Shown: positions 1 through 64,000 of the stretch, one piece after another
Position numbering within the stretch: the first letter of the stretch is position 1
How the letters are laid out: each line of letters begins with the position of its first letter
Source of the DNA: Clostridiales bacterium
GTDB taxonomy: Bacteria > Bacillota > Clostridia > Christensenellales > Aristaeellaceae
Length of the DNA stretch: 64,000 nt
Reading direction: 5' to 3'
Assembly (NCBI GenBank): GCA_015056055.1
Contig: SVHC01000010.1
Coordinates: forward strand, 4,385-68,384
Notes under the pieces: model-generated
Databases searched by the model: none
Told to the model about the DNA's origin: nothing
What the model saw: the letters and a program-made list of their open reading frames with translations, nothing else
Made by a program: the position numbers and the translations under genes

Positions 1-1838
1 TTGCGGCTCTGGCTGAAGGTGACCTTCAAGACGGCGATATCCTCGCTGGCGGCATATCCGCCGGTGGCGTAGTCGATCAGCTCCTTGGCCTTGTCTCCGT
101 AGACGGTTTTCAGGAAGTTCTCATCGCCGGGATAGACGTTCATGGTTTTGTAGCTGTTTCGTCCGGTTGCAGGATCTTCGATGTTGAACTGAAGCGAGAA
201 CAGAGGATCCTGCTGCTTTTCAGCAAAGGTGCGCACGAGAATATCCTGCTTGATGGCAGCCAGCCATTCGCGGATGGTAAACAGAGCGTCCTTGCTGTCC
301 AGATTCATATAGTCGGAATGAATGCCGAACTTCTGATAGGTTTCTTCGCTGCTGCGCAGTGCGCTGACCCTGCTGTTGAGGTAGAGGTACTTCACATTGT
401 CGGTATCCAGCGCAAATTCGCTGATCAGGCTCTGCCGGTAATCGTCGCTTTCAATGATGCGCTTCAGTATGCCCTGCGCGCCGTTTCGGATTTCCGCATT
501 GGGATAGCGGCGGTGCACCGTGCGGTTTCCGAAACGGTAGGTGACAACCACGGAACTGGAGTCAGCGTAGGAAGCTCTGACGCCGTTTGGATAACCGTCA
601 ACCTCGTCGCGCATGAGGGTGCACCACTCGTAGGCTGCGTCAAGCGCATCGGCTCTGGTCAGGGTGATATATTCGTCATTATGATAATTCTGGGGACGAT
701 AGGAGATGGATGTGAGGCTGTCGCGCTCCGGCATGAAATGATCGTATCCGAAAGCGTCGGTATGAAGCGCATACACGCCGCCAACCAGCACCAGCGCGGC
801 GAGCGCCGGCAGATAGCACTGCTTCAGGATGCCGCAGAAACGCTGATTGAACAGAATCCGGCACACCCAGTAGGTAAGCGCCGCGCCCAGAACCATGCCC
901 AAAACAAGGCTGATTTCCGTAACAAAGGACATCTGCACAATCACGCCCAGCAGGCTGCCGCCCATCAGCGGGAGAAGAAAGCCCATCACCGTATGCAGCC
1001 AGCCGAATGCAAGCGTGTGTTCGTTGGCTTCGGTTCTGCGTACGCGGCAGAGCAGATAGCTCAGGCCAAGCGCCGCGAGGATGGCCAGAACGCCGGGCAG
1101 CCACACAAACTCAGCGGGGCGGTAGAAGCCCTTGTAGAGCGAGAAAGTGGGGAAGAAGGACCGCAGCATCGTATCGAAGCCGGTGCTGACCTTGGTGTCC
1201 AGATAAAGCTTGGCAAGGTTGTTCCACAGAAACGCCATGCCCTCCGCGCCAACCACCAGCACCAGTCCGGCCAGAATGGCCGCCCAGTAGGTTCCGGTCA
1301 GAACGCTGCAAAGCATGCCCATGGCGAAGCCGTAGAGGTTGATGAGCAGCAGCATGCCGAACTTGGGCATCAGCACGCTCCAGTCCACAAAGCCCATCAG
1401 ACCGTTGGCAGCCACGATCACCAGATAGATCAGGAAGTTCAGCACAATCGGCACGACGCACAGCAGCGCGTAGGCAATCAGGCGGCGGAGGAAATCCGTT
1501 TCGCGCCTGTCCGGCAGCGCGGCGTGGAGCAGTCCCTGCCTGCGGCTGAACAGATGGCGCATCAGCATCATGGCGGTCAGGAAGCCCAATCCGCCGTAAA
1601 CTGCCGTCATCAGTTCCAGATTCAGCGGGTCGGTCATGGGGCTGACGGAAACCAGCGAGGTCATGCTGCGGGAATAATCTTCATAGGGCATGGCCTCGGT
1701 GTATACCTCCTTCTGGAGCGGAATGTGGGAAAGGCCCCAGAACGGAAGGATGAAAAAGACAACCGCAAAAACGATAACGCCGATAAACAGATTGCGTTTT
1801 AATAAAAAACGGGTAGCATTCCGGTTAGTGCTGCGCAT
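1..1838 (-). CDS. multi-pass membrane protein, probable permease partner of the adjacent ABC ATPase; C-terminus lies beyond the window start
   Basis: Not in the ORF track because there is no stop inside the window. My own minus-strand translation from ATG 1838-1836 (overlaps the ATPase stop by 14 nt) stays open to nt 3. It reads MRSTNRNATRFLLKRNLFIGVIVFAVVFFILPFW..., has several hydrophobic helices (LLCVVPIVLNFLIYLVIVAANGLMGF, WAAILAGLVLVVGAEG, LPGVLAILAALGLSYLL), then a soluble part ending ...DYATGGYAASEDIAVLKVTFSQSR. The 494-aa + ORF 318..1802 is its antisense shadow. Confidence 0.6.
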   Translation of the reverse strand, partial: MRSTNRNATRFLLKRNLFIGVIVFAVVFFILPFWGLSHIPLQKEVYTEAMPYEDYSRSMTSLVSVSPMTDPLNLELMTAVYGGLGFLTAMMLMRHLFSRRQGLLHAALPDRRETDFLRRLIAYALLCVVPIVLNFLIYLVIVAANGLMGFVDWSVLMPKFGMLLLINLYGFAMGMLCSVLTGTYWAAILAGLVLVVGAEGMAFLWNNLAKLYLDTKVSTGFDTMLRSFFPTFSLYKGFYRPAEFVWLPGVLAILAALGLSYLLCRVRRTEANEHTLAFGWLHTVMGFLLPLMGGSLLGVIVQMSFVTEISLVLGMVLGAALTYWVCRILFNQRFCGILKQCYLPALAALVLVGGVYALHTDAFGYDHFMPERDSLTSISYRPQNYHNDEYITLTRADALDAAYEWCTLMRDEVDGYPNGVRASYADSSSVVVTYRFGNRTVHRRYPNAEIRNGAQGILKRIIESDDYRQSLISEFALDTDNVKYLYLNSRVSALRSSEETYQKFGIHSDYMNLDSKDALFTIREWLAAIKQDILVRTFAEKQQDPLFSLQFNIEDPATGRNSYKTMNVYPGDENFLKTVYGDKAKELIDYATGGYAASEDIAVLKVTFSQSR

Positions 1839-2712
1839 ATCCACGATCCTCCATTTCCAGAATGAAGATCTCTTCCAGAGAGAGCGGCAGGAATTCCATA
1901 AAGAGCGGATTGAGCGAAGCGAGCTTCTGTTCCAGCTGTGCTTTATCGCCGCGCAGGGTGAGCATGCACAGCCTGCCCTGACGCTGCAGCCGCAGGGGAT
2001 GGAAGGGCGCAAAGGTGTCGTCGCTGACCTCCGCCTCCGGGATGAGCTGTACGCGATGCACATCGCCCAGCATGGAATCCAGATCGCCGGAGCATACCAG
2101 TCGGCCTTCATGCAGGAAACCCACGCTGTCGCAGATATCCTCCATTTCCTGCTGGTTATGACCGGCCAGAACCGTGATCAGTCCGCGGTCGATGGTTTCC
2201 TGACTGAGCACGCGCTTGAAGCTGTCGCGCATCACGGGATCGAGGCCGTCAAAGGTTTCGTCGCACAGAAGCACGCGGGGATTGAGCGAAAGCCCAAGGC
2301 AAATCTGCGCGCGCTTCTGCGTGCCCTTCGAAAAGCCGGTAATGCGCTCGTTCATCGGAAGCGTGAAGCGCAGGCAGAGATCGCGCAGCTTTGCTGCGTC
2401 AAAATATGGATAATAGGCCGCCTGCATGCGTCCCATCTCGGCGATGGTGGCATTGGGCAGGAAGGTGGGTTCATCGCTGAGATAGCAGATTTTCTGCTTC
2501 GCGTCCGGATTTTCAAATACAGGCGCATCGTCCAGCAATACGCTGCCCTGATCCGCGCGCAGAATGCCGCTCATCACGCGCAGCAGGGTGGATTTGCCCG
2601 CGCCGTTGGTGCCGAGCATGCCGAAAATATGGCCTTCCTCCAGCTTCAGGGAAAGATCGGCAAGAGCCTGCTTCTTTCCAAAATTCTTTTCAATCTGACT
2701 GACGGTTAACAT
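1825..2712 (-). CDS. ABC transporter ATP-binding protein
   Basis: Walker A GTNGAGKST, signature-like FSKGTQKR, Walker B LLCDETFDGLD. The ATG overlaps the stop of the upstream GntR gene (ATGTTAA). Confidence 0.9.
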   Translation of the reverse strand: MLTVSQIEKNFGKKQALADLSLKLEEGHIFGMLGTNGAGKSTLLRVMSGILRADQGSVLLDDAPVFENPDAKQKICYLSDEPTFLPNATIAEMGRMQAAYYPYFDAAKLRDLCLRFTLPMNERITGFSKGTQKRAQICLGLSLNPRVLLCDETFDGLDPVMRDSFKRVLSQETIDRGLITVLAGHNQQEMEDICDSVGFLHEGRLVCSGDLDSMLGDVHRVQLIPEAEVSDDTFAPFHPLRLQRQGRLCMLTLRGDKAQLEQKLASLNPLFMEFLPLSLEEIFILEMEDRGYAQH

Positions 2713-3083
2713 ACGTCTCCCTCCTCATAGGCTTGTTCAACGAGGCTGGCGACCGCTTCTTTGGACAGCCCCAGCTCGCGGCAGGCGCGGAGCGTTTCGA
2801 GCGTCTGTTTCAGCTGATCCGCGCGCTGCTTTTCCAGCATGCCCGCCAGATCTTCGCTCACAAAGCTGCCCCGGCCGGGCACGGACACGATCATCCCTTC
2901 ATCCTCCATACGGCGGTAGGCTTTCTGGATGGTGTTGGGGTTGATGCCGAGCTCCGTGGCCAGCTGCCGCACAGACGGCATGGCCTCGCCTGCCTTCACT
3001 ACGCCCAGAACCAGCTGTCTGCGCAGCTGCTCCACGAGCTGTTCATACAGAGGCTGCTTGCTCTTGGGGTTGACAAGGAACAT
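2706..3083 (-). CDS. GntR-family transcriptional regulator, YtrA-like short subfamily
   Basis: Winged-HTH stretch LPSVRQLATELGINPNTIQKAYRRMEDEGMIVSVPGRGSFV with only a short C-terminal helical tail. The track ORF (to 3302) is over-extended. AGGAGG at 3090-3097 fits ATG 3083 (MFLVNPK) or 3089 (MPMFLV). Confidence 0.85.
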   Translation of the reverse strand: MFLVNPKSKQPLYEQLVEQLRRQLVLGVVKAGEAMPSVRQLATELGINPNTIQKAYRRMEDEGMIVSVPGRGSFVSEDLAGMLEKQRADQLKQTLETLRACRELGLSKEAVASLVEQAYEEGDVC

Positions 3084-3105
3084 AGGCATTCCTCCTTCTT
3101 GGATT

Positions 3106-3132
3106 AACTGTACTAGTACGAGTAATACAGTT
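3106..3132. promoter_or_regulatory. candidate YtrA-type operator: perfect inverted repeat AACTGTA-N13-TACAGTT
   Basis: Arms at 3106-3112 and 3126-3132 with a 13-nt spacer. It sits between the -10 box and the RBS of the GntR-ABC operon. Confidence 0.55.
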
Positions 3133-3135
3133 GTG

Positions 3136-3164
3136 ATTATATACAGGCGAAAAGCATTTGTCAA
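3136..3164 (-). promoter_or_regulatory. sigma-A type promoter of the GntR-ABC-permease operon
   Basis: Minus strand reads TTGACA (3164-3159), a 17-nt spacer, then TATAAT (3141-3136). Confidence 0.7.
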
Positions 3165-3460
3165 CGAATTGGAAGAAAAGTTCCAACTTGTAACAGCGCA
3201 GAGAGGGAACCGGTTCGATCTCTGAATATGGAAACGAATGGAATGGCCTTTTTCTTCCGGCCTTCGGGCAAAAACATTGTGTCCGACGTTTTTATAGAAC
3301 AATCGCTTCAGAATGGTCGATTCAAATTCCAGATGAGCTTGCCAAGGGTTAGAACGAAGACAATGGAAATGCCCTTGAAGCTTTCATTTCAAGGGCGTTT
3401 TGTAAATTGGCAGCTCATGCGGAAAAGCTGATTAAACTTGCTTCTGAGGTAAAAAACTTT

Positions 3461-4918
3461 TTATTCCGCATAATACTGCGCTTGGAGACCGTACAGTTCT
3501 GCATACTGCGCATGTTGAGCCATTAACGTATCATGGGAGCCGTATTCAGCCAAGCATCCCTGATGCAATACGGCGATCTGGTCACAGAATCTGCACGCCG
3601 ACAATCTGTGAGAAATATAGATTGCCGTCTTGCTGCCGATAAGAGCATCAAAGCTTCGATACAATTCATATTCTGCTCGCGGATCCATAGCTGCCGTAGG
3701 TTCGTCCAAGATGATTATTGGAGCCTGTTTACACAGTGCACGTGCGAGCGCAATCTTCTGCGCCTCACCGCCAGAGGGCTCAAAGCCATGTTCCTCAAAC
3801 CTTCGTCCAACAATGGAATCTATCCCATGGGGTAAGGCTGCGGCTTTTGAGTCCAAGCCTACCTGTTCGATCATTCTAGCGAGTTTTTCATTATCCATGC
3901 TTCTTCCAAGAAGAATATTTTCACGGATCGAACAGTCAAACAGCTGAAAATCCTGAAAAACAGTAGAGAATTGTGCAAGGTACTGATCGTAGTCATATTC
4001 CTGAATATCAATGCCGTCCATCAGAATGGTGCCCTCGGTGGGAACATAGAGACGGCACAGCAATTTGATCAGCGTTGATTTGCCAGACCCATTCTCACCA
4101 ACCAGAGCCAAACGCTGGCCGGGTTCGATCATCAAATCGATATGTCGAAGCGCCCAGTTTTCAGCGCCCGGATAGCAAAAGCCGACATTACGGAATTCGA
4201 TACGGTGTTCCTTGTGTAAATTCAGCGATAGCTTCCCAGTACGAAGCAGTTGGGGAATGTGCAGGTATTCATTCAAATGTGCGTAATAGAAGTCATACGC
4301 TCGTATTTCAGTCAGCCGATCCATTAGGCTGCGCATAGCCGCTGAGAAGGAAGTTACGGCACTGATGCACATTGTAAAAGAACCGATGCTCAAACTGCCG
4401 GAAATCACTTTGAGAATCAGCACGCCATAGCATACACTTTGCTGGAGAAAAGTAAGCCCTGCACGTTTGATTCCTGAAGCAATATAGCAGTTGTTTTGTC
4501 GTCTGATGCTGTCGTTGGCTTTGGCAGCCACCTGTTTTTCACGTTCAAGCAGCCATGATACCATTCCATTTATGCGGATTTCTTTGCCATATTGTGCCTG
4601 TTCAAATAATTCTGCATAGTATACCCAGCGGCGACTGTTCTGAACAACCTCCATGGACAGCGACATGGATTTTTTCATCGCTTTACTTTCTATCAGAGAA
4701 GCAACAATTGCCAGACTGGCAAAAAGGAGAATAAACCCCAATTCCATGGTGCTGAGAATAGCAAGCAGCCCGACGATGGCAATCGCCTGTCCGAGAATGT
4801 TGGCGCCGCAATCCAGCAGATTTCCTACACCTCTTTCTACACCAACTACACACTTCCTACACCTTTTTTCTCCCTGGAACAGAAACCAAATTCGCACAGC
4901 TGGCTTTTCTTCTTCCAT
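3461..4918 (-). pseudogene. 5'-truncated ABC exporter (fused TMD-NBD type); first ~90-100 aa (TM1-2) missing
   Basis: C-terminal NBD is intact: Walker A GENGSGKST at about aa 275-282, signature PSGGEAQK, Walker B IIILDEPTAAMD. Full-length exporters of this type usually carry Walker A near aa 370. The first ~30 aa of the ORF (MEEEKPAVRIWFLFQGEKRCRKCVVGVERGVG) are translated from the CTACACC repeat block rather than from a TM helix. The region is visibly AT-richer than its neighbours. Confidence 0.65.
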
Positions 4919-5141
4919 TGATGTAGTTTTCAGGTGTAGTTGGTGTAGTTTCGGGTGTAGGTTTGGTGTAGGTACTTAATGGCGAAAACCCTTACAGGAC
5001 AGGCGTTTTCAGCGTTTGGTGTAGTTTGTGTAGGTTTTTATATTTCTGAGGGAAAAATGAAAAATACAGAAATACAGTATGCAGAAAAAGGTAAAATACA
5101 TAAATCATATTGGAGTTGAAATAACCTACACAAACTACACC
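4825..5141. repeat. array of at least 12 GGTGTAG / CTACACC heptamers in three orientation blocks, including a perfect 19-bp inverted repeat
   Basis: CTACAC(C/A) at 4825, 4837, 4846 and 4857. (G)GTGTAG at 4921, 4933, 4942, 4954, 4965, 5018 and 5027. Two CTACAC units lie within 5123-5141. GGTGTAGTTTGTGTAGGTT (5018-5036) is the exact reverse complement of 5123-5141, with an 86-bp AT-rich spacer. Confidence 0.8.
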
Positions 5142-5782
5142 TGCTGCATTTTCACTGCATAAATACTGTGCATACAACGCATTTCTATGTGTTTGCTGAA
5201 ATACGCAGGATAAATATAAAACCGTCTTTCTGTGCCGTAAAGTGCCCGCCGCAAAATATGCTTTCACTCTACCCCAAATTCTTGCCGGGATTCTGAAACA
5301 GCTCGCCACGCTTTCAAATATAGAACGGCTGCCTATTTCTCATCCACGTTATAGCTTCACCGCGCCGGTGTTCTTATATGGTCGATCTGTAATACTTCGA
5401 AAAGCCTTTTCTCCGATGTGGCCAAATGGCCACATCGGGAGGCCATATTATTTTCATGTGGTAATGGCAGTCTCCAAAATATATTTGTAGAAAGGAAATT
5501 ACTCACCAGAAACAAAATGAGTTTTCATTAGGCTTCGGGCTGAACCACACTTCTTCCAGAATTCTGGTAGAAGGTAAATATAGCATGCGGTTATTTGGAG
5601 TGAGTGAGGAATATAACTCTCAGTTTCTTATCAGCATTATATCATGAAAACATGGAATCCGAAAGAGTTGAATACTTCGGACGTTTCTTTTAACCCGTGA
5701 CGTTTTCTTTAAATCGTCCAAAGTCGGGCGCATTTTTGCTTATTTAGCTTCGAAATATCATAAAAAGTTCCCCAGAACAAAA

Positions 5783-5819
5783 GAAAAAAGGCTGGACAGG
5801 GACAATCCCCATCCAGCCA
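5783..5819 (-). terminator. rho-independent terminator (second one downstream of tRNA-Trp 1)
   Basis: Minus strand reads GGCTGGATGGGGATTGTCCCTGTCCAGCC followed by TTTTTTCTTTTG. Confidence 0.6.
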
Positions 5820-5908
5820 AATGACGCCGCATATCCGATTTCTTGCGTCCAACAGGGTGATTTTGTCGCTATAGCCCTATATTTTGACGCTTTATCAGTC
5901 TATAAGTG

Positions 5909-5950
5909 CAAAAATAATCACCCATGCTTTGTATCAAAACATGAGTGATT
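5909..5950 (-). terminator. rho-independent terminator of tRNA-Trp 1
   Basis: Minus strand reads AATCACTCATG-loop-CATGGGTGATT followed by ATTTTTG, starting 4 nt after the tRNA CCA end. Confidence 0.65.
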
Positions 5951-5953
5951 AGG

Positions 5954-6027
5954 TGGCAGGGGCAGAAGGACTCGAACCCTCAACAAAGGTTTTGGAGACC
6001 CACGTGTTACCATTACACCATGCCCCT
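5954..6027 (-). tRNA. trnW: tRNA-Trp (anticodon CCA), CCA end encoded
   Basis: Minus strand reads AGGGGCATGGTGTAATGGTAACACGTGGGTCTCCAAAACCTTTGTTGAGGGTTCGAGTCCTTCTGCCCCTGCCA. It folds with a 7-bp acceptor AGGGGCA/TGCCCCT, D stem GTGT/ACAC, anticodon loop CU-CCA-AA, and T arm GAGGG-TTCGAGT-CCTTC. Confidence 0.9.
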
Positions 6028-6048
6028 ATGTTCTTGCGAACAATTGGC

Positions 6049-6077
6049 ATTATAACTGAAAGTGAAGTGAATGTCAA
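6049..6077 (-). promoter_or_regulatory. sigma-A promoter of tRNA-Trp 1
   Basis: Minus strand reads TTGACA (6077-6072), a 17-nt spacer, then TATAAT (6054-6049). The -10 box ends 22 nt before the mature 5' end. Confidence 0.75.
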
Positions 6078-6137
6078 TACTTTTGTGAAAGAAATTTTTA
6101 GGAATACATAGTTTTTTGTGTGCAACGCAATTTGCTG

Positions 6138-6175
6138 TATAAAAGCACCATCCGGGAATAATTCCGGGATGGTGC
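6138..6175 (-). terminator. rho-independent terminator downstream of the small ORF 6287..6490
   Basis: GCACCATCCGGGAAT / ATTCCGGGATGGTGC hairpin at 6145-6175 with one central mismatch, followed on the minus strand by TTTTATA. Confidence 0.55.
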
Positions 6176-6286
6176 GAAACTCAATTGGTTATACTGCTGA
6201 ATTTGTTCAAATCAAACGAGCAACACAGTCATACATCAAGAGTGGAGAAGGAGAGATGCAGATAATGTGATCGTTTTATGGATGAT

Positions 6287-6490
6287 TTAGTGTACGCCTG
6301 TGCCGCTTCCGTCAAACAGCTGCCTGCAGGAATTGTAGAACTTTGAAGCTCCCTGAAAGCCAAGGGTGGAGCGTTCTCTTTTTTGCTTTGCGTTGCGCTC
6401 TCTTACGATTTCGGGATTTTCTACAGGCTTTTTCTTGCGAAGTGAATTCCACTTCTGCGCAATGAAATGAAGGAAATTTGTGTTTTTCAT
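6287..6490 (-). CDS. small basic hypothetical protein (67 aa)
   Basis: MKNTNFLHFIAQKWNSLRKKKPVENPEIVRERNAKQKRERS... GAGGAG RBS 8 nt upstream of ATG 6490. A plausible promoter lies upstream and a terminator downstream. No recognisable domain. Confidence 0.35.
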   Translation of the reverse strand: MKNTNFLHFIAQKWNSLRKKKPVENPEIVRERNAKQKRERSTLGFQGASKFYNSCRQLFDGSGTGVH

Positions 6491-6618
6491 GACATTCACT
6501 CCTCTCTTTACACTAATATAGTACTATAAAACTAGGCGAAAAGTCAATTGACAGTATGAATAAAGTTAAGAAAAGAATTTTGGGAGCGTGCAACTGAGAA
6601 AGACGGAAGAAAAAGGTG

Positions 6619-6647
6619 TTGACATTCGCAAAAGAAAAGATTAAACT
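6619..6647 (+). promoter_or_regulatory. sigma-A type promoter of the phosphodiesterase-family gene
   Basis: TTGACA (6619-6624), a 17-nt spacer, then TAAACT (6642-6647). Confidence 0.55.
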
Positions 6648-6700
6648 TGCGGTATGGGTAAAGTTTGCATAGCACAGAAGTGCGATTTTATGGAGGAAAG

Positions 6701-7477
6701 ATGTGTATGTGTAAGGTTCAGCTTATACTGGTAGACGGAATGCGTCCCGATGCTTTGGCTGCCTGCAAAAATCCGTATGTGAATGAGTTACTGGAAAACA
6801 GCCTTTATACCCTGAAGGCGCAGACGGTTATGCCGTCTGTTACGCTGCCGTGCCATATGTCGCTGTTTCATTCGGTAGAGCCCGGTCGCCATGGTATTAC
6901 CACCAATACCTATATGCCGATGGCGCGTCCGGTCGATGGTATTTGCGAACGAGTCCGAAAAGGTGGAAAGAAACCCGGACTGTACTATAACTGGGAAGAG
7001 CTAAAGGATCTTGCTCGTCCGGACAGCCTTGCTAACTCCGTTTACTATTCCGGCCATTGCTACGGTTATGCAGCAGCCAATCCGTATGTTGCAAACGAAG
7101 CCATTCGCGCGATAAATGAACTTGGGCTGGATTTCACATTCACCTATTTTGGATGGAGCGATGAGGCGGGTCACAATTTCGGCTGGATGGGTGAGGAATA
7201 TCTGCATGCGGTTCACGAGTCCTGGAATTGCATTCGCAAAATGGTTGAGAGTGCACCGGAGGACTGCATCACCATTATCACTGCGGATCACGGCGGTCAT
7301 GACCGTGCACACGGCACGGATATGCCGGAGGATATGCTGATTCCTGTGATTTTGCACGGAAAGGGATTAAAGGGTGAACTGGAAGGCGATGTTTCTATCA
7401 TGGACATTGCTCCGACAATTGTGAAGCTTCTGGGCTGCGAATGCGCGCCCGAATGGGAAGGCAAAAGCCTGCTGTAA
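6701..7477 (+). CDS. alkaline-phosphatase superfamily protein (type I phosphodiesterase / nucleotide pyrophosphatase-like)
   Basis: LILVDGMRPDAL, MPSVTLPCHMSLFHSVEPGRHGI and ITADHGGHD metal-ligand motifs. GGAGGA RBS before ATG 6701; the track start 6665 is a TTG extension. Confidence 0.7.
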   Translation: MCMCKVQLILVDGMRPDALAACKNPYVNELLENSLYTLKAQTVMPSVTLPCHMSLFHSVEPGRHGITTNTYMPMARPVDGICERVRKGGKKPGLYYNWEELKDLARPDSLANSVYYSGHCYGYAAANPYVANEAIRAINELGLDFTFTYFGWSDEAGHNFGWMGEEYLHAVHESWNCIRKMVESAPEDCITIITADHGGHDRAHGTDMPEDMLIPVILHGKGLKGELEGDVSIMDIAPTIVKLLGCECAPEWEGKSLL

Positions 7478-7493
7478 TATAAGAATCAATAGA

Positions 7494-7532
7494 AAGCGTC
7501 TGCACCAAAGTCCGGTGCAGACGCTTTTGCTT
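7494..7532. terminator. bidirectional rho-independent terminator between convergent genes
   Basis: AGCGTCTGCACC-aaagtcc-GGTGCAGACGCT, flanked by an A-run upstream and TTTTGCTT downstream. Confidence 0.75.
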
Positions 7533-7582
7533 GAAACGACAAGAATAGCGGATGGGCGCAAGAATCCGATATTCATCAGGAA

Positions 7583-9460
7583 TCAGCCGTAGGAACGCAT
7601 GAAGTCGAACCAATGACCGTCCGTTTCGGGAAGAAGAGGGTCTCCATCCATGTGGACAACGCAGATATTTTCCCGCGCATAATCATAGGGAAGGACGAGG
7701 AATTTACCGGTGATGGGATAGGATTCTGTACCACTGTCGAACGAAGTACCGCCGGTTAATACCATATCCAGCATGATGTAGTCGTAGTTCGGTGCACCGG
7801 CTTTATAGCAGGTGCCTTCAAAGCGGGCATAAATGTCGCTCATGGGATAGGCGTACCAGTATTCCACGCAGACCGTGCCGTTTTCGCCGGGGGTGAAGGT
7901 AAGTGAACATGTGCGGGTATCGCCGCTGATATCAATGGCTGTGAACGAAGTCCAGTCGCCGTAAAGATCTTCCGGCATCAGCGCTTCGCTTTGATATTCG
8001 TATACCGTGAAATCGAGAATAGCATCGTTTTCGCCGGTGTACAGGGAACCATCCTTCAGACTGAGAGAGGGCTGGAAAGTTACAGTGGTTCCATCCTCAT
8101 TCACAATATTGACCTGCAGATTGGAGTAGATATCACTGATGTTTCCCTGAACGATAAAGGGAGCGCCGCTGTCGCTGCGGAAAAGAACAGAGCCTGTTTC
8201 GATTCCGCTGTCTGCAAAATAGCATTCATTTACCGCGACGGATGCGTTTTCATCCCCGGGAACAATACAATAAACCTCTCCGCCTTCCGCAAAGGCATAA
8301 CGGTCATAGGGAATCTCCGCAAGGAACGGATAGCACTGGATGTAGCCTTCTTCTTCAAAAAGACCGTAATATCCGTCGCCCATGGGCCCTTCGGCATAGC
8401 CGACGTGCGCTACTGCGCAAAGTGAATTTGTATCCGCGATCATCTGACGGATATTCTGAAGAGACTGCGATGCAAGCGCAGATTTTTTTTCGGAAGGGGT
8501 ACGCTCATGGTAGGGGGAAAGCGTGACATGGCCTTCCTGAGGCAACGACAGGCAAAGTTCGCTGTAGTCACTGTTGTACAGAATCGGAGGATTGGTATCG
8601 GTAAGAATCCATTCTGCATAGCAGGGCTGCCTGCCATGTCCGGCTTGCTCCGAAAGAATTATGATTGTATTTCCATCACTATTCAGAGCATAAACGCCGC
8701 AGTAGATTTCCACGGGTACATTATGTACTTTGCGGATAAACCGCATGGAACCGTCTTCGGAAAAGTCGAAGTACATATCGGTCAGAATGCCATTTTCCTG
8801 CACGATTGCTTCCCACTGGCCTACAATACCGGATGCGAGAAGTTTTTCTGAATCTGTTATTGAAACATCGGCCATGGTCATCAAATATTCGCGCAGTTCA
8901 TCTGCGTCGTGAATGGGGGAAACGCTATTGGTGCGCGCAAGGAAAATGTCGTCATATTCGCCGGACACGGAACAGATGAGACCATCATCGGCAAGCGAGA
9001 TAGTGCATTCCTGAGCCTCATTCCAGTACAAGCCTTCCATGGAAAAGCCGGAGAATCTTCTTATCAGAAAATGACCGGTATTGCTTTCGGTGCTCAAAAG
9101 GTCCTCGTCGGATAAAGGCGTAAATTCGGCGAGGTGGTAGGTATAGACGCTGTCATCATCCATCAGGTGATTGACCTCGGCATACAGAGTGCCGCCGACA
9201 AAGCGGAATTCAATAGCGTATTTATCGCCGCTGTAATCGACGGTGAGGGGTTCATCCGGCTCAAAGAGATAATTTCCGCATATACGCTGTGCAAATGGAA
9301 GATTTTCAGTCGTGGTGTTTTGCAGCTTTCCGCGAAGATTGCTTAGAAAACTGCTTCCATCCGCAAGGGCTGAGAAGGTTTCGAAGGGCATGAGGGAAGA
9401 AATCACGATTACAAGTGTCGTGAAAAGCACAAGCATAGAGTGATGGCGTTTGTTCTTCAT
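7583..9460 (-). CDS. secreted protein of unknown function (625 aa)
   Basis: N-terminal signal-like MKNKRHHSMLVLFTTLVIVISSLMPFETFSALADG. GGGGGA RBS. No motif I recognise. Confidence 0.6.
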   Translation of the reverse strand: MKNKRHHSMLVLFTTLVIVISSLMPFETFSALADGSSFLSNLRGKLQNTTTENLPFAQRICGNYLFEPDEPLTVDYSGDKYAIEFRFVGGTLYAEVNHLMDDDSVYTYHLAEFTPLSDEDLLSTESNTGHFLIRRFSGFSMEGLYWNEAQECTISLADDGLICSVSGEYDDIFLARTNSVSPIHDADELREYLMTMADVSITDSEKLLASGIVGQWEAIVQENGILTDMYFDFSEDGSMRFIRKVHNVPVEIYCGVYALNSDGNTIIILSEQAGHGRQPCYAEWILTDTNPPILYNSDYSELCLSLPQEGHVTLSPYHERTPSEKKSALASQSLQNIRQMIADTNSLCAVAHVGYAEGPMGDGYYGLFEEEGYIQCYPFLAEIPYDRYAFAEGGEVYCIVPGDENASVAVNECYFADSGIETGSVLFRSDSGAPFIVQGNISDIYSNLQVNIVNEDGTTVTFQPSLSLKDGSLYTGENDAILDFTVYEYQSEALMPEDLYGDWTSFTAIDISGDTRTCSLTFTPGENGTVCVEYWYAYPMSDIYARFEGTCYKAGAPNYDYIMLDMVLTGGTSFDSGTESYPITGKFLVLPYDYARENICVVHMDGDPLLPETDGHWFDFMRSYG

Positions 9461-9498
9461 ATTGATCCCCCTTTTCTAAAATAGTACCGACTAAATTT

Positions 9499-9527
9499 AT
9501 TGTAATATAAATTCAGGACAATTGCAA
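9499..9527 (-). promoter_or_regulatory. sigma-A type promoter for 7583..9460
   Basis: Minus strand reads TTGCAA (9527-9522), a 17-nt spacer, then TACAAT (9504-9499). Confidence 0.5.
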
Positions 9528-9536
9528 GCGGATGGC

Positions 9537-10478
9537 TCAAAGACCGTTTACAATGTTTTCAGGGCGCTTCCCTGTAAGCGTATCCAGAATTTGACGGGAG
9601 CATGCTTCAGCCATTTCATAGCGCGTTTCGCATGTGTTGGTGCCGATATGAGGTGTGCAGACTACGCGGTCATGGGTGAGCAATTCATTGGGAATGTGCG
9701 GCTCATTCGGATATACATCCAGACCGGCGCCGGAAATCTGCCCGGAGGCGAGTGCATCCAGCAATGAGGCAGTATCAACAACTGCGCCGCGGGAGGTGTT
9801 GATGAGGATGGAGCCGGGCTTCATCTGCTTAAATGTGGAAGCGTTCATAAGACCTCGCGTTTTATCTGTCAGCGGACAATGAAGGGAAACAATATCCGAT
9901 TCATGAAGCAGTGTGGAAAGGTCTGTGGGTTCGGCAACAGCCGGGTCAGCACCTCTTCGGCTGTATGCAATGACGCGCATTCCCAGTGTGCGGGCAAGCT
10001 GCGCAGTACGGCTGCCGATGCGTCCGCATCCGATGATGCCGAGCGTCTGATTCCGCAGACTTCGGCCCATATAGCGTCCCATGCCGAAAAGACCTTCGGG
10101 CGCTTCTTTGCGCATGCGCAGATTCATTTCACCGATACGGCGCGATACGCAGAGCATGAGTCCGATGGCAAGCTCTGCAGTATCCTGCGTGACGGTATCG
10201 GGAATGTTGGTAACGGGAATCCCACAGGCGGCAGCGGTATGCGTATCTACGCCGTCATATCCTGCGCCGTAATTTGCGATGATTTTAAGATTTTGCCCTG
10301 CACGGATAACGTTGCCCGGAAGCTTGCCGCCGGCAACAACTGCATCTGCATGCCCAATAAGCTGCAAAAGTTCCTCTTCGCTGAATGCTGCAATAGGCGC
10401 AGGGATAACGATATCGTGTCCTTCCAAAAGGTGGAAACCTTCGGCAGGTACGCCGTGGGTAACAAGAATATTTGCCAT
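9537..10478 (-). CDS. D-isomer-specific 2-hydroxyacid dehydrogenase (glyoxylate/hydroxypyruvate reductase-like)
   Basis: NAD fold GIIGCGRIGSRTAQLARTLGMRV, then catalytic-region LINTSRGAVVD and PHIGTNT. AGGAGG RBS before ATG 10478 (MANILVTHG); the 5' part of the track ORF is an extension. Confidence 0.85.
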   Translation of the reverse strand: MANILVTHGVPAEGFHLLEGHDIVIPAPIAAFSEEELLQLIGHADAVVAGGKLPGNVIRAGQNLKIIANYGAGYDGVDTHTAAACGIPVTNIPDTVTQDTAELAIGLMLCVSRRIGEMNLRMRKEAPEGLFGMGRYMGRSLRNQTLGIIGCGRIGSRTAQLARTLGMRVIAYSRRGADPAVAEPTDLSTLLHESDIVSLHCPLTDKTRGLMNASTFKQMKPGSILINTSRGAVVDTASLLDALASGQISGAGLDVYPNEPHIPNELLTHDRVVCTPHIGTNTCETRYEMAEACSRQILDTLTGKRPENIVNGL

Positions 10479-10540
10479 AATGCCTCCTGAGTTTGATGAA
10501 CGCGCCGGAGAATTCTTCCGGCGCGTTATGAATAAGCTGG

Positions 10541-11665
10541 TTAATATCTTCCGTATGTCTGTATGGCGGCCATTACAAGGCGCATGCTCGTAAGCAGGCT
10601 TCCGTTGTTGATGGAGCCGGCAGTGGTAAGATTCAAGCCGCGCCCGGTAGCTTTGGCAGCTTCGCAATCGCGTCGAACCTGAGCTACGATTTCCTCTTCT
10701 TCGTTGCGCATAAAGGTGAAGGGCGCGAGGCATCCGTCAATGCGGGCTTTGGGCAGATGCTTGCGAATTTCGGATACCATAACTGTAGGACCGAAATTCA
10801 CGCCGTTCAGATTCAGCCTTCCGAGAATGGGGATGATGTGACCCATTGCACTGTCGGAATGCTGATAGCGGGGATCGTTTTCGCCGGGGGCAAATCTGGC
10901 AAATACATCCCGTAAAATCGGATACGCAAACATTTCGTACATTTCGGGCGTGAGCAGACAGCAGTTGTCATCCGCAAAGGAGAAGCCATAACTGCCGCTG
11001 GTTTCGGGCGTTACGCCGCATTCCACATCCCAGATTTCATTCATCTCAATGATGACCTTTTTGATCACGTTGGAAAAACGCATTGCAAGATCAGGCTCAT
11101 CGAGAAGAAGGAAAATAAAGTTTTCCTCGCCCATCAGCGAACAGGCAAGCGTAACCGGACCGCGCACATGGCGCATGGGATAGGGGAGCTTGCCGGTGAT
11201 TTCAAAGATGCGGTTCTTTTCCTTTTCCCAGTTGGGAGGAAGCATGAAGGAGCGGATATCAAGCTTTTCCACGCGATCCAGCATAGCTTCAACTTCTTCG
11301 GGAGTTTCGGCGCAGCGGTGGAGCCATTCACTGTGATTTACGTATTCATAGCGACTGCCGAAAATTTCGCCGATGGCTTTGATGCGGGGAAACTGCAGAT
11401 CATTTTTTGTGAAAACTTCCGGCAGCAGACGGCGGCCGACGATTTTTTCGGCTTTGTCGTTATAACGTTTGTTGAGCTCTGCCTGGCGGATAGGATCAAC
11501 CGGATCCCAGGGATGACCTTCTTCGCCAAGCTCTGCATACACACATTCGTTGCTCATGCGGATTCCGAGTGCAACCTGAGGTGCATCGGGAGAAAAGCAA
11601 TTGTCTTTATGTGCAATCTCTTCGTCTTTCCAGAATTGCTCAATATCCAGATCAAGATGTACCAT
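10541..11665 (-). CDS. uroporphyrinogen-decarboxylase (URO-D)-like family protein
   Basis: 374 aa, with overall resemblance to URO-D/MtaA-type TIM-barrel proteins (recollection only). AAGGAGG RBS before ATG 11665 (MVHLDLDIEQFW). Confidence 0.45.
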   Translation of the reverse strand: MVHLDLDIEQFWKDEEIAHKDNCFSPDAPQVALGIRMSNECVYAELGEEGHPWDPVDPIRQAELNKRYNDKAEKIVGRRLLPEVFTKNDLQFPRIKAIGEIFGSRYEYVNHSEWLHRCAETPEEVEAMLDRVEKLDIRSFMLPPNWEKEKNRIFEITGKLPYPMRHVRGPVTLACSLMGEENFIFLLLDEPDLAMRFSNVIKKVIIEMNEIWDVECGVTPETSGSYGFSFADDNCCLLTPEMYEMFAYPILRDVFARFAPGENDPRYQHSDSAMGHIIPILGRLNLNGVNFGPTVMVSEIRKHLPKARIDGCLAPFTFMRNEEEEIVAQVRRDCEAAKATGRGLNLTTAGSINNGSLLTSMRLVMAAIQTYGRY

Positions 11666-11804
11666 TGAGATGTCCTCCTTGGCTGATAAAGCGGCGGTTT
11701 GTTTTATGTGCCATCTATTCGGTGGATAATAAAATGCAGTTTTATACAATTATTATAGGGCAACGCGAATGGTGTGTCAACAGAACTTTTGCAATCCCAT
11801 GCGA

Positions 11805-11833
11805 TTGACAGAAGATGGAAAAATTGCTATCAT
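11805..11833 (+). promoter_or_regulatory. sigma-A type promoter of the DUF368 gene
   Basis: TTGACA (11805-11810), a 17-nt spacer, then TATCAT (11828-11833). Confidence 0.6.
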
Positions 11834-11874
11834 GGTCGATAGAAATTTCTGTTTTTGCTGGAGGTAAATGGTTC

Positions 11875-12711
11875 ATGAGTAAAAAAAAGCAGAACGGTAT
11901 TCTGATGCGCTTGATTCAGGGCGCACTGATTGGCACCGGAGCGATACTACCTGGAATTTCCGGCGGCGTTCTGATGGTCATATTCGGTATATATCAGCCT
12001 ATTATGTCGCTTTTGGCACATCCGTTTAAAACATTTAAGGAGAACATGAAGCTGCTTTTGCCTGTAATTATCGGCGTAGGTTTGGGCGTGCTTGGCATTT
12101 CGAAGATTCTGGGGTTCCTGCTGGACGCTTATCCGGATCAGTCTGTATGCCTGTTTGTGGGTTTGATTGGCGGAATGCTGCCCAGTCTGTTCCGCGAAGC
12201 AGGTGAAAAGGGCAGAGGCAAATCCTCCTGGGTGGCTCTGATTGTTGCATTTATTGTGATAATGGCCCTGCTATTGAGCTTGCAGGTGATTCAGGTGGAA
12301 ATCGTCCCCAACCTCTGGTGGTATTTGTTCTGCGGATTCTGTCTGGCTCTTTCTGTTATTGCTCCGGGCATGAGCTTTTCCACACTCCTGATGCCTCTTG
12401 GCTTATATACTCCCTTTATTGCAGGCATTGGCGATTTGAATTTCAGCATTCTGATTCCTGCCGGCATCGGAGCAGTGCTGACAGTGATTCTCTTTGCCAA
12501 GGCAGTAACCACTCTTTTGGACAAACACTATGCGCCTGTATTTCATGGAATCATTGGCATCGTAATTGCGGCTACTCTGGTAATCATTCCTTTTCAGAGC
12601 TTTACGGCAGGCGTAGGCGTTGCGCTGATTAACATTGCATGCATTGCAGTAGGCGTAATTGCAGCCCTTGCACTGGATAAGTTTAACAGCAGCGTAGAAA
12701 AACCCGACTAA
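11875..12711 (+). CDS. DUF368-family polytopic membrane protein (family recently linked to undecaprenyl-phosphate recycling)
   Basis: GALIGTGAILPGISGGVLMVIFGIY, then a second half with VIAPGMSFSTLLMPLGLY. Multi-TM throughout. GGAGGT RBS before ATG 11875. Confidence 0.7.
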   Translation: MSKKKQNGILMRLIQGALIGTGAILPGISGGVLMVIFGIYQPIMSLLAHPFKTFKENMKLLLPVIIGVGLGVLGISKILGFLLDAYPDQSVCLFVGLIGGMLPSLFREAGEKGRGKSSWVALIVAFIVIMALLLSLQVIQVEIVPNLWWYLFCGFCLALSVIAPGMSFSTLLMPLGLYTPFIAGIGDLNFSILIPAGIGAVLTVILFAKAVTTLLDKHYAPVFHGIIGIVIAATLVIIPFQSFTAGVGVALINIACIAVGVIAALALDKFNSSVEKPD

Positions 12712-12725
12712 TAAAATAGACAATG

Positions 12726-12761
12726 CAAAACCCACCATCCTGAAATGGTGGGTTTTGTATT
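12726..12761. terminator. bidirectional rho-independent terminator
   Basis: CAAAACCCACCAT-cctgaa-ATGGTGGGTTTTG with a flanking A-run and T-run. Confidence 0.8.
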
Positions 12762-12765
12762 GGAA

Positions 12766-14682
12766 TCATTGATTCAGCAGAGTGTGATAATAGTAGATTG
12801 GCATGGCGCTCCAACCGTGGCAGAGACTACCGGCATTGTCGAAAGCGCGCTGACCTTCCTCGGTTTCCCAGAAGGTAGTAGCTCCGGCGGCAAGCATTTT
12901 TTCGTATCGCATATCGATGTCTTTAAGGACGAAAGATGCGTAGCGCTGATGGTCCGTAAGCAAAAGTGCATCGTACAGGAAGCAGCGCATGCTGAGCGTT
13001 GCAGGCGTCAGGCAGGACTCGTCAGATGCTAGAGTGCTGGCAATCTGCAAGGCGCATTCACCCTGTGCAGCGCCGCAAAGGATAGCCAGAGCATTTACAA
13101 GCGCGCTAGCAGCAGAATCCTCGGTACTGTTTATGAATACGTTTCTTTCGTGATCGAAGAAGCGATCGTAAATGGCATTATTGAGCTTGCGGATCAATTC
13201 CGTATAATCGATATTCAGGTTCAAAAATCCGGTCAGCGTCTGCATGGATTGCAATGCCAGTGAAAGCAGGCAATTCAATGCAGCGTCGAAACGCTTTTCA
13301 TCCCATCCAAAGAGTCTGCCGCTCATGCCTTCCGACCATTCATAGAAATTCCAGTGGCATTCTTCCGAAAATACGGGTACAAGGCCATTTTCCATACGAT
13401 TGAGAAAAACATTCAGGATGGATGTAAGTTTGGGCCAGATTTCACGCGCGAGAGTAAGATCGCCTGAATGCTGCGTATATTCGCGGACGGCGGTGAAATA
13501 GTGCAGGGAGAAGGAGGGAATTGTCAGATCATCGCGGCTGGGAGTGCAGATGGAAAGAAGTCCGTCTGCGCGGTCGTCCTTGCTCATCAGCAGAAGATTG
13601 GCGCGGGGGAATACGAACTCTTCAAAGGCGTAGTAGCCGCACAGCATCTGATTGCGTCCGTCCATGGCGTAAAGTGCCTGTTCTCTCCAAGGTGTATCCT
13701 CATAATGCTCATGCATGCACATGCAAAGCGTACGCACTGAAGCATCATAAACGCGCTTTTGTAATTCGTTCATGTCAGGCAGATTGGAGGAGAGATTTAC
13801 GGGATAATGCACCGGGAGCACGGTCAGCACGTCAAGCTGCAAGGGAGACTCGGCAAACAGCTCCAGATAACGCAAACCCAGACGACGGAATGGGTTTGTA
13901 TATACATTAAGACCTTTGCGAAGGCGGATTTCTTCGCTGAAATCACGGGAGTGAATCAGGCGTCGAACGCCTCCGTCTTCAATGTGCTCACCGTAGGCAA
14001 TCAGGACTTCCTGTTCTGCGGAAGAAGTGAGCCGAAAAGTGAGATAACCGGTTTCTTCACGCCCGAGATCGATCAGAAAATGCGTGTTCTGATCATTTTT
14101 TATCAGTGTTGCAGTGGCTGCGGGTTTAATGACGGGCAATGCAGTTGGACGAGGGGAGAGCGGGAGCTCCTGTTTTACCGCCTTGCTGGGCAAAAAGTCA
14201 ATGAGGCGGCCGGTCATCCAATCATCTTCGTTTGCCATGTTATAGCGGAAACCGAATCCGAGCTGGCTGGTAATGTCCTTTGCACGTCCGCATTGATAGC
14301 ACAGGCTTTGACGGGAAAGGGTTTTGGTGTCTGAATAACAGACAAGACTTTCGTCGAGATAAAGCTCATAACGGATGGCAGCATTACCGGGATAGTAGCT
14401 CATATTGCCTTTGCCGTAATGCCAGACTATAATTGCCAGATGATTGAGCCCGCATTTGCAATGGGATGCCAGATTCAGTGTGTCATAAATTTTATAATGC
14501 GGAAAATCGTGGTACTGACCGGAAAAGATCAGATTTCCGTTGAGATATACCGCATAATTGGAATCGGCAGAAATGAACAATTTTGCCTCCTGACCATCGT
14601 AAAAGAAGGAATCATAGAATTCCGCATATTGGTCAATGGCTTGGCCCTGCGAAAGCCATATCCATTCAGATTGTGTCCACAT
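12766..14682 (-). CDS. six-hairpin glycosidase, alpha-L-rhamnosidase (GH78)-like
   Basis: 638 aa. The C-terminal ...TFWETEEGQRAFDNAGSLCHGWSAMPIYYY resembles the GH78 catalytic-domain end. AGGAGG RBS. Confidence 0.5.
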   Translation of the reverse strand: MWTQSEWIWLSQGQAIDQYAEFYDSFFYDGQEAKLFISADSNYAVYLNGNLIFSGQYHDFPHYKIYDTLNLASHCKCGLNHLAIIVWHYGKGNMSYYPGNAAIRYELYLDESLVCYSDTKTLSRQSLCYQCGRAKDITSQLGFGFRYNMANEDDWMTGRLIDFLPSKAVKQELPLSPRPTALPVIKPAATATLIKNDQNTHFLIDLGREETGYLTFRLTSSAEQEVLIAYGEHIEDGGVRRLIHSRDFSEEIRLRKGLNVYTNPFRRLGLRYLELFAESPLQLDVLTVLPVHYPVNLSSNLPDMNELQKRVYDASVRTLCMCMHEHYEDTPWREQALYAMDGRNQMLCGYYAFEEFVFPRANLLLMSKDDRADGLLSICTPSRDDLTIPSFSLHYFTAVREYTQHSGDLTLAREIWPKLTSILNVFLNRMENGLVPVFSEECHWNFYEWSEGMSGRLFGWDEKRFDAALNCLLSLALQSMQTLTGFLNLNIDYTELIRKLNNAIYDRFFDHERNVFINSTEDSAASALVNALAILCGAAQGECALQIASTLASDESCLTPATLSMRCFLYDALLLTDHQRYASFVLKDIDMRYEKMLAAGATTFWETEEGQRAFDNAGSLCHGWSAMPIYYYHTLLNQ

Positions 14683-14820
14683 ATTACAGCCTCCTGTCTA
14701 CAGGTATTTTATTGGGAGAAATTTGCATCAATCCATAAAGAAAAGAAGAATTCCGTTCGCATGGGGAAAAAACACTTGCTGCCGATATATATCGGAACAG
14801 TCAGAGTGGACTTATATGAA

Positions 14821-14844
14821 AGCCAGCGCCTTGAGGCGCTGGCT
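14821..14844 (-). terminator. hairpin downstream of the Cys-repeat gene (weak U tract)
   Basis: Perfect 10-bp stem AGCCAGCGCC-ttga-GGCGCTGGCT. On the minus strand it is followed only by TTCATATAAG. Confidence 0.4.
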
Positions 14845-14883
14845 GGTGTCATTGGCCCGTCGTTGCTTTTTGAACAAACGCAA

Positions 14884-16890
14884 TTACTCGTTTGAAGGAA
14901 CGGATTCGTGCTGTTCTTCTTCGGAACGCAGCTGTTCATCGGACATTTCGCCATCGGGGAACATCCAGTCGGCGAAGGTAAGCTGCAGCTTGCGAACGTC
15001 GGAATTGGCGGTGAAAGTGAATTTTTCCTTTTTATCGGGCGTCCAGTCCTCGACAGTAATCGTCTTGGTTTCAAGATAATTGCTGTCCTTATCAAAAAGA
15101 TCCACGTTGAAGGAGAAGGTGGAGAAGGTGAAGCCGGTGGTATTGGTTACGATAGCTTCGAACTTATCCATACCATTGGAAAGCGTGGAAACGTTCTGGA
15201 AGCTAACCTGTTCCATCATGGTGCTGACCTTTTCTACCATTTCACCGTTGAAGAGGATAGGCTGCAGATTGGGTAGATTATCATCGGAGACGACGATGGG
15301 AATAATCTGATTGAGGTGATAGAGTGCTACACTCTGCATGTGGTAACCGTCTCTGGTATACTGATCGACAAAAGGCGTATCTTCGGGATAGAAGTCCAAC
15401 TCTTCCAGGGAAACCTGAACGCCCTCGATATAGCTTTCGGCCCATTCACCGAACAGGGGATTTTCAAACTGTGCGCCATGATATCCGATAATTGCATCAT
15501 ATTCGGCGGTGATATAGCGCACCATCTGATCGTGGGTGAAGGTCATACGGAAGACGGCGCGAGCCTGTTTGGCTGCTTCTTCAGCGGCGAGGAGAGCCTG
15601 TTCTTCGGGGCTGAGCTGATTTTCGTCTTCGGAGTCTTTCTTATCTTCCTCGTCATCTTCATAATCGGCAGCAAGTGCGGCGGCGCGGGCTTCATCTTCG
15701 GCAGCAGTCTGAGCAGCGGCGGTATCTTCGAGGGTCATAGCCCAACGCGCTTCGAGACCGGCGGCAAGACTGGCCATGAACCGTTCATCCACGCTGCGCA
15801 AATCAAGACCGCAGGCCTGACAGAGCTTAGGATTATTGGTCCAATCGTGGGTCAACTCAATGCCGTCCAGAGTGCCGCAAACGCTGCAGGGAGAAGGAGC
15901 GGTGCATTGGGTCTGTGTCCAGACATGATCTGCCAGTTCGCCCTGAGTAGCGCTGCACATTCTGCAGGTTTCAGGGGCCAGGCAGGTGGCAGCGGACCAG
16001 TCATGGGGAAGGACATTACCCTGAGTGAGGGAACACATCGTGCAGGTTTCGGGTACCTGACAGGTGGCGGGTGTCCAGTCATGGGGAAGAACATCACCCT
16101 GAACATCACCGCAAAGAGCGCAGGTCATGGGCGCAGAGCAGGTGGCATCCTTCCATTCATGGGAAAGGACATCGCCCTGCGTATCACCGCAAAGAGCGCA
16201 GGTTTCGGGTGCATGGCAGGTGGCGGGCTTCCAATCATGGGGAAGAACATCACCCTGAACATCGCCGCAAAGAGCGCAGGTTTCGGGCGTATGGCAATCG
16301 GCAGCGTTCCATTGATGGGCAAGGACTTCGCCCTGAGTGTCACCGCAAAGAGCGCAGGTTTCGGGGGTGTGGCAATCGGCAGCGCTCCACTGATGAACAA
16401 GGGTTTCGCCCTGCGTATCGCCGCAGAGGGCGCAGGTTTCGGGTGCATGGCAGGTTGCAGCATTCCACTGATGGATGAGTGCCTCACCCTGAGTACTTCC
16501 GCACATAGTGCAGGTTTCGGGGGCGTGGCAGGTGGCGGCAGACCAATCATGGGGGATCACTTCGCCCTGCGTCATACCACACATTGTGCAGGTTTCAGGA
16601 ACCTGACAGGTGGCAGCAGCCCAATTGTGGGGAATCACTTCGCCCTGAATGTCGCCGCAGAGTGTACAGGTTTGAGGTGTATCACAGGTAGCATCTGACC
16701 AGTTGTGCGCAAGGGGGGAACCTAAGGTTGCGCCGCAGAGCGTACAGGTCTTGGGAGTGTGGCAGTCAGCTGGCTGCCATTCATGCTTGTAATTGTAGAC
16801 AAGGAAACAGACCGTTGTAGCTATCGCAATGACAAGCACAACGGTAATAAGAGCATTCCGGACCTTGCGTTTGGTTTTGCGTTTATTCAT
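14884..16890 (-). CDS. N-terminally membrane-anchored extracytoplasmic protein with 12 tandem 26-aa Cys3His repeats plus an acidic linker and a C-terminal globular domain
   Basis: MNKRKTKRKVRN, then TM ALITVVLVIAIATTVCFLVY, then repeats of H-x-W-x4-C-x5-C-x2-C-G-x3-G (for example HQWNAATCHAPETCALCGDTQGETLV). GGAGGA RBS. Confidence 0.8.
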   Translation of the reverse strand: MNKRKTKRKVRNALITVVLVIAIATTVCFLVYNYKHEWQPADCHTPKTCTLCGATLGSPLAHNWSDATCDTPQTCTLCGDIQGEVIPHNWAAATCQVPETCTMCGMTQGEVIPHDWSAATCHAPETCTMCGSTQGEALIHQWNAATCHAPETCALCGDTQGETLVHQWSAADCHTPETCALCGDTQGEVLAHQWNAADCHTPETCALCGDVQGDVLPHDWKPATCHAPETCALCGDTQGDVLSHEWKDATCSAPMTCALCGDVQGDVLPHDWTPATCQVPETCTMCSLTQGNVLPHDWSAATCLAPETCRMCSATQGELADHVWTQTQCTAPSPCSVCGTLDGIELTHDWTNNPKLCQACGLDLRSVDERFMASLAAGLEARWAMTLEDTAAAQTAAEDEARAAALAADYEDDEEDKKDSEDENQLSPEEQALLAAEEAAKQARAVFRMTFTHDQMVRYITAEYDAIIGYHGAQFENPLFGEWAESYIEGVQVSLEELDFYPEDTPFVDQYTRDGYHMQSVALYHLNQIIPIVVSDDNLPNLQPILFNGEMVEKVSTMMEQVSFQNVSTLSNGMDKFEAIVTNTTGFTFSTFSFNVDLFDKDSNYLETKTITVEDWTPDKKEKFTFTANSDVRKLQLTFADWMFPDGEMSDEQLRSEEEQHESVPSNE
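15808..16785 (-). repeat. in-frame 78-bp tandem repeats (12 full copies and 1 partial) encoding the Cys3His units
   Basis: Counted from the translation, aa 36-361. The copies have diverged, mainly at third codon positions and a few residues. Confidence 0.85.
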
Positions 16891-17105
16891 ACGTTGATTC
16901 CTCCAGTTCCGGAAGAGCTTCCTATAGAGAAGTGTTCCGGTATATACAAATACAGTTACCTATAGTATACTTGAAACGGTAGAAAATGTAAACTTATTTT
17001 TTGAAGGAATTATAGATTCCTTCATACAAGAACCAAGTGTAATTTGCTTTGGCTTTTTTGAAATTGGAACAGGAATGTTAAAAATGATAAAAGATGAAAA
17101 AAGTA

Positions 17106-17134
17106 TTGCAAATTGATGCAGAATTTGGTAATAT
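17106..17134 (+). promoter_or_regulatory. sigma-A promoter (extended -10) driving the riboswitch-adhesin transcript
   Basis: TTGCAA (17106-17111), a 17-nt spacer, then TGgTAATAT (17126-17134). Confidence 0.6.
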
Positions 17135-17274
17135 ATTACCCGAGAGATACCATTTCTTACTACTGCTTGAAGAAGGGAGGTTTTTTACTGTTTGCACTCC
17201 GGAAGACACCAGAGCGTCCGAAGGTTTGCAAAAGGACAAGAATCTGCTTTTTTAACCCATACTGTAGAGAGAAA

Positions 17275-17360
17275 TACTGAAAAGGGCAAACCATTCGAAA
17301 GGATGGGGCGCAAAGCTAAGGGGCCTAAGGCCGCAAGGTTATGGCAGCCCGGCCGCCAAT
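17275..17360 (+). promoter_or_regulatory. c-di-GMP-I (GEMM-I) riboswitch aptamer
   Basis: AAAAGGGCAAACCAUUCGAAAGGAUGGGGCGCAAAGCUAAGGGGCCUAAGGCCGCAAGGUUAUGGCAGCCC. The core GGGCAAACCAUUCGAAAG..UGGG.CGCAAAGC is nearly identical to the Vibrio cholerae Vc2 aptamer as I remember it. The first hairpin is capped by a GAAA tetraloop. The second hairpin carries the 11-nt tetraloop receptor CCUAAG...UAUGG. Confidence 0.85.
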
Positions 17361-17398
17361 ATTTCGATTCTTTCCAATTATAGAGAGGAGAACGAAAT
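17361..17398 (+). promoter_or_regulatory. putative expression platform: hairpin sequestering the adhesin RBS
   Basis: ATTTCGATTCTTTCC (17361-17375) can pair with GAGGAGAACGAAAT (17385-17398), which contains the GAGGAG RBS 2-9 nt before ATG 17400. That gives about 13 pairs with one bulge. Confidence 0.45.
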
Positions 17399-17399
17399 A

Positions 17400-20240
17400 A
17401 TGGCAAACAAGTTTAAGAGAAGCTTCGCAATGGTTCTGGCACTGTGTATGTTGGTACTCGCATCTCCCGTGCATGCTCTGGCCGAAGAGAGCGTTTACCC
17501 GGATGACATTAACGCAGACCTGACTGTTGACCAAACCAATGGTACGATTGAAATCGTTTTCACCCCCGTTGATGGCGCAGAGGGCGGAGATCTGGAATGG
17601 GAATCCGATCTGACCCTGGGCGAAAATATTGAAACCGAACTGAGCGATCTGAGCGTTACTGAGGAAAAAACCGAAGATGGCGACACGATCGTTACCGAAA
17701 GCGCTACCATCGTTACCGAAGGTACGCTGGAGAACGGTGCAGACAGCAATGGTGAGGAAGTTCTTGAAGAGATCACTGACACCGAAGCTGAAGATGCGCA
17801 GCAGAATGGTGAAATAACCATCAATGGCGAGGAAACTCATGTTGAAATCACCACTACCGAAGCCGACGGTACCGTTACTGAAACGGATGTAACCGACGGT
17901 TACGAGAAGATCGAGTGGACCGGCGACGGCATCGAGAACATCGAAGACGTTATCGAAGGTCTTGAAGATCTTGAAGGTCTTGAAAACATTGAGCTTCCCT
18001 CTGTGGAAATCGAACTCAATCCCGGTGAAACTACCGAGCCCGTCACTGAAAAGAGTGAAGTGCCGGTAACCGGTACTGTTGGCGACGAAAAGGAAGGCGA
18101 AGACGACACTGAGTACAACTACACCGATATCACTATCGAAGTAGATCGTACCGTGAGTGCTGAGGCTTCCGATCTGGTAGTAACGCCTCCCAGCGCTACT
18201 AACAACTATGATTCTCCCGTTGATCCTACCACGGATACGGACAAGAACTGGGATACCAGCTCCAAGACTAAGGAAGATCCTCAGCGCAACGGCTTGGAAA
18301 AGCCGGCGCCCGGTTTGGTTGACCTTGAGGATGTTCTCATGTATGAACGCTGGCAGGAAGGCGACGATATTCCTGAAGGATTCCACGTTGGCGACATCAA
18401 GGAAGATGCAAAGGGTAATTACATTATCGCTGATGAGCCTCAGGAGATTCCCGAAGGATATGACTTCTTCCACTCCGGCATGGGTGAATACACCGACGCC
18501 GCAGCTCCTGTGTTTAAGTACATCGTTTACCAGCGCGACGAGAGTGGCGAAATCATTTACGGCGAAGACGGTAAGCCTCTTGTTGATGAGGAAAAATCTT
18601 ACCTGATGAATGGTTCTAATGGCAAAGCTCCCGAAAGCGGTATGGACTATCAGCCCGGTCAGCTCGGTTTGACGAATATCGTTTGCGAGCGCTATACGGA
18701 AGAAGATCTGAAAAACGACCTGATTCCGGAAGGCAAGAATGTCGGTGATATCAAGTATGATGAAAACGGCAAGCCTGTGGTTGATGAGGAACAGACAGAG
18801 CTTTTCTACGCCTACTGCGCCGACTTCCTGGTAGAAACAGACGCAGACGCTATGCACTGGTACAAGATGGAAAACCTGGAAGACAGTGGTCACTACACTG
18901 AGGAAGATGCTCAGAAGCTCCGTGCCATCGTTATGAATGGCTACTGGGGTGATGCAGAAGTAGGTACTGTGGAGCAGATTGTTGCCAATCTGACCGAGTA
19001 TGTCCAGGACATGCCTGAAGCCACTGATGAAGAGAAGGCAGAAATGCTGGACCTTCTGCTTGGTATGAAGGAGCATGAAGCTCTGGCTGTTACCCAGGCT
19101 GCAATTTGGGCTTATTCTGTTAACCGCACTAACACTGCCTATATGGATGGCAAGCTTCCTGCTGGTGTAGATAATGTTGAAGTTATCGGCGCCCAGAGTG
19201 CAATCAAGTGTTATGCGTACGATGCGAAGAAGAACAAGACTTCTTGGTATACTGAGTACAAGGCTGCTGTTGATCAGATGAAGGACGGCGGACTGCCCCT
19301 GAATGGAGCGTACGTTAATCTTTCTGAAGAAGTAATGGCAGAACGAGTAGCGGAAGCTATTGAAAGCGATGCCCGCATGGCTCTGATGTTTGAGTACCTG
19401 ATGAGCCTGGAAGGTATTCCGGACACCGATGAGGACGTAACCACGGTTATCAACGAGAACAATTTCATCGAAGATGACTCCCTGTCTCTGGTAATTCATG
19501 ACCGCGTTGAGGATCATGAAGACAACAAGGACGACAACCACGACAATGACGTTTACGACACCGACCTGAAGTTCAGCCTGGCTTTTGTTCCCGGCGAGAA
19601 AGATGAACTGCTGGTTTATCTGTATGGTATCGGCGATGAACCCATCGTACGCCGCCTCAGCGGTACGGGTAACGATGGTATCGAGGATATCACCACGGAC
19701 ACCGACGCAAACGGCAATACTGTTTACGTATTCAAAGATCTGCAGCTGAGCGAGAACTCCAATACGAAGTTCGACCTCCGTCTGGACGGCGTTCATCACC
19801 TGAATCAGGGCGTTTACCTCTACACTGCTCAGGGCGGTCGCCTTGCCTCCCAGACCTTTGTTGGTATGGCAAGCGGTTCGCAGGATATCGACATCACTGC
19901 GAGCATGACCATTAGCTTCAATGTAGATGAGAACAACCATGTTGTTGCAGAACGTTATTGGCACAACGAATCCGACCCCGAAACCACTCCGCCCACTAAG
20001 GATGAACCCCCGGTTATCTCCGAACTGCCTCCGAGTGAGGACGAGGAAGAGCCCACGCCCCCGGTTCGTTATCGTCTGTCCCGTAACGTAGGTCAGCTGG
20101 AAACCATCATTGATGAGGAAGTTCCGCTGGCTGAAGTTCCTGAGACCGGTGATATCTCCATGGTATGGTTTGCCATGGTACTGGTAGCTGGCATGGGACT
20201 TTGCATGCTGAAACTTGCTGAGAAAAAGTGCAAGGCATAA
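17400..20240 (+). CDS. sortase-anchored surface adhesin with a thioester (TQxA) domain
   Basis: Signal peptide MANKFKRSFAMVLALCMLVLASPVHALA and a very acidic D/E/T-rich N-terminal region. Thioester Cys context FYAYCADF and Gln motif LAVTQAAIWAYS. C-terminal sorting signal EVPETGD, then hydrophobic ISMVWFAMVLVAGMGLCML, then KLAEKKCKA. Confidence 0.85.
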   Translation: MANKFKRSFAMVLALCMLVLASPVHALAEESVYPDDINADLTVDQTNGTIEIVFTPVDGAEGGDLEWESDLTLGENIETELSDLSVTEEKTEDGDTIVTESATIVTEGTLENGADSNGEEVLEEITDTEAEDAQQNGEITINGEETHVEITTTEADGTVTETDVTDGYEKIEWTGDGIENIEDVIEGLEDLEGLENIELPSVEIELNPGETTEPVTEKSEVPVTGTVGDEKEGEDDTEYNYTDITIEVDRTVSAEASDLVVTPPSATNNYDSPVDPTTDTDKNWDTSSKTKEDPQRNGLEKPAPGLVDLEDVLMYERWQEGDDIPEGFHVGDIKEDAKGNYIIADEPQEIPEGYDFFHSGMGEYTDAAAPVFKYIVYQRDESGEIIYGEDGKPLVDEEKSYLMNGSNGKAPESGMDYQPGQLGLTNIVCERYTEEDLKNDLIPEGKNVGDIKYDENGKPVVDEEQTELFYAYCADFLVETDADAMHWYKMENLEDSGHYTEEDAQKLRAIVMNGYWGDAEVGTVEQIVANLTEYVQDMPEATDEEKAEMLDLLLGMKEHEALAVTQAAIWAYSVNRTNTAYMDGKLPAGVDNVEVIGAQSAIKCYAYDAKKNKTSWYTEYKAAVDQMKDGGLPLNGAYVNLSEEVMAERVAEAIESDARMALMFEYLMSLEGIPDTDEDVTTVINENNFIEDDSLSLVIHDRVEDHEDNKDDNHDNDVYDTDLKFSLAFVPGEKDELLVYLYGIGDEPIVRRLSGTGNDGIEDITTDTDANGNTVYVFKDLQLSENSNTKFDLRLDGVHHLNQGVYLYTAQGGRLASQTFVGMASGSQDIDITASMTISFNVDENNHVVAERYWHNESDPETTPPTKDEPPVISELPPSEDEEEPTPPVRYRLSRNVGQLETIIDEEVPLAEVPETGDISMVWFAMVLVAGMGLCMLKLAEKKCKA

Positions 20241-20320
20241 GCTACAAAGCCGGATTATTGCGGAATCGGATGGGCGGAAGCCTTTCTGAAAGCGTAAGAA
20301 AGAAATGATTCTCTTGTAAA

Positions 20321-20358
20321 AGGGAGCGAAGGAATACCTTCGCCCTCTTTTTTTTTTT
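20321..20358 (+). terminator. rho-independent terminator of the adhesin gene
   Basis: AGGGAGCGAAGG-aatac-CTTCGCCCTCT followed by a run of about 10 T. Confidence 0.8.
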
Positions 20359-20424
20359 GCAAAAGAATGTTATACTATATAACAAGAGAAAGCGCCGGAA
20401 GGCGGAAAAAAGGAGTTGTCAAAA

Positions 20425-21369
20425 TTGAAAAAATTGCTGGCTGCCTTTCTGGCAGTGTGGATGGGCGTAACTGGTTTGGGCTGTGCGCTGTGTGAGGATG
20501 CGTATATTGATTCTGATTGGAGCAGCTATGAGGGGGAGATGATCTCTCAGTCTCGTGCTGCGGTACCGCTGCTGTTGGAAGCTACCGCTCCGGGTGTGTT
20601 GGTGGAAGAAAACGGGAAGGCACTGATCGACTATTCCAATACCGACGATGGATATGTGATGGTGCTGTATAAAGAGGGAACCAGCAAAAAGCTCAAGGTG
20701 CAGATCAAGGGACCTTCCACGACCTATACATATACCATTTATCCCGGTGAGTGGGCAGTGCTGCCGCTGACAGACGGAAACGGAAAGTATCAGGTCAAGG
20801 TGTTCAAGAATGTGTCCGGAAACTCCTATTCCAATGTGCTGGCTGCAAAGACAACGGTGGAACTTACCGATGAATTCGCACCGTTCCTCAGACCCAATCA
20901 GTATGTCAATTACAGCGCTTCCAGCCGTGCTGTGGAACTGGCGATGAATCTGACGCAGGGCATTTACCAGCCGCTGGGCAAAGTAGAAGCGATTTATAAT
21001 TACGTGGTAACGTATCTTTCCTACGATAAGGAAAAGGCCAAGAATGTCAAGAGCGGTTATCTGCCGGTGCTGGATGAGATACTGGAATCCAAGAAGGGCA
21101 TCTGCTTTGACTACGCGGCGCTGATGACGGGTATGCTGCGCAGCCAGGGTGTTCCCTGCAAGATGGTGTTTGGCTATGCGGGAAGTGCATACCATGCCTG
21201 GATTAGCGTGTGGAGCGAGGATACCGGCTGGGTGGATGGCGTAATTTTCTTTGACGGTACCACTTGGCAGCGTCTGGATCCTACTTTTGCTTCCTCCGGT
21301 AATCAGAGCGAATCGATTATGGAGTATATCGGCAACGGTAAGAACTATAAGGAAAAGTATTTCTATTAA
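20425..21369 (+). CDS. secreted transglutaminase-like (Cys-His-Asp core) protein
   Basis: Signal-like KKLLAAFLAVWMGVTGLGCALC. Transglutaminase core KKGICFDYAALMTGMLRSQGVPCKMVFGYAG..YHAWISVW....WQRLDPT. The likely start is TTG 20425, 9 nt after AGGAG; the track start 20416 abuts the RBS. Confidence 0.75.
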   Translation: MKKLLAAFLAVWMGVTGLGCALCEDAYIDSDWSSYEGEMISQSRAAVPLLLEATAPGVLVEENGKALIDYSNTDDGYVMVLYKEGTSKKLKVQIKGPSTTYTYTIYPGEWAVLPLTDGNGKYQVKVFKNVSGNSYSNVLAAKTTVELTDEFAPFLRPNQYVNYSASSRAVELAMNLTQGIYQPLGKVEAIYNYVVTYLSYDKEKAKNVKSGYLPVLDEILESKKGICFDYAALMTGMLRSQGVPCKMVFGYAGSAYHAWISVWSEDTGWVDGVIFFDGTTWQRLDPTFASSGNQSESIMEYIGNGKNYKEKYFY

Positions 21370-21425
21370 GCTGTTCAAAGTACCGAAGAGGATGGACCAT
21401 CCGCGGATGGTTTGTGGATGAAGAT

Positions 21426-22472
21426 ATGAAAGTGCTTGAATTGACAAATTTGGAAAAAGCTGATCTTTTTAAACAGTTGGCGCTGCTGATGCATTCCGGC
21501 GTGACTGCGGGAGATGGACTCAGTCTGTTGGCTGAAGGGGAACCCAACGAAAAAATCCGCGAGATGCTTGTGAAGATGACGGAGAGTGTAGATGCCGGTG
21601 CGTATCTCTCGCAGGCTTTTGAGGAAACCGGAAGTTTTCCTGCCTATGTGACGGGTCTTTTGCAGATGGGAGAGCAGGTGGGACGAAGCGAGGAAACGCT
21701 AACTGCTCTTTCCGACTATTACGAGCAGAAGGAGCGGATGGAGCGGCAGCTGGTCAGTTCTCTGACCTATCCCGCGATTTTGCTGCTTTTGATGGCTGTT
21801 GTGATCATCATTCTGCTCAGCCAGGTGTTGCCGGTGTTCAACGATATTTATGCTTCCTTAGGAGGAAAGCTTACCGGCGTTGCTGGTGGATTGCTGCTGG
21901 CAGGCCAACTTCTGGATAAGGCGATTCCTGTGCTGTGTGGACTGCTGGTGGTAGTTCTGGGCTTTTTTGCGGTGTTCTCTCTGCATAAGGAGTGGAGAAA
22001 GAAGATTCTGGGATTCTTCTCGGCACGCTGGGGAGATAAGGGTATTTTCCGCAAGATGAATAATGCCCGCTTCGCGCAGGCGCTGTCGATGGGATACACC
22101 AGCGGTATGCCGCTGGAGGATGCGGCAGATCTGGCTGCTCTGCTACTCAAAGACATTCCGCCGGTTCAGGAAAGATGCAAAAAATGCAGCGAAATGCTGC
22201 AGCAGGGCGAGGATCTGGCTGTGGCGTTGGAGGCGGCGGAGCTGATGCCTCCGTCTACCTGCAGAATGCTGACTCTGGGTCTGCGCAGCGGAACGGGCGA
22301 CAGCGTGATGGAAGATATCTCCCGCAGGATGCAGGAGGACGCGCATAATGCTTTGGAGAGTATTGTGGCTCGGGTGGAGCCGGCGTTGGTGCTGGTGACC
22401 TCCGTACTGGTGGGCGTGATTCTTCTGTCGGTGATGCTGCCGCTGATGAATATTATGACAGCGATCGGGTGA
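21426..22472 (+). CDS. type II secretion / type IV pilus platform protein (GspF/PilC family)
   Basis: Two T2SSF-like halves (LFKQLALLMHSGVTAGDGLSLL... and FAQALSMGYTSGMPLEDAADL...), each followed by TM segments. The start is ambiguous (GTG 21414 or ATG 21426). Confidence 0.75.
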   Translation: MKVLELTNLEKADLFKQLALLMHSGVTAGDGLSLLAEGEPNEKIREMLVKMTESVDAGAYLSQAFEETGSFPAYVTGLLQMGEQVGRSEETLTALSDYYEQKERMERQLVSSLTYPAILLLLMAVVIIILLSQVLPVFNDIYASLGGKLTGVAGGLLLAGQLLDKAIPVLCGLLVVVLGFFAVFSLHKEWRKKILGFFSARWGDKGIFRKMNNARFAQALSMGYTSGMPLEDAADLAALLLKDIPPVQERCKKCSEMLQQGEDLAVALEAAELMPPSTCRMLTLGLRSGTGDSVMEDISRRMQEDAHNALESIVARVEPALVLVTSVLVGVILLSVMLPLMNIMTAIG

Positions 22473-22476
22473 GAAC

Positions 22477-22791
22477 GTGAAGAAAAAAAGAGGATTGCAG
22501 ACGATTCTTTCCTGCGTAGTTATGCCCGTGCTGGCAATTTTGGTGCTGGTATGCTTTTTAAGCGCGGTTTCCAATCTGACAAGCGGGCGGCAGAGCGAGG
22601 ATATGGACAAGCTGGAAGATGTGCTTCGCCGCGCAGCGGTAGCCTGCTATGCTGCGGAGGGGATCTACCCGCCGGATCTGGAATATCTGCAGGAGCATTA
22701 TGGTGTGCAGATTGACGAAAGGCGCTATGTGGTGGATTACGTGGCGATTGCGGATAATCTGATGCCGGATATCACGATTCTGGAAAAATAA
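22477..22791 (+). CDS. small bitopic pilin-like protein (no Glu+5)
   Basis: GTG start 4 nt after the GspF stop. MKKKRG-LQTILSCVVMPVLAILVLVCFL, then an ~70-aa soluble part. Confidence 0.55.
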   Translation: MKKKRGLQTILSCVVMPVLAILVLVCFLSAVSNLTSGRQSEDMDKLEDVLRRAAVACYAAEGIYPPDLEYLQEHYGVQIDERRYVVDYVAIADNLMPDITILEK

Positions 22792-22815
22792 GAATGGACA
22801 AGCAATGGTGACAGG

Positions 22816-23298
22816 ATGAAAAAGAAAAACCAATTGGGCAGCGTGCTGGTTTTGCTGGTGTTTGCGGTGTTCATGGTCTCGGTTTTAATGGTGCTGCTCA
22901 CCGGTGCGGATGTGGTAGAGAAGATCCATAGCCGCGATCAGGCCAGCTATGACCACAGAACGCTGGTACAATATATCACTACCCGGGTTCGTCAGGCCGA
23001 TCAGCGTGGCATGGTGGATGTGCGCAGCTTTGGCGACGGTGATGCATTGGTGCTTACGGAGGAAATAGACGGAGATTTGTATGAAACTCTGGTCTATTGT
23101 TCCGATGGGTATTTGAGGGAACTGTTTGTGGAAGCGGGTCTGGAAATGGATGCGGAATTTGGCGAGGAGATTCTGCCGATTCAGCGCGTTTGTTTTCAGG
23201 ATGAAAATACCTATATCCGCGTACAGTTGACGCTGACAGAGGGAGAGGAAGAGGAAATGATTCTTTCTCTTCGCAGCGAGAGGGGGACAATGCGATGA
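22816..23298 (+). CDS. small bitopic membrane protein (160 aa), pilus/pseudopilus accessory candidate
   Basis: MKKKNQLG-SVLVLLVFAVFMVSVLMVLL N-terminal anchor. I recall similar clostridial proteins being binned as a DUF family, but this is unverified. Confidence 0.55.
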   Translation: MKKKNQLGSVLVLLVFAVFMVSVLMVLLTGADVVEKIHSRDQASYDHRTLVQYITTRVRQADQRGMVDVRSFGDGDALVLTEEIDGDLYETLVYCSDGYLRELFVEAGLEMDAEFGEEILPIQRVCFQDENTYIRVQLTLTEGEEEEMILSLRSERGTMR

Positions 23299-23693
23299 AG
23301 AGCAAAGCACCTCTTGCGCTGATGGAGCAGCTGGTGATGATTCTGGTGTTCGCACTGGCTGCGGCATTGTGTTTGCAGATTTTTGTGCTTTCGGGCAATC
23401 TTTCCGTGACAAGTGAAACCCGCGACCGGGCAGTAACGGCAGTTCAGAATACAGCAGAAACGCTAAAACTGTGCCGGGGCGATTTGGAAGAGGTTCAGAA
23501 ACTGCTGGGTGGAGAGAAAACCGAAGATTGCTGGCAGATGATTTTGACTGGAAAAGAAACGCTGTGTGTAACGGCAGAACGGATTGCAGACGAAGCTGAA
23601 GCACTGGGCGAGGCCAGAGTGTATGCAGTCAACGATAAAGGCAGCGTGGTTTTTGAAGTGAATGTATGCTGGCAGGAGGAATGGGATGGATAA
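23295..23693 (+). CDS. pseudopilin-like protein with non-canonical leader
   Basis: MKSKAP-LALMEQLVMILVFALAAALCL. LALME aligns with the pilin F-T-L-I-E motif and conserves the Glu, but the residue at -1 is Pro rather than Gly. The ATGA overlaps the upstream stop. Confidence 0.55.
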   Translation: MKSKAPLALMEQLVMILVFALAAALCLQIFVLSGNLSVTSETRDRAVTAVQNTAETLKLCRGDLEEVQKLLGGEKTEDCWQMILTGKETLCVTAERIADEAEALGEARVYAVNDKGSVVFEVNVCWQEEWDG

Positions 23694-24093
23694 GCAGCAG
23701 AAAAAGTTTCAGGCTCCCATGGTGGGAGGAAGCTCCTTGCTGGTGATTTTTGCCATTCTGTGTCTGACGGTTTTTGCTCTCCTGGGGTTTAGTACCGTGC
23801 AGGCAGACCGTAGGCTGGCAGATGCCAGTATTAAGGCCGTAGAAGGGTATTATAAGGCTGATAGCGAGGCAGAAAGGATTCTGGCCGCGATTCGCAGCGG
23901 CGAGGCTCCTGCAGGGGTACAGTGCGATGAAAACGTGTATCGTTACGCCTGTACCGTTTCCGACACTCAGAAGCTCTTGGTAGAGGCACGGGTTGAAAAC
24001 AGGGACGAATGGGAAATTCTGCGCTGGCAGACGGTTTCAACGGCAGAGTGGAATGAAGAAGAGTATATTACTGTGTGGGACGGCGAGAGTTAG
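23686..24093 (+). CDS. small bitopic membrane protein (135 aa), pilus accessory candidate
   Basis: MDKQQKKFQAPMVGG-SSLLVIFAILCLTVFALLGF. AGGAGGA RBS and an 8-nt overlap with the upstream gene. The track start 23662 is an extension. Confidence 0.55.
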   Translation: MDKQQKKFQAPMVGGSSLLVIFAILCLTVFALLGFSTVQADRRLADASIKAVEGYYKADSEAERILAAIRSGEAPAGVQCDENVYRYACTVSDTQKLLVEARVENRDEWEILRWQTVSTAEWNEEEYITVWDGES

Positions 24094-24124
24094 ACAGATT
24101 TGAGAAAAAAGGCAGGCATTGTAT

Positions 24125-25180
24125 ATGGCTGATTTGATGTATTATCTGCAGCAAGCGGTAGAGAAACACGCTTCGGATATTTTTATTGTGGCAGGTGCTC
24201 CGGTGAGCTTCAAGCTGGATGGAAAAGTATGCCATATAAGTGATCAGAAGGTTATGCCGGAGGAAACGCTGGAACTTATTACCGAGATTTACGGAAATGC
24301 CAAACGTTCCATGGACGCATTTCTTCGAAACGGTGATGATGACTTTTCCTTTGCTGTGCCGGGAATGGCGCGCTTCCGTGTAAATGCCTATCGTCAGAGA
24401 GGCTCACTGGCAGTAGTGGTACGCGTAGTGTCTTTCAATATCCCGGACTGGAAAAGCATCCATATACCGGAGAGGATTATGGATTTGGCAAATGCGGGTC
24501 ACGGTATGATTCTTATGACCGGCACTGCGGGCAGCGGAAAGTCTACCACACAGGCATGTATTATCGACCGTATTAACCAAACACGGGATTGCCACATTAT
24601 TACGCTGGAAGATCCTATTGAGTTTTTGCACCGCAACCAACGCAGCATTGTGAGTCAAAGAGAAATCGCGGTGGATACCGCTGACTATCTTTCTGCGCTG
24701 CGTGCCTGTCTGCGTCAGGCACCGGATGTGATTCTTCTGGGCGAAATGCGTGATCCAGAAACAATTCGTACCACCATTACAGCGGCGGAAACCGGTCATC
24801 TGATTATTGCGACGCTGCACACCAAAGGAGCTGTCAATGCCATTGATCGCATTATTGACAGTTTTCCGAGTGAGCATCAGGCGCAGATTCGCATGATGCT
24901 TTCTACGGTATTGCAGACTGTTGTTTCACAGCAAATGCTGCCTGACCAACATGGTGGAATGGTGCCCGCCTTTGAAGTGATGCATGTCAATAGTGCCATT
25001 CGCAGCCTGATTCGCGACAATAAGAGCCATCAGATTAATAATGTGATCGCTGCCGGCGGAAAAGAAGGCATGATCACCATGGATCAGGCTATTCTGGAAT
25101 TGTATAAAAATGGCGCGATTACAAAGGATACAGCCTTGGATTACGCTGATGCGCCGGATATGATGAGGCGTCAACTGTAA
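24125..25180 (+). CDS. pilT: PilT-family (retraction-type) hexameric ATPase
   Basis: Alignable along its length with Pseudomonas PilT as I remember it: ASDIFIVAGAPVSFKLDG, FSFAVPGMARFRVNAY, Walker A GTAGSGKST, ITLEDPIEF, ILLGEMRD, AAETGHLIIATLHT. About 350 aa, lacking the N-terminal extension of PilB/GspE. Confidence 0.85.
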   Translation: MADLMYYLQQAVEKHASDIFIVAGAPVSFKLDGKVCHISDQKVMPEETLELITEIYGNAKRSMDAFLRNGDDDFSFAVPGMARFRVNAYRQRGSLAVVVRVVSFNIPDWKSIHIPERIMDLANAGHGMILMTGTAGSGKSTTQACIIDRINQTRDCHIITLEDPIEFLHRNQRSIVSQREIAVDTADYLSALRACLRQAPDVILLGEMRDPETIRTTITAAETGHLIIATLHTKGAVNAIDRIIDSFPSEHQAQIRMMLSTVLQTVVSQQMLPDQHGGMVPAFEVMHVNSAIRSLIRDNKSHQINNVIAAGGKEGMITMDQAILELYKNGAITKDTALDYADAPDMMRRQL

Positions 25181-25214
25181 AACTATCTTCGGTTTTATGG
25201 GTGTATATGGTAAA

Positions 25215-25254
25215 GGTAGATGCATGGAAAATGGCCATGTATCTGCCTTTTTTT
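25215..25254 (+). terminator. rho-independent terminator of the pilT operon
   Basis: GGTAGATGCATGG-loop-CCATGTATCTGCC (13 pairs including 2 G-U) followed by TTTTTTT. Confidence 0.7.
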
Positions 25255-25555
25255 ATGTTGGAATGAAACTGGAGCGGGTGATTGATTTGATCTGTGATGC
25301 TGTGGCCATTGAGAAATGAGTTGCGTAGCCTTTTTATTCGTCAACACAAACAATAGGATGACGTCAGAAGGCCTAAAATGGCGCATGACAGCGTTTGTGA
25401 AGGGGGATAGAAGAAATTTATTTGAAGAAGTGTGGAAGAGGCGGAAGATGCATATTTGGAAGAAGTGGAACGGTATGGTACGGTAGAATGTCGTGTGCCC
25501 GGTGCAGTGTGAAAAGAACTATTGGCTTTATAGCCGTGAAGAAGCAAAGTGGGAT

Positions 25556-25613
25556 AACAAATGAAAGACTCGTATGCATAAGGCGCTTTGAGCGCTTTCT
25601 GGCATACGAGTCT
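25556..25613 (-). terminator. nested hairpin terminator candidate for the c-di-GMP operon
   Basis: Perfect 12-bp outer stem AGACTCGTATGC/GCATACGAGTCT (25566-25577 / 25602-25613) enclosing an inner GCGCT...AGCGC stem. On the minus strand it is followed by TTCATTTGTT. Confidence 0.45.
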
Positions 25614-25701
25614 GTTCGATTTGCTTGTGGTAGTCACACTGTGTACTGAACAGTGTGCACGATGTGGTGAGAGATTGGGAGATAAGCTCCCTTGTGTGAT
25701 T

Positions 25702-28254
25702 TTAGATGCCGACCTCTGCAGGTGCAGGGGGAGTAGATTTGGTCAGCGAGGGGATACGCAGTTCGATTTTATTGTTTTCCACCAATTCGGCAAAGATTTC
25801 AATAAGGTTGGGGTCGAACTGTTTTCCGGCCTCAGAGCGCAGAATGGACAGAGCCTCATGTACGGGCGTAGCAGATTTGTAATTGCGGATAGAGGTAATA
25901 GCATCGAAGGAATCAGCAATACAGAGGATACGACCGGTGATGGGAATGTTGGTCTGCGCCAAGCGACGAGGATAACCGCGGCCGTCGTAACGCTCGTGGT
26001 GAGAGAGAACGGCGGGAATAACGTAATCCAGTGAGGGAAGATGCCGGATGATGTTGACCGCATTTTCAACATGGCTCTTCATCACTTCGTACTCTTCTGC
26101 AGTAAGCTTGCCGGGCTTATTGAGGATTTCTTCACGGATGCCGATTTTACCGATGTCGTGCAACAAACCGGCTTCGCGGATAATCTCTACCAAATCGGAG
26201 GACATGCCTGCAGCCTTGGCAAGTTCAGCGGCGTAATAGGCCACGTTCTGGGAGTGCTGGAACGTATAATGGTCTTTGGCATCGACCGCTGCGGTAAGAG
26301 CGTAGATGGTACTGGCATGTTCATCGTAACCGCTTTTGTAAAGCGTGTTGCTGGGTTCTCTGCGGTGAATATCGGCGGAGTACATCTGCACGGCATTTTT
26401 ACCGGTGCGCTTGACGGTGTAAACGGTGGTATCGGCATTGCGATAGAGTTCCTTGGCGGAAGAAGCCATGTAGGGAGCAGCGCAGATACCGATGCTGGCC
26501 GTCATGGTACCGGCAGGTTTACTGCCGGCGAAGGAAGACGTGATATTGCTGATTTGTTCAGCTACGTTATCGGCCAGACATTTGGCGGAGTAGATATCAT
26601 AGCCGGGGAGAATCAGGGCAAATTCATCGCCTCCGATACGGGCAGCATAGCCGTTTTCGTTGACGGCAGATGCCAGAATGGCGGCAATACTACGGAGTAC
26701 GGCGTCACCTTCATTGGTACCGTAAAGCTGATTGTACTGCTTGAAATCGTCGATATTGATCAGGCACAGGGAAAGAGCGGTGTCCTTGCACTTTTCAAAT
26801 TCACGATCAAGAATATCGTAGAAGAATTTGAAGTTGAGCAGGCCGGTCATATCGTCCCTCTGCGCTTCTTCCACGGCTCGTTCGTAATTGTAGGCGTTCT
26901 GAACGGCACTGGCACATACGGTAGCAAGAGACTGCAGGAAACGAAGGGTATCGGGATGCTGCGAGAACTTTCCGTGACGATCGGGCAGAATCATGAAGCC
27001 TATCAGGTCACCTTCGTGATTCATAGGGATGAAGCAATCAAGCTGTTGGTTGATCAGAAGGGCTTTTTCCTTTTCCCAGAGGCTGCGATAGAGAGTTCTG
27101 CGGGAAAAGTCCTGGGATGTTACATAGCCATGCTTGTCCTTCAGATATTTGACCAACGGATGGGTGGCATCAAAGGAGAAACTCTTTTCTTCCAGAGGAT
27201 TGAGAGTGTGTTCAATGCGATATGTGCCGCCGGAATCACGGACAAGCACAAAGAGACGGTCTATATCGAAGACTTCCTGTGCTGTGTTGGTCATGCTCTG
27301 CAGGATTTCACTGACACTCATCATGTGAGATAGGTTTTCAGAAAAATGATTGAGAGCGTTGTTGCGCTTCTGATCCTTGCGAGAGAAAATCGCATCGCAC
27401 AGGGAGTTGATGGCCAGATACAGCAGGCCAATCAACAAAAAGAGGAAAACAGCAATGATCATCAGTGTGCTGGTGTAGCCCAAACCAACGTTCTGCATGA
27501 GAAAACGCTGGAGAACCAGAGCCAGATCTGAGAAAATCGCCAGACCGATGACGGCGGAGATGATTATATAATTGGACTTGGAAAGAAGGATGGTCATGCG
27601 GAAAAGCCGTTTCCGGTAAAGTGCGTAGAAAAGGAAAATTGCGTTGCAAACACCGGAGAGCATATCCATAGGAAGACCTATGAACATGGGCAGGGTAGTG
27701 AGCAGATGACCCATGACCAGAACAGCCAGACCACCCATTACAGGCGTCAATTGGCGCAGGGCGATGTGATTTCCGCGGCAATGACGCCAAGCCAGAATAC
27801 ACATTTGCGCCAAAGTAGGCACAATTAAAGCAAAGAGGAAATAAATGTGCCAATTGTAGTGATAGAGGAAGGTGGGAGTATCGCCGGTTCGAATGACTTC
27901 CGGCAGGGGAATAAAGAAATTGGTGAGGCAATTGAATACAAACAGTGCCAGGTAGAAGAACATCCAGAATTTGCGGCCATGGCTATTGGTTTCATCCAGA
28001 AAAGCCAGAACAAACTGATAATAACCATAGGCAACCATCATCATACCCAGAAGGGAAACATGGTGCCAGAAGTTGACATTTGGCCACAATTCAATTCGCA
28101 TGCCCAGCGAGCCGCCGTTCCACAAAAGCATGATGCCCAGAAGCAGTGAGAAGGAACGAAGAGCTTTTTCCTTGGGCTTGGAAACCAAGAAGGTCAGCAG
28201 AAGAAAGAGGTAGCAGAAGATGGAGAAGACGGCAATCCAACTATATCCATTCAT
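25702..28254 (-). CDS. polytopic membrane sensor with GAF-like, GGDEF and HD-GYP domains (c-di-GMP synthesis/degradation)
   Basis: About 300 aa of TM helices, then RIGGDEFALILPG (intact GGDEF), then HD-GYP motifs LLHDIGKIGI and HHERYDGRGYP. Confidence 0.85.
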   Translation of the reverse strand: MNGYSWIAVFSIFCYLFLLLTFLVSKPKEKALRSFSLLLGIMLLWNGGSLGMRIELWPNVNFWHHVSLLGMMMVAYGYYQFVLAFLDETNSHGRKFWMFFYLALFVFNCLTNFFIPLPEVIRTGDTPTFLYHYNWHIYFLFALIVPTLAQMCILAWRHCRGNHIALRQLTPVMGGLAVLVMGHLLTTLPMFIGLPMDMLSGVCNAIFLFYALYRKRLFRMTILLSKSNYIIISAVIGLAIFSDLALVLQRFLMQNVGLGYTSTLMIIAVFLFLLIGLLYLAINSLCDAIFSRKDQKRNNALNHFSENLSHMMSVSEILQSMTNTAQEVFDIDRLFVLVRDSGGTYRIEHTLNPLEEKSFSFDATHPLVKYLKDKHGYVTSQDFSRRTLYRSLWEKEKALLINQQLDCFIPMNHEGDLIGFMILPDRHGKFSQHPDTLRFLQSLATVCASAVQNAYNYERAVEEAQRDDMTGLLNFKFFYDILDREFEKCKDTALSLCLINIDDFKQYNQLYGTNEGDAVLRSIAAILASAVNENGYAARIGGDEFALILPGYDIYSAKCLADNVAEQISNITSSFAGSKPAGTMTASIGICAAPYMASSAKELYRNADTTVYTVKRTGKNAVQMYSADIHRREPSNTLYKSGYDEHASTIYALTAAVDAKDHYTFQHSQNVAYYAAELAKAAGMSSDLVEIIREAGLLHDIGKIGIREEILNKPGKLTAEEYEVMKSHVENAVNIIRHLPSLDYVIPAVLSHHERYDGRGYPRRLAQTNIPITGRILCIADSFDAITSIRNYKSATPVHEALSILRSEAGKQFDPNLIEIFAELVENNKIELRIPSLTKSTPPAPAEVGI

Positions 28255-29881
28255 TCAGCAGTTCCCCCTTTCCGACACTGTCCATCATGTGACAATTGAG
28301 CAAATCGTTGATTTCGCAGCTTTCGGCATTCATGGTACGAATTTTGGATCCGTATTTACGTTCGTAGAGTTCGAAGGTTCCGCACTTGAGCAGTGTGATC
28401 TTCAGCGGATCGATTCCCAGAATCTTCTTAAGATCCTCATAATCCTGATCCAGATAGCGGAAATAGATTCCCAGCTGATCTTGCAGCAGTCTGATACTGA
28501 TGGCGCTGTTGATCAGGTTGCTGCGCTGCAGTTCTACATACATGTGCAGATACGGTCTGTTCTGCTCGGTATATTCCTTTTTGGCTGTCCAAGAGGCAAT
28601 GGGAAGCCTGGACAGCTGAATCGCTTGTGTGATGGATTTTTCTGTGATGCGGGTAAATCCGGCGATATCAATAATCTGCGGAACGCGATCCACATACTGG
28701 AAGCGGGGAATGGAATTGCCCTCGCTCTCGCTTCCGATACCGGTACAGCGGAATACATCGCCTACGCGATAGCGGGCGAAGGCGCCGCCCTTAAATACGG
28801 TCAGTACGAGTTCATAAATACCGCCGGGGAGAACTTCATTCCAGAGAATGGTATGGGGCTGATAGTTGGGGTCGGCCAAGCTTCTGTCCAACTCATCTTC
28901 GGGAATAAATTCATAGAAGCAGGCGTCAGGGAAGAAATAGACACCTTCGCGGCTCCAGGTTTCGCAACCGATACATGTGGGTTCGGTGCCGGCAAAAATC
29001 TCCATGGGGGTAATGCCCCACATCTTTTCAAGATCGGCTTTGTAGCATCGATTGTCTGTGCCGGCGTACATGAAACATTTGAGATGGAAAAGGTCCTTGG
29101 GCAGCAGATCACGATTTTCTCTGCGGCATTTTTTCTTGGCCATAAGATAACGCAAGATCATTTTGGGGGAGGTGCCCAACAGCTTGTCTTTGAGACTGTG
29201 TCCGCCGGAACTCATGCTTGAAATGCTCTGACTGACATAATAAAGGACACTGCCCAGGCCAAAGAAGTATTCAAGACCTTTCTTCATGCCTAGTTTGAAA
29301 CCCTGCTTGTTGCGCTCTCTAAAGCTCATTTTTACCGCTTCTTTAACCGGCGGGAAAAACTCAATATCGATTTCATCTTCCAAAAGCAGGGGCAGAAGAC
29401 CGGTAACATAGGGCATCGGTGCCAGCGCATAAAGCATGTGGTCGGTTACACTGATGTCGAAATCACCCTTTTGACGACTGGTAGCCAGAATCAAGCAGCT
29501 GATGACATTGTGTTTGAACGTATCCAACATCGCCTTGGTATAAGGGGCTGTCTTGATGGGGTGGACGCCACCTTCCCATGTAGTCTGCACCCAAAGAACG
29601 GGATCGGCAGGCAGTGAGGAGGTCTGCTTGGAAAGCAACATGGGCGCGTAATCCTCATAAGAGGTCAGCGGCACCATTTCGCGGAATTCATTGATGGTAT
29701 GGGGGTATTTGCCTTTGAGAATGCTCTGACCGATTCCGCTGTTGGACCACAGTTCGATTTGTTCAAGCAGCAGTCGGTTCTGAATGCTCATGAATTCTTC
29801 GGAGGACAGCGTCAAAAAACCGCAGTATTCTTCCCAGATTTCTGCTTTGGTATATTCGTGAAGCTTTTCCTGGAATCTCAT
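28241..29881 (-). CDS. GH3-family-like (acyl-acid amido synthetase / adenylate-forming) protein
   Basis: Motif 3-like ARYRVGDVFRCTG (compare plant GH3 YRLGDVV). Motif 2-like IFAGTEPTCIGCE (compare YGSSE). The position of the P-loop-like SSGTT motif is degenerate (VQTTWEGGVHPIK). Size is 546 aa. The assignment rests on recollection of family motifs. Confidence 0.5.
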   Translation of the reverse strand: MRFQEKLHEYTKAEIWEEYCGFLTLSSEEFMSIQNRLLLEQIELWSNSGIGQSILKGKYPHTINEFREMVPLTSYEDYAPMLLSKQTSSLPADPVLWVQTTWEGGVHPIKTAPYTKAMLDTFKHNVISCLILATSRQKGDFDISVTDHMLYALAPMPYVTGLLPLLLEDEIDIEFFPPVKEAVKMSFRERNKQGFKLGMKKGLEYFFGLGSVLYYVSQSISSMSSGGHSLKDKLLGTSPKMILRYLMAKKKCRRENRDLLPKDLFHLKCFMYAGTDNRCYKADLEKMWGITPMEIFAGTEPTCIGCETWSREGVYFFPDACFYEFIPEDELDRSLADPNYQPHTILWNEVLPGGIYELVLTVFKGGAFARYRVGDVFRCTGIGSESEGNSIPRFQYVDRVPQIIDIAGFTRITEKSITQAIQLSRLPIASWTAKKEYTEQNRPYLHMYVELQRSNLINSAISIRLLQDQLGIYFRYLDQDYEDLKKILGIDPLKITLLKCGTFELYERKYGSKIRTMNAESCEINDLLNCHMMDSVGKGELLNEWI

Positions 29882-30471
29882 GATTCAACCTCCTTCTCGC
29901 CTTGATGACGAAGGTTTTGACATGCCAGACGGAGGCTGGCTTTTGTAGGAATCAGGAAGGGTGTTTCCTGTTGATAGCGTTTGTAATCGCAGAAGGTTCG
30001 GGGAAAGGTGATGCGATCCTGGAAGCAGGCATAAGCAAGGTCCATGAGGGAAAAGAACATTCCGCGGAGCAGCAAGCCATAAAAAGGAGCAGCAGCAAGT
30101 CCTAAAAAGAAAAATAGCAGGAAAAAAAACAGAATACCCGGATGGCGGCAGAGTGCGTAGACGCCTTTATCATACACACTGCGTCCATCCGTTTGCTTGG
30201 CGTAGGTTTCTTCGAAAGGAAGCGCGAAGAAAAGGCTGTAGATCAGCGCCAAAATTGATATAAACGCAAAAAAGATGAAAATCCAGTCTACGATACTATC
30301 AAATGCATTGATCCGGCAGGCAGCGTACAAATCCAACCCTGCTGCGCCGGCGAGCAACGCAGTACCCAAAGCGAAAAAGAATCGGGGAAAGCTGCGTTGC
30401 CAGGAAAAACTGTTAATATCATAGAGGAAGTAGAGGAGAAAAGCTGCAAGCCCCAAAGCCAGTGAAATCAT
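29878..30471 (-). CDS. ICMT/PEMT-like integral membrane methyltransferase
   Basis: Five or six TM segments and GVYALCRHPGILFFFLLFF (compare the RHPxY motif of isoprenylcysteine / phospholipid methyltransferases). GGAGGA RBS before ATG 30471. The track ORF up to 30705 overlaps the upstream gene and is an extension. Confidence 0.45.
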   Translation of the reverse strand: MISLALGLAAFLLYFLYDINSFSWQRSFPRFFFALGTALLAGAAGLDLYAACRINAFDSIVDWIFIFFAFISILALIYSLFFALPFEETYAKQTDGRSVYDKGVYALCRHPGILFFFLLFFFLGLAAAPFYGLLLRGMFFSLMDLAYACFQDRITFPRTFCDYKRYQQETPFLIPTKASLRLACQNLRHQGEKEVES

Positions 30472-30496
30472 ACGTCCTCCTGCAGGTGCAAGTGAA

Positions 30497-32824
30497 TTAC
30501 TTTTTGTTTTCCGCCATAGATTCCATGCTGGGATCATAGAAAATGAACTGAGCACGGCCTTGTTCCTTGGCCACATAGGCAGCCGTATCGGCATGATCCA
30601 ACAAATCTTCGTAGGTATCGCCATCATCGGGATAAACGGCGGCACCGATGCTGCCGGACAAGGGATAATCGATGGTATCTGTGCGGTAGGGGGTCTGCAG
30701 CACATTGCAGAGTTCTTCCAGACGCTTTGTCAAATCAGCACGTTCCAGACCGCTGACGAAGACTACGAATTCGTCGCCTGCATAGCGGGCAACCACATCG
30801 ATGTGACGGAAGGTACCCAGAAGACGCTTGGCAATGAAGCACAGCACGTCGTCGCCGACCATATGTCCCAGAGTATCGTTGACCTGCTTAAAGTGATCCA
30901 GGTCAAAGAAGATGATGGCGCTGCCGGTTTGTGCACCCTTTTTGAGGGCGCTGCTGACGAATTGCTCAAAGTAAGTACGGTTGTAAAGACCTGTCAGCGG
31001 GTCGCGATTGGCTTTTTCCATCCAACGGTTGACCTCATTTTTCCAACCGGCCATGTTTACCAACGTACCGGAAATTATGTCTTCACCGCCGGAAGCGATA
31101 TGTTCGCAATGCATATGAACTTCCATCCACTCGTAGCGGGACTCGTTGGTATAAAAGCGCAGAGTATTCTCAGCCCAGCCTTCGTTTTTGCAGCAACGGT
31201 CCATAAGATTACGGAAATCCTGGCGGTCATTTTCATGAATCAGATCGGAATGAGCAAAGAGTGCGGAGGCTTCGGAAATAACCAGCTGACCGTAAAGAAG
31301 GGGAGAAAAAATATCAGAGAAGACTACGCGATCCTGGCTGACCAGGAAAGTGAACATGATAATGTTGCTTCCGGTGGGATGGGGAGCAATGTCGTTGGTT
31401 TGAATGGTGGGGGTATCGTTGGTTTCCACATATTTCAATTGCCCGTTTTCAAAGGCAGTCTTCTGGAATTCATCGACGGGCATGGGACGGAAGTAGTAAA
31501 AACCCTGAATCATATCGCAACCGGATTGACGCAGATACTGAACCTGGGAGGCAATATCGATTCCTTCGGCAACGGTATGAATCTGCAGCTGAGAGGTGAT
31601 TTTTAGAATCGCTTCTACGATATAGCGGTTGGCGCGGCTATTGTTTTCGCCGATAAAGAAGCTGCGATCCAATTTAAGTGTGTCAATGCTCAGTTCACGA
31701 AGGAGCTGCAGGGGAATAGCACTCTCGCCAAAGTGATCCAGAGAACATTTGAAACCGTAAGAATGAATTTCATCGACCAGGGCGCGCAGCCTTTGCGGCT
31801 TTTCAAAAAGAATGGGTTCGCTCAGTTCAAATTCCAGATATTCCGGTGCGACGCGATACTTCTGAGCAATACGGTTATAGGGCTCCAGAAAGTGGTCATG
31901 TTCCAGTGTTTCCAGAGACAGATTGACGGAAATCGGGCAGGGGCTCATGCCCAACTGCTTCCACTGTGCCATTTTGCTGCAAACTACTTCGAAAAGATAT
32001 TGATCAAAGCGGTGAATAAGTCTGTATTCCTCCAGAAGCGGAACAAACATTTCAGGAGTAAGCAGACCGCGCTGCGGATGACGCCAGCGAACCAACGCTT
32101 CTGCGCCTACGATACGACCGTCGCCCAGGCGAACCTTGGGCTGCATATAGACAAGAAAATCACCGTTAGCCAAGGAACGATCCATCTGTTCAATCAGTTC
32201 CCAACGGTGGATGGCTTTTTCATCGGTAGGGTTGTTGTGATAAAAACGGAAACGGGGCGCATTTTTTTCCATGTCCAACATCTGCAGCGCTTTTTCCTGC
32301 ATATCGCTGAAAGGCTCGGAAGTGGTAGAGGGAAGATAAGCGCCGAAAATCAGATCCATATGATAGGGAATTTTACGCTGAATATTAAATTGATTGATGC
32401 TTTCATAAATTCGCAGCAGGCGGGCACGGATAGCATCTTCCTGACGATTTTTAATCAGAAAACACAATGTACCGCCACTCAGTCGAGCCGCGGCTTCAGA
32501 GGAACTCAGCGAAGTACGCAGAATACGGGCGATATAGAACAGAACCTGGTCGCTTTTTGCGCTGCCAAAGGTGTGGACAATCTGCCGCCAGTTTTTCAGC
32601 TCCATGACTACAACGGCATGGTGAGGTGTGTTGCTGCTGAAATATTGCAAAGCAACACGCCTTAATCCCTCACTATTCAGAAGACCGGTTACAGAATCGG
32701 AAAGGGCGCGGGATTGCAACCGCTTGATGCGGCGGATATATATCAGCATAACAATGACTGTCAGCACAAACAGGACTGACAGGGCGAAAACCCACTGAGA
32801 AGGAGTAAAAAGAGGGCTATTCAC
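30497..32824 (-). CDS. membrane-anchored degenerate-GGDEF / EAL / PAS-like / GGDEF(AGDEF) protein
   Basis: N-terminal TM WVFALSVLFVLTVIVMLIYI. The first cyclase-like domain has RLSGGTLCFLI in place of GGDEF. EAL domain: GAEALVRW..., LDHFGES. C-terminal RYAGDEFVVFV. Confidence 0.8.
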   Translation of the reverse strand: MNSPLFTPSQWVFALSVLFVLTVIVMLIYIRRIKRLQSRALSDSVTGLLNSEGLRRVALQYFSSNTPHHAVVVMELKNWRQIVHTFGSAKSDQVLFYIARILRTSLSSSEAAARLSGGTLCFLIKNRQEDAIRARLLRIYESINQFNIQRKIPYHMDLIFGAYLPSTTSEPFSDMQEKALQMLDMEKNAPRFRFYHNNPTDEKAIHRWELIEQMDRSLANGDFLVYMQPKVRLGDGRIVGAEALVRWRHPQRGLLTPEMFVPLLEEYRLIHRFDQYLFEVVCSKMAQWKQLGMSPCPISVNLSLETLEHDHFLEPYNRIAQKYRVAPEYLEFELSEPILFEKPQRLRALVDEIHSYGFKCSLDHFGESAIPLQLLRELSIDTLKLDRSFFIGENNSRANRYIVEAILKITSQLQIHTVAEGIDIASQVQYLRQSGCDMIQGFYYFRPMPVDEFQKTAFENGQLKYVETNDTPTIQTNDIAPHPTGSNIIMFTFLVSQDRVVFSDIFSPLLYGQLVISEASALFAHSDLIHENDRQDFRNLMDRCCKNEGWAENTLRFYTNESRYEWMEVHMHCEHIASGGEDIISGTLVNMAGWKNEVNRWMEKANRDPLTGLYNRTYFEQFVSSALKKGAQTGSAIIFFDLDHFKQVNDTLGHMVGDDVLCFIAKRLLGTFRHIDVVARYAGDEFVVFVSGLERADLTKRLEELCNVLQTPYRTDTIDYPLSGSIGAAVYPDDGDTYEDLLDHADTAAYVAKEQGRAQFIFYDPSMESMAENKK

Positions 32825-33084
32825 TGTATTTTTTCCTCACATATTGTAGGCGTTTATGGCATGAAAAGCAGCAAATTTATGAATCTAAATTTGAAGATAC
32901 TAAATTTATTTTATTATATCACGAATTTATTGCTACTTCAACATGAATGGACGATATTTTGTTCAATAATTTTGATGTTTTCTGTTGTGTTTTTAAGGGA
33001 CAGAATGTATAATGCATATAGTGTTTCAAAAGATTTTAGGTTGTGATTGGAACCTTAATTAAAAAACAATTGGGGAGGAGTTCG

Positions 33085-34185
33085 ATGAGAAAGATTTTGA
33101 AGGTTGTTTTGCTGCTGACGCTGGTAGTCGGTTTGGTCTTCGGTGGCAAAAGTTTGTTGGATGATGTAAGCAGCGGACGGGATAATGACATGGCCAGAGA
33201 ATTGGCGCGAGGCGGCAGGACAACGGCAGCGCCTACTGAAGCTCCCACTGAAGCTCCTACGGCAGCGCCCACCGAAGCTCCTACGGCAGCTCCCACTGAA
33301 GCTCCTACGGCAGCGCCCACCGAAGCCCCTACGGCAGCGCCCACCGAAGCTCCTACGGCAGCGCCCACTGAAGCTCCTACGGCAGCGCCCACCGAAGCCC
33401 CTACGGCTGCGCCCACCGAAGCTCCCACGGCAGCGCCCACTGAAGCTCCTACGGCTGCGCCCACCGAAGCTCCCACGGCAGCGCCCACTGAAGCTCCTAC
33501 GCCTGTGCCTACGGTTAAACCCACCGAGGTTCCCACACCTGCGGCAACGCAGAAGACAAGAGCAGATCTTACGCATAGTGACCCGATAGTCATGGAACTT
33601 CTTGCTATGGATCTGGATGTGCTTAGGGAATACAATCCGGAAGTTGTTGGTTGGGTATTCATTCCCGATACGGCGATTGACTATCCCATGGTACAGGGTG
33701 CTGATAACGACTTCTATTTGAATCACACATGGATGAAGGATGAAAACAACGCAGGTGCGATTTTCATGGAAGCGGAAAATTCCCTGGATATGAGCGATTT
33801 CAATACCATTATTTACGGTCACAACATGAGAAATGGAGCCATGTTCAGTGATCTGAACAAGTATCAGAGTCGCAGCTATATGGCCGATCATCCTTATGCA
33901 TATGTGCTTACTGACAATGGCGTCTATCGCTATGATCTGTATGCTACTTACAAGGCAGGCGTGCGTTCCATCACCTATGCCATGAAGATTCAGACTGAAA
34001 AGAAGAGGATGGAACTGATCAATTTCATTGACAACTATTCGCAGGTCACTATGGATATAGCCCCCGGTGTCGACGATCATATCCTGACGCTGTCGACTTG
34101 TTCCGGTGTAGGTCAGCCCAATCGCCGCGTGGTTATTGGAATTTTCAATGCGGAAGGATCCTGTCTAATTAATCCCTTGGAATAA
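33085..34185 (+). CDS. srtB: class B sortase with N-terminal TM anchor and long APTEAPTA repeat stalk
   Basis: MRKILKVVLLLTLVVGLVFGG anchor, then a 92-aa repeat stalk. Catalytic domain: PDTAIDYPMVQGADNDFYLNH, IIYGHNMRNGAMFSDL, LTLSTCS...RRVV. GGGGAGGAG RBS. Confidence 0.8.
   Translation: MRKILKVVLLLTLVVGLVFGGKSLLDDVSSGRDNDMARELARGGRTTAAPTEAPTEAPTAAPTEAPTAAPTEAPTAAPTEAPTAAPTEAPTAAPTEAPTAAPTEAPTAAPTEAPTAAPTEAPTAAPTEAPTAAPTEAPTPVPTVKPTEVPTPAATQKTRADLTHSDPIVMELLAMDLDVLREYNPEVVGWVFIPDTAIDYPMVQGADNDFYLNHTWMKDENNAGAIFMEAENSLDMSDFNTIIYGHNMRNGAMFSDLNKYQSRSYMADHPYAYVLTDNGVYRYDLYATYKAGVRSITYAMKIQTEKKRMELINFIDNYSQVTMDIAPGVDDHILTLSTCSGVGQPNRRVVIGIFNAEGSCLINPLE
33226..33501 (+). repeat. 11.5 tandem copies of a 24-bp unit (GCAGCGCCCACCGAAGCTCCTACG-like) encoding (AAPTEAPT)n
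   Basis: Read directly from the sequence. The copies differ only at a few synonymous positions. Confidence 0.9.
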
Positions 34186-34200
34186 AAATCCGGAATGAAA

Positions 34201-34234
34201 ATGCCTCTCTCATTGTTGAGGGAGGCATTTTTCT
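34201..34234 (+). terminator. rho-independent terminator of srtB
   Basis: ATGCCTCTCTC-attgtt-GAGGGAGGCAT followed by TTTTCT. Confidence 0.75.
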
Positions 34235-34378
34235 ATCTTCTATATGTCGAACTTGGCTGTAGTTACATAATACGCGCCAAATGGCGGTGTGAAACGGCAT
34301 CTTTTTCAGAATGGCCCTTTAATAATTGCCTGCTGATGAGGGGCATAGAAATGTCCCGCCTTTCGACTTCTTGTTTTG

Positions 34379-34858
34379 TTAGAAATTTTCTAAGATGTAC
34401 TGAGAAACAGAAGGTTCTGTTGGGGGGATATCGATGCTAAAGAATTCATGAGCAGGTACAGGATCGGCTGTGTAATCGACTAAACCTGCTCTTCGATTTG
34501 CCAGGGGATTACGTTTTTCCCACTCAATGAATGCTTCCAGGCGACTTCGGATCAAACTTTTATCTGTCCATTCTTCGCACCATTTTTCAAATTGATTCAT
34601 GATTTCTTCGGGAGTGGTTGGTTCAATACCGAACATCCAATGTCCGTAGGTTTTTAAAGTCGGCAGCAAAGCATTCACAAAAATGCCTGGACGAATATAG
34701 TATTCTTCCTTGGAAAAGCTGCTTCCCTGAATATAGAAACAAAGTGTAAATTCGCCTATATCTTTTGTCCAGCGTTTATTCCTTTTTTTAAATCCTTTTG
34801 CTTTCAAATACGGCGTTACGTATGCAATTAATTCTTCTTCGGATAAGGTGTGACTCAT
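34379..34858 (-). CDS. hypothetical cytoplasmic protein (possibly DUF4304-like)
   Basis: 159 aa with AAGGAGG RBS. AT-richer than its neighbours. KGFKKRNKRWTKDIGEFTLCFYIQGS is reminiscent of DUF4304 proteins, but that recollection is weak. Confidence 0.5.
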   Translation of the reverse strand: MSHTLSEEELIAYVTPYLKAKGFKKRNKRWTKDIGEFTLCFYIQGSSFSKEEYYIRPGIFVNALLPTLKTYGHWMFGIEPTTPEEIMNQFEKWCEEWTDKSLIRSRLEAFIEWEKRNPLANRRAGLVDYTADPVPAHEFFSIDIPPTEPSVSQYILENF

Positions 34859-34941
34859 GTCGCGTCCTCCTTCCTTTGGCTAATCAATAACCATAGTGAC
34901 AAACCCATTATAGCATACAGGTCTAACTGAAACAAGTGTAC

Positions 34942-34971
34942 TAAAAAGCCGGAACCCTTTCGGATTCCGGC
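34942..34971 (-). terminator. rho-independent terminator of the antiporter gene
   Basis: Minus strand reads GCCGGAATCCGAAAGGGTTCCGGC followed by TTTTTAG. Confidence 0.7.
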
Positions 34972-34998
34972 AGAAAACCAGGATTTCAAAATGTGCTG

Positions 34999-36003
34999 TT
35001 ATCGTACAAACATATAGATGAAATAGCCGATGTAAGCAGCGAGCATGATTGCGCCTTCTACACGATTGACCTTCCTGTCGGTTGCGGCGAACAGAAGCAC
35101 AAGAGCGCTGACGCCGATAACTGCAATTGTATCAATAACTGCAAGAATATCAACAGTGATGGGGGAGACAACCGCGCTCATACCAAGAATGTACACGATA
35201 TTAAAGATGTTTGAACCGACTACGTTACCGAGAGCGAGATCGCTTTCGCCCTTCTTTGCTGCAATCATGGAGGTTACAAGCTCCGGCAGCGAGGTTCCGA
35301 GTGCAACGATGGTCATACCGACGAGAGTTTCGCTCATGCCGAATTTGATCGCAATTGCCGAAGCACCGTCTACAACGAAATCGCCACCCAGAATGATGCA
35401 GGCAATACCGACAACGATAAAAATAAGAGACTTAAGAGGAGAGAGAACTTTGATTTCATCATCTTCTTCAACTGCACCGGCTTTGCGAACCTTGAGTGCA
35501 GAACTGATCTGCCAATACATGTAGAAAGCAAAGATTGCAAGAAGAACAGCTCCGCCGGCTGCGCCAAGCGTGTAGGTGACCCCGGCAACTGCGGCACTGC
35601 CTTCGCTTACTGCGGGCACTACGGGGTTCATGCCAAGCAAGAGCGCAACGAGAAGGGCAACGGTACAGAGAATAGAAAAGGGGATTTCTTTTTTTATCGA
35701 AGTGGGCAGCACGCAAACGGGGGCAATAAGGGCACTTGCACCAAGGACAACAAGGGTATTAAAAATGTTTGATCCTACTACATTGCTTACTGCAAGGGCA
35801 TTTTTTCCCGCAATGGCAGAACTAATGGAAACCGATGCTTCGGGAAGGCTCGTACCAAAGGCAACAACGGTGAGCCCGATAATGATTGCGGGAACCTTGA
35901 GAAGCTTTGCTACGCTCGAAGATCCTTCTACAAACCAGTCAGCACCCTTGATAAGCAGCACGAAGCCGCCAATGAGAGCCAAAAGTGCAAGGAAAATATT
36001 CAT
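34999..36003 (-). CDS. CaCA-family cation/Ca2+ antiporter (YrbG-like)
   Basis: Two alpha-repeat motifs, GLTVVAFGTSLPE and GMTIVALGTSLPE, each followed by GSNIFN. About 10 TM segments. AAGGAGGA RBS. Confidence 0.85.
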   Translation of the reverse strand: MNIFLALLALIGGFVLLIKGADWFVEGSSSVAKLLKVPAIIIGLTVVAFGTSLPEASVSISSAIAGKNALAVSNVVGSNIFNTLVVLGASALIAPVCVLPTSIKKEIPFSILCTVALLVALLLGMNPVVPAVSEGSAAVAGVTYTLGAAGGAVLLAIFAFYMYWQISSALKVRKAGAVEEDDEIKVLSPLKSLIFIVVGIACIILGGDFVVDGASAIAIKFGMSETLVGMTIVALGTSLPELVTSMIAAKKGESDLALGNVVGSNIFNIVYILGMSAVVSPITVDILAVIDTIAVIGVSALVLLFAATDRKVNRVEGAIMLAAYIGYFIYMFVR

Positions 36004-36266
36004 TTTTCCTACATCCTCCTTAAGTGTCCGTTTGTTATACTACCTATTATAATATAGCACCTCGATACAGGCACAGTAATTATAACCAACGATAAATTGA
36101 AAGTCAATGACTCACATTATCTTTTACAATAGGAAGAGAGATTGTCAAAGTGCTTTCGCACCGTCTCATTACGCAACTGCCAGCGATATTTACAACGGAG
36201 GCTGGCGAGAGCAAATCTTTGGATTTGCCGAACATAGCCAGCGCCGCTGTGGCGATGGCTGAAAAG

Positions 36267-36306
36267 AAAAGAGCCTTTCCTTTTCGGAAAAAGCTCTTTT
36301 GGCAGG
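36267..36306. repeat. copy A of a ~40-bp direct repeat (terminator hairpin plus TGGCAGG, the complement of the tRNA-Trp 3' end)
   Basis: AAAAGAGCCTTTCCTTTTCGGAAAAAGCTCTTTTGGCAGG compared with 37954-37993 AAAAGAGCCTTTCCTTTTCAGGAAAAGCTCTCATGGCAGG: 36 of 40 identical. It also acts as the terminator for 36311..36736. Confidence 0.75.
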
Positions 36307-36310
36307 TGGA

Positions 36311-36736
36311 TCAATCCCAATAATAGTGGAGCCTGTACAAATACAGACCGTTAACTGAGTCAAGGAGTTCTATTTCTTTGCCTATATTTCGATCAAGCGG
36401 AATTGGTTCTATGTCAAGCGTGGAAATAAGAATCCCTTCTTTGCTGGGAAAGCACTGTTTTGTTACCAGATAAATACCAGAGTATTCGGGCAGATATTCA
36501 ATCGTTTGGACAAAGCTGTTGCTTTCTGAAAGTAGTTTTGCTGCATGTTCTTCGGAAACAGATTGTTCCAATATTGCGTCAGTCACGAGTCTTTGCCAAG
36601 GAGATGAATTGGAAAGAATGTCGAGTGTTATCGCCTCAAATTGATTTGTATAACGAACAGAATATCCATAGCATAGGAGTATGCATATTTCAAAGACAAA
36701 AATCAACGATAGGCGAATCAAACGGCTATTTTTCAT
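36311..36736 (-). CDS. small secreted or membrane-anchored hypothetical protein
   Basis: MKNSRLIRLSLIFVFEICILLCYGYS N-terminal hydrophobic segment. AGGAGA RBS. Clearly AT-richer than flanking genes. Confidence 0.5.
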   Translation of the reverse strand: MKNSRLIRLSLIFVFEICILLCYGYSVRYTNQFEAITLDILSNSSPWQRLVTDAILEQSVSEEHAAKLLSESNSFVQTIEYLPEYSGIYLVTKQCFPSKEGILISTLDIEPIPLDRNIGKEIELLDSVNGLYLYRLHYYWD

Positions 36737-36761
36737 ATTGTCTCCTAACCCAAACCGCTAT

Positions 36762-37715
36762 TTATGCATTTTGGAGAATTTTTCCATATGCGGATAGATC
36801 CGGCTTGCCGTGAAGATCGATGTAATCTTGACCCAGGTAGCAGCCGAAGGCTGTGATTGAATTAAAGCCAAGGGAACGGTAGAAAGCCACATCCTGACGC
36901 ATTACATCTGCATGGAGTGTGAAGGGCTTGGGCGGGTAGACCCAGCCAGACAACAGGGAGTTATCCGTCCAGTAGTCGAGCACCTTGGCGTTCTCGGGCC
37001 CGAAAAAGGCCAGCAAGTCTTCCAGCCCCGTACGCTCAGACACATTCTCCGGGCAAGACGCATCATCAATGGGACGATTTAGTTTGCGGTGGAATGGCGC
37101 GTATTCCAGAAACACACCCGCATCCGGTTTGACCTGCGTGGGCACGCGCAGCGTATCCATGTAAGCGAGATAAGCTACACAGGCCTGAGGATCCACCTTG
37201 CGGATGCCGCGCTGCATTGCGTTGACAATCATCAGCTGCTGATCGGATGGAGATAAATGTCGGCAATACTCGCAATGGCAGCTATAGCTGGCTACATCAT
37301 CCAGCCAGAAATAATACAGGTGATTTTCAGCCGGCAGCTGCAATGCCAATTCTGCCGCACGATCTCCCAGCCGGGCGAGCCCCTCTTCGCTGCTAGCGCA
37401 GATGTTGAAGTCCGCCGTGCGCTCTCCTTCCTTATTCATGCGGAACCATGTCGGATGTTCAGCAAAAAGCGAGCGGGGCATCAGGAACGAAAGCGCATGC
37501 ATCTCATATTCGATGGTCAGACCCATCGCACGGGCTTTATCCAGCAGGGGATACATTTTTTCCTGTTGCTCCAGCATGCGCTGCACATGTGCATCCGCTT
37601 CCTTACCGCCCACAGGATGCAATCCCAGCACATTCAGGCCCAGTACAGAAAATTCGTCCAGCCAGCGCTCGTCCAACTCATGAGGATGAATCACCAGACC
37701 TCTGCGTTCGATCAT
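36762..37715 (-). CDS. TIM-barrel glycosidase-like protein (DUF4838-like)
   Basis: 317 aa. WLDDVASYSCHCEYCRHLSPSDQ (C-x-C-x2-C) is as I recall from DUF4838-type proteins. GGAGG RBS 9 nt before ATG 37715. Confidence 0.45.
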   Translation of the reverse strand: MIERRGLVIHPHELDERWLDEFSVLGLNVLGLHPVGGKEADAHVQRMLEQQEKMYPLLDKARAMGLTIEYEMHALSFLMPRSLFAEHPTWFRMNKEGERTADFNICASSEEGLARLGDRAAELALQLPAENHLYYFWLDDVASYSCHCEYCRHLSPSDQQLMIVNAMQRGIRKVDPQACVAYLAYMDTLRVPTQVKPDAGVFLEYAPFHRKLNRPIDDASCPENVSERTGLEDLLAFFGPENAKVLDYWTDNSLLSGWVYPPKPFTLHADVMRQDVAFYRSLGFNSITAFGCYLGQDYIDLHGKPDLSAYGKILQNA

Positions 37716-37953
37716 TCTGCACAACCTCCATTTTTCTTCGTTTTATCTATAATAGCATGTTTTCACCATGTTGACAACTTGCAGGGAATCCATTTGGAAG
37801 AGTACATAATGGCAACGGGAAAACGATCGCGAGCAGACTTTGCCGTTTTTCAGGTGCTACTTAGCGAGTTCTATATAACCTTATAATATTTTTTAGGTAC
37901 CCTTCATAGTTAACGCAGAGGTGTTTACGCTGCACTTGTGTCAGAGAAATAGA

Positions 37954-37986
37954 AAAAGAGCCTTTCCTTTTCAGGAAAAGCTCTCA
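37954..37986 (-). terminator. rho-independent terminator of tRNA-Trp 2 (copy B of the direct repeat)
   Basis: Minus strand reads AGAGCTTTTCC-tgaaaa-GGAAAGGCTCT followed by TTTTCTATTTC, directly after the CCA end. Confidence 0.75.
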
Positions 37987-38060
37987 TGGCAGGGGCAGTA
38001 AGACTCGAACTCACAACAAAGGTTTTGGAGACCCACGTGTTACCATTACACCATGCCCCT
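37987..38060 (-). tRNA. trnW: tRNA-Trp (anticodon CCA), second copy
   Basis: Identical to copy 1 through position 47. The T arm differs by compensated changes (GTGAG-TTCGAGT-CTTAC versus GAGGG-TTCGAGT-CCTTC). Acceptor and CCA end are identical. Confidence 0.9.
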
Positions 38061-38081
38061 ATGTTCTTTCGAACAGTTGCC

Positions 38082-38110
38082 ATTATAACCGATTCGGCAG
38101 GTGTTGTCAA
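38082..38110 (-). promoter_or_regulatory. sigma-A promoter of tRNA-Trp 2
   Basis: Minus strand reads TTGACA (38110-38105), a 17-nt spacer, then TATAAT (38087-38082). The offset from the tRNA 5' end (22 nt) matches copy 1. Confidence 0.75.
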
Positions 38111-38386
38111 TAGGGAAATGAAAGAAATTTGTAGGTGAAATGCAGGGATGCTGGCGGGAAATGGGGATTTTTGCAGAAAGAGAAATGGGGGAAGGCCAAT
38201 GAAGACAAATTCTTCTGCAAAAAAGGAAATATAATCCATATAATCTTGACGAGGCGAGGATTTTGGTTCATAATAGAATAAGATAATACTGCACAAATAC
38301 ATATAGTGTGTGAATGCGTTTTTGCGGTTTGCAGATATGCATATCCGCGCTGTGATCGTTGTGCAAATTCATATCTGGAGGATGCT

Positions 38387-39670
38387 ATGGCAAAGCGCAT
38401 AGCGGCGGTGGAACCGGGTGGAATCGCAGAGGAACTTGGTCTGCGTGAGGGTGATGTTATTGAGGAAATCAATGGCGAACCCGTACTGGATTCCATCGAC
38501 TATCAGGCACTGATATACGAATCGAAGATTGTTATGAAAACGTCGAGGGAAGAGTATGAATTCGAGAAGGATGAGTACGAGCCCCTTGGCCTTCAACTGG
38601 AAGCAGACGGGATTAGGAACTGTGTCAACAACTGCCTGTTCTGCTTTGTGGAGCAACTGCCGTGCAATGTACGCGATACGATGCGCGTAAAGGATGATGA
38701 CTGGCGCCAGTCGCTGATCATGGGAAACTTTGTCACACTGACGAATGTGCATGAAAAGGAATTGGAGCGCATCGTTCGCAGGGGGGCTTCTCCGCTGTAT
38801 ATTTCGGTACATGCTACCGAGCCGGAATTGCGCAAGAAGCTTCTGGGCTGCGAGAATGCAGGGAATATTATGGAAGTACTCCGCAAACTCCAAAAAGGCG
38901 GTATTTCCTATCATTTGCAGGCGGTACTTTGCCCCGGAATCAACGATGGCGAAGCGCTGGAACGCACGATTGAGGATCTTTATTCGCTTGTGCCGGAAGC
39001 ACTTTCGCTGGCGCTGGTGCCTGTGGGACTTACGAAATTCCGCGATGAACTTACACCGCTGCGTGGTTTTAATAAGGAAGAGGCAAAGGCGGTTCTGGAT
39101 ATTGCGGCCCGCTGGCGCAGAAAGAGCCTGAAAGAACATGGAACGCGATTTGTGTTCCCGTCGGATGAGTTCTATCTCCTGGCAGGCGAGGAAGTTCCGT
39201 TTGATACCGAGTATGAGGATTATGCACAGATTGACAATGGCATCGGTCTTCTTAGAATGCTGGAAACGGAATTCAGTTTTGCTTATGAGGATATGCGGCT
39301 GAAGAAAAAGAAGCCTGCAAAGGTTGTGATTGCAACCGGCGTTTCGGCTCAGCCGTTCTTGGAAAAGCTCATGCGCGATCATCCGGTTGGAAATGTGAAG
39401 GTTTCTGTAAAGGCAATCCGCAATACATTCTTTGGCGAAACCGTTACGGTCGCAGGTTTGATTACGGGCGGTGACCTTGTAAACCAGCTTAAGGGTGTTA
39501 AGGCAGATGCAATCCTGATCACGTGCTGCATGCTCAGGGCAGGGGAAGACGTCTTCCTTGATGATATGACACTTGATGAAGCGACATGCCAGCTTGGTAT
39601 TCCGATCATTCCTGTAGAACGGTCGGGCGATGCGCTTCTTGACACTTTGATTGAAATTTCGGAGGGATAA
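38387..39670 (+). CDS. PDZ-domain radical-SAM-like protein (DUF512 / COG1625 type)
   Basis: N-terminal PDZ-like GIAEELGLREGDVIEEINGEPV. CxxxCxxC cluster CVNNCLFC. GGAGGA RBS before ATG 38387; the track start is an extension. Confidence 0.7.
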   Translation: MAKRIAAVEPGGIAEELGLREGDVIEEINGEPVLDSIDYQALIYESKIVMKTSREEYEFEKDEYEPLGLQLEADGIRNCVNNCLFCFVEQLPCNVRDTMRVKDDDWRQSLIMGNFVTLTNVHEKELERIVRRGASPLYISVHATEPELRKKLLGCENAGNIMEVLRKLQKGGISYHLQAVLCPGINDGEALERTIEDLYSLVPEALSLALVPVGLTKFRDELTPLRGFNKEEAKAVLDIAARWRRKSLKEHGTRFVFPSDEFYLLAGEEVPFDTEYEDYAQIDNGIGLLRMLETEFSFAYEDMRLKKKKPAKVVIATGVSAQPFLEKLMRDHPVGNVKVSVKAIRNTFFGETVTVAGLITGGDLVNQLKGVKADAILITCCMLRAGEDVFLDDMTLDEATCQLGIPIIPVERSGDALLDTLIEISEG

Positions 39671-39671
39671 A

Positions 39672-40994
39672 ATGGCAAGACCGCTTGTTGCAATCGTTGG
39701 ACGTCCGAATGTCGGTAAAAGCACATTTTTCAATAAAATGGCCGGCAGCCGCATTTCGATTGTCGAAAATACGCCCGGTGTTACGCGTGACCGCGTATAC
39801 GCAGACTGCGAATGGCAGAATTACAAATTTACCATGATCGATACCGGTGGTATTGATCCTGACAGCGATGATCCGTTGCTCAAGCAGATGCGCAGGCAGG
39901 CGGAAATCGCAATCGAAACCTGCGACGTTATCCTGTTCTTTGTGGACGGAAAAGAAGGCGTTACCGCAGATGACGAAACCGTTGCCGACCTGATTCGCCG
40001 CTCCGGCAAGCCCACGCTGCTGGTTGTCAACAAGGTGGACAACGTGGGCCAGATGGCGAATATCTATGATTTTTACCAGCTCGGTATGGGTGACCCGATC
40101 GGCGTATCTTCCATCAATCTTTTGAACTTTGGCGACCTGCTGGAGGAAATCTGCAAGCATTTCCCCGAGCCGGATGAAGAAGATGATGAGGAAGAGGTCG
40201 TAAAAATTGCCGTTGTAGGCAAGCCGAATGTAGGCAAATCTTCTCTCGTAAACCGTCTGCTTGGCGAGGACCGCGTCATGGTGTCCGATATTGCGGGAAC
40301 TACGCGCGATGCAATTGACACGCACTTTACCGATAATGGCGAGGAGTTCGTTCTGATTGACACGGCAGGTATCCGCCGCAAACGTGCGATTGCATATCAG
40401 TCGCTGGAACGCTTCTCCGTGGTTCGCTCTTTTGCTGCTATTGACCGCGCAAATGTCGTGCTTCTGGTAATCGATGCTACGCAGGGTGTCACCGAGCAGG
40501 ATACCAAGATTGCCGGTTATATTGATGAACAGGGCAAGGCAGCTGTTATCGTAATCAACAAGTGGGACGCTGTTGCCAAAGAAACCGGAACACTGGAATC
40601 TTTCACAAAGGAAATTCGCAAGGATCTGCAGTTCATGGATTATGCGCCGGTTATCTTCCTGTCGGCTCTGACCGGTCAGCGTGTAAACCGCCTGATCGAC
40701 AAGGTGCGCGAGGTGCAGGCTCAGACTACCCGCCGCATCACCACCGGTCTTCTGAACGACGTTCTGGCTGATGCACAGAATGCAATGCAGCCGCCGAGCA
40801 TGTCCGGACGCCGCCTGCGTATCTATTACGCAACGCAGGCATCCGTTGCGCCTCCCACGTTTGTTCTTTTCGTCAATGACGAAAAGCTTATGCACTTCTC
40901 TTATGAGCGATATCTGCAGAATGCATTCCGCAAGGCCTTTGGATTTGACGGAACGCCCATTCGCTTTATCCTTAGGGAGAAGGTGAAGGACTAA
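39672..40994 (+). CDS. der: ribosome-associated GTPase Der (EngA), double G-domain
   Basis: Two G1 motifs, GRPNVGKST and GKPNVGKSS. DTGG and DTAG. NKVD and NKWD. C-terminal KH-like domain. Confidence 0.95.
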   Translation: MARPLVAIVGRPNVGKSTFFNKMAGSRISIVENTPGVTRDRVYADCEWQNYKFTMIDTGGIDPDSDDPLLKQMRRQAEIAIETCDVILFFVDGKEGVTADDETVADLIRRSGKPTLLVVNKVDNVGQMANIYDFYQLGMGDPIGVSSINLLNFGDLLEEICKHFPEPDEEDDEEEVVKIAVVGKPNVGKSSLVNRLLGEDRVMVSDIAGTTRDAIDTHFTDNGEEFVLIDTAGIRRKRAIAYQSLERFSVVRSFAAIDRANVVLLVIDATQGVTEQDTKIAGYIDEQGKAAVIVINKWDAVAKETGTLESFTKEIRKDLQFMDYAPVIFLSALTGQRVNRLIDKVREVQAQTTRRITTGLLNDVLADAQNAMQPPSMSGRRLRIYYATQASVAPPTFVLFVNDEKLMHFSYERYLQNAFRKAFGFDGTPIRFILREKVKD

Positions 40995-41623
40995 TGATTT
41001 TTCTGAAATATGCGTTTTGTGCGATTATCGGATACCTTTTGGGAACCTTTACGGCAGGTGTGTTTGTAGCAAAGGTATTTTCCAATTTGGATATTCGCAA
41101 GGTGGGCAGCGGAAATCCCGGCACTACGAATGTACTGCGTACGCTTGGGTGGCTTCCGAGCATTCTGACCCTGTTGGGTGATATGATCAAAGGATTGCTC
41201 GGTGCATGGATCGGCTATCTTCTGGCAGGCGATATCGGCGCCCGTATTGGCGGCGTATGTGCCGTAGCAGGTCACAATTGGCCGGTATTTGCGGGCTTTA
41301 AGGGCGGCAAGGGAATTGCCGCTTCATGGGGCGCGATCCTTGCAATCGAGCCTTGGTTCGGTCTTGCTATTCTGGTGGTTGAAATCGGAACCATTGCGGT
41401 GACTCGATGTGTATCCATTGCATCCATTGCTGCAGCGGTGTCATATTCGATCCTTACAATCATTTTCCGCTGGGGCAACTGGACGTACATTGCTTTTGCG
41501 CTGGTTCTGACTGCGTTCGCGGTTTATAGCCATCGTGCAAACATTGACCGCCTGATCAAAGGTACGGAAAACAAACTGGACTTTAAGAAAATCAATTCGA
41601 TTTCCAAGAATCGTAAGAAGTAA
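40994..41623 (+). CDS. plsY: glycerol-3-phosphate acyltransferase PlsY
   Basis: GSGNPGTTNVLR, HNWPVFAGFKGGKG, polytopic. TAATG overlap with der. Confidence 0.9.
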   Translation: MIFLKYAFCAIIGYLLGTFTAGVFVAKVFSNLDIRKVGSGNPGTTNVLRTLGWLPSILTLLGDMIKGLLGAWIGYLLAGDIGARIGGVCAVAGHNWPVFAGFKGGKGIAASWGAILAIEPWFGLAILVVEIGTIAVTRCVSIASIAAAVSYSILTIIFRWGNWTYIAFALVLTAFAVYSHRANIDRLIKGTENKLDFKKINSISKNRKK

Positions 41624-41643
41624 AAGAATAGGGGGAAACACAA

Positions 41644-43173
41644 ATGGCTCACAAGTATTTGATTGGTATTGACAATGGTACCTCCGGCGTAAAGTGCATC
41701 GTAGTAGATGAAACCGGTGCTGTTGCCGCAAGCAAAACGGTGGAATATCCGCTGTACACTCCTCGTCCCGGCTGGGCAGAGCAGAATCCCATCGACTGGT
41801 GGAATGCTACCGTTGAAGGCCTGAAGGCAATCGTATCCCGCGTTCCTGCCGATGAGATCGTAGGTGTAAGCTACTCCGGCCAGATGCATGGTCTTGTTGC
41901 TCTGGATGCCAACAACGAAGTTATTCGTCCCGCAATTCTCTGGTGCGATCAGCGTACCCAGAAGCAGTGCGACTGGATTACCGAAAAGGCAGGCGGCCTG
42001 TCCGGTCTTCTGACCTACACCAACAACGCTATGCTCACCGGCTACACCGGCGGCAAGCTCATCTGGCTCAAGGAAGAAGAGCCGGAAAACTTCGGCAAGA
42101 TGCGCTATTTCGTCTGCCCGAAGGACTATATCCGTTACATGATGACCGGCGAAATCATGACCGATGTTTCTGAAGCATCCGGTACCGGTTTCTTCAATAC
42201 CCGCGAGCGTAAGTGGAGCGAAGATCTGATCGCTCTGTCCGGTCTGCCGCGCTCCATCTTCCCGGACGTTGTTGAATCCAGCGCACCGGCCGGCAAGATC
42301 ACTCCCGAAGTTGCAGCTCTCACCGGTATCCCGGCAGGCACTCCTGTATTTGCCGGCGGCGGCGACGCTGTTATCCAGACGACCGGCGCAGGCCTGATCG
42401 CTCCCGGTATTCTGGGTGTTGCCATCGGTACTTCCGGTAACGTAGCAATGGGTCTGGGCGGCTATGCAGACAACCCCGGCGGAAAGCTGCAGATGTTCTG
42501 CAACAATGCTCCTGATCTGTGGCATGCTTTCGGCTGCACGCTGACTGCAGGCGGTGCATATCGCTGGTACCGTGATACCCTGTGCGAAATGGATTGCGCA
42601 GCTGCCAAGCAGATGGGCATTGGTGCATATGACGTAATGGGCGCTCAGGCCGAGGCTTCCCGTCCCGGTTCCAACGGCGTTATTTTCCTGCCGTACCTGA
42701 CCGGCGAACGCTGCCCCTATCCGGATCCGAATGCACGCGGCACCTTCTACGGCCTGTCTCTGGGCACCACCCGCGGTGACATCACCCGTTCCGTAATGGA
42801 AGGCGTTACCTACTCTCTGAAGCAGGTTGGCGATGTTATGGCTGCACTGACCGCTCCCGAGAAGATCTATCTCTCCGGCGGCGGAAGCTATTCCAAGCTG
42901 TGGCGCCAGATGACTGCGGATATTTTCCAGCTGCCGGTATACACCATGTCTGCTGCAGGCGAGGGCGGCGCATACGGCGCAGTTCTGGTAGCAGGCGTTG
43001 GCGCAGGCGTATGGAAGGATCTGAAGGAAGCTGCAAGCATTCTGCAGGTTGAAACCGAAACTCTGCCCAATCCGGCAAACTTCGCCGCATACGAGGATGC
43101 ATACAGCGTATACGATAAGCTGTACGGCGCTCTGAAGCCGGTATTCGACCACGGCGCAGGCCTGGGTTATTAA
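41644..43173 (+). CDS. FGGY-family carbohydrate kinase, xylulokinase-like
   Basis: IGIDNGTSGVKCIVVD, GGGDAVIQTTGAG, LSGGGSYSKLWRQMTADIF. Confidence 0.8.
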   Translation: MAHKYLIGIDNGTSGVKCIVVDETGAVAASKTVEYPLYTPRPGWAEQNPIDWWNATVEGLKAIVSRVPADEIVGVSYSGQMHGLVALDANNEVIRPAILWCDQRTQKQCDWITEKAGGLSGLLTYTNNAMLTGYTGGKLIWLKEEEPENFGKMRYFVCPKDYIRYMMTGEIMTDVSEASGTGFFNTRERKWSEDLIALSGLPRSIFPDVVESSAPAGKITPEVAALTGIPAGTPVFAGGGDAVIQTTGAGLIAPGILGVAIGTSGNVAMGLGGYADNPGGKLQMFCNNAPDLWHAFGCTLTAGGAYRWYRDTLCEMDCAAAKQMGIGAYDVMGAQAEASRPGSNGVIFLPYLTGERCPYPDPNARGTFYGLSLGTTRGDITRSVMEGVTYSLKQVGDVMAALTAPEKIYLSGGGSYSKLWRQMTADIFQLPVYTMSAAGEGGAYGAVLVAGVGAGVWKDLKEAASILQVETETLPNPANFAAYEDAYSVYDKLYGALKPVFDHGAGLGY

Positions 43174-43177
43174 GAAA

Positions 43178-45151
43178 ATGGCAAAACGCTATGAGGCCAG
43201 CGATATCCAAATATTAGAAGGTCTTGACGCAGTTCGCATGCGCCCGGGAATGTATATCGGTTCCACGGGCGCACGCGGCCTGCACCATATGATATGGGAA
43301 ATCGTTGACAATGCAATTGATGAAGCCGCCAACGGCTATGCAACCGAAATTTCGGTTACGCTGATGAAGGACGGCTCCTGCGAAGTTGCGGACAATGGGC
43401 GCGGCATTCCGGTGGGGATTCATCCCAAGCTTGGAATTTCTGCGGTTGAGGTTGTCTATACGCAGCTGCACGCAGGTGGAAAATTTGATAATGAAAACTA
43501 CGCCTACTCCGGCGGTCTGCACGGGGTAGGCGCGAGCGTCGTTAACGCTCTTTCGGAATGGCTGGTGGTCGATGTCTATCAGGACTATACGCACTATCAG
43601 CAGCGGTATGAGAGTGTGGCGGATAAATCCGGTAAGATTGTGTCCGGTAAGCCTGTAGCGCCACTTGCAAAGGTGGGTAATACGCGCAAGCGTGGAACCA
43701 CTGTTCGATTCAAGCCCGATCCGCGCGTTTTTGAGGAAACCAATTTTTCCGGCGATACTGTACGCCGACGCATTCGCGAACTTGCTTACCTTAATGGTGG
43801 TGTGAAGTTTGTATTCGACGATGAAAGGCAGAAAGACCCGGAAAAGCGGCACAGCGAATTCCTCTTTGAGGGCGGTTTGTCGGATTTTGTAAAGTATCTG
43901 AATGCAGAGAAGAATCCGGAATCCGAGCCGATCCTTTTCGAAGGCAGAAAGGACAGCACACGTCTTCGCGTTGCTATCCAGTACACCGACTCCTATACAG
44001 AGAATACCTTTTCGTTTGTGAATAATATTCCTACGGGTGAAGGCGGAACGCATGAAAGTGGGTTCAAGGCTGCATTCACAAAGGTATTCAATGATTATGC
44101 GCGCAAAATCGGTGCATTGAAAGATAAGGACAATAATCTTTCGGGCGATGACTTCCGCGAAGGCATGACTGCCATCATTGCAGCGAATGTCAAAAAACCG
44201 CAGTTTGAAGGGCAGACTAAGGGAAGACTTGGCAATACCGAAGTCCGTCCTGCAGTCGAAGCTATTGTAACTGAACAGCTTACGCTGTATCTGGAGGATC
44301 TCAAAAACCAGGCTACGGCTCAGTTGATCGTTGAAAAGGCGGTAAAGGCTGCAAAGGTGCGCGAGGCTGCCCGAAAAGCGCGCGATGTTGCACGTCAGAA
44401 GAACCAGCTGGAGGCAGCTCCTCTGGTAGGCAAGCTTTCCAGCTGCACAGGAAGAACTCCTGCTGATAATGAACTGTTTATCGTAGAGGGTGACTCCGCA
44501 GGCGGAAGTGCAAAACAGGGCCGTGACAGAAGATTTCAGGCGATTCTACCGCTGCGTGGAAAGCCTCTCAACGCTGAGAAAAAGCGTTTGGATCAGGTGC
44601 TTCTGAATGAGGAATTCCGATCCATTATTACTGCGCTTGGTACGGGTATCGGCGAGGATTTCGATCTGAAATCGCTGAAATACCATAAGGTCATCATCCT
44701 TTCGGATGCTGATCAGGATGGCGCACACATCCGTGCCATACTGCTTACGTTCTTCTTCCGCTATATGCGCGAACTTGTAACCAGCGGACACGTCTTTATC
44801 GGCATGCCGCCGCTTTACAAGGTTCAGAAGGGAACGAACATCGAATATTGCTACGATGATGCTGCGCTTCCGGATGCCATCCGGCGTGTCGGGCGCGGAT
44901 ATACACTGCAGCGCTATAAAGGTCTTGGCGAAATGAATCCTGAACAGCTGTGGGAAACCACCATGAACCCGCAGGGCAGAAAGCTTATGCAGGTTACGAT
45001 CGAGGATCTCGCAGAAGCAGACCACATGGTAACGCTGCTTATGGGTGATAAGGTAGAGCCGCGCAAGGAATACATCACGCAGCATGCCAATTTCAATAAA
45101 GAGGACAATTTCATGCCGGTAGGAGGGGTGAACAATGGCGAAGAAGCCTAA
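43178..45151 (+). CDS. parE: type IIA DNA topoisomerase subunit B (ParE-like; GyrB not excluded)
   Basis: [62 protein letters not shown]. Confidence 0.85.
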
Positions 45152-47546
45152 GGACATTCAGACCCGGCTGGAAGAAATCGTGCAGAAGTCCATGGAGGAT
45201 GTTATGCACGATTCAATGCTGCCGTATTCGGAGCATGTCATTCTCGAACGCGCACTTCCGCGCGCAGAGGATGGCTTGAAGCCCGTGCAGCGCCGAATTC
45301 TTTTCACCATGCATGAACTGGGCATTACTCCCGATAAGCCGCACCGCAAGTGCGCACGTATCGTTGGTGACTGTCTGGGTAAATACCATCCGCATGGCGA
45401 CTCCTCGGTATATGATGCGCTGGTTCGCCTTGCGCAGCCGTTTGCCATGCGTGCGCCGCTTGTGGATGGCCACGGCAATTTCGGTTCCATTGACGGTGAC
45501 AGCGCTGCTGCAATGCGATATACTGAGGCGCGAATGACTCCGCTTGCAACCGAAATGCTGCGAGATATCGAAAAGGATACGGTTGATTTTCAGCTGAACT
45601 TCGATGACACGCAGAAAGAACCTGTTCTTTTGCCCAGCAGATACCCGAATCTGCTTGTGAATGGCTCTTCCGGTATTGCAGTAGGTCTGGCAACCAACAT
45701 TCCTCCGCACAACTTTGGTGAAGTGGTGGATGGCGCAATCGCGCTTATGGATAAGCCGGATATGAACACGCAGGAACTTATGCAGTATATTCCTGCGCCG
45801 GATTTTCCGACGGGCGGAATTCTCGCGGTCGATGGAGAGCTTCTCAGTGCATATGAGACCGGACGCGGCAAGCTTACGCTGCGGGCACGCACCCATATTG
45901 AGCAGGGGAATGCCGGACGCCAACTGATTGTTATCACGGAAATTCCCTATCAGGTGAACAAGGCGAACATGCTGGAGAAGATTCTCAAGGTCAGCGAAGA
46001 AAAAAAGGCGTTGTTTGCCGGTATTCACGATATAAGGGATGAATCCGACAGAACAGGTATGCGCGCTGTCATCGAGGTCAAGCGCGATGCGGATGCTGAA
46101 AAGATTCTGACAGCCTTGTTCAAATATTCCGATTTGCAGGTAAGTTTTGGTGCAAATATGGTTGCCATTGCAGGCGGGAAACCGGTGCAGATGGGACTCA
46201 AAACCATGCTGATGCACTTTATTACGCATCGGAAACAGGTTGTAACCCGCCGTACCAAATATGAACTGGAACAAGCTCGTGCGAGAGCGCATATTTTGGA
46301 GGGCTTGATTGTTGCGGTCGATAATCTGGATGAAGTAATCAGATTGATTCGCGGCAGCAAAAATCCGAAGGAAGCGCGTGAAAAGCTGATTGCCCGGTTT
46401 GATTTGAGCGAAATGCAGGCACAGGCCATTCTGGATATGCGTTTGCAGCGCCTTACCAACCTGGAAATCCTGACGCTGCGCAAGGAATACGAAGAGGTAT
46501 GCAAGCTGATCGAGCGTCTTGAAGGCATCTTGAAAAGCGAGAAGAAGCTTCTGCGTGTAATCAAGGATGAGCTGGCGGAGATGAAGGAAAAATATGCCGA
46601 TGCCCGCCGCACGGAGCTTGTGAATGCCTTTGAAAAGATCGAAATTGTGCAGGAGGCTGAACCGGCAGAGGAAGTTGCGGTTATCTACACGCGTGCGGGC
46701 TTTATTAAACGTCTGACGCGCAAGGTATACGACAAGACCGAGCCTGCAGAACTGGAAGCCGAAACGGTTCTCCTTACGCAGACAGACAAACGGATTCTGG
46801 TCTTTACCAATAAGGGTTCCATGTTTAATCTGCCTGTTTCACAGACACCGGAATGTGCAAAGGCGAAGGACAGAGGATTGCCTCCGAACGGACTGCTTGC
46901 AGGTCTTGAAAAGGATGAAAAACCCGTTTCCATGATGGTGGCAGGTGATTTTGCCGGAGATTTGCTGTTTGTAAGTGCAAAGGGTACTGTCAAGCGAGCG
47001 GCTTTCAGTGAATATGATGCCAAAAAGAGCAAGATTGCAGCAACGGGTTTGAAAGACGAAGATGAAGTTATCGGCGTATGGCGAATCAATTTGCCGGAAC
47101 TGCTGCTTGTTTCTCAGCAAGGTATGTCCATCCATTTTATGATGGATGAGATTCCGCAGCAGGGTCGAACTGCCGGTGGTGTAAAGGGAATTACGCTGGC
47201 AGAAGGTGACCGGGTAATTGCCGCATTGCAGAATGAAAGCGCCGGCGAATTGCTGATCTTTACGGAAAAAGGTTATGCGAAGCGCAGCTTGCTGGTTGAC
47301 TTTGATTTGCAGGCGCGCGGCGGCAAGGGCTTGCGTGCGGTAACTTTCCAGAAAAACGGAGCTACCGGAACCTATATTGCTGCGGCAAGGTGCGTGACTG
47401 TTCCGTATGACTTCAATATTCGTCAGAAGAGCGGCATGCGCACAAAATTCAATACGGAAATGATCCGAATTGAGGAACGTGCGGGCAAAGGTGCTTTGTA
47501 TGCCGTAGTCGTGATGGATGACATTGTTGAAGATATCGAGGTGTAG
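45135..47546 (+). CDS. parC: type IIA DNA topoisomerase subunit A (ParC-like; GyrA not excluded)
   Basis: [30 protein letters not shown], catalytic-Tyr context [10 protein letters not shown]. There is no GyrA box after the IKR...Y segment at the start of the C-terminal domain, which favours ParC. Confidence 0.85.
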
Positions 47547-47549
47547 CAC

Positions 47550-47846
47550 ATGAGTGAAATCATGGCTTTTCTTGCTGCACTGATTGTGGTGATCAACTTT
47601 GTTGCATTTGCCATGTACGGCATTGATAAGGCAAAGGCACGGTGTGGCGCATGGCGCATTTCGGAAAAAGCATTGCTTACCATCGCGGCTGCCTTCGGCG
47701 GCGTAGGAGCGTTTCTTGGCATGAGATTCTTCCGACATAAGACACAGCATCTGAAGTTCAAACTGCTGGTTCCGCTGTTTATGGTTATCCAGATTGCGGC
47801 AATAGGCTTTACGGTCTATTGGTATTACGGCATTTTTGCAGGATAA
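47550..47846 (+). CDS. DUF1294-family small membrane protein
   Basis: YGIDKAKARCGAWRISEKALLTIAAAFGGVGAFLGMRFFRHKTQH. Confidence 0.7.
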   Translation: MSEIMAFLAALIVVINFVAFAMYGIDKAKARCGAWRISEKALLTIAAAFGGVGAFLGMRFFRHKTQHLKFKLLVPLFMVIQIAAIGFTVYWYYGIFAG

Positions 47847-47852
47847 AAAAGG

Positions 47853-47896
47853 GCGTTTGACCGCTGACATCAGCGCAGCGGTTCAAACGCTTTTTT
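47853..47896. terminator. bidirectional terminator overlapping the 3' end of sigK
   Basis: GCGTTTGACCGCTG-loop-CAGCGGTTCAAACGC, flanked by AAAAAA upstream and TTTTTT downstream. Confidence 0.65.
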
Positions 47897-48562
47897 CAGT
47901 TTTTCAAGAGCAGTTTTTTCGATACGGCTAACATAAGACCGCGATATTCCCATTTTATCGGCCACTTCGCGCTGGGGAAGCGGAGCGTTGCCGAAAAGAC
48001 CGTATCTGAGGACAATAACGCGCTGTTCGCGTTCATCAAGGACATTTCTTATCAATCGAACGGCCTGATCGGATTCTATACGAAGTTCGGTTTCCTGAGG
48101 TACGACATCAGGATCGGTTCCCATAAGATCCATCAGTGAAAGTTCGTTTCCGTTTTTGTCAATGCCAATAGGGTCATCAAGAGAAAGAGAAATCCGTGCT
48201 TTTTTGCGTGTGCGAAGATACATTAGGATTTCGTTTTCAATGCAGCGCGAGGCGTATGTAGTAAGCTTTCCGGCTTCCGGACGGAAGGTGTGGACGGCTT
48301 TTATCAGCCCGATAGAGCCAACAGAAATTAAATCATCGGCGTCTATGGTGCTATGGGTATATTTTTTGGCGATATGCGCAACAAGACGCAGATTGTGCTC
48401 AATCAGGCGTGCAGAGGCTGAATTATCTCCGGAAAGCATGGCTTCAATCAGATGCTTTTCTTCGTCTGCCTTCAGAGGGGTGGGAAATGAAGATCGCCCT
48501 GCGATGTGAGAAAGAAAAAACCATGCACTGTCCCAAAGGGAAAGCAAAGCTTCAAACCACAT
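47870..48562 (-). CDS. sigK: sporulation sigma factor pro-sigma-K
   Basis: FPTPLKADEEKHLIEAML..ARLIEHNLRLVAHIAKKY, CIENEILMYLR, DPIGIDKNGNELSLMDL, ISRSYVSRIEK. These closely parallel B. subtilis SigK as I remember it. GGGAGGTG RBS before ATG 48562; the track ORF is extended upstream. Confidence 0.8.
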   Translation of the reverse strand: MWFEALLSLWDSAWFFLSHIAGRSSFPTPLKADEEKHLIEAMLSGDNSASARLIEHNLRLVAHIAKKYTHSTIDADDLISVGSIGLIKAVHTFRPEAGKLTTYASRCIENEILMYLRTRKKARISLSLDDPIGIDKNGNELSLMDLMGTDPDVVPQETELRIESDQAVRLIRNVLDEREQRVIVLRYGLFGNAPLPQREVADKMGISRSYVSRIEKTALEKLKKAFEPLR

Positions 48563-48627
48563 AAAAATGCGCACCTCCCATTCTTTTTCAGTGTATTCTG
48601 AAAGCTTGGGAAAGGTGCGCATTTCAA

Positions 48628-50640
48628 TTAGCGCAGAATGTAGCCACGGGGGCATTTGAATTCAATTTCGCCGCTCAGGGGATGGGCTGCAGCAACTACT
48701 ACGCGAATCCGCTGACCGGGGCGGATTTTTTGATTCATATAGTCGCTGACCAGAAGCATCTTCTCCGGAAGGAAAATCCAGTTTCCTTCAAGCTGTTCCA
48801 CAGGAAGGAAACCCTCGATGGTGTTATCCAGAATGATGCGTGCTCCGTGCGTTGTAACGCGTGAAACAATGCCTTCGAACGGTTCGCCGGTACGCCTGGA
48901 CAGATACAGGGAGCTTAGCATGGATACGGCGCGGCGCTCCGCTTCGGCAGCAGTCTGTTCAAGACGGGAGGCTTCCAAAGTCCATTCCGGCATGGATTTT
49001 TTATAACGGTCGCGTACGCTGTCTTTTAATTCGTCCAAAAGGGAAAGCTTCAAAAGACGATGCGCCAGCAAATCCGGATATCGGCGAATGGGAGAGGTAA
49101 AATGGCAGTAATCCGTGAGGGCAAGAGCAAAGTGTCCCAGGGGCTGTTCGGAGTAGTGTGCACGGCTGAGTGCGCGCATGACGGCATACTTGATCAGCGG
49201 CTCTTCGCTTTTTCCTTCTGCCAGCGCAAGCAGACCGTTCAGCGCGTGGGTAGAGGCGTCTGCGCGCGGCGGATAACCAAATCTATCCATCTGAAGATTC
49301 AGATTTGCGATGTCGTCCGGCGTGGAGGGCTCATGGACACGGTAGGGGAAAGGGAGCTTTTTTGCGCGCGCATAGGAAGCAACAGCTTCGTTTGCCAGCA
49401 GCATAAAGGATTCGATCAGCTTTTCGGCATCGCCGGATTTGTGCGCATAAATATCAACCGGTTCCAGGGTTTCATCCTGAACAATGCGCGATTCAGCGGT
49501 GTCCAATTCAATGGATTCACGTGCCTTTCGCGCCTCGATAAGGCGGAAAGAGAGTTCGCGCATACGCAGAAGTGTTTTCACAAGGGCTTTCGGAACGGTA
49601 TTGGGCTTTTCGGCAAACAGCGCATTTACGTCCTCATAGGTAAGCCTTGCCCGCGAACGAATCAGAGAGGGGAATATTTTATAGGACACAACGCGGTCGC
49701 CGTCAATGCGCAGAAGGACTGTCATAGCCATGCGGTCTTCATCCGGTTTCAGAGAACATATGCCGTTGCAAAGCGCTTCCGGCAGCATGGGGAGGGTAAG
49801 ACCGGGCAGATATACGCTTGTGCCGCGTGCAAAGGCTTCCTTATCCAGGGGAGAATTTGCGGGAACATAATGCGAAACATCTGCAATGTGTACGCCGAGT
49901 TCCCACTGCTCGCCTTTCTTTTGCAGGGAAATTGCATCGTCAAAATCCTGCGCATTTCTTCCGTCTATGGTAAAAACACGCCGGTCACGCAAATCGCGTC
50001 TGCCGGTGGTAATCACGGGTTTCAGCTTTGCGGATACGTGTTCGGCGAAATCAAGCACTTCATTTGGGAATTCCATTGCAAGGTCATAGGTGTGTGCAGC
50101 GGCAAGAAGGAGCGTGGAAGGGTCGCGTTCGCTGCCAAGCACACATTCAAGCTTTGCAGTCATGGGAGAGGCATTTTTCGGCCATTTTGCAACGGATAGT
50201 ACAAGCACATCACCGCTGCGGGCATCTCCAAGATCACCGTCTATAAAAATAGTGGCGGGCAGACGAGGATTGAGAGGGCGGGCAAACGGTCTTTTTTCCT
50301 GCCTTTTTCCATGAGGGCGGAATTCAAGGGAAGCCACAAATTGATTCAGAGCGCGGTTTTCAATTTTTTCCAGTACCGCGCGAGGACGTTCGCCGCGCTG
50401 GCTTGTGCGACGGACAAGAATCTCATCGCCGTCAATAGCAACGCAGTCCGGCATATCCAGATAGAAATCATTTCCACCGTCAAGAGGCCGTGCGAAGGTT
50501 ACACCGGATATTGAACCCATCGCGCGTGCACGGATAAGTTTTTCGGATGGTTTGTTTTTATGTTTTATGCCGTGTTTTCCGGAATACATGGGGGTGCGTT
50601 TTTCGGAAAAGGTATGTTTTTTACTTTTTTTATGTGCCAT
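48628..50640 (-). CDS. rnr: ribonuclease R (RNB family 3'-5' exoribonuclease with C-terminal S1 domain)
   Basis: RNB-domain motifs TIDGRNAQDFDDAISL and FTSPIRRYPDLLAHR, with an S1-like C-terminus. Start at ATG 50640 (MAHKKSKKH) with AAGGAG RBS. Confidence 0.85.
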   Translation of the reverse strand: MAHKKSKKHTFSEKRTPMYSGKHGIKHKNKPSEKLIRARAMGSISGVTFARPLDGGNDFYLDMPDCVAIDGDEILVRRTSQRGERPRAVLEKIENRALNQFVASLEFRPHGKRQEKRPFARPLNPRLPATIFIDGDLGDARSGDVLVLSVAKWPKNASPMTAKLECVLGSERDPSTLLLAAAHTYDLAMEFPNEVLDFAEHVSAKLKPVITTGRRDLRDRRVFTIDGRNAQDFDDAISLQKKGEQWELGVHIADVSHYVPANSPLDKEAFARGTSVYLPGLTLPMLPEALCNGICSLKPDEDRMAMTVLLRIDGDRVVSYKIFPSLIRSRARLTYEDVNALFAEKPNTVPKALVKTLLRMRELSFRLIEARKARESIELDTAESRIVQDETLEPVDIYAHKSGDAEKLIESFMLLANEAVASYARAKKLPFPYRVHEPSTPDDIANLNLQMDRFGYPPRADASTHALNGLLALAEGKSEEPLIKYAVMRALSRAHYSEQPLGHFALALTDYCHFTSPIRRYPDLLAHRLLKLSLLDELKDSVRDRYKKSMPEWTLEASRLEQTAAEAERRAVSMLSSLYLSRRTGEPFEGIVSRVTTHGARIILDNTIEGFLPVEQLEGNWIFLPEKMLLVSDYMNQKIRPGQRIRVVVAAAHPLSGEIEFKCPRGYILR

Positions 50641-50776
50641 TTGGAACTCCTTATACCTGAAAATGAATAAAAAGAATGCCGCCAGATCAACATGAATCAG
50701 CAATAGCTACAAAAATGTATTTGCTGAAACGTGATTTGCGCGGCATCCCTGATAGTGTGACAAAAACTATAGAAGA

Positions 50777-51133
50777 TTATTCAGCTGCGGACTCAGTAGA
50801 TTCCTCAGCAGCATCTTCGGTGGTATCGCCTTCAACAGATTCTTCAACCTGAACGTTACCATCGGTGGTTTCGACAGTTTCGTCTACGCGAGCGGTGGTG
50901 GTGAGAATGGTAGCAACGATTGCGAGAACAACGAAGACAGCAGCGCCGATCTTGGTGATCAGAGCCAGCTTACCCTCGATGCCCTTGGTCTTGCCCTTGC
51001 CGAAGAAAGTTTCTGCGCCGCCGGCGATAGCGCCCAGACCCTGACGCTGACCTTCCTGAAGAAGAACCGCTACGATCAGAATGATAGCAACAAGAATCAG
51101 AAGAATGCTGGTGACGATCATGAGTGCGCTCAT
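50777..51133 (-). CDS. secG: preprotein translocase subunit SecG with acidic C-terminal extension
   Basis: ILLILVAIILIVAVLLQEGQRQGLGAIAGG, a second TM, then a ~40-aa D/E/T-rich tail. Confidence 0.8.
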   Translation of the reverse strand: MSALMIVTSILLILVAIILIVAVLLQEGQRQGLGAIAGGAETFFGKGKTKGIEGKLALITKIGAAVFVVLAIVATILTTTARVDETVETTDGNVQVEESVEGDTTEDAAEESTESAAE

Positions 51134-51386
51134 TGTAAATGTTTCCTCCCTATGGGCATAGATGCCCTAACCATATTGCAGTGTTGCTTATTATACCACG
51201 TTTTACCTTGTTGTGCAACTGTTTGCAAGAAAATTACACAAAGAAAAGTATCATACATCAGAAAATGCAAAGCTGAGCGGTGTTTTATGAAAATAACAGG
51301 GTGTTTTTGATACATGCACGCTTTTTTACTTTACGCATTGCGAAAAACGTGCTATTATAGTAGTAATACAGTGGAGGAGGTATAAT

Positions 51387-53720
51387 TTGAATATCCTCAT
51401 ACACGCAATGATGTATCCCGAAGGGGAAAAAGATAAGCGGGCAAATACCTCCCTGTTCCTGCATGAATACGCTGTTCAGTGGAAAAAAGCAGGACACGAT
51501 GTGCGGGTCATTCATCATAAGATGGCCTATCCGGCTTGGATGGAAAGGTGTGCGCGGCTTGCGGCGAAGCTTTTCCCTTTACAACATCTGCGCGAATTTA
51601 TCAGTGGATACGGATGCGACGAAGAATGCAGGTTTGAACGGGATGAGATTCCTGTGGTTCGCCGGAATCTCGGTCGTCTGGTTCCGAAAACATTTTTTCG
51701 CAGCGGAACAATTGCCGGTCGTGGAAGATGGGTGCGCGAATATCTGAACAGTGAAGGGTTTGTTCCTGATCTGGTAATTGCGGATTTTGTATGCCCGTCT
51801 ATGCAGATTGCGGCGGAGATGAAAAAGGATATTGCAGCTCCCGTTGCATTGATACTGCATGACACCTGTACCGGATATCTTTCACGAAAATGGACGGGGA
51901 AACGGGCGGAAGGATTGGTACGCTGTGCTGATACAGTGGCATTCCGATCCCTGAGCGCGAAAAAGGAATTCGAAAAAGAACATTTTATTCCATTCAGATC
52001 GTTTTTGATGCCCTCCGGTATAGCGGAAGAAATGTGCGTTTCGCAGTGTGATGAGCGCCGAACGATAAAACGTTATGTGGCAGTTGGGCGCTTGATCGGT
52101 CGCAAGTATTTTGACCGGACTGTTGAAGCGTTTGGTCAAGCGAATTGTCCGGATGCAGAGCTGATTCTGATCGGAGACGGTCCGGAGCGCGCAAAGATAG
52201 AAGAAGTAGCAGCACGACAGCCCAATGCAGAACGGATTCATATACTGGGTCAGCTTCCGCGCGAGGAGGTTTTCCGCGAACTGGAAAAGGCCGATGCATT
52301 TGTGATGCTCAGTGAAAATGAGACCTTTGGAATGGTTTATGTCGAAGCCATGTCCCGCGGAGCTATTCCGATTGCTTCTGTGAACGAAGGTGCGGATGGG
52401 CTGATTCTGGATGGAGAAAACGGATTTCTGCTTCCGGCAGGCGATACGGATGCACTGTGTGCGCTGTTCAAAAAGCTGGATGAACTTCCGGAAAACGAAG
52501 TGCAGAGGCTTTCACGCAATGCATGGAAAACGGCTGAAAACATGACGCAGGGCACTCTTGCACAGGCTGCACTTGAAAATATGCAGATGCAGGAAAAGCC
52601 TGCAAAAATAGCGTTTTTTACCCGTGGTTATCCGCTTCCGTCATCGCCTGCGCATCAGGTGTTTGTGCAGCGCCTTGTTCATGGCATGGCAGACGAGGGT
52701 GTGGATGTGCATGTAATTTACCCTGTCGCACTGCACAAAAGAAAAGCACTTGGTGCGCCAAAATCCTTTACCGAATGGACGGAGGGCGGCAGGCGCGTCG
52801 AGGTGCATTGTCCTTCGCGTTTAAGTCTTGGCTGGTATCCTTTGACGGCGTGGAGTTTTGAAAGAGCTGCCGCAAGGGAAGTCAAGCGGCTTGGAATTCG
52901 CCCCGATGCACTGTATGCGCATTTTGCTGTTCCGCCCGGAACGAGCGCTGCAAAAATTGGCGAAAAAATGGGGATTCCAGCGTTTTTTGCCTATGGCGAA
53001 AGTACGCCGCAGCTTTTGCATAAATACGGGCGCAAACGTGCAGGACGCGCCATGAAGGACCTCAGCGGTGTTGTGGCGGTTTCTACTGCGGCGAAAAATG
53101 AGGTCATCTCGCTGGGGCTTGCGGATGAATGCAAAATCAAAGTTTTCCCCAATGCGGTTGACCCTGCGCAGTTCTCGCCGAGGGACAAAATGGAAAGCCG
53201 CAAAAAAATGGGCATTGCCCCGGATGCATTTGTTCTGGCTTTTGTAGGCGCATTTTCGGAGCGCAAGGGCGTTCTGAGGGCCAATGAAGCGATTGCTCGT
53301 GTTGACGGAGCAAAAGGCATTTTTGCCGGCAAGGGAGAGCAGATGCCGCAAGGGGAGCATGTGCTTTTCACCGGCCCTGTAAAGCCTGAAAACATGGCGG
53401 AATTTCTTTCGGCGGCGGATGCATTCATTCTGCCTACGCGCAATGAAGGATGCTGTAATGCTATTATCGAAGCGATGGCCTGCGGGCTACCGCTGATTAC
53501 ATCCGACCGCGATTTTAACTGTGATATTGCCGGGGAGGACAATGCGATTCTCATCGACCCGGATGATATTGATGCAATGGCGCGCGCCATATCGCTTTTG
53601 AAAGGCGATCCGGAGCGTTGCCGCAGAATGGGACAGGCTTCATTGCTGCGAGCACAGGAGCTGACCATTTCTGCAAGAACAAAAGGGATCCTGCGATTCT
53701 TACATGAACGCATGATATAA
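51387..53720 (+). CDS. fused double glycosyltransferase (two GT4/GT-B-like modules)
   Basis: Two E-x7-E-type regions: SENETFGMVYVEAMSRGAIPIAS (module 1) and TRNEGCCNAIIEAMACGLPLITS (module 2). TTG start 6 nt after GGAGGAGG. Confidence 0.7.
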   Translation: MNILIHAMMYPEGEKDKRANTSLFLHEYAVQWKKAGHDVRVIHHKMAYPAWMERCARLAAKLFPLQHLREFISGYGCDEECRFERDEIPVVRRNLGRLVPKTFFRSGTIAGRGRWVREYLNSEGFVPDLVIADFVCPSMQIAAEMKKDIAAPVALILHDTCTGYLSRKWTGKRAEGLVRCADTVAFRSLSAKKEFEKEHFIPFRSFLMPSGIAEEMCVSQCDERRTIKRYVAVGRLIGRKYFDRTVEAFGQANCPDAELILIGDGPERAKIEEVAARQPNAERIHILGQLPREEVFRELEKADAFVMLSENETFGMVYVEAMSRGAIPIASVNEGADGLILDGENGFLLPAGDTDALCALFKKLDELPENEVQRLSRNAWKTAENMTQGTLAQAALENMQMQEKPAKIAFFTRGYPLPSSPAHQVFVQRLVHGMADEGVDVHVIYPVALHKRKALGAPKSFTEWTEGGRRVEVHCPSRLSLGWYPLTAWSFERAAAREVKRLGIRPDALYAHFAVPPGTSAAKIGEKMGIPAFFAYGESTPQLLHKYGRKRAGRAMKDLSGVVAVSTAAKNEVISLGLADECKIKVFPNAVDPAQFSPRDKMESRKKMGIAPDAFVLAFVGAFSERKGVLRANEAIARVDGAKGIFAGKGEQMPQGEHVLFTGPVKPENMAEFLSAADAFILPTRNEGCCNAIIEAMACGLPLITSDRDFNCDIAGEDNAILIDPDDIDAMARAISLLKGDPERCRRMGQASLLRAQELTISARTKGILRFLHERMI

Positions 53721-53738
53721 ATAAGGAGGCAATTGACT

Positions 53739-54986
53739 ATGAGCGCTTTCGAATTTGCAAAAGAGTGGTATAAGGCACAGGGCGTAGATGTATGCGCCGC
53801 TATGGATGCAGTGGCTAAGATTCCGGTTTCCATGCATTGCTGGCAGGGCGATGACGTTATGGGCTTTGAAGGTGACAGCATGGGTGCATCCGGCGGCATT
53901 CTGACCACCGGTAACTATCCGGGCCGTGCCCGCAATGCAGCAGAGCTCCGCGCCGATATTGAGAAGGCTCTGAGCCTGATCCCCGGCACCAAGAAGGTTA
54001 ATCTGCATGCAAACTATGCCGAACTCAACGGCAAAAAGATCGACCGTGATGCATATACCATTGACGAGTTCACCGGTTGGGTAGACTGGGCAAAGGCAAA
54101 CAATGTTGGTCTGGACTTCAACACCACCAACTTCTCTCATCCCATGGCTGCAAGCGGCTTCACCCTTTCCAGCCCGGATGAAAAGGTTCGCAAGTTCTGG
54201 ATCGAGCACGGCAAGCGCTGCCGCGAGATCGGTGAAGAGTTCGGTAAGCGTCTGGGCAAGACCTGCGTTATCAACCACTGGATGCCCGACGGTTACAAGG
54301 ATGTTCCGGAAGACACCGTAGGCCCGCGTGCACGTATGGTTGCTGCTCTGGACGAAATCTTCAACGCTAAGGAAATCAGCGAAGAGTACCTGCTGGACGG
54401 CGTTGAGTCCAAGGTATTCGGCATCGGCGTTGAAAGCTACACCGTTGGTTCCCATGAACTGATGATGGGCTATGCTCTCTCCCGCAATAAGATGTACACC
54501 CTGGATGCAGGCCACTTCCATCCGACTGAGAAGATCTCCGACAAGATCGGCGCAATCCTTCAGTTCATGCCGCGCGTACTGCTGCACGTTTCCCGTGGTA
54601 TCCGCTGGGATAGCGACCATGTAGTTGCTCTGGATGACGAACTGCAGGCCATCATGAATGAAGTCGCAACCAACAACTATCAGGATCGCGTATGTATCGC
54701 TCTGGACTACTTCGATGCATCCCTCAACCGCGTTGCTGCATGGGGTATTGGTATGCGCAATGCTCAGAAGGCACTGCTGCGCGCCTTCCTGCGTCCGGCC
54801 AACATCCGTGAAGCAGAATACGCAGGCGATTATACCGCACGCCTTGCTATGCAGGAAGCATACAAGGTTGCTCCGTTCTCTGCAATCTGGGATGAATACT
54901 GCCAGCGCCAGAATGCTCCCATTGAGACCGAATGGTTCAAGCAGGTTCAGGATTACGAGAAGAACGTTCAGTTCAAGCGCATCTAA
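53739..54986 (+). CDS. rhaA: L-rhamnose isomerase
   Basis: About 415 aa. N-terminal ...AKIPVSMHCWQGDDVMGFE and overall similarity to RhaA as I remember it. AAGGAGG RBS. Confidence 0.8.
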   Translation: MSAFEFAKEWYKAQGVDVCAAMDAVAKIPVSMHCWQGDDVMGFEGDSMGASGGILTTGNYPGRARNAAELRADIEKALSLIPGTKKVNLHANYAELNGKKIDRDAYTIDEFTGWVDWAKANNVGLDFNTTNFSHPMAASGFTLSSPDEKVRKFWIEHGKRCREIGEEFGKRLGKTCVINHWMPDGYKDVPEDTVGPRARMVAALDEIFNAKEISEEYLLDGVESKVFGIGVESYTVGSHELMMGYALSRNKMYTLDAGHFHPTEKISDKIGAILQFMPRVLLHVSRGIRWDSDHVVALDDELQAIMNEVATNNYQDRVCIALDYFDASLNRVAAWGIGMRNAQKALLRAFLRPANIREAEYAGDYTARLAMQEAYKVAPFSAIWDEYCQRQNAPIETEWFKQVQDYEKNVQFKRI

Positions 54987-55004
54987 TTTGGGCCTTTTGA
55001 TGAT

Positions 55005-55049
55005 CCCGCCTGTTAGCAGATTTACTGTGCTGACGGGCGGGTTCTTTTC
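55005..55049 (+). terminator. rho-independent terminator after rhaA
   Basis: CCCGCCTGTTAGCAG...CTGACGGGCGGG followed by TTCTTTTC. Confidence 0.65.
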
Positions 55050-55072
55050 AATTTGTATTGGAGGCGATTGCT

Positions 55073-57640
55073 ATGCGATATGAAGGCAGAAAAACGCAGA
55101 CAATCTCTTTTCCGCTTGGCGGAATCGGTACGGGCAGCATAGGACTTTCGGGAAACGGTCGCTTGCTGGATTGGGAGATTCGCAACAGACCGAACAAGAA
55201 TTCCGATAATGGCTTTTCTTTCTTCGCCATTAAGGCTGAGGAAGACGGAAAACTCGTAGATGCACGTGTGCTGCAGGGCGATTATTTGCCTCCTTATCAT
55301 GGTCATATCCATGTGAACAGCGTGCGCGGATTTGGCACCGGTCCGGATAGAGCTACCCTGGCGGGTGTGCCGAATTTCCGCGGATGCGTATTTGAGGGTA
55401 CCTATCCCTATGCACATGTACATTTTTCGGATGAGAAGTTCCCGGGAAAACCGATTCTGAAGGCATTCAATCCGTTTATTCCTTCCAATGCGGATGATTC
55501 CGGCATTCCGGCGGCGTTCTTTACAGTGGAAGTTCAGAACGATACCGATAAGGATTTGGACTATACGGTAGCATTCTGCCTGCAGACTATGTTTGCCTTT
55601 GGCTGGAATCGTGCATCCAAGGACGGCAACATTTCCATGATTACCCTTTTGCCGTGCGATGATATTTCCACGGAAAGTCCTGCTTACGGAAATCTTTCCA
55701 TCGCAACTGACAATACGGACTGCTCGCTGCAGGAATACTGGTATCGCGGCCGCTGGTTTGATATGCTTAGTGTGTTCTGGCAGAATTTTTGCGAAAGCGG
55801 CCTGATTCGCGAACGCACTTATTCGGAGAACAATGCATGCGGCGATGTGGGCGTTATCACTGCGCGCGTGCACGCGAAGGCAGGAGAAACGAAAGAAATT
55901 CGTTTTGTACTGGCATGGAATTTCCCGAATTTTGAAAACTACTGGAATCCCATGAAGACGGAGGACGAAACCGAAACCCTCAAAAATGTCTGGAAGAATT
56001 ATTATGCAAAGCAGTTCCCGACTTCGCAGTCTGCTGCACTGTATGCATTGCGTGAATGGGACCGTCTGGACAGCGAAACGCGCCTTTTCCATGATGCGCT
56101 TCATGGCTCGACGCTTCCGGATTATGCCGTGGAAGCGATCGCATCCACCATGTCCGTCTTAAAAACGCCTACCTGTCTGCGCCTTGAGGATGGCACCTTC
56201 TGGGGATGGGAAGGCGTGCATATCACGGTGGGATCGTGCGAGGGCAGCTGTACGCATGTATGGAATTATGCTTATGCTCAGCCGTTCCTTTTCCCGGAAC
56301 TGGAACGCAGCATGAGAACATCGCATTATAAATACGATCTGGATGATGCGGGCGGTCTGCGTTTCCGCACACAGGTTCCGCTGGGCAGGGCATATTCCGG
56401 TCATCGCCCCTGTGTGGATGGTCAGTACGGCGACGTGATGAAAGTCTATCGCGAATGGAAGCTCTGCGGCGATACGCAGTGGCTGAAGAAGCTCTGGCCC
56501 GCAGTGAAAAAATCAATCGAATTTGCATGGAGCGAGGACAATCCGGATAAGTGGGATGCGAACTGCGACGGCGTTCTGGAAGGACGTCAGCATCACACGC
56601 TTGATATGGAGCTTTTCGGTCCCAGCCCGTGGCTGAACGGATTCTATCTTGCCGGTCTGAAAGCCGGTGCAGAAATGGCGAAGGCGATGGGGGAACAGGA
56701 TACCGCACAGAAATATCTGGAAGTGTTCGAAAACGGCCGCAAATGGATCGAAGAAAATCTGTTCAACGGCGAATATTACGAACAGAAAGTGGATATCAAG
56801 GATCCCAATGTACTTCTGCCCTTCGGCGATGCCTACGGTCAGGGTACGGCGTATGACGTATACTGGAATCATGAGGCAAAGGAGATCAAATACCAGATCG
56901 TTAACGGCTGTTCCATTGATCAGATGACGCCTCAGTGGCATGCACGCCTGTTGGGGCTTGGCGATATTTTTGAACCGGAACGTGTGCGCAGTGCACTTGC
57001 TTCCGTTTATAAGTACAATAATAAGACCATGCGTGACTTCTTTAATCCGTGCCGCATTTTCTCGCTCAATGACGAGAGGGGCGCAATTATGTGTGCGTAT
57101 CCGGACGGAGTGGAGAAGCCGGTACTTCCTGTGGTATATGCCGAGGAAACCATGTATGGCTTTGAATATACGGCGGCTGTAACGATGCTGCAGTATGGGC
57201 TGATGGATGAAGGATTGGATATGATTCGATCCATACGCGCCCGCCACGATGGAGAAAATCGCAATCCCTGGAACGAGATGGAATGCGGAAACAATTATGC
57301 GCGTTCCATGGCATCGTATTCCATTCTGCTTGCGCTTTCCGGATTTGAATTTGATATGACGCGCGGCTACATCGGTTTTGCGCCGAAGATCAATGAAAGC
57401 GATTTCCGGGCATTCTGGGCCGTTGATGGCGCATGGGGAAACTATGCACAGTGCGAGAATGAAGCAACGCTTACGGTGCTTTATGGCACCACGGAACTCA
57501 GCAGCCTGAAGGCAGACGGGCGGCAGGCAAATCTTGTCCTGCTTAACGGGCAGCCCATTGATTTCTCTATGCAGGCGGAAGAAATTGCATTTGCGGAAAA
57601 AGTTGCTTTGCATAAGGGCGATATCCTGACAATCAAATAA
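55073..57640 (+). CDS. GH116-family beta-glucosidase / glucosylceramidase-like
   Basis: N-terminal FPLGGIGTGSIGLSGNGRLLDWEIRNRPN and a C-terminal (alpha/alpha)6-type region with NPWNEMECGNNYARSMASY. GGAGG RBS 8 nt before ATG 55073. Confidence 0.75.
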   Translation: MRYEGRKTQTISFPLGGIGTGSIGLSGNGRLLDWEIRNRPNKNSDNGFSFFAIKAEEDGKLVDARVLQGDYLPPYHGHIHVNSVRGFGTGPDRATLAGVPNFRGCVFEGTYPYAHVHFSDEKFPGKPILKAFNPFIPSNADDSGIPAAFFTVEVQNDTDKDLDYTVAFCLQTMFAFGWNRASKDGNISMITLLPCDDISTESPAYGNLSIATDNTDCSLQEYWYRGRWFDMLSVFWQNFCESGLIRERTYSENNACGDVGVITARVHAKAGETKEIRFVLAWNFPNFENYWNPMKTEDETETLKNVWKNYYAKQFPTSQSAALYALREWDRLDSETRLFHDALHGSTLPDYAVEAIASTMSVLKTPTCLRLEDGTFWGWEGVHITVGSCEGSCTHVWNYAYAQPFLFPELERSMRTSHYKYDLDDAGGLRFRTQVPLGRAYSGHRPCVDGQYGDVMKVYREWKLCGDTQWLKKLWPAVKKSIEFAWSEDNPDKWDANCDGVLEGRQHHTLDMELFGPSPWLNGFYLAGLKAGAEMAKAMGEQDTAQKYLEVFENGRKWIEENLFNGEYYEQKVDIKDPNVLLPFGDAYGQGTAYDVYWNHEAKEIKYQIVNGCSIDQMTPQWHARLLGLGDIFEPERVRSALASVYKYNNKTMRDFFNPCRIFSLNDERGAIMCAYPDGVEKPVLPVVYAEETMYGFEYTAAVTMLQYGLMDEGLDMIRSIRARHDGENRNPWNEMECGNNYARSMASYSILLALSGFEFDMTRGYIGFAPKINESDFRAFWAVDGAWGNYAQCENEATLTVLYGTTELSSLKADGRQANLVLLNGQPIDFSMQAEEIAFAEKVALHKGDILTIK

Positions 57641-58174
57641 TTAGAAGGCAGTAGCATCTTTGTTGCTGAACATATTTGCCGAGAAGTGCTTGCCGCCGAC
57701 GAGTTCTATTTCGCTCAAAGGCCGATTTTGGGAAGAGGTCGTGGATGCGCTGCTACTTGGAAAGCTGATGTGAATGGACGCGCGCAAGCAATCGAGTCGA
57801 CTTTCATTCCGGAATTTGAGTTCCCGGGAGTGAGTGCAGCATTAGAAGGTTTTGACCGCTTCTACCTTAGGAGTGTCAATCAGCATCATTATTTAATCCT
57901 TCTGATGATGACCGGCTTGCACAAGAAAATTTTCATTCCCCCTTCCGGCCACAACACGCGTAACAAATTCCGTTGATATCGGCCTGTTTATTGCTATGCC
58001 GATGATTCACAGAAAAAAATTCATAGATAATACACACCCCTGGATCCATCATCAAACTTTCTGAGATTCATCTTTGCTCACTTTTTTAATTTGCGCTTTA
58101 TGAATTTATTACCATAATATATAATGGATATAGGGATTTTCACGCACGACAGCATGCTTTCACAGGAGGCCGAT

Positions 58175-61100
58175 ATGAAGAGATTTTTCATGGCACTGAT
58201 CATTCTGCTGGCAATTGTAATTTCCACAATCGCAGCAATCCCCGCATATGCGGCAGCAGACAATCTCGTTCTGCCGCAGTCGTTGGAAGTCATTCAAGAC
58301 GAAGCCTTTGAGGGCGCCACATCACTGGATTATGTGTATCTCCGCGAAGGTGTTACGATTATAGGCAACCGCGCATTTGCAGATAGCAGCCTGCATTACA
58401 TCTTCCTGCCCTATTCCCTGGAATACATCGCCCCCGACGCATTCGAGGGAACGGATCCCATATTTGATTTTCCGGAAGGAAGCTACGCTGAGGAATGGTT
58501 TGAGGAAAACTATGGCAGCGATGACGATGTATCGGAAGGTCAGTTTAGCTATACCGTCAACGATGACGGCACCGCCACGCTGACCTCTTTCACAGGCACG
58601 AGCAGTGTCGTTTCTGTGCCGGGCAGCATTGACGGCAAAACCGTGAGCGCCATCGGCGACGGATTTATGCAGGGCAACGACGCCGAAACCGTCTATCTTC
58701 CCGAAAGCGTGCGCATCATCGGACGGGACGCATTCCGAAACTGCGCAAATCTGGATTACATCTATCTGCCGAGCATGATCGAAAGCATCGGCGATTATGC
58801 CTTCTCTGGCTGCGAAAAACTTACATCCCTTCGTTTTTCAGACGACCTGTCTTCTATCGGCGCAGGCGCTTTCAGCGAGTCCGGCATCACCAGCGTAAGC
58901 ATTCCCATGAACGTCACTAATCTTCCGGAGCGCGCATTTTACAGCTGCGCATCCCTGAGCAGAGTGAACCTGCCCGAAACCCTGACTGACATCGGCGACA
59001 GATGTTTTGAAGGCTGTACCGCATTGCAGGACATTACGCTGCATGAAAACCTGCGCACCATCGGCAGTCTTGCATTTGCAAACTGCGGCCTGAAACAGGT
59101 CGATCTGCCCTATTCCCTCGCCCACATTGCCAGCGACGCATTTGAGGGCACAGACTGCGAATTCCAGTATGTGAGCGGCAGTTATGCGGAATTCTGGTAT
59201 CAGATGCAGTTTTTCAGCTATGAAGAAGCTACACCGGAAGACCTGCGCTACACACTCAGCGAAGACGGCACCGCCACCATTACTGGCTATAACGGCAATA
59301 GCTGGGGCGTAATCATTCCGGCAGAAATCGATGGCCACAAGGTGACGACCATCGGCGAATATGCTTTCTCCTCAAGCGACATCATCGGCATTCGTCTGCC
59401 GAATACCATCACCAGCATCGAAAACAGCGGATTCCACAGCTGCGATAACCTGCGTGAAATCAACTTCCCGGAAGGCCTTGCCAAGATCGGAAATCTGGCC
59501 TTTAACGGCTGCGACAGCCTGAAGGCGATACAACTTCCCAACAGCATCACCACGATGGGCACCAACGTATTCTTCAGCTGCACTTCCCTACGCGAGGTCA
59601 CTTATCCCAAAAATCTGACCGAAGGCGGCTGGAATCTGTTCGCACAGACCGCCATTGTGGAGATCGTTATTCCCGAAGGCGCCACCTACATTCCCTATGG
59701 CGCATTCTCTCAGTGCTCCAAACTGGAAAAGATCACGATTCCCGACAGCGTGACCATCATCGGCGACAACTGCTTCTCCCACTGCACATCCCTCAAATCG
59801 ATCGTTCTGCCGAAGGATCTGACGATTGTGGAAGATCACACATTTGCTTTCTGCAGCGCGCTGAAGAGCATTGTCATTCCTGAAAAAGTAACGGAAATCC
59901 ATGCCGACGCTTTTCAGGACTGCGCTTCGCTGCAGAGCATCACCCTACCCGGCGGACTTGTGAAGCTTGGTGAGGATTTCCACAACGACCACGGCGTATT
60001 CTACAATTGCGATTCCCTGACTACCATTGATCTGCCCAGAGGGCTCAATTTCATCGCACCCAGCACCTTCCGCAACTGCGATATGCTGGAGGAAGTCATC
60101 GTACCTGAAGGCGTGCGTTACATCTATGTGAGCACTTTTGCGGAATGCACCAATCTCAGGAGGGTATATATTCCCAAAAACACCAGCTACGGCTATTATT
60201 CCGGAGATGGATTCTCTCAGGTTGCATTTTTTGCAGACAGCCCCAAACTGGAGATTTATACCGAATACGAGGCCGCAATGCTGCCTTACCTGAAAGAAAA
60301 CAAAGTTCCTTACTTCTATCTGACACTGGTGGATCAGGGACTGAATTACAAGACCTATTATGAAACCGATCCCTCAACCTATCTGGGCCGCGTTTATTCC
60401 TCCGACCCGATCACCAAGGTAGAAACGCAGGTTTGGGACAGCAGCGGAAACCTTGTATACAGTGATATTTCCGCCGACGGTGAAACCAACGTTGCGACGC
60501 TCAGTGTAAACCTCGCTTATCTGAAGCTGGGCAATTACCGCTACGAGGTACACGGCTGGGCGGACAACAGCGGTGTGGAAGAATACCGGTTGCTGATGGA
60601 CAGCGCATTTTCCATCATTCCGCCACCGCTGAGGGTGCGTCTGAGCGAAGAATTTGTGCCTCCGGAGGTTGTTCACGGACTGGGCTTCCCCTACCAGCCC
60701 GAAGGCAACCTGATTTCAAACAATTACATTGAGTGGATACAGGTCAGCATGACCAATACCGAAACCGGTAAAATCCGTTACAGTCCCCGTTATACGCCGG
60801 GAACCAAAACCTTCTCTATGGCAGAGCTGCATTCGCAGTTTGATTTTACCGATCTTATCGAGGGAGAATATGTCTATAAAATCAGCGCAGGCTTCGGAGA
60901 AACCAACCGGCTGGTTTATTCGCAGAATATCCTGGTCACGGAATATGACGGCATCATCGATGCAGAGATGGCAAAGAGGATTCTTGACTTCTGCAAAGTC
61001 GGCAACAATCCATCTGGCGTATTCGATCAATTCCAGGATTTCCAGACCGTGCTGAGCGAAATTTCCGATCTGGATGCATGCCTGATGGCGATGCCCGCAG

Positions 61101-62098
61101 GCAACGATTGGCTCGTAAGCAATATCGTCGGCTCGTTCACCGGTGTTGAAGGCGACGCATTCATCGTCAACCTGTATAAGACCGAGATACTGAACATGCT
61201 GAAGGGCATGGATGAGGATACGGTGCTGATCAGCGCAGATTCGGATATATCCATCGCCAAGCATCTCATCAGTGCCTTCAAACTTTCCGGAAATTACCAT
61301 ATCTCCTCTCTTAAGGAAAACTTCAAAGATGCAAAGGCGCTCTACAAATCTGCCATTAAAAAGGAATATCGGGAACTACTGGAAGGCGTAAGCGAAGCGG
61401 AAATCGACAAGATGGTTGCTGACGACCTGATGTATATGTCGGAATATATTAAGGATCTGGAAGATGGCTTTGATACGCTCAGTAAGGTTGCTAAGGGCGG
61501 CGAACTCACCCTTGATGCCCTTGAAATACTTGCCATGTCCATGAATGATTACCAGAACAAACTAGCCATTCTTGACAGCCTTAAAAAGGCCTATGTAGGC
61601 AAACTTCCCACGGAATTCAGCTATGCGGTAGACCTCATCAAAGCTGAATACCAGTCTGCGGTATCTGTTATCGTCACCGAAACCTTCCAGAAGATTGGCG
61701 AAGCAGTTGTAGAAAAGGGTATTGATCTGGCTTCAGAGTCTTTCGTTCATGTCCTGACAGGATTCAGCAGCAGCGGCGGATTCACTCTTGCATGCGCGCA
61801 GTTCGCTGTAAAGCTGTTCTACGATTGGAGCGGTTTGGATGATTTCTCGGACAACTATCTCGCCTTTGTGACCCAGTGTAATCTGGTATTGCAGAACAGA
61901 GAAGCATTCAGGCAGGCAGTATATGCCGTTCAGGACGGCGATCAGTCTTCCGAAATGCTTCAGAATGTCTACGTGTCCTTCATCGCCACCCGTACAAGCC
62001 TGATTTCGGTCTATACCAACATGTCTACCAACGGCTTGCATGATGATACGGGCTATATCATTGATCAGTGCGATAGAATCAGGAAGCTGGATATATAA
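58175..62098 (+). CDS. secreted BspA-type leucine-rich-repeat protein with Ig-like middle and ~480-aa helical C-terminal region
   Basis: Signal MKRFFMALIILLAIVISTIAAIPAYAAA. More than 20 LRR units of the I.IP.SVT.IG..AF..C..L type. No LPxTG or cell-wall-binding repeat at the C-terminus. Confidence 0.8.
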   Translation: MKRFFMALIILLAIVISTIAAIPAYAAADNLVLPQSLEVIQDEAFEGATSLDYVYLREGVTIIGNRAFADSSLHYIFLPYSLEYIAPDAFEGTDPIFDFPEGSYAEEWFEENYGSDDDVSEGQFSYTVNDDGTATLTSFTGTSSVVSVPGSIDGKTVSAIGDGFMQGNDAETVYLPESVRIIGRDAFRNCANLDYIYLPSMIESIGDYAFSGCEKLTSLRFSDDLSSIGAGAFSESGITSVSIPMNVTNLPERAFYSCASLSRVNLPETLTDIGDRCFEGCTALQDITLHENLRTIGSLAFANCGLKQVDLPYSLAHIASDAFEGTDCEFQYVSGSYAEFWYQMQFFSYEEATPEDLRYTLSEDGTATITGYNGNSWGVIIPAEIDGHKVTTIGEYAFSSSDIIGIRLPNTITSIENSGFHSCDNLREINFPEGLAKIGNLAFNGCDSLKAIQLPNSITTMGTNVFFSCTSLREVTYPKNLTEGGWNLFAQTAIVEIVIPEGATYIPYGAFSQCSKLEKITIPDSVTIIGDNCFSHCTSLKSIVLPKDLTIVEDHTFAFCSALKSIVIPEKVTEIHADAFQDCASLQSITLPGGLVKLGEDFHNDHGVFYNCDSLTTIDLPRGLNFIAPSTFRNCDMLEEVIVPEGVRYIYVSTFAECTNLRRVYIPKNTSYGYYSGDGFSQVAFFADSPKLEIYTEYEAAMLPYLKENKVPYFYLTLVDQGLNYKTYYETDPSTYLGRVYSSDPITKVETQVWDSSGNLVYSDISADGETNVATLSVNLAYLKLGNYRYEVHGWADNSGVEEYRLLMDSAFSIIPPPLRVRLSEEFVPPEVVHGLGFPYQPEGNLISNNYIEWIQVSMTNTETGKIRYSPRYTPGTKTFSMAELHSQFDFTDLIEGEYVYKISAGFGETNRLVYSQNILVTEYDGIIDAEMAKRILDFCKVGNNPSGVFDQFQDFQTVLSEISDLDACLMAMPAGNDWLVSNIVGSFTGVEGDAFIVNLYKTEILNMLKGMDEDTVLISADSDISIAKHLISAFKLSGNYHISSLKENFKDAKALYKSAIKKEYRELLEGVSEAEIDKMVADDLMYMSEYIKDLEDGFDTLSKVAKGGELTLDALEILAMSMNDYQNKLAILDSLKKAYVGKLPTEFSYAVDLIKAEYQSAVSVIVTETFQKIGEAVVEKGIDLASESFVHVLTGFSSSGGFTLACAQFAVKLFYDWSGLDDFSDNYLAFVTQCNLVLQNREAFRQAVYAVQDGDQSSEMLQNVYVSFIATRTSLISVYTNMSTNGLHDDTGYIIDQCDRIRKLDI

Positions 62099-62150
62099 TA
62101 CCGGAAAAAAGGTGGCCGCAGGCCGCTTACCATTCCTGTGTCAACAAAAA

Positions 62151-62190
62151 ACCACACGCAAAACCTTGGTTTTGCGTGTGGTCATTTTTG
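62151..62190 (+). terminator. rho-independent terminator of the LRR gene
   Basis: Perfect 15-bp stem ACCACACGCAAAACC-tt-GGTTTTGCGTGTGGT followed by CATTTTTG. Confidence 0.85.
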
Positions 62191-62194
62191 TCAA

Positions 62195-62925
62195 AGAAAA
62201 CCACCGGCAATGCCGGTGGATAAAAAGCTTAAGCTATGCACAAAAAAGAGCCTCCTATGCTAGAATGGAGACGACCGGCCAGTCGCAACCAGAAAAACAA
62301 GGAGGTGGAGTCATTGGGTAAGAACAATGACCAGAACAGTTTAGCACACACGAAATGGCGGTGTCAATACCACATAGTATTTGCGCCAAAGTACAGAAGA
62401 CGAGTGATATACGGGAAGTAGAAGCAAGAAATCGGAAAGATGATACGGACGGTATGCGAACGCAATGGAGTAGAGATACTGGAAGCAAGTGCGTGTCCGG
62501 ATCACATCCATCTGTTGGTGAGCATACCGCCCAAGATGGCAGTGTCAAAGTTCATGGGGATATTGAAAGGAAAAACGAGTCTGATGATATTTGATCGGTT
62601 TGCGAACTTGAAGGACAAGTATGGGAACCGACATTTCTGGTGTCGCGGATACTATGTAGATACGGTAGGAAGGAACAAAACTGCAATAGCGAAGTACATA
62701 CAAAAACAGTTAGAAGAAGATCATATTGCAGAACAAATCAGTATGAAGGAGTACATAGACCCGTTTACGGGTGCGCCGGTAGAAGAGGGCAAGTAAAGAC
62801 AGCCACCCGATGAGGGTGGCCGCCTGAAATGGTTTGCGACTGGCAGGTTTTCAGAGCGCGGGTAGTGCCGCCAGTACCATGCCCTTATAGGGCTTAATCA
62901 AGCCACCAGCTTAGCTGGTGGTACA
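62195..62925 (+). mobile_element. IS200/IS605-family insertion sequence (IS200 type, tnpA only); ends approximate
   Basis: A Y1-transposase gene flanked by related subterminal hairpins CCACCGGCAATGCCGGTGG (62201-62219) and CCACCAGCTTAGCTGGTGG (62903-62921). No terminal inverted repeats, as expected for this family. Confidence 0.75.
62314..62796 (+). pseudogene. tnpA: IS200-type Y1 transposase TnpA interrupted by one in-frame TAG (62419-62421)
   Basis: (TTG)GKNNDQNSLAHTKWRCQYHIVFAPKYRRRVIYGK-stop-KQEIGKMIRTVCERNGVEILEASACPDHIHLLVSIPPK...GNRHFWCRGYYVDTVG. The HUH motif (HIH) and catalytic Tyr region are present. Both halves are in the same frame. Confidence 0.8.
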
Positions 62926-62938
62926 TGACTTGATATGC

Positions 62939-64000
62939 TCAGTTTTTGATGTATCCGGTGATGTCTACGGTGGCGTTGTTTGCCAGCATAGCGGCGCCAT
63001 CAAACGTACGAATATTTTCGAACAGGCAATCCTTCATTGCTCCAGCAATGCGCAGGGCATACTCTGCGCGCGAACAGACATTGCGGACGGTGATGTTGTA
63101 AGTTTCATCCTCGGTTGCATGGCGGGTTCCGTACATGCTCATATCACCTATGCGCACGCCGTTGAGTCCATGATCCATATAGGGACTGTTTTTGGAAGAG
63201 TCGAAGACGCCATCGACCAGAATGTTATACAGTTTTACACCGCTTTGATTCAAAAGGCGCACATTGGTGCAGAAGGCTGAAGAAACTACGTTTCGGATAA
63301 TTACATTATAAATATCCGTTTCGCGGCCTTCTACGGTGTACATTTTCTCCAGTTCGCCGTTCAGGCCGGTCAGAGCAACGGTGTCATCTTCGGTGAAACC
63401 AGTGATATTTTCGATGATGATATCATGGCAGCCGGCGCGTAAATCAATGCCGTCAGCATTCTTGACGAGAATTTGTTGATAGCCGCCGGGAATTGTATGC
63501 GACAAACCTTTGTGACTTACACCGTTTTCATCGATTCTGGTACAGTCGGCCAGGAAGTCAATCCCGCCGATATAGCCGTTGCAGCAATGGATGAAATTGA
63601 GCGCCCACCAGCGCTGATTGCGCACATGCAGATTCTGAATTTTGAATCCATTCACATTGGTGAAAAGGATTACATTGTTCACGCTGATGTGGGGATATCC
63701 GTCCTTGAGCGAGGTGAGCTCGGACAGACCATTGTATTTGCCGCCGTCAAGGATTGCGCGTCCTACGCCCCGGATGGTAATATTGTAATCTACGCCATCC
63801 TCTGTTCGCCCCTTTTCGGTTCGGCAGGAGGCGTTGGTGAACATATTGCAGAAGGTGCCATCTGCCATGCGGAGGTGGCAGTTATCCAGCGTAAGCGAAA
63901 AATCTGACGGTAAAAGAATTGTCGAATCAATCTCATAATTGCCGCTGACTGTTGCTGCGTTCACGCCGCGGAGTACCGCGTCATCAATAATTCCCTGAAT
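62939..64000 (-). CDS. right-handed beta-helix glycosidase, GH28 (polygalacturonase/rhamnogalacturonase)-like; N-terminus beyond window end
   Basis: KNADGIDLRAGCHDIIIENITGFTEDDTVAL resembles the GH28 NTDGID...GDDC(I/V)A catalytic pair. The frame stays open upstream of the track's GTG start to nt 64000 (...IQGIIDDAVLRGVNAATVSG). Confidence 0.6.
   Translation of the reverse strand: MQGIIDDAVLRGVNAATVSGNYEIDSTILLPSDFSLTLDNCHLRMADGTFCNMFTNASCRTEKGRTEDGVDYNITIRGVGRAILDGGKYNGLSELTSLKDGYPHISVNNVILFTNVNGFKIQNLHVRNQRWWALNFIHCCNGYIGGIDFLADCTRIDENGVSHKGLSHTIPGGYQQILVKNADGIDLRAGCHDIIIENITGFTEDDTVALTGLNGELEKMYTVEGRETDIYNVIIRNVVSSAFCTNVRLLNQSGVKLYNILVDGVFDSSKNSPYMDHGLNGVRIGDMSMYGTRHATEDETYNITVRNVCSRAEYALRIAGAMKDCLFENIRTFDGAAMLANNATVDITGYIKN

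Follow-up and report, generated by a model that had tools for sequence, protein, structure and literature searches.

An array of phased GTGTAG repeats in a gut Clostridia genome is probably the orphaned replication origin of a phage-satellite-like island

The window, i.e. the whole 64,000-nucleotide stretch of DNA that was analysed, contains between positions 4825 and 5140 an array of short phased repeats. This array probably represents a Rep origin of the SaPI/PICI type, which once belonged to a phage-satellite-like island and was left behind, orphaned, as the scar of a deletion. The evidence comes from the array itself and its uniqueness in the genome, from the breakpoint next to it, from a parent island in human-gut metagenomes and from the association of the same architecture with helicase genes elsewhere. 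The assignment of a function as origin, which is likewise considered probable, is based on the architecture, the gene association and the homology to PriRep5 of SaPI5.

The array is composed of 13 GTGTAG-type repeats, namely 12 GTGTAG/CTACAC hexamers and one ATGTAG variant, which are spaced 9–13 bp apart and fall into four blocks. Block A (4825–4862, minus strand) comprises four CTACAC hexamers (GTGTAG on the minus strand) at 4825, 4837, 4846 and 4857, and block B (4921–4971, plus strand) starts with the ATGTAG variant at 4921, followed by GTGTAG at 4934, 4943, 4955 and 4966, including one 9-bp-phased pair. Pair C (GTGTAGtttGTGTAG; 5019–5033, plus strand; GTGTAG at 5019 and 5028) and pair D (CTACACaaaCTACAC; 5126–5140, minus strand; CTACAC at 5126 and 5135) form the left and right flank of an AT-rich centre of 92 bp with a G+C content of 25% (5034–5125), which presumably constitutes the DNA-unwinding region. 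An AT-rich spacer of comparable kind is found in most related loci. Together, pairs C and D give rise to an exact 19-bp inverted repeat, GGTGTAGTTTGTGTAGGTT (5018–5036) and AACCTACACAAACTACACC (5123–5141), with 86 bp between the arms.

This inverted repeat and its AT-rich spacer had been described exactly in the original prediction, which had been made from the letters of the DNA. Its number of at least 12 GGTGTAG copies is slightly overstated for the exact heptamer, which occurs only 9 times in the array, and is correct for the hexamer core. Across the window GGTGTAG is found 18 times versus 2.95 expected, a count reached by 0 of 100 shuffles, and the array is the sole cluster with at least three copies in the 2.83-Mb assembly. 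Chance can therefore be excluded as an explanation of the array, and the genome-wide cluster count shows that the motif is not a dispersed repeat, the outcome that had been named as speaking against a meaningful array.

Two contigs from human-gut metagenomes (L259 and L314) carry a copy which is 90% identical to positions 4820–5183 of the window. Both contigs match the window again at 5308–5409 and 5549–5578, with different flanks on both sides, and the chromosomal site in the window is not that of the metagenome copies. The gut copy makes up the last ~570–760 bp of an island whose length is at least 20 kb. Among the gene products of this island are large serine recombinases, DarT/Macro, a capsid protein and a 768-aa primase-helicase, together with a 420-aa ParB-like protein encoded next to the helicase gene. 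Within the 21 kb of L314 only one GTGTAG cluster is present. The array of the parent island is located at the island end, ~9 kb from the helicase gene, and every copy seen has it within ~250–570 bp of that end. The 768-aa protein displays NrS1-pol-HBD, D5_N and DUF5906 domains and is homologous to PriRep5 of SaPI5 (PDB 7OLA, E 4.7e-29) over the primase, the helicase and part of the C-terminal domain. Moreover, it shares 52% identity with the helicase of contig L233, where a GTGTAG origin starts 82 bp past the helicase stop codon. A matching helicase or PriRep homologue was not found in the assembly, a draft estimated to be 95% complete, so that an initiator gene may still reside on a piece that was not assembled.

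Differences between the window and L259 are distributed unevenly, with 1 out of 78 at the hexamer sites versus 34 out of 279 elsewhere in the array (Fisher p = 0.0013). L259 retains block A except for the third repeat, and block B is 100% conserved. This conservation of the iterons may date from a time when both copies resided in active islands and says nothing on the orphan itself.

The piece of the island that is left in the window extends from 4822 to ~5580 and corresponds to the terminal ~760 bp of the island. To the right of the array, its tail (5141–5580) is non-coding, without any ORF with a family match; homology to L259 and L314 is present in the two short segments given above, and none is seen beyond them. 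A near-palindrome, CTTCTTCCAGAATTCTGGTAGAAG, is situated at the island end (5549–5572). Two stretches of the tail, ~5184–5307 and ~5415–5463, are specific to the window relative to L259, and the second of these contains a perfect palindrome, CCGATGTGGCCAAATGGCCACATCGG. Pseudogene remnants were considered for the region 5140–5960 and rejected, as only short stop-to-stop frames are present, two of them without Pfam match, and a tblastx comparison of this region with the array loci gave nothing outside the array.

Outside the island, a host trailer with two terminator-like hairpins, detected by a terminator scan, is situated (5785–5953, minus strand) directly 3' of the host gene for tRNA-Trp (CCA; 5954–6027, minus strand; ARAGORN, Rfam). 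This trailer is kept after the tRNA-Trp, tRNA-Val and tRNA-Glu genes of related genera, and the tRNA is the sole match in an Rfam scan of 4000–7000. An integrated element between the two tRNA-Trp genes at 5954 and 37987 was also considered and dismissed, since each of the two is complete and has a promoter of its own, and the intervening 32 kb are occupied by ordinary chromosomal genes. A BLAST search with 4780–5950 gave no match among PLSDB plasmids and INPHARED phages, a DNA search of 40 relatives recovered the tRNA trailer only, and no copy of 4822–5580 was found in 400 genomes of the order. The neighbouring gene for a 625-aa protein has no homologue in the relatives and hence provides no synteny.

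In order to find the architecture elsewhere, the pattern GTGTAGnnnGTGTAG-N55-95-CTACACnnnCTACAC was searched, which represents the inverted double pattern with AT-rich spacer. It occurs at 162 loci in many phyla (32 in viral contigs, 65 in genomes and 65 in metagenomes), versus zero loci for two control patterns with shuffled hexamers. In viral contigs the single-pair pattern matches at a number near chance, leaving the inverted double pattern alone informative, and the exact block-B pattern has no match there. An SF3 primase-helicase gene is touched by the element in 100 of the 162 loci. Family 1 helicases (Prim-Pol/D5_N/DUF5906) account for 49 loci, and 40 out of 52 ORFs of this family stop within 150 bp of the element, typically at a distance of 10–25 bp. 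At the 51 loci of family 2, which are P-loop primase-helicases, the array lies inside the ORF and is translated into SVVSVV...TTQTTQ. The C-terminal domains of both families can be aligned (hhalign 72%, E 3e-5).

Remoter relatives of these helicases share a like layout with other words, i.e. GTTACCG in Listeria phage LP-P111, TGTTACT in phi105 and GGTAGCAG in MT838964. About 60 of the 162 loci are without a helicase within reach, many of them on short contigs. Two clostridial contigs, L233 and L192, show the order int, helicase, GTGTAG origin, and then capsid or terS. Several matches in the draft assembly of Promicromonospora kroppenstedtii, which contains N runs, seemed to be multi-copy; a MITE was rejected as their explanation, since two site types are present and long flanks are repeated as well.

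Measured against SaPI/PICI Rep origins, the array shows 13 repeats, where 6–12 or more iterons of 5–8 bp are characteristic. It also has at least two opposed iterons on each side of an AT-rich centre of ~80–100 bp, the flanking feature described in PMC9371898. A position immediately 3' of rep is found neither in the window nor in the assembly or the parent island, and is displayed by the 40 family 1 ORFs mentioned above. A cognate SF3/MCM-type helicase in the same element is found for the parent island only, with a putative winged-helix C-terminal domain. Among the possibilities listed in the original prediction, iterons are thus favoured, both by this anatomy and by the helicase genes at loci of the same architecture.

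Three other functions appear highly improbable. A location close to the island end in every copy would fit terminal arm-type or multi-site binding sites of a recombinase or transposase, by which a mobile element is excised, integrated or transposed. However, the parent island uses large serine recombinases, enzymes for which short att sites of ~50 bp suffice and which need no arm-type sites, and its array is found at one end only. Elsewhere the architecture abuts the helicase stop (40 ORFs) or lies within the helicase gene (51 loci), regardless of the ends of the element. In the window, no recombinase or partition gene adjoins the array, as had been noted from the start; no transposase occurs within 30 kb, no matching second end is present, and no terminal inverted repeat could be detected between 4822 and 5580. 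The proposal of transposon or recombinase ends is not supported.

Little also speaks for a centromere-like partition site of the parS/parC type. Such a site would be bound by the ParB-like protein of the island, whose gene adjoins the helicase gene, and parC/parS sites typically consist of short repeats that are helically phased and arranged in opposed blocks. In a phmmer search, however, this protein had no relative at the other 162 array loci, helicases are found at 100 of them, and a large AT-rich centre is a trait of origins, not of centromeres. The partition option of the original prediction is likewise not supported.

Equally doubtful is a role in transcriptional control, whether the array serves the island as a multi-operator or late promoter cassette or provides operators for the YtrA-like GntR regulator encoded 1.7 kb away. 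The region behind the replication genes of phages often holds a late promoter, and GTGTA/TACAC resembles the half-site of YtrA. Yet the local GntR has a palindrome of its own, ACTGTA-N13-TACAGT, overlapping its promoter. In addition, the array arrived with foreign DNA bounded by 4821 and ~5580, is found in many phyla independent of the local GntR/ABC operon, and is embedded in helicase coding sequence at 51 loci, which would be odd for a promoter. The operator reading, too, was not borne out.

Under the preferred reading as an orphaned origin, the left boundary of the array is the scar of the deletion. Here lies a 5'-truncated ABC exporter gene (3461–4821, minus strand; Pfam ABC_tran), with an amino acid identity of 83% to an intact orthologue of 587 residues (P0001). 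The nearest orthologue is from an Aristaeellaceae MAG. The remnant corresponds to codons ~135–587 of the intact gene, 134 codons of the 5' part are lost, and the annotated ORF reaches an ATG at 4918 only via read-through of the repeat array. On the DNA level, the closest intact gene is 86% identical (window 4821 to 3459, corresponding to 3838 to 5200 of contig L170), and homology to the exporter ends at 4821, 3 bp ahead of the first repeat. A three-way comparison of the window with the intact exporter (L170) and the island (L259) places the deletion joint at 4820–4821, on a 2-bp microhomology (AT) common to exporter and island sequence; L259 continues past the position of the joint with one further iteron-like CTACAT. 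The lost 5' part could not be found elsewhere in the assembly, using distant homologues and the 83%-identical orthologue as queries.

The claim that the array marks the cut in the exporter is accordingly correct to the base, and intact orthologous genes do not contain the array as ordinary coding sequence, the alternative that had been put forward at the time. That the joint 4821/4822 is an artefact of metagenome assembly, bringing together an exporter and an array which are neighbours in no real genome, is barely conceivable even for a draft in 80 contigs, since an assembler join cannot be seeded by a 2-bp overlap and the array runs rightward into genome-specific DNA and then into the tRNA trailer common to related genera.

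How the origin may have worked and how it was orphaned can be outlined as follows. By analogy to SaPI Rep proteins, the PriRep5 homologue, as a hexameric SF3 primase-helicase, would use its C-terminal winged-helix domains to bind the iterons on both sides of the centre. The bound helicase would then distort and melt the AT-rich DNA and load itself onto the melted centre. A deletion by illegitimate recombination at the 2-bp microhomology would have taken out all DNA between a point just within the origin and codon ~135 of the exporter, leaving the origin essentially whole on a terminal island segment of ~760 bp. Since the initiator gene is gone, the origin is orphaned and would presumably stay silent until the cell is entered by an element whose helicase reads GTGTAG.

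For this genome, the reading as an orphaned origin would account both for an otherwise puzzling kilobase of non-coding DNA and for the broken exporter gene, as the scar that a satellite-like island left when it was lost. On a larger scale, a single iteron word with fixed phasing appears to mark the origins of primase-helicases in viruses and islands of many phyla, some of them embedded in the helicase gene itself, and the GTGTAG signature offers a simple means to locate such origins and to pair them with their initiators. Origins can survive the loss of an island as orphans, which matters for annotation because such arrays may readily be taken for operators or the ends of transposons. A further question, open to testing, is whether orphan origins interact with incoming elements.

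One far-reaching possibility, regarded as unlikely, is that the GTGTAG word with its 9-bp period is shared between bacterial phyla and read by a C-terminal domain common to two families of SF3 primase-helicases, and that the orphan, in which all iterons outlasted the loss of the island, is still competent and is either fired or acts as a decoy. In the first case an incoming satellite or phage using this word would fire the orphan in place, and the neighbouring chromosome would be over-replicated. Alternatively, the orphan could be a sink which titrates the initiator of the invader and would then be a natural chromosomal counterpart of Per, the origin-decoy phage resistance of dairy bacteria.

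Comparison with known systems reveals the closest likeness of this kind in staphylococcal pathogenicity islands. SaPI origins contain 6–12 iterons of five to seven nucleotides, which face each other across an AT-rich region that in SaPI5 spans ~102 bp; there, TGCAACC plus AA results in a period of 9 bp, and on a given side some of the iterons are inverted (PMC9371898; bioRxiv 10.64898/2026.10.17.759575). The array shares with the PriRep5/origin system of SaPI5 (PDB 7OLA/7OM0) the period of a heptamer iteron plus 2 nt, the opposed iteron sets around a centre of ~100 bp and the inversion of some iterons within a side, and the 768-aa protein of the parent island is a sequence homologue of PriRep5. 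Differences concern the word, which is GGTGTAG instead of TGCAACC, and the position, since the SaPI5 origin lies directly 3' of the helicase gene and that of the parent island ~9 kb away at the end. Furthermore, the parent island employs large serine recombinases for integration and carries DarT/Macro, and the origin in the window is an orphan without initiator.

With the Rep origins of SaPIbov1 and SaPI1 and with PICIs, the island layout (recombinase, regulators, primase-helicase, origin, capsid or packaging genes) and the anatomy of the origin are in common. In contrast to these, the host belongs to a gut lineage of Clostridia. In satellite phage P4, short repeats at ori and crr are recognised by the alpha protein, a primase-helicase whose C-terminal domain binds DNA. 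These are octamers, two sites are needed, and the sites can be kilobases away from the gene and be present several times in one element. P4 therefore resembles the parent island in its repeat-reading primase-helicase and in the possible distance between sites and gene, and differs from it by its octamers and two sites, compared to a single array. In phage lambda, ori lies inside the O gene. Similarly, the family 2 helicase relatives, but not the window, carry the GTGTAG array in their own coding sequence, although the family 2 initiator is an SF3-type ATPase and not an O-type protein. The design is already known, and the array is a further example of it rather than a new kind of system.

Within window 4820-5145, 12 exact GTGTAG/CTACAC hexamers and an ATGTAG variant at 4921 are arranged in four blocks: block A (4825, 4837, 4846 and 4857, reverse), block B (4921, 4934, 4943, 4955 and 4966, forward), block C (5019 and 5028, forward) and block D (5126 and 5135, reverse). 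The original prediction of at least 12 GGTGTAG copies holds for the hexamer, the full heptamer being present in nine only, and the 19-bp inverted repeat it described is exact, consisting of blocks C and D with arms 86 bp apart. The repeats are spaced 9-13 bp apart, with four pairs of the form GTGTAGnnnGTGTAG giving a 9-bp period, and the 92 bp separating the hexamer pairs of blocks C and D have a G+C content of 25%. The heptamer occurs 18 times in the window against 2.95 expected from shuffles. Since a scan of the whole assembly (2.83 Mb, 80 contigs) revealed no second run of at least three motif copies, a dispersed repeat could be ruled out.

An exporter gene is cut off at the array. The ORF at 3461-4918 (minus strand) has an ABC_tran domain and encodes an ABC exporter, and alignment to its relatives of the same order, about 600 aa in length, starts only at ORF residue ~40. 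Its closest relative in a large protein collection is a 587-aa protein of an Aristaeellaceae MAG (P0001, 83% identity). At the DNA level, the homology covers window 3459-4821 at 86% identity and ends 3 bp ahead of the first repeat; the gene is short of 134 codons, which were not found in the rest of the assembly. In the MAG locus with the intact exporter (L170), the exporter gene is directly preceded by a gene for a 285-aa tyrosine recombinase (2193-3050) and by several small ORFs, and its downstream neighbours are unlike those in the window; the exporter gene itself may therefore be on a mobile segment.

A 3.7-kb human gut metagenome contig (L259) matches the window in three stretches (4820-5183, 90% identity; 5308-5409, 85%; 5549-5578, 97%), with unlike flanks on both sides. 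Within the array the two differ at 1/78 positions of the hexamer sites versus 34/279 other sites (Fisher p = 0.0013). The window has additional DNA at about 5184-5307 and again at about 5415-5463. At ~5414-5439, inside a ~49-bp stretch absent from the gut island copies, there is a perfect 26-bp palindrome, CCGATGTGGCCAAATGGCCACATCGG, unique in the assembly.

Longer contigs of this phage-satellite-like island (L306-L310, L312, L314) were reached via a 62-aa gene of L259. They display, in order, a host esterase gene, the GTGTAG array (with no other cluster of this kind in 21 kb), a dozen small genes (one of them amidoligase-like), an HTH_17 protein, a ParB-like protein of 420 aa, a primase-helicase of 768 aa, capsid genes, DarT and Macro, and two large serine recombinases. 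The DarTG-like pair, located between capsid genes and serine recombinases (L314, 16056-17938), is island cargo. Other parts of the island were sought in the window's assembly and none was found.

At window 4820-4821 exporter sequence passes into island sequence via a common 'AT': the exporter reads ...CAGCAG-AT-AGCC, the island ...ACATC-AT-TTCCTACACC and the window ...CAGCAG-AT-TTCCTACACC. Because L259 contains a further iteron-like CTACAT past this point, the left boundary is not a natural end but the endpoint of a deletion, slightly within the island. The right boundary at ~5580, just past the near-palindrome CTTCTTCCAGAATTCTGGTAGAAG, is common to the metagenome copies and represents the end of the island. 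Host DNA extends from 5785 on, and the following 30 kb hold ordinary chromosomal genes.

This host DNA begins with a ~165-nt trailer (5785-5953, minus strand) directly 3' of tRNA-Trp, composed of a 16-17-bp hairpin with U-run and, ~100 nt further on, another terminator-like hairpin. The trailer is kept (75-93%) behind tRNA-Trp, tRNA-Val and tRNA-Glu genes of related genera, shows compensatory changes at three positions of the first stem and has no match in Rfam. Two tRNA-Trp(CCA) genes (5954-6027 and 37987-38060), on the same strand and 32 kb apart, share ~95% identity, with partly conserved upstream promoter regions and unrelated downstream regions; they were rejected as att duplicates.

A pattern in which a 55-95-nt spacer separates two phased GTGTAG from two phased CTACAC (24 specified bases) matched 32 IMG/VR viral contigs, which vary widely in G+C content, and 65 loci in genomes of species representatives (Actinomycetota, Alpha-, Beta- and Gammaproteobacteria, Bacteroidota, several Clostridia, Chloroflexota, Patescibacteria and a single MAG of Woesearchaeota); its GTGTAGTTN variant matched 65 metagenome contigs. 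Two shuffled-hexamer control patterns had zero matches in the viral collection. The three bases 3' of GTGTAG vary from element to element, most loci have an AT-rich spacer, and many, like the window, carry extra repeat blocks in both orientations. One IMG/VR phage group (L144/L153, L141/L150, L145, L148, L152) has two to three GTGTAGGGT-type elements per contig with a G+C-rich, palindromic spacer instead of an AT-rich one, the inner part of which occurs in both orientations between copies.

Clustering of all ORFs within 2.5 kb of matching elements yielded two dominant families. Family 1, found at 49 loci, is a primase-helicase (Prim-Pol/PriCT_2/D5_N/DUF5906/Pox_D5) whose ORF ends at most 150 bp from the element in 40 of 52 ORFs, usually at 10-25 bp. 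Family 2, found at 51 loci, comprises P-loop primase-helicases of ~430 aa. Here the array is part of the coding sequence, 520-620 bp ahead of the stop, and its translation, SVVSVV...TTQTTQ, separates the ATPase from the C-terminal domain (metagenome loci L237-L300, for instance L256 2124-4041). Between the two families, the C-terminal domains give a weak alignment (hhalign probability 72%, E 3e-5). More distant family-1 relatives in named phages share the layout directly 3' of their genes, built there from different repeats: Listeria phage LP-P111 has GTTACCG, Bacillus phage phi105 TGTTACT and a human faecal phage contig GGTAGCAG. Aligned along its full length, the 768-aa island protein shares 52% identity with the helicase of a Lachnospiraceae locus (L233), where a GTGTAG origin starts 82 bp past the stop of the helicase gene and a capsid gene comes next. 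Homologues of either family were not found in the window's assembly.

The array is best read as an orphan PriRep-type replication origin within the last ~760 bp of a satellite-like island, the remainder of which was deleted along with the exporter 5' end. By analogy with the SaPI model, a Rep-type helicase would bind the iterons, melt the DNA and load itself.

A recombinase or transposase end is unlikely, since serine recombinases do not need arm sites, the array is present at one island end only, and in other loci it comes after helicase genes and not at element ends. Likewise, a centromere is unlikely given that the island's ParB-like protein is without relatives at the other 162 array loci. 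An operator of the YtrA-like regulator is also an unlikely role, because the array is imported DNA and the GntR gene (2706-3083) has its own palindrome: at 3120-3150 (minus strand) a consensus-like TTGACA-N17-TATAAT promoter is followed by ACTGTA-N13-TACAGT, which probably serves the YtrA-like GntR/ABC operon as its autoregulatory operator. An assembly artefact at the exporter/array joint is very unlikely, as the 2-bp overlap is too short to seed an assembler join.

SaPI/PICI Rep-ori modules are already well described, and only three aspects are new: the GTGTAG word with its wide spread across two helicase families, an island that carries its origin at the end remote from its helicase gene, and a whole orphan origin retained at a deletion joint. 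There is a slim chance that such origins stay competent and interact with incoming elements, either firing in place or acting as an initiator sink.

SaPI origins consist of 6-12 short iterons directly downstream of rep, with at least two iterons in opposite directions on each side of an AT-rich centre (~102 bp in SaPI5) and some inverted within one side; the SaPI5 heptamer TGCAACC followed by AA gives a 9-bp period, and Rep recognises the iterons through the winged helix in its C-terminal domain (PMC9371898; bioRxiv 10.64898/2026.10.17.759575). The helicase gene with repeats directly 3' of it in family-1 loci and phages is the arrangement experimentally described for these origins, and the 768-aa protein of the parent island matches the SaPI5 primase-helicase PriRep5 (PDB 7OLA, E 4.7e-29) over the primase and helicase and a portion of the C-terminal domain.

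Follow-up and report, generated by a model that had tools for sequence, protein, structure and literature searches.

A 17-kb block of c-di-GMP-related and cell-surface genes in a gut Clostridia genome

Does the close arrangement of a c-di-GMP riboswitch, an adhesin, a pilus-like operon, c-di-GMP enzymes and a sortase reflect a functional association, or are unrelated neighbours merely inherited together? The window considered here is a 64-kb stretch of a gut Clostridia genome (Clostridiales bacterium, GCA_015056055.1, contig SVHC01000010.1) with an even base composition throughout. It contains a block of ~17 kb that consists of a c-di-GMP-I riboswitch, an adhesin, an operon for a transglutaminase-like protein (TGase) and pilus-like components, a convergent c-di-GMP operon, and a class B sortase. 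All components listed in a preliminary description of this DNA were found where it had placed them. The block is a real module whose parts are functionally linked. The reading we favour, and regard as rather probable, is that four transcription units, joined by common c-di-GMP control, make up a composite cell-surface locus; the direction given below for each regulatory effect is predicted from the sequence.

Riboswitch, adhesin and class B sortase

The adhesin unit and the sortase comprise the following features:

17275..17360, + strand: c-di-GMP-I (GEMM-I) riboswitch aptamer (Rfam RF01051, 73.3 bits, gathering score 35, E = 1.8e-12)
17355..17404, + strand: expression platform hairpin that buries the SD (17383-17390) and the AUG (17400-17402)
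17400..20240, + strand: 946-aa surface adhesin with signal peptide, acidic N-terminal region, TED and VPETG sorting signal (from translation)
20326..20353, + strand: terminator-like hairpin and T-run 3' of the adhesin gene (consensus scan)
33085..34185, + strand: class B sortase (TIGR03064, 165 bits, cutoff 153.75; translation, RBS)
34197..34242, + strand: terminator-like hairpin 3' of srtB (consensus scan)

The aptamer bears out the proposed GEMM-I riboswitch directly upstream of the VPETG adhesin; a scan of the block up to E<=5 gave no second riboswitch. P2 shows compensatory changes with respect to relatives, and the pairing of a putative P1 (17271-17276 with 17361-17366) reaches 100% across 6 sequences, including 2 compensatory pairs. 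The 3' strand of P1 is overlapped by the 5' arm of the platform hairpin, with nucleotides 17357-17365 common to both. This sequestor hairpin is present in the MFE fold and reaches -17.6 kcal/mol alone; when P1 is forced, it is reduced to its inner stem (-5.0 kcal/mol). The platform is kept in two lineages although the passenger domains downstream are unrelated: 89% of cells in the sequestor hairpin are paired, with 2 compensatory pairs, as compared to 24-48% in slid controls (24-56% for P1 and sequestor together).

Based on the folding model and six related sequences, we predict that this class I riboswitch is a translational ON switch. Without ligand, the 18-bp hairpin would conceal the adhesin's ribosome-binding site and start codon. 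P1, once stabilised by ligand, would capture the outer arm of the hairpin and free translation, so that the adhesin would be produced at high c-di-GMP. It counts against this prediction that the class I c-di-GMP riboswitches of Clostridioides difficile are all OFF switches (PMC6200980).

The adhesin matches the TED domain with 25.5 bits (Pfam cutoff 22) and carries a Cys in YAYCADF and a Gln in TQAA; matches to the TQXA domain (24.1 bits) and to LPXTG_double (36.5 bits) are sub-cutoff. The C-terminus consists of VPETGD, a hydrophobic stretch and KKCKA, and no other ORF in the window has a sorting signal of the VPETG kind. Positional homologues in lineages L082 and L085 retain YCID and TQ[AT]A, with APKTG and PVITG signals. 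The sortase, whose assignment to class B likewise holds, is composed of a TM anchor, a ~115-aa (APTE)n linker, and a catalytic domain with TLSTC. Its true start is the ATG at 33085, preceded by GGAGG, and the gene is kept at the same position in L082, L085 and L096. The exported adhesin would be joined to peptidoglycan via VPETG by this nearby sortase.

The transglutaminase-like protein and the pilus-like operon

Downstream of the adhesin, the following features are found:

20416..21369, + strand: TGase, a secreted or lipid-anchored transglutaminase-like protein of Cys-protease fold (Pfam Transglut_core, E = 2.2e-22)
21414..22472, + strand: GspF/PilC-type platform protein (Pfam T2SSF x2, E = 1e-44)
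22477..22791, + strand: 104-aa protein with an N-terminal TM helix and a conserved CYAxEGxYP...YG domain
22816..23298, + strand: 160-aa DUF4860 protein of pilin-like architecture (Pfam DUF4860, E = 4e-25)
23295..23693, + strand: 132-aa protein with a short basic leader and a hydrophobic helix with conserved Glu ('LALMEQLV'; translation, 10 lineages compared)
23662..24093, + strand: 143-aa protein, start codon uncertain, with an N-terminal helix containing a conserved 'VGGSSLLVIFA'
24119..25180, + strand: PilT/PilU-family hexameric ATPase (TIGR01420, 417.7 bits, cutoff 319.1)
25212..25260, + strand: terminator-like hairpin and T-run 3' of PilT (consensus scan)

TGase, GspF, the four small proteins and PilT make up an operon that is ancient and conserved. 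It lacks its own riboswitch, and a terminator-like hairpin stands between it and the adhesin. The TGase adjoins GspF in 32 of the 34 dereplicated lineages that harbor the operon; its closest PDB relative is 6G49 (E = 4e-5), and its homologues in L002, L003 and L004 carry an L-[AT]-G-C lipobox. For the platform protein, the TIGR02120 and ComGB models are both sub-cutoff. Each of the four small proteins is single-TM, and those of 104, 132 and 143 aa have no family match, with twelve invariant columns among 12 lineages in the 104-aa protein. The AF2 model of the DUF4860 protein (pLDDT 88) consists of a 60-residue N-terminal helix and an 8-strand sheet; a Foldseek search with it gave nothing significant, the weak matches being to the pilin TTHA1219 and to XcpV/W. 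The ATPase carries an 'AIRSLIRD' motif and is the only secretion ATPase of the locus; throughout the operon family, each locus has exactly one PilT-like match.

The genes previously described as transglutaminase-like, GspF, four pilin-like proteins and PilT are hence all present, but not as canonical pilins: the prepilin G-F-x-x-x-E motif is absent from all small operon proteins, which also lack a TIGR02532-type match, and neither a PilB-type assembly ATPase nor a prepilin peptidase or a canonical pilin was found near the operon. The label 'pilin-like' is weakly established. With type IVa pili and ComG pseudopili of Bacillota the operon shares a GspF/PilC platform, a hexameric ATPase and small proteins with a hydrophobic N-terminal helix, one with a conserved Glu and one with a helix-plus-sheet 'lollipop' model. 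In contrast to these systems, its sole ATPase belongs to the PilT (retraction) family, and the partners conserved with it include a TGase lipoprotein and the 104-aa CYAxEGxYP protein. From its parts and recurring neighbours, the operon's most likely product is a short structure resembling a type IV filament, which would partner sortase-anchored surface proteins.

Two other functions were considered. The GspF protein, the four small proteins and the ATPase might represent a diverged competence pseudopilus of the ComG type that takes up DNA, with no role in adhesion and with incidental neighbours. Gene number and sizes are indeed like comGA-GG (~350-aa ATPase, ~350-aa platform, four 100-160-aa single-TM proteins), and the ComGA and ComGB models match over full length. 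Both matches are sub-threshold, however, with 125.7 bits for ComGA (cutoff 300), whereas the ATPase passes the PilT/PilU cutoff. The missing prepilin motif, the absence of comE and comF among the window ORFs scanned, and the conserved partners (TGase, sortase, riboswitch-adhesins and BTAD-GGDEF regulators) likewise make a competence function quite improbable.

The TGase itself invites comparison with the Lap system of Pseudomonas fluorescens (LapD, LapG, LapA), in which c-di-GMP governs an adhesin along with a transglutaminase-fold extracytoplasmic enzyme, LapG being a transglutaminase-like protease. The block would likewise combine a surface adhesin and such an enzyme under c-di-GMP. The TGase could then be the counterpart of Pseudomonas LapG or of C. 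difficile PPEP-1, namely a cysteine protease that frees or processes the sortase-anchored adhesin at low c-di-GMP, and not a filament part. It is encoded directly 3' of the adhesin in the window and has a signal peptide or lipobox in front of a TGase Cys-protease core. In L088, moreover, a c-di-GMP-I riboswitch lies immediately ahead of the TGase start codon, and since the 3' strand of its P1 overlaps the TGase SD, an OFF switch is predicted, consistent with such a protease. We nevertheless consider this role unlikely: the linkage of TGase to GspF-PilT in the 32 lineages occurs mostly without an adhesin near, and the TGase is missing in L096 while SrtB is retained. There is no LapG-type family match in Pfam, no known cleavage site, and no LapD-like receptor in the block. 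A further difference from the Lap system is that the host is apparently Gram-positive and anchors by sortase, and that the TGase is tied to the pilus-like operon.

The c-di-GMP operon and the GH3 pair

Convergent to the pilus-like operon, the reverse strand harbors:

32913..32941, - strand: promoter-like site upstream of the c-di-GMP operon (TTGAAG-17-TATAAT, extended TG; consensus match only, 10/12)
30497..32824, - strand: TM - degenerate GGDEF - EAL - GGDEF protein (Pfam; AGDEF with RxxD I-site)
29878..30471, - strand: 197-aa polytopic membrane protein, putative methyltransferase (gene call; ICMT / PEMT / sterol-reductase fold)
28241..29881, - strand: GH3-family acyl-acid amido synthetase-like enzyme (Pfam GH3_M, 47.7 bits)
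25702..28254, - strand: 7TM(HisKA_7TM)-GAF-GGDEF-HD-GYP protein (Pfam; every catalytic motif intact)

The Pfam matches uphold the described layout, in which a GGDEF/HD-GYP and a GGDEF/EAL protein bracket two enzymes. The motifs of the former are GGDEF (541), HDIGK (699), HHE (752) and GYP (760); those of the latter are EALVR, DHFGES, AEGID and RHID-x5-AGDEF, and since DHFGES replaces DDFGTG its EAL activity is uncertain. Through these two proteins, one of them a sensor enzyme with 7TM and GAF domains, the operon would set local c-di-GMP.

The genes for the ICMT-fold protein and the GH3 enzyme are translationally coupled between the two c-di-GMP enzymes, and the GH3 gene overlaps both neighbours (14 nt and 4 nt). 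The GH3 enzyme, with 2354 homologues, also matches the GH3 N-terminal domain (Pfam 24.1 bits, cutoff 23.6). The 197-aa protein has no Pfam match above threshold and is recognisable at superfamily level only: its family profile matches Ma-ICMT 4A2N over nearly full length (E = 0.001), its AF2 model (pLDDT 94) has 4A2N as the best Foldseek match (prob 0.99, TM 0.51), and Y105, R109 and H110 are invariant. The label 'methyltransferase' is weakly established from these matches. Both genes adjoin in 7/7 sampled lineages, in one of them as a fusion, and constitute an obligate pair. No c-di-GMP genes surround the natural MT-GH3 fusion (P0188). An orthologous GGDEF-HD-GYP gene lies downstream of the pair in 4 of the 5 lineages with a readable downstream gene; full-length orthologues with 38-52% identity occur 3' of MT-GH3 in L088, L093 and L095.

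The earlier statement that these two enzymes have no known place in c-di-GMP biology needs to be qualified, as a GH3-methyltransferase precedent exists outside of it. The GH3-like OlsH makes N-acyl ornithine and shares an operon with OlsG, a lipid N-methyltransferase (PMC12493201, PMC12971839). As in the OlsH-OlsG-OlsI ornithine-lipid operon of Singulisphaera acidiphila (PMC12493201), a GH3-like ATP-dependent enzyme with GH3 Pfam domains adjoins a lipid methyltransferase, putative here. The block differs in having no OlsI-type alpha/beta hydrolase, an ICMT-fold membrane protein as partner, and a position of the pair between c-di-GMP enzymes. By analogy with OlsH/OlsG, the product of the pair is probably a methylated lipid of the N-acyl-amino-acid type or some comparable hydrophobic conjugate. 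We may speculate that the downstream enzyme detects this product in the membrane through its 7TM/GAF input, or else that the product is an output.

Recurrence of the parts in other lineages

For the 34 dereplicated lineages of the pilus-like operon, sortase and c-di-GMP elements were scored within 10 kb, with 60 canonical PilT loci as controls. A sortase is found in 14/34 lineages (20 have none) and in 0/60 controls (p = 8e-8); any c-di-GMP element is found in 21/34 lineages (13 have none) and in 2/60 controls (p = 3e-10). The parts are thus linked far above chance. Sortase genes of distant lineages lie directly 3' of PilT or directly 5' of TGase. A riboswitch-adhesin cassette of the same kind occurs in 6/34 lineages, with the gene order PilT, riboswitch, APKTG protein and SrtB in L107 and L101. 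In L003, SrtB and a VPQTG substrate are convergent with PilT, while in L088 the c-di-GMP/GH3 cassette precedes a TGase under a putative riboswitch, a BTAD regulator and a sortase. Relatives with a GH3 of 84-86% identity have the entire block, with other genes past the sortase. Across a genus-level clade, the block persists in three or more chromosomal contexts; one sub-lineage (L096) has the pilus-like operon, c-di-GMP cassette and SrtB without adhesin and TGase, beside rplKAJL.

We note that GGDEF/EAL and surface genes are common in Clostridia, and four unrelated units could have stayed neighbours in one clade simply by descent. The exact 17-kb arrangement does not extend beyond a single clade (GH3 at least ~80% identical), the GH3 cassette occurs in only 5/34 lineages of the pilus-like operon and is lacking in the other 29, and the MT-GH3 fusion has no c-di-GMP neighbours. 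Chance juxtaposition is nevertheless disfavoured and, in our view, very unlikely: pairwise links return elsewhere in differing orders and orientations, strongly enriched over control PilT loci, and the block is retained while its outer flanks vary. This synteny favours the preliminary description over independent occurrence. Equally doubtful is a mobile or recombination-prone genomic island whose parts co-travel through transfer and not through common function. The chromosomal contexts among related species, two tRNA-Trp genes with common upstream sequence that bracket a 32-kb segment around the block, and an integrase gene ahead of the GH3 cassette in L093 would suit an island; but base composition is uniform over the window, the sequence adjoining the block there showed no integrase, transposase or terminal repeat, and sub-blocks also found apart and rearranged fit functional selection better than a fixed element. 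An island would, in any case, be compatible with a c-di-GMP-controlled surface locus.

Outside the clade, the pilus-like operon appears to be wired to c-di-GMP otherwise, the commonest route being a putative BTAD transcription factor. In 13/34 lineages, the operon is accompanied by a BTAD regulator whose GGDEF domain is degenerate but keeps the I-site: RxxD and the 5-residue spacer are retained, and SSSQY/SGSQF replaces GGDEF. The window itself encodes no such regulator. Degenerate-GGDEF c-di-GMP receptors are known with PelD and PopA, which share the RxxD at canonical spacing and the lost active site. The BTAD regulators, by contrast, carry the domain as a fusion to a SARP-type winged-helix and BTAD DNA-binding module, and their c-di-GMP binding is putative.

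The block is a C. difficile-type c-di-GMP surface network in altered form. C. difficile places both SrtB substrates and type IV pili under c-di-GMP riboswitches (PMC6200980, PMC7865049): Cdi-2-3 and Cdi-2-1 act on the substrates CD2831 and CD3246, Cdi-2-4 on the pilA1 type IV pilus, and Cdi-1-12 on the protease PPEP-1/ZmpI. Common to both are a c-di-GMP riboswitch directly 5' of a sortase-B-type (xPxTG) adhesin, a positive effect of c-di-GMP on the adhesin (predicted here), and a type IV filament system and class B sortase within one signalling theme. This precedent, already invoked in the preliminary description, stands as to theme but not as to riboswitch class, since adhesins and pili are under class II transcriptional ON switches there (PMC6200980), whereas a class I switch with an SD/AUG-sequestering platform is found here, a class uniformly OFF in C. 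difficile (PMC6200980). The block also has no PPEP-1 homologue, and its pilus system has a TGase but no PilB, PilD or canonical pilins. Finally, the genes scattered in C. difficile are clustered here, with a dedicated DGC/PDE operon within the locus.

Conservation of the block and of its pilus-like operon

The preliminary description had interpreted the ~17-kb block at 16965-34236 as a surface module built around c-di-GMP. All elements named there are present. Sequence and synteny support the interpretation, which needs some corrections. The principal features of the block are:

17275-17360, c-di-GMP-I aptamer, full-length (Rfam RF01051, 73.3 bits versus a gathering threshold of 35, model positions 1-87 of 87)
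17400-20240 (+), adhesin
20416-25180 (+), pilus-like operon: transglutaminase-like protein (TGase), GspF, four small proteins, PilT
29878-30471 (-), MT, a 197-aa membrane protein of the c-di-GMP/GH3/MT cassette
33085-34185 (+), SrtB, a class B sortase

Synteny speaks against independent occurrence of the constituents of the block: the full order is kept in relatives, and pairwise links recur elsewhere. Contigs whose GH3 enzyme is 84-86% identical retain the order adhesin-TGase-GspF-four small proteins-PilT / HD-GYP-GH3-MT-GGDEF-EAL / SrtB intact. The genes beyond SrtB are an M13 peptidase and an adenine deaminase in one relative, FGGY and SIS genes in another, and a DUF4304 gene and a Na/Ca exchanger in the window. 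A sub-lineage that carries rplKAJL directly 5' of GspF is devoid of TGase, adhesin and riboswitch, and retains the pilus-like operon, the cassette and SrtB. The convergent operons of the window are separated by a non-coding spacer of 450 nt (25251-25701) with two long hairpins (~25555-25611 and ~25637-25660); in relatives this spacer measures merely 52-87 nt.

The pilus-like operon consists of seven genes, as previously described, of which GspF contains PF00482 in two copies (E = 1e-44). The four small proteins (104-160 aa) possess one N-terminal hydrophobic helix each; one is a DUF4860 protein, and the family of the 104-aa protein is marked by a C-terminal CYAxEGxYP...YG domain. Their earlier designation as pilin-like fared less well than the gene content. 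Prepilin-motif models (class III signal, G|F/MxxxE) match none of the four, and the scan of window ORFs revealed no prepilin peptidase. Compared over 11 lineages, the N-termini of the small proteins are non-canonical: in one family a short basic leader precedes a conserved Glu (KAPLALMEQ), in another the N-terminal sequence includes VGGSSLLVIFA, and DUF4860 has a plain hydrophobic helix. The AlphaFold model of DUF4860 (pLDDT 88) consists of a ~60-residue helix (3-62) followed by an eight-stranded sheet. Its best long Foldseek matches are the Thermus type IV-like pilin TTHA1219 (prob 0.85-0.91, TM 0.36-0.40) and the minor pseudopilins XcpV/XcpW; since no match reached E<=0.001, the label 'pilin-like' stays weak.

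The ATPase of the operon passes the cutoff of the PilT/PilU family (417.7 versus 319 bits), contains the AIRSLIRD motif and scores far below the cutoffs of the PilB and GspE models. Throughout the family there is one PilT-like match per locus within +/-10 kb, and no PilB-type assembly ATPase was found within 10 kb in any lineage. A ComG competence pseudopilus is disfavoured: both ComGA (125.7 versus 300 bits) and ComGB (123 versus 240) remain below cutoff. From these comparisons we conclude that the operon would encode a divergent type IV filament-like system, outside every defined subtype. A literature search returned no paper mentioning DUF4860 and none on the combination of TGase, PilT and sortase. 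A contig with a high-GC coding style, recorded as Candidatus Coprousia avicola (L010; L-numbers denote loci or contigs of relatives), also carries the operon. A response regulator of REC-HD-GYP type and a hybrid histidine kinase with a Cache domain are encoded downstream of it (operon and downstream genes at 6115-11023 and 13120-18351).

When one genome per species was scanned with PilT, the TGase-GspF-four small proteins-PilT unit turned up in ten additional species, with PilT identities of 52-72%; the cassette is missing from all ten. Scanning metagenomes for the 104-aa protein family brought in more loci. Once redundancy had been removed at 90% nucleotide identity, 34 lineages were left whose loci span 8 kb or more. 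TGase is adjacent in 32 of the 34, and 14 have a sortase no more than 10 kb away. A ~400-aa regulator with winged-helix, BTAD and GGDEF-like domains stands next to the operon in 13/34 lineages; a c-di-GMP-I riboswitch occurs in 6/34, a GGDEF, EAL or HD-GYP enzyme in 8/34, any c-di-GMP-linked element in 21/34, and the GH3/MT cassette in 5/34. As controls, canonical PilT loci from the same scan (n = 60, 18 of them from Bacillota) showed a sortase in 0/60 (0/18 in Bacillota) and c-di-GMP enzymes in 2/60. The resulting Fisher p-values of 8e-8 for sortases and 3e-10 for c-di-GMP elements are indicative only, as the taxonomy of the controls differs and the counts carry no phylogenetic correction.

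The linked genes vary in order and orientation. Four loci (L107, L101, L100, L117) have a riboswitch and a surface protein (1184 to >2176 aa) 3' of PilT; in L107 and L101 this protein has APKTG at its end and is followed by SrtB. The sortase is located directly 3' of PilT on the same strand in L148, L132 and L146, and 5' of TGase in L006, L122 and L127. L123 has two LPxTG proteins plus a sortase 5' of TGase, and L003 has SrtB, along with a VPQTG protein, convergent on PilT. L088 combines an orthologous cassette with, in succession, a c-di-GMP-I riboswitch, a TGase homologue (33% identity), a BTAD regulator and a sortase. These varied arrangements argue for several independent rearrangements, and hence for selection for linkage.

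The BTAD regulators (~400 aa; Trans_reg_C, BTAD and a partial GGDEF domain) are seen in relatives, none being encoded in the window:

L003:4325-5560, BTAD regulator
L013:5150-6373, BTAD regulator
L006:3877-5067, BTAD regulator
L008:7345-8556, BTAD regulator
L002:2098-3372 (-), BTAD regulator
L088:10569-11768 (-), BTAD regulator

They retain an RxxD I-site with the canonical five-residue spacer, and the active site reads SSSQY, SGSQF or AQNQY. Loss of the GGDEF active site together with a retained I-site is typical of c-di-GMP receptor domains, and the regulators are candidate c-di-GMP-sensing transcription factors. Given these regulators, the means by which the pilus-like operon is linked to c-di-GMP appear to vary from lineage to lineage, which strengthens the central idea of the preliminary description.

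Riboswitch, adhesin and sortase

A GEMM-I riboswitch 5' of an adhesin ending in VPETG was confirmed, with the adhesin ORF beginning 40 nt downstream of the aptamer. No other riboswitch was detected across 16.8-34.4 kb even at E<=5, a range that includes the regions ahead of srtB and of the TGase and c-di-GMP operons. The c-di-GMP-I riboswitch precedes the adhesin in the clade relatives too. Its P2 helix shows compensatory change against relatives (AUUC/GGAU to GGUC/GGCC).

The minimum free energy fold of the leader combines the aptamer with a hairpin in which 17355-17374 pairs with 17383-17404, so that Shine-Dalgarno sequence and AUG are paired (-17.6 kcal/mol for this sequestor hairpin alone). 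The outer 5' arm of the hairpin consists of the same nucleotides that are able to pair with 17271-17279, closing the aptamer as P1; when P1 is enforced in folding, the AUG is free and only an inner stem of -5 kcal/mol is left. Both helices were assessed on a small sample of six leaders from two lineages, located ahead of unrelated passenger domains. Pairing is complete in P1 (100%; slid controls 39-56%) and reaches 89% in the sequestor (slid controls 24-48%), each with two compensatory pairs. Because P1 and sequestor share nucleotides and both are conserved in the six leaders, we infer that the adhesin riboswitch would act as a translational ON switch. This direction differs from C. difficile, where class I c-di-GMP switches are OFF switches and adhesins and pili are under class II control (PMC6200980). 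In L088, a c-di-GMP-I riboswitch (9489-9574, 80 bits) is located directly 5' of the TGase homologue (ATG at 9587). There the 3' strand of P1 overlaps the Shine-Dalgarno sequence of the TGase gene, and an OFF switch is therefore predicted, opposite in direction to the adhesin switch.

The adhesin comprises 946 aa including a signal peptide. It matches the Pfam thioester domain TED (25.5 bits, cutoff 22), with the thioester Cys in YAYCADF (YCAD) and the Gln in TQAA, both motifs being kept in the clade members L082 and L085; the TQXA model TIGR03934 remains below cutoff (24.1 versus 30.4 bits). The C-terminus consists of VPETG(D), 20 hydrophobic residues and KKCKA, a cell-wall sorting signal, and the adhesin is the sole ORF of the 64-kb window with such a signal. 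A PDB sequence search with the adhesin gave no match. The gene is followed by a terminator-like hairpin at about 20326-20343. Opposite-strand ORFs at 17325-19964 and 33055-34080 were dropped, being without family matches.

The claimed class B sortase is borne out by the equivalog model TIGR03064 (165 bits, cutoff 153.75). Its translation contains LTLSTCS, that is, the TLxTC catalytic motif as TLSTC, and an N-terminal membrane anchor, MRKILKVVLLLTLVVGLVF. The true start of srtB is 33085, and the gene is divergent from, and upstream of, the cassette operon. A ~115-aa (APTE)n repeat linker (33230-33580) separates the membrane anchor from the catalytic domain. This linker is missing from the L082 and L085 orthologues, which comprise 282-283 aa. 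We infer that SrtB may process the VPETG signal of the adhesin, because of their proximity and because xPxTG substrates adjoin SrtB in L003 and L107.

The c-di-GMP/GH3/MT cassette

The convergent operon had been described as a GGDEF/HD-GYP and a GGDEF/EAL protein bracketing two enzymes, one of them a methyltransferase. The bracketing arrangement stands; the methyltransferase assignment is plausible, not proven. The cassette consists of genes for a TM-degenerate GGDEF-EAL-AGDEF protein, the 197-aa polytopic membrane protein MT, a GH3 enzyme and a 7TM-GAF-GGDEF-HD-GYP protein, the last three genes overlapping by 4 and 14 nt. In the 7TM-GAF-GGDEF-HD-GYP protein (850 aa) all catalytic motifs are intact (GGDEF, HDIGK, HHE, GYP). 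The 775-aa GGDEF-EAL protein has AGDEF with an RHID I-site; its EAL domain keeps EALVR, and has DHFGES and AEGID where the consensus has DDFGTG and EGVE. The GH3 enzyme scores 47.7 bits for GH3_M and 24.1 bits for the GH3 N-terminal domain (cutoff 23.6 for both); GH3_C, at 19.7 bits, remains below cutoff.

As a single sequence, MT gave no Pfam match above threshold (PEMT 11.2 bits, cutoff 25) and nothing significant in the PDB. A search of 1.84 billion representative proteins yielded an MT family of 719 proteins, two members of which are nearly at threshold for PEMT (E = 5e-5 and 1e-4). A profile of 83 members aligns with the Methanosarcina ICMT structure (Ma-ICMT, 4A2N) at E = 0.001 over 145 residues, nearly full length and including an invariant RHP motif. 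The AlphaFold model of MT (pLDDT 94) likewise has 4A2N as its top Foldseek match (prob 0.99, TM 0.51, E = 0.085). Steroid and sterol reductases, which share the ICMT fold, rank next, so that methyltransferase and reductase are not distinguished for MT. Profile and model make a methyltransferase plausible. A 275-aa ORF (29878-30705) was rejected as the methyltransferase gene, as it overlaps the upstream gene and both the relatives and the source annotation have 196-197 aa.

MT and GH3 are adjacent in 7/7 lineages sampled. In one of these they form a natural fusion, P0188 (692 aa; L091:7763-9841), in a context of CNNM/CorC and rubredoxin and devoid of c-di-GMP genes. For the distant family members P0168 and P0250, contigs of 1.5-2.7 kb make the MT-GH3 adjacency readable and leave c-di-GMP neighbours out of range. 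A full-length 7TM-GGDEF-HD-GYP orthologue is found 3' of MT-GH3 in L088, L093 and L095, and the GGDEF-EAL protein 5' in L088 and L093. In L093 (14986-20579) the cassette is followed by genes for VTC, DUF4956, CotH, a GT2-PilZ synthase and MBOAT, which constitute a different c-di-GMP-responsive surface output. An integrase gene is located 5' of the cassette on this contig.

The pairing of MT and GH3 resembles that of OlsH and OlsG. The GH3-like OlsH forms N-acyl ornithine from fatty acid and ATP and is encoded in the same operon as the lipid N-methyltransferase OlsG (PMC12493201, PMC12971839); in the window, GH3 is found beside the putative methyltransferase MT. By analogy, the pair probably synthesises an N-acyl amino acid carrying a methyl group, or a hydrophobic conjugate of similar type. 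That GH3/MT is so closely coupled to a membrane-sensor diguanylate cyclase/phosphodiesterase (DGC/PDE) suggests, speculatively, that this product is the signal of that sensor.

Joint reading and surroundings of the block

Taken together, the elements can be combined into one reading, which we consider unlikely to hold as a whole, if worth stating: a PilT-only filament branch that has not been described, three interchangeable c-di-GMP devices and a lipid-to-c-di-GMP circuit. TGase, GspF, the four small proteins and PilT would form a branch of the type IV filament superfamily in which a PilT-type motor alone drives the machine, partnered with sortase-anchored adhesins that it might, for example, display, expose or retract through the thick wall. 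One device would be the translational class I ON riboswitch, and another a SARP/BTAD transcription factor sensing c-di-GMP via its degenerate GGDEF I-site. The third, in the clade of the window, would be a private DGC/PDE cassette whose 7TM-GAF input reads a membrane lipid signal from the co-translated GH3/ICMT pair. If true, this signal would establish a lipid-to-c-di-GMP signalling circuit. All functional statements on the block are read from sequence and synteny.

To our knowledge, almost everything known about how c-di-GMP governs adhesion in Gram-positive anaerobes comes from C. difficile, where c-di-GMP-controlled adhesins, pili and sortase constitute the same kind of system. The locus would transfer this logic to uncultured gut and rumen Oscillospirales with different parts; their physical clustering makes the locus compact and thus suited to cloning and to work in heterologous hosts. 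As far as the literature shows, several features appear to be new: the clustering; the class I switch with its predicted translational mode; the filament-like operon with PilT only and an associated TGase, conserved in 34 lineages; the BTAD regulators with a degenerate GGDEF domain and a retained I-site; and the putative GH3/ICMT pair directly upstream of a 7TM-GAF-GGDEF-HD-GYP gene in a conserved operon. The latter operon offers an entry point to the role of bacterial GH3 enzymes in Bacillota, and bears on whether a lipid-like metabolite feeds c-di-GMP signalling.

The window flanks of the block consist of housekeeping and carbohydrate genes. A compositional island was rejected, the GC content being uniform over block and flanks (0.47-0.53). 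A rhamnosidase ORF in the left flank has no exact-sequence record. Divergent from the riboswitch promoter region lies a 668-aa ORF (14884-16890, minus strand), which has no significant family match and whose exact sequence is absent from the protein collection. A pair of tRNA-Trp(CCA) genes, at 5954-6027 (-) and 37987-38060 (-), flanks a 32-kb segment containing the block, and the two share ~100 nt upstream, on the promoter side. Further downstream, 58124-62098 (+) encodes a 1324-aa BspA-type leucine-rich-repeat protein with six LRR_5 units and without an xPxTG signal, which is probably a surface protein.

Follow-up and report, generated by a model that had tools for sequence, protein, structure and literature searches.

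Genome context of the adhesin gene

The window analysed here is a stretch of 64,000 nucleotides from the metagenome-assembled genome (MAG) of a Clostridiales bacterium. It contains a surface-protein gene, annotated at source as hypothetical protein E7335_04445, behind a long leader that carries a c-di-GMP aptamer. The gene and the feature that follows it are located as follows:

17400..20240, + strand: the putatively regulated gene, encoding a 946-aa surface protein (translation, Pfam)
20326..20352, + strand: terminator-like hairpin GCGAAGG-AAUA-CCUUCGC with a U-rich tail, past the adhesin stop codon (consensus scan)

The initial annotation had placed a thioester adhesin downstream of the leader, and the protein indeed matches Pfam family PF08341 (TED) over residues 471-627 with 25.5 bits, the cut-off being 22. 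C473 (within YCAD), Q566 (within TQAAIW, of the form TQxAIW) and a PLAxxPxTG motif are invariant in 15 homologues, and a thioester bond is predicted. As read from the translation, the protein has an N-terminal signal peptide (MANKFKRSFAMVLALCMLVLASPVHALA) and ends in a VPETG sorting signal, a hydrophobic membrane span and a KKCKA tail. A PDB sequence search with the adhesin returned zero matches. Judged by its sequence, the gene product is a cell-wall-anchored TED adhesin of gut/rumen Clostridiales.

From the terminator-like hairpin, the riboswitch-adhesin unit may be largely monocistronic. Beyond this hairpin lie transglutaminase and type IV pilus-like genes (20416-25180, the transglutaminase-like gene being 20416-21369), and a 7TM-GAF-GGDEF-HD-GYP gene is located 5.5 kb downstream and is syntenic in the related locus L004.

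The c-di-GMP-I aptamer

The leader was scanned with cmscan at the gathering threshold. A single c-di-GMP-I aptamer was detected in silico, with the following parts:

17275..17360, + strand: c-di-GMP-I (GEMM-I) aptamer, match to the RF01051 covariance model
17271..17279, + strand: 5' strand of helix P1, GAAAUACUG, with partner 17357-17365 and the mismatch C17277 x A17359
17291-17296 with 17301-17306, + strand: helix P2, with a GAAA loop at 17297-17300
17314-17354, + strand: helix P3, holding the receptor halves and a GCAA loop at 17333-36
17324-17329 (CCUAAG) and 17340-17344 (UAUGG), + strand: halves of the 11-nt receptor in P3, flanking the GCAA-capped stem
17285, 17312 and 17356, + strand: predicted ligand contacts, equivalent to G20, A47 and C92 in Vc2 numbering (model alignment)

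The RF01051 match spans the full model (positions 1-87 of 87) with 73.3 bits (E 1.8e-12), where the gathering score is 35 bits, and the class I assignment of the initial annotation is upheld by this full-length match. RF01051, not RF03167 (c-di-GMP-I-GGC), is the best clan match of the window copy, and an Rfam scan of the whole leader at E<=10 yielded nothing credible besides it. The core string GGGCAAACCAUUCGAAAGGAUGGGGCGCAAAGC is present as first described, although not at 17283-17313: it occupies 17284-17316 (33 nt), a slip of 1-3 nt, and is almost identical to the Vc2 core sequence. The type 1 elements also proved to be as first described, with the GAAA tetraloop capping P2 and the 11-nt receptor surrounding the GCAA-capped stem in P3; their docking is predicted. 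The equivalents of G20, A47 and C92 are intact as G17285, A17312 and C17356, by model alignment and by the G14/G20/C92 register reported for Vc2, and RNAalifold recovered P2 and P3 with compensatory changes among 17 relatives. On these sequence features, the leader carries a textbook class I c-di-GMP riboswitch, an ordinary example of a known regulator.

Helix P1 is A-U-rich with a single mismatch and has the register of Vc2, in which G17279-C17357 corresponds to G14-C93, six bases ahead of G20 (PMC11705072 as reference); the P1(a) helix of Vc2 needs ligand to form (PMC11705072). Its energy of -5.6 kcal/mol was matched by 347 of 2000 shuffles and is not above chance on energy alone. Across 17 leaders P1 is paired in 92.8% of cells, against 30-54% when the partner is slid, and it is kept in register in all leaders. 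Covariation amounts to one compensatory pair, which does not exceed the shuffle control given the high similarity of the leaders. Compensatory variants occur in the leaders L184a, where the pair U75-A61 becomes C-G, and L133/L135 and L183, where CUG:CAG lengthens the helix.

The expression platform

Downstream of the aptamer, the start region of the gene is contained in a hairpin built as follows:

17355..17404, + strand: sequestering hairpin (minimum-free-energy structure; RNAalifold consensus)
17355-58 (GCCA) with 17401-04 (UGGC), + strand: base of the hairpin
17360-66 (UAUUUCG) with 17393-99 (CGAAAUA), + strand: middle helix
17368-74 (UUCUUUC) with 17383-89 (GAGAGGA), + strand: anti-SD/SD inner helix

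The hairpin encloses the SD core GGAG (17387-90) and the AUG (17400-02), and its 5' arm (17355-66) consists of the C92 equivalent and the 3' strand of P1. The initial annotation had proposed that 17361-17375 pairs with 17385-17398 and buries the RBS, with no terminator downstream of the aptamer. This pairing is real but too narrowly drawn, as the larger hairpin takes in the AUG and the 3' tail of the aptamer; the consensus scan likewise found no intrinsic terminator in the 39 nt between aptamer and ATG.

The fold of 17270-17420 has z = -3.7, and its minimum-free-energy structure includes the hairpin. The aptamer tail pairs with the start region at -14.6 kcal/mol; with the start region shuffled the value is -2.9 +/- 1.5, and 0/2000 shuffles reach the observed one. 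No other region of the leader pairs better with the tail. Among the relatives, the sequestering helix is paired in 97.2% of cells versus 14-42% when slid, with 2 compensatory pairs, the observed value being reached by 9 of 500 shuffles. The pairing is kept in the divergent leaders L124, L130, L154 and L184a, which differ in sequence.

The hairpin alone was calculated at -19.3 kcal/mol and at -5.0 kcal/mol when P1 occupies 17357-65, and the same calculation for 17 related leaders gave -9.4 to -21.0 intact versus -1.5 to -6.6 with P1; these bound-state energies refer to the expression platform folded alone, and barring the tail from pairing let aptamer strands mispair with the start region. In the window, P1 formation raises the predicted probability that the AUG is unpaired from 0.34 to 0.97. 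The SD core is mostly paired even in the residual hairpin (unpaired probability ~0.28), so the modelled extent of activation is uncertain.

An extended P1 was also considered, in which the upstream AGAGAG (17266-70) would pair with the anti-SD and thus free the SD. This candidate was rejected: in constrained folding the anti-SD still pairs with the SD, and AGAGAG is not conserved in relatives.

Related leaders

Of 12 homologous adhesin genes looked up in metagenomes, 11 have the aptamer immediately ahead of the ATG, and tandem adhesin arrays carry a separate aptamer copy for every gene. A scan of genome contigs with the protein pattern found no relatives. A DNA scan of genome contigs with an aptamer 17-mer gave 120 matches, of which ~10 are real aptamers, in Firmicutes, and the remainder are mostly chance matches in GC-rich genomes; the 17-mer loci L014, L053, L073 and L085 carry 2-3 aptamers in tandem. 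The GEMM-I core was absent, by regular expression, before the distant human-gut TED homologues (L140-L176).

Promoter and upstream leader module

The leader upstream of the aptamer contains a putative promoter and two conserved elements:

17107..17135, + strand: putative sigma-A promoter, -35 TTGCAA at 17107-12, 17-nt spacer, extended -10 TGgTAATAT at 17127-35
17143..17183, + strand: conserved 5' leader block, consisting of GAGAGAUACCAUUUCUU, a linker and the SD-like GAAGAAGGGAGGU
17191..17232, + strand: conserved hairpin with CCAGAGC (17209-15) in the apical loop; the loop is conserved and the stems differ
17191-96 (UUUGCA) with 17227-32 (UGCAAA), CC with GG, and 17205-07 (GAC) with 17216-18 (GUC), + strand: stems of this hairpin

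The promoter was read from the sequence; it scores just 8/12 and is hence absent from the scan list. The position of the -10 box relative to the conserved leader blocks is constant in ~15 related leaders, where a TGnTAtaAT box lies 6-8 nt upstream of the conserved GAGG leader block. A transcription start near 17143 and a leader of ~257 nt are plausible on this basis, as is the length of ~260 nt first proposed. A 53-aa ORF at 17094-17255, called by a metagenome gene caller, was judged spurious: it has no Pfam match and overlaps the conserved promoter, and the relatives have neither a conserved ORF nor a start codon after the SD-like block.

Less expected was a second conserved, unannotated candidate RNA module, located within ~90 nt of the leader's 5' end. 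The blocks GAGGAUUAUAUUUCUUC and then GUCAGAAAGGAGG are shared by 16 leaders. No start codon stands at the right distance after the SD-like GAAGAAGGGAGGU, no Rfam match to the 5' leader block was found even at E<=10, and its per-sequence folds were inconsistent, with no common fold. Across the leaders, the flanks of the CCAGAGC loop pair at a mean of -13.2 kcal/mol within their own sequence versus a mean of -8.0 kcal/mol when swapped between sequences (sd 4.0, n=176). We suggest only tentatively, and with more doubt than confidence, that 17143-17232 is an undescribed cis-acting RNA module working with the GEMM-I aptamer. Its candidate parts are the 5' GAGG...AUUUCUUC block, the SD-like GAAAGGAGG without start codon, and the covarying CCAGAGC-loop hairpin. 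Such a module could bind a protein or ligand and so provide a second input, or it could act as a STAB-SD-like ribosome-binding stabiliser, and the adhesin leader would then be a two-part control region, not a simple riboswitch. The conserved module is a small lead toward a new RNA element.

Predicted mode of regulation

The initial annotation had left the regulatory sign open; the shared-strand architecture predicts ON. Since C92 and the 3' strand of P1 form the 5' arm of the hairpin, ligand binding and sequestration would be mutually exclusive, and a translational ON switch is therefore predicted. In the window, the helix masking the SD and AUG shares a strand with P1 and no terminator was found, and the shared-strand design is conserved in 17-22 leaders. 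We consider it likely that the class I aptamer at 17275-17360, in its ~257-nt leader, controls translation initiation of the adhesin as an ON switch.

In the proposed mechanism, the ligand-free tail from G17355 to G17366 would pair with CGAAAUA-A-UGGC (17393-17404) and, together with the inner anti-SD/SD helix, form a hairpin of about -19 kcal/mol that hides the SD and AUG. With c-di-GMP, the junction would close, C17356 would pair with one of the two ligand guanines, and P1 would form (17271-79 with 17357-65), blocking the base of the hairpin and leaving the AUG and spacer single-stranded. A weak anti-SD hairpin of about -5 kcal/mol, which the 30S subunit could open, would persist in the bound state, and the adhesin would be made at high c-di-GMP. 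The nearest-neighbour model sets the cost of enforcing the aptamer and P1 at ~12-16 kcal/mol (-34.7 versus -46.6 or -50.4), so that the switch would need compensation from ligand and tertiary energy or from co-transcriptional kinetics. Because the sequestering helix is far stronger than P1, the decision is probably taken during transcription, and the ligand would have to bind before ~17393 is synthesised.

The opposite sign would be a translational OFF switch of the Vc2/tfoY kind, in which bound c-di-GMP promotes the SD/AUG-sequestering hairpin and adhesin synthesis is repressed. It would agree with the precedent of Vc2, a class I switch whose ligand-bound P1 leads to translational repression (PMC11705072), and with C. 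difficile, where every functional class I switch turns expression off and the class II switches turn it on (PMC6366702), the class I behaviour counting against ON here. The survival of the anti-SD/SD inner hairpin in the modelled bound state also favours it. We nevertheless regard it as improbable: a bound aptamer and the full hairpin are incompatible, as they compete for 17355-66, no other ligand-free structure with an exposed SD or AUG was found, and an adhesin switched off at high c-di-GMP would be the reverse of the characterised adhesin cases. Adhesins are induced at high c-di-GMP in C. difficile, the TED protein CD3246 among them, and in B. thuringiensis, where Bc2/cap is the route (PMC6366702, PMC11477304, PMC4933901).

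Control might also act mainly on transcript level, through Rho-dependent termination, mRNA decay or leader RNA stability, or the copy might be decayed and non-responsive, and we give this pair of readings an equally low chance. The long conserved 5' leader hints at further RNA-level functions, and Vc2 is reported to control the stability of an upstream small RNA as well (bioRxiv 10.1101/617340); about 1/3 of the c-di-GMP riboswitches in C. difficile lack function (PMC6366702). Decay is opposed by an aptamer score far over the threshold with all contact bases intact. The aptamer and its start-codon-pairing tail are moreover conserved before genes whose proteins share just 30-43% identity, pointing to selection on the exact platform. 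The absence of an intrinsic terminator speaks against control at transcript level, and Rho or RNA-decay effects would be secondary to the same translational switch.

A different ligand, either 3'3'-cGAMP as in GEMM-Ib or that of the c-di-GMP-I-GGC variant, appears very improbable. Several homologous leaders are best matched by RF03167 rather than RF01051 (61-71 bits, gathering score 59), and the relative L124 has A at the G20 position. The window copy, however, is best matched by RF01051 and has G at 20, A at 47 and C at 92; in GEMM-Ib, cGAMP selectivity goes with A20, and in our own alignment the leaders called as RF03167 share its bases at these three positions.

An ON switch of the kind preferred here would link c-di-GMP directly to production of covalent-binding (thioester) adhesins in uncultured rumen/gut Clostridiales, across a whole adhesin gene family whose members are each preceded by a separate copy of this riboswitch and expression platform. 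The locus is a clean and compact candidate for translational ON control by a class I switch in a Gram-positive bacterium. To our knowledge, the characterised class I switches of Gram-positive bacteria act on termination and are OFF switches in C. difficile. A practical use of the 130-nt unit 17271-17404 as an ON sensor for c-di-GMP is conceivable. The riboswitch-adhesin finding does not overturn current understanding.

Comparison with known systems

Sortase-anchored adhesins under class I ON switches have been described before, an example being Bc2 before cap/cbpA (collagen adhesion protein) in Bacillus thuringiensis/cereus (PMC4933901, PMC7423583). As here, it is a class I switch before a cell-wall-anchored adhesin in a Firmicute, with a 5' UTR of 228 nt (~257 nt here), and it is an ON switch working by repression and de-repression, as proposed for the window. 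Bc2 acts through an intrinsic terminator and antiterminator, whereas here a terminator is absent and the competing helix buries the SD and AUG, so control would be translational; the adhesins also differ, a collagen-binding protein for Bc2 and a TED protein here.

In Clostridioides difficile, Cdi-2-1 before CD3246, a thioester domain protein, and Cdi-2-3 before CD2831 likewise turn on sortase-anchored adhesins in response to c-di-GMP (PMC6366702, PMC11477304). The initial annotation had described the adhesin-linked switches of this species as class II ON switches, in agreement with both sources. They have an unrelated fold and act on transcription termination, while the present switch is class I and predicted to be translational. 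Type IV pili of C. difficile are co-regulated by c-di-GMP (PMC6366702, PMC11477304).

Vc1/gbpA and Vc2/tfoY of Vibrio cholerae are class I switches without terminators, as here, and Vc1, an ON switch, precedes the gene for a colonisation and adhesion factor (PMC6366702, PMC11705072). The P1/G20/C92 register of Vc2 is the same as in the window (PMC11705072), but both switches belong to a Gram-negative host, and in Vc2, an OFF switch, the RBS is masked at a distance from the aptamer, whereas the masking helix here begins inside the aptamer's own 3' tail. A similar neighbourhood theme is found in the tandem c-di-GMP-I aptamers before transglutaminase-like (COG1305) genes of Bacillota (PMC12452182), whereas the window has a single aptamer, placed before the adhesin rather than the transglutaminase gene.

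Aptamer identity and binding site

The whole window was scanned with cmscan at Rfam gathering thresholds, which returned three matches: two tRNAs and the class I c-di-GMP (GEMM-I) riboswitch RF01051 at 17275-17360 on the forward strand. The riboswitch match scored 73.3 bits (E 1.8e-12) against a gathering threshold of 35 bits, spanned the full model (positions 1-87 of 87) at posterior probabilities close to 1, and was reproduced when 17000-17420 was scanned separately, bearing out the class I c-di-GMP aptamer proposed in the initial annotation. The core string quoted there is present, but at 17284-17316 and not at 17283-17313. The type 1 GEMM architecture also stands, with tetraloop and receptor both in place: a GAAA tetraloop (17297-300) caps the first hairpin, P2 (17291-96 with 17301-06), and in P3 the 11-nt receptor (CCUAAG, 17324-29; UAUGG, 17340-44) encloses a short stem with a GCAA cap (17333-36).

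In the model alignment P2 is bracketed by the pairs G17286-C17311 and C17287-G17310, and the equivalents of G20 and A47 (Vc2 numbering) are therefore G17285 and A17312; that of C92 is C17356, within the 3' GCC. All three are of the c-di-GMP type. GEMM-Ib relatives selective for cGAMP have A at position 20. It is nearly certain that the window aptamer is a standard RF01051 member.

Expression platform and predicted P1 helix

The ATG of the adhesin gene follows the aptamer after only 39 nt, and an intrinsic-terminator scan of these 39 nt found no terminator, in agreement with the initial annotation. The hairpin that was expected to bury the ribosome-binding site appears in the minimum-free-energy folds of both 17255-17425 (-50.4 kcal/mol) and 17270-17420 (-47.9 kcal/mol, z = -3.7), as a long hairpin at 17355-17404 of -19.3 kcal/mol when folded alone. 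Its pairings, and the one predicted for the aptamer closing helix P1, are as follows.

Sequestering hairpin, outer pairing: GCCA with UGGC, which takes in the UG of AUG
Sequestering hairpin, middle pairing: UAUUUCG with CGAAAUA
Sequestering hairpin, inner pairing: UUCUUUC with GAGAGGA, covering the Shine-Dalgarno (SD) sequence
17271-79 (GAAAUACUG) with 17357-65 (CAAUAUUUC), forward strand: P1, with one C x A mismatch

C92 and the P1 3' strand also supply the outer 5' arm of the hairpin (17355-66). With this arm withdrawn, as a mimic of the bound aptamer, the residual anti-SD/SD hairpin has only -5.0 kcal/mol, and the predicted probability that the AUG is unpaired increases from 0.34 to 0.97. 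The start region is the best partner for the aptamer tail within the entire leader; their duplex has -14.6 kcal/mol against a shuffle mean of -2.9 (sd 1.5), a value reached by 0 of 2000 shuffles.

By NMR, G14 of Vc2 tops P1(a), adjoining the ligand guanine that is paired with C92, and P1a forms only with ligand (PMC11705072). G17279 lies six bases before the G20 equivalent and could pair with C17357. Taken alone P1 is weak (-5.6 kcal/mol), as is expected for a ligand-requiring helix; this energy was matched by 347 of 2000 shuffles, and P1 is therefore assigned by its register and by comparison rather than by its energy.

Conservation among related leaders

Adhesin homologues of 30-43% identity came from rumen, camel and gut metagenomes; their contigs were retrieved and a metagenome scan was added. 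Of 12 adhesins examined, namely that of the window and 11 homologues, 11 have a GEMM-I aptamer directly before the ATG, and each gene has a separate copy where adhesin genes are in tandem (loci L002, L004, L138 and L184). The exception is locus L003, without a riboswitch and with a BTAD-type regulator adjacent. Two tandem TED (thioester) adhesin homologues are found there (L003:1012-8439, GCA_054269055.1), adjoining a Trans_reg_C/BTAD regulator that also gives a faint GGDEF match; this regulator may be a protein-based substitute for the RNA switch.

On 17 distinct leaders, RNAalifold recovered the sequestering helix as well as P2 and P3, the last two with compensatory changes. In the sequestering helix, 97.2% of cells are paired versus 14-42% with the partner slid, and two compensatory pairs occur, the observed values being reached by 9 of 500 shuffles. 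For P1 the figures are 92.8% versus 30-54%, with one compensatory pair (U-A to C-G), not above shuffles. Covariation power is low because the leaders are very alike. Withdrawing the P1 strand weakens the full hairpin in every leader, from between -9.4 and -21.0 to between -1.5 and -6.6 kcal/mol. In leader L184a the P1 U-A is replaced by C-G and a G.U pair is kept in the sequestering helix; in L133, L135 and L183 P1 is lengthened by CUG:CAG. The sequestering helix itself varies in three further leaders.

L130: GGUUUCA with UGAAAUU
L124: AUAAA with UUUAU
L154: UCAAUC with GAUUGA

The best clan match alternates between RF01051 and RF03167 (c-di-GMP-I-GGC) in L004, L007, L011, L115, L127, L130, L133, L135, L138 and L183-L185. 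These leaders score 61-71 bits (threshold 59) and are identical to the window at positions 20, 47 and 92; the variant call looks like a narrow score contest and not a different binding site. At L124:2723-2805 (reverse strand; Clostridia bacterium MAG, water buffalo cecum) A replaces G at G20 (UAAUAGCAAAC), the change linked to cGAMP selectivity in GEMM-Ib, and the start-codon-pairing platform is retained. Two to three tandem GEMM-I aptamers occur at L014:938-1198, L053, L073 and L085, in Clostridiales and Oscillospiraceae MAGs, and their platform differs, the tail there pairing immediately 5' of the SD. These loci are in line with a reported enrichment of tandem c-di-GMP-I aptamers before transglutaminase-like genes in Bacillota (PMC12452182).

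Probable promoter and upstream leader module

The start coordinate 17106 of the initial annotation coincides with a putative TG-extended TTGCAA-17-TAATAT promoter, but this is weak by consensus (8/12) and absent from the consensus scan listing. In related leaders, a TGnTATAAT-like box lies at an equal distance from a conserved GAGG block and, given this shared spacing, transcription probably starts near 17143. Just upstream of the promoter, in the divergent intergenic region, a terminator-like hairpin and U-run (17036-17062, forward strand; CCAAGUGUAAUUUGCUUUGG UUUUUU) might insulate it.

A second conserved module, 17143-17232, lies upstream of the aptamer and includes GAGG..AUUUCUUC. Between start and aptamer, 16 leaders have in common GAGGAUUAUAUUUCUUC, an SD-like GUCAGAAAGGAGG without a start codon behind it, and a covarying hairpin with differing stems and the constant loop CCAGAGC (17209-15 in the window), whose own flanks pair better than swapped ones (-13.2 versus -8.0 kcal/mol). 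Besides the window, the module is present in L002, L004, L007, L009, L011, L133-L135, L138 and L183-L185 and, among the loci compared here, is seen solely together with GEMM-I and the adhesin. Rfam gave no match to the module, even at E<=10, and no common fold was found for the 5' leader block. The STAB-SD mRNA stabiliser of B. thuringiensis cryIIIA has the sequence GAAAGGAGG, like the SD-like element of this leader, and the module might act as a stabiliser of the STAB-SD type or represent a new cis-element. A 53-aa ORF (17094-17255, forward strand) called by a metagenome pipeline in L001 is probably spurious: both the promoter and the conserved leader RNA overlap it, Pfam gives no match, and relatives do not conserve it as an ORF.

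Adhesin gene and neighbourhood

The adhesin and the features around it are as follows.

17400-20240, forward strand: adhesin, 946 aa, typical signal peptide
20326-43: terminator-like hairpin after the adhesin stop codon
20416-21369: transglutaminase-like gene, downstream of the adhesin
21414-22472: T2SS-F, downstream
22816-23298: DUF4860, downstream
24119-25180: T2SS-E ATPase, downstream
25212-50: strong terminator-like hairpin, end of the pilus-like cluster
25702-28254, reverse strand: 7TM-GAF-GGDEF-HD-GYP protein, 849 aa, adjoining the adhesin/pilus-like cluster

In the source record, from a Clostridiales bacterium MAG, the adhesin is listed as a hypothetical protein; its earlier reading as a thioester adhesin is upheld by a Pfam TED match at residues 471-627 (25.5 bits, cut-off 22). 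The C-terminus runs from VPETG through a hydrophobic span to KKCKA, and the thioester Cys C473 (YCAD), the Gln Q566 (TQAAIW) and the sorting motif PLAxxPxTG are invariant in the protein and 14 homologues. A sequence search detected no solved structure for it. Together, the genes downstream as far as the T2SS-E ATPase make up a type IV pilus-like cluster. The adhesin is the one gene that can be taken with safety as a riboswitch target. The 7TM-GAF-GGDEF-HD-GYP protein, with an equivalent position in L004 and L005, may be a local source or sink of the ligand through c-di-GMP synthesis and/or breakdown.

An antisense ORF (17325-19964, reverse strand, 879 aa) spans nearly all of the adhesin gene and is probably no gene, being a by-product of its biased, acidic-rich codon usage. 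Near-identical tRNA genes at 5957-6027 and 37990-38060 (both reverse strand), 32 kb apart and differing in the T arm alone, would both be tRNA-Trp(CCA) from the anticodon loop CUCCAAA.

Regulatory sign and comparison with known systems

The ligand-bound aptamer and the full sequestering hairpin are mutually exclusive, and no ligand-free fold exposing the start site was found among the predicted folds; on these grounds a translational ON switch, in which high c-di-GMP would lead to adhesin synthesis, is best supported. The nearest-neighbour model favours the free fold over the bound-like one by 12-16 kcal/mol, from which we infer kinetic, co-transcriptional control; the choice would be aided by tertiary and ligand energy, both ignored by that model. 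Control is likely to act at translation, and the sign is likely, with slightly less certainty, to be ON; aptamer identity, translational control and ON sign are reasonably likely to hold jointly.

There are already known cases of a class I ON switch in front of a sortase-anchored adhesin, and sequester/anti-sequester platforms are a recognised option for class I switches (PMC4933901). Three things are new here: the gene family (TED adhesins from uncultured Clostridiales), a very compact platform beginning inside the aptamer tail, and the conserved module upstream of the aptamer. In C. difficile, c-di-GMP switches on the adhesin CD2831 and the TED protein CD3246 via class II switches (PMC6366702, PMC11477304), and in B. 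thuringiensis it switches on the adhesin cap via the class I Bc2 antiterminator (PMC4933901). The ON sign predicted here would be the same as in all of these; the aptamer is of class I, as in Bc2/cap, and not of class II, as before CD2831 and CD3246.
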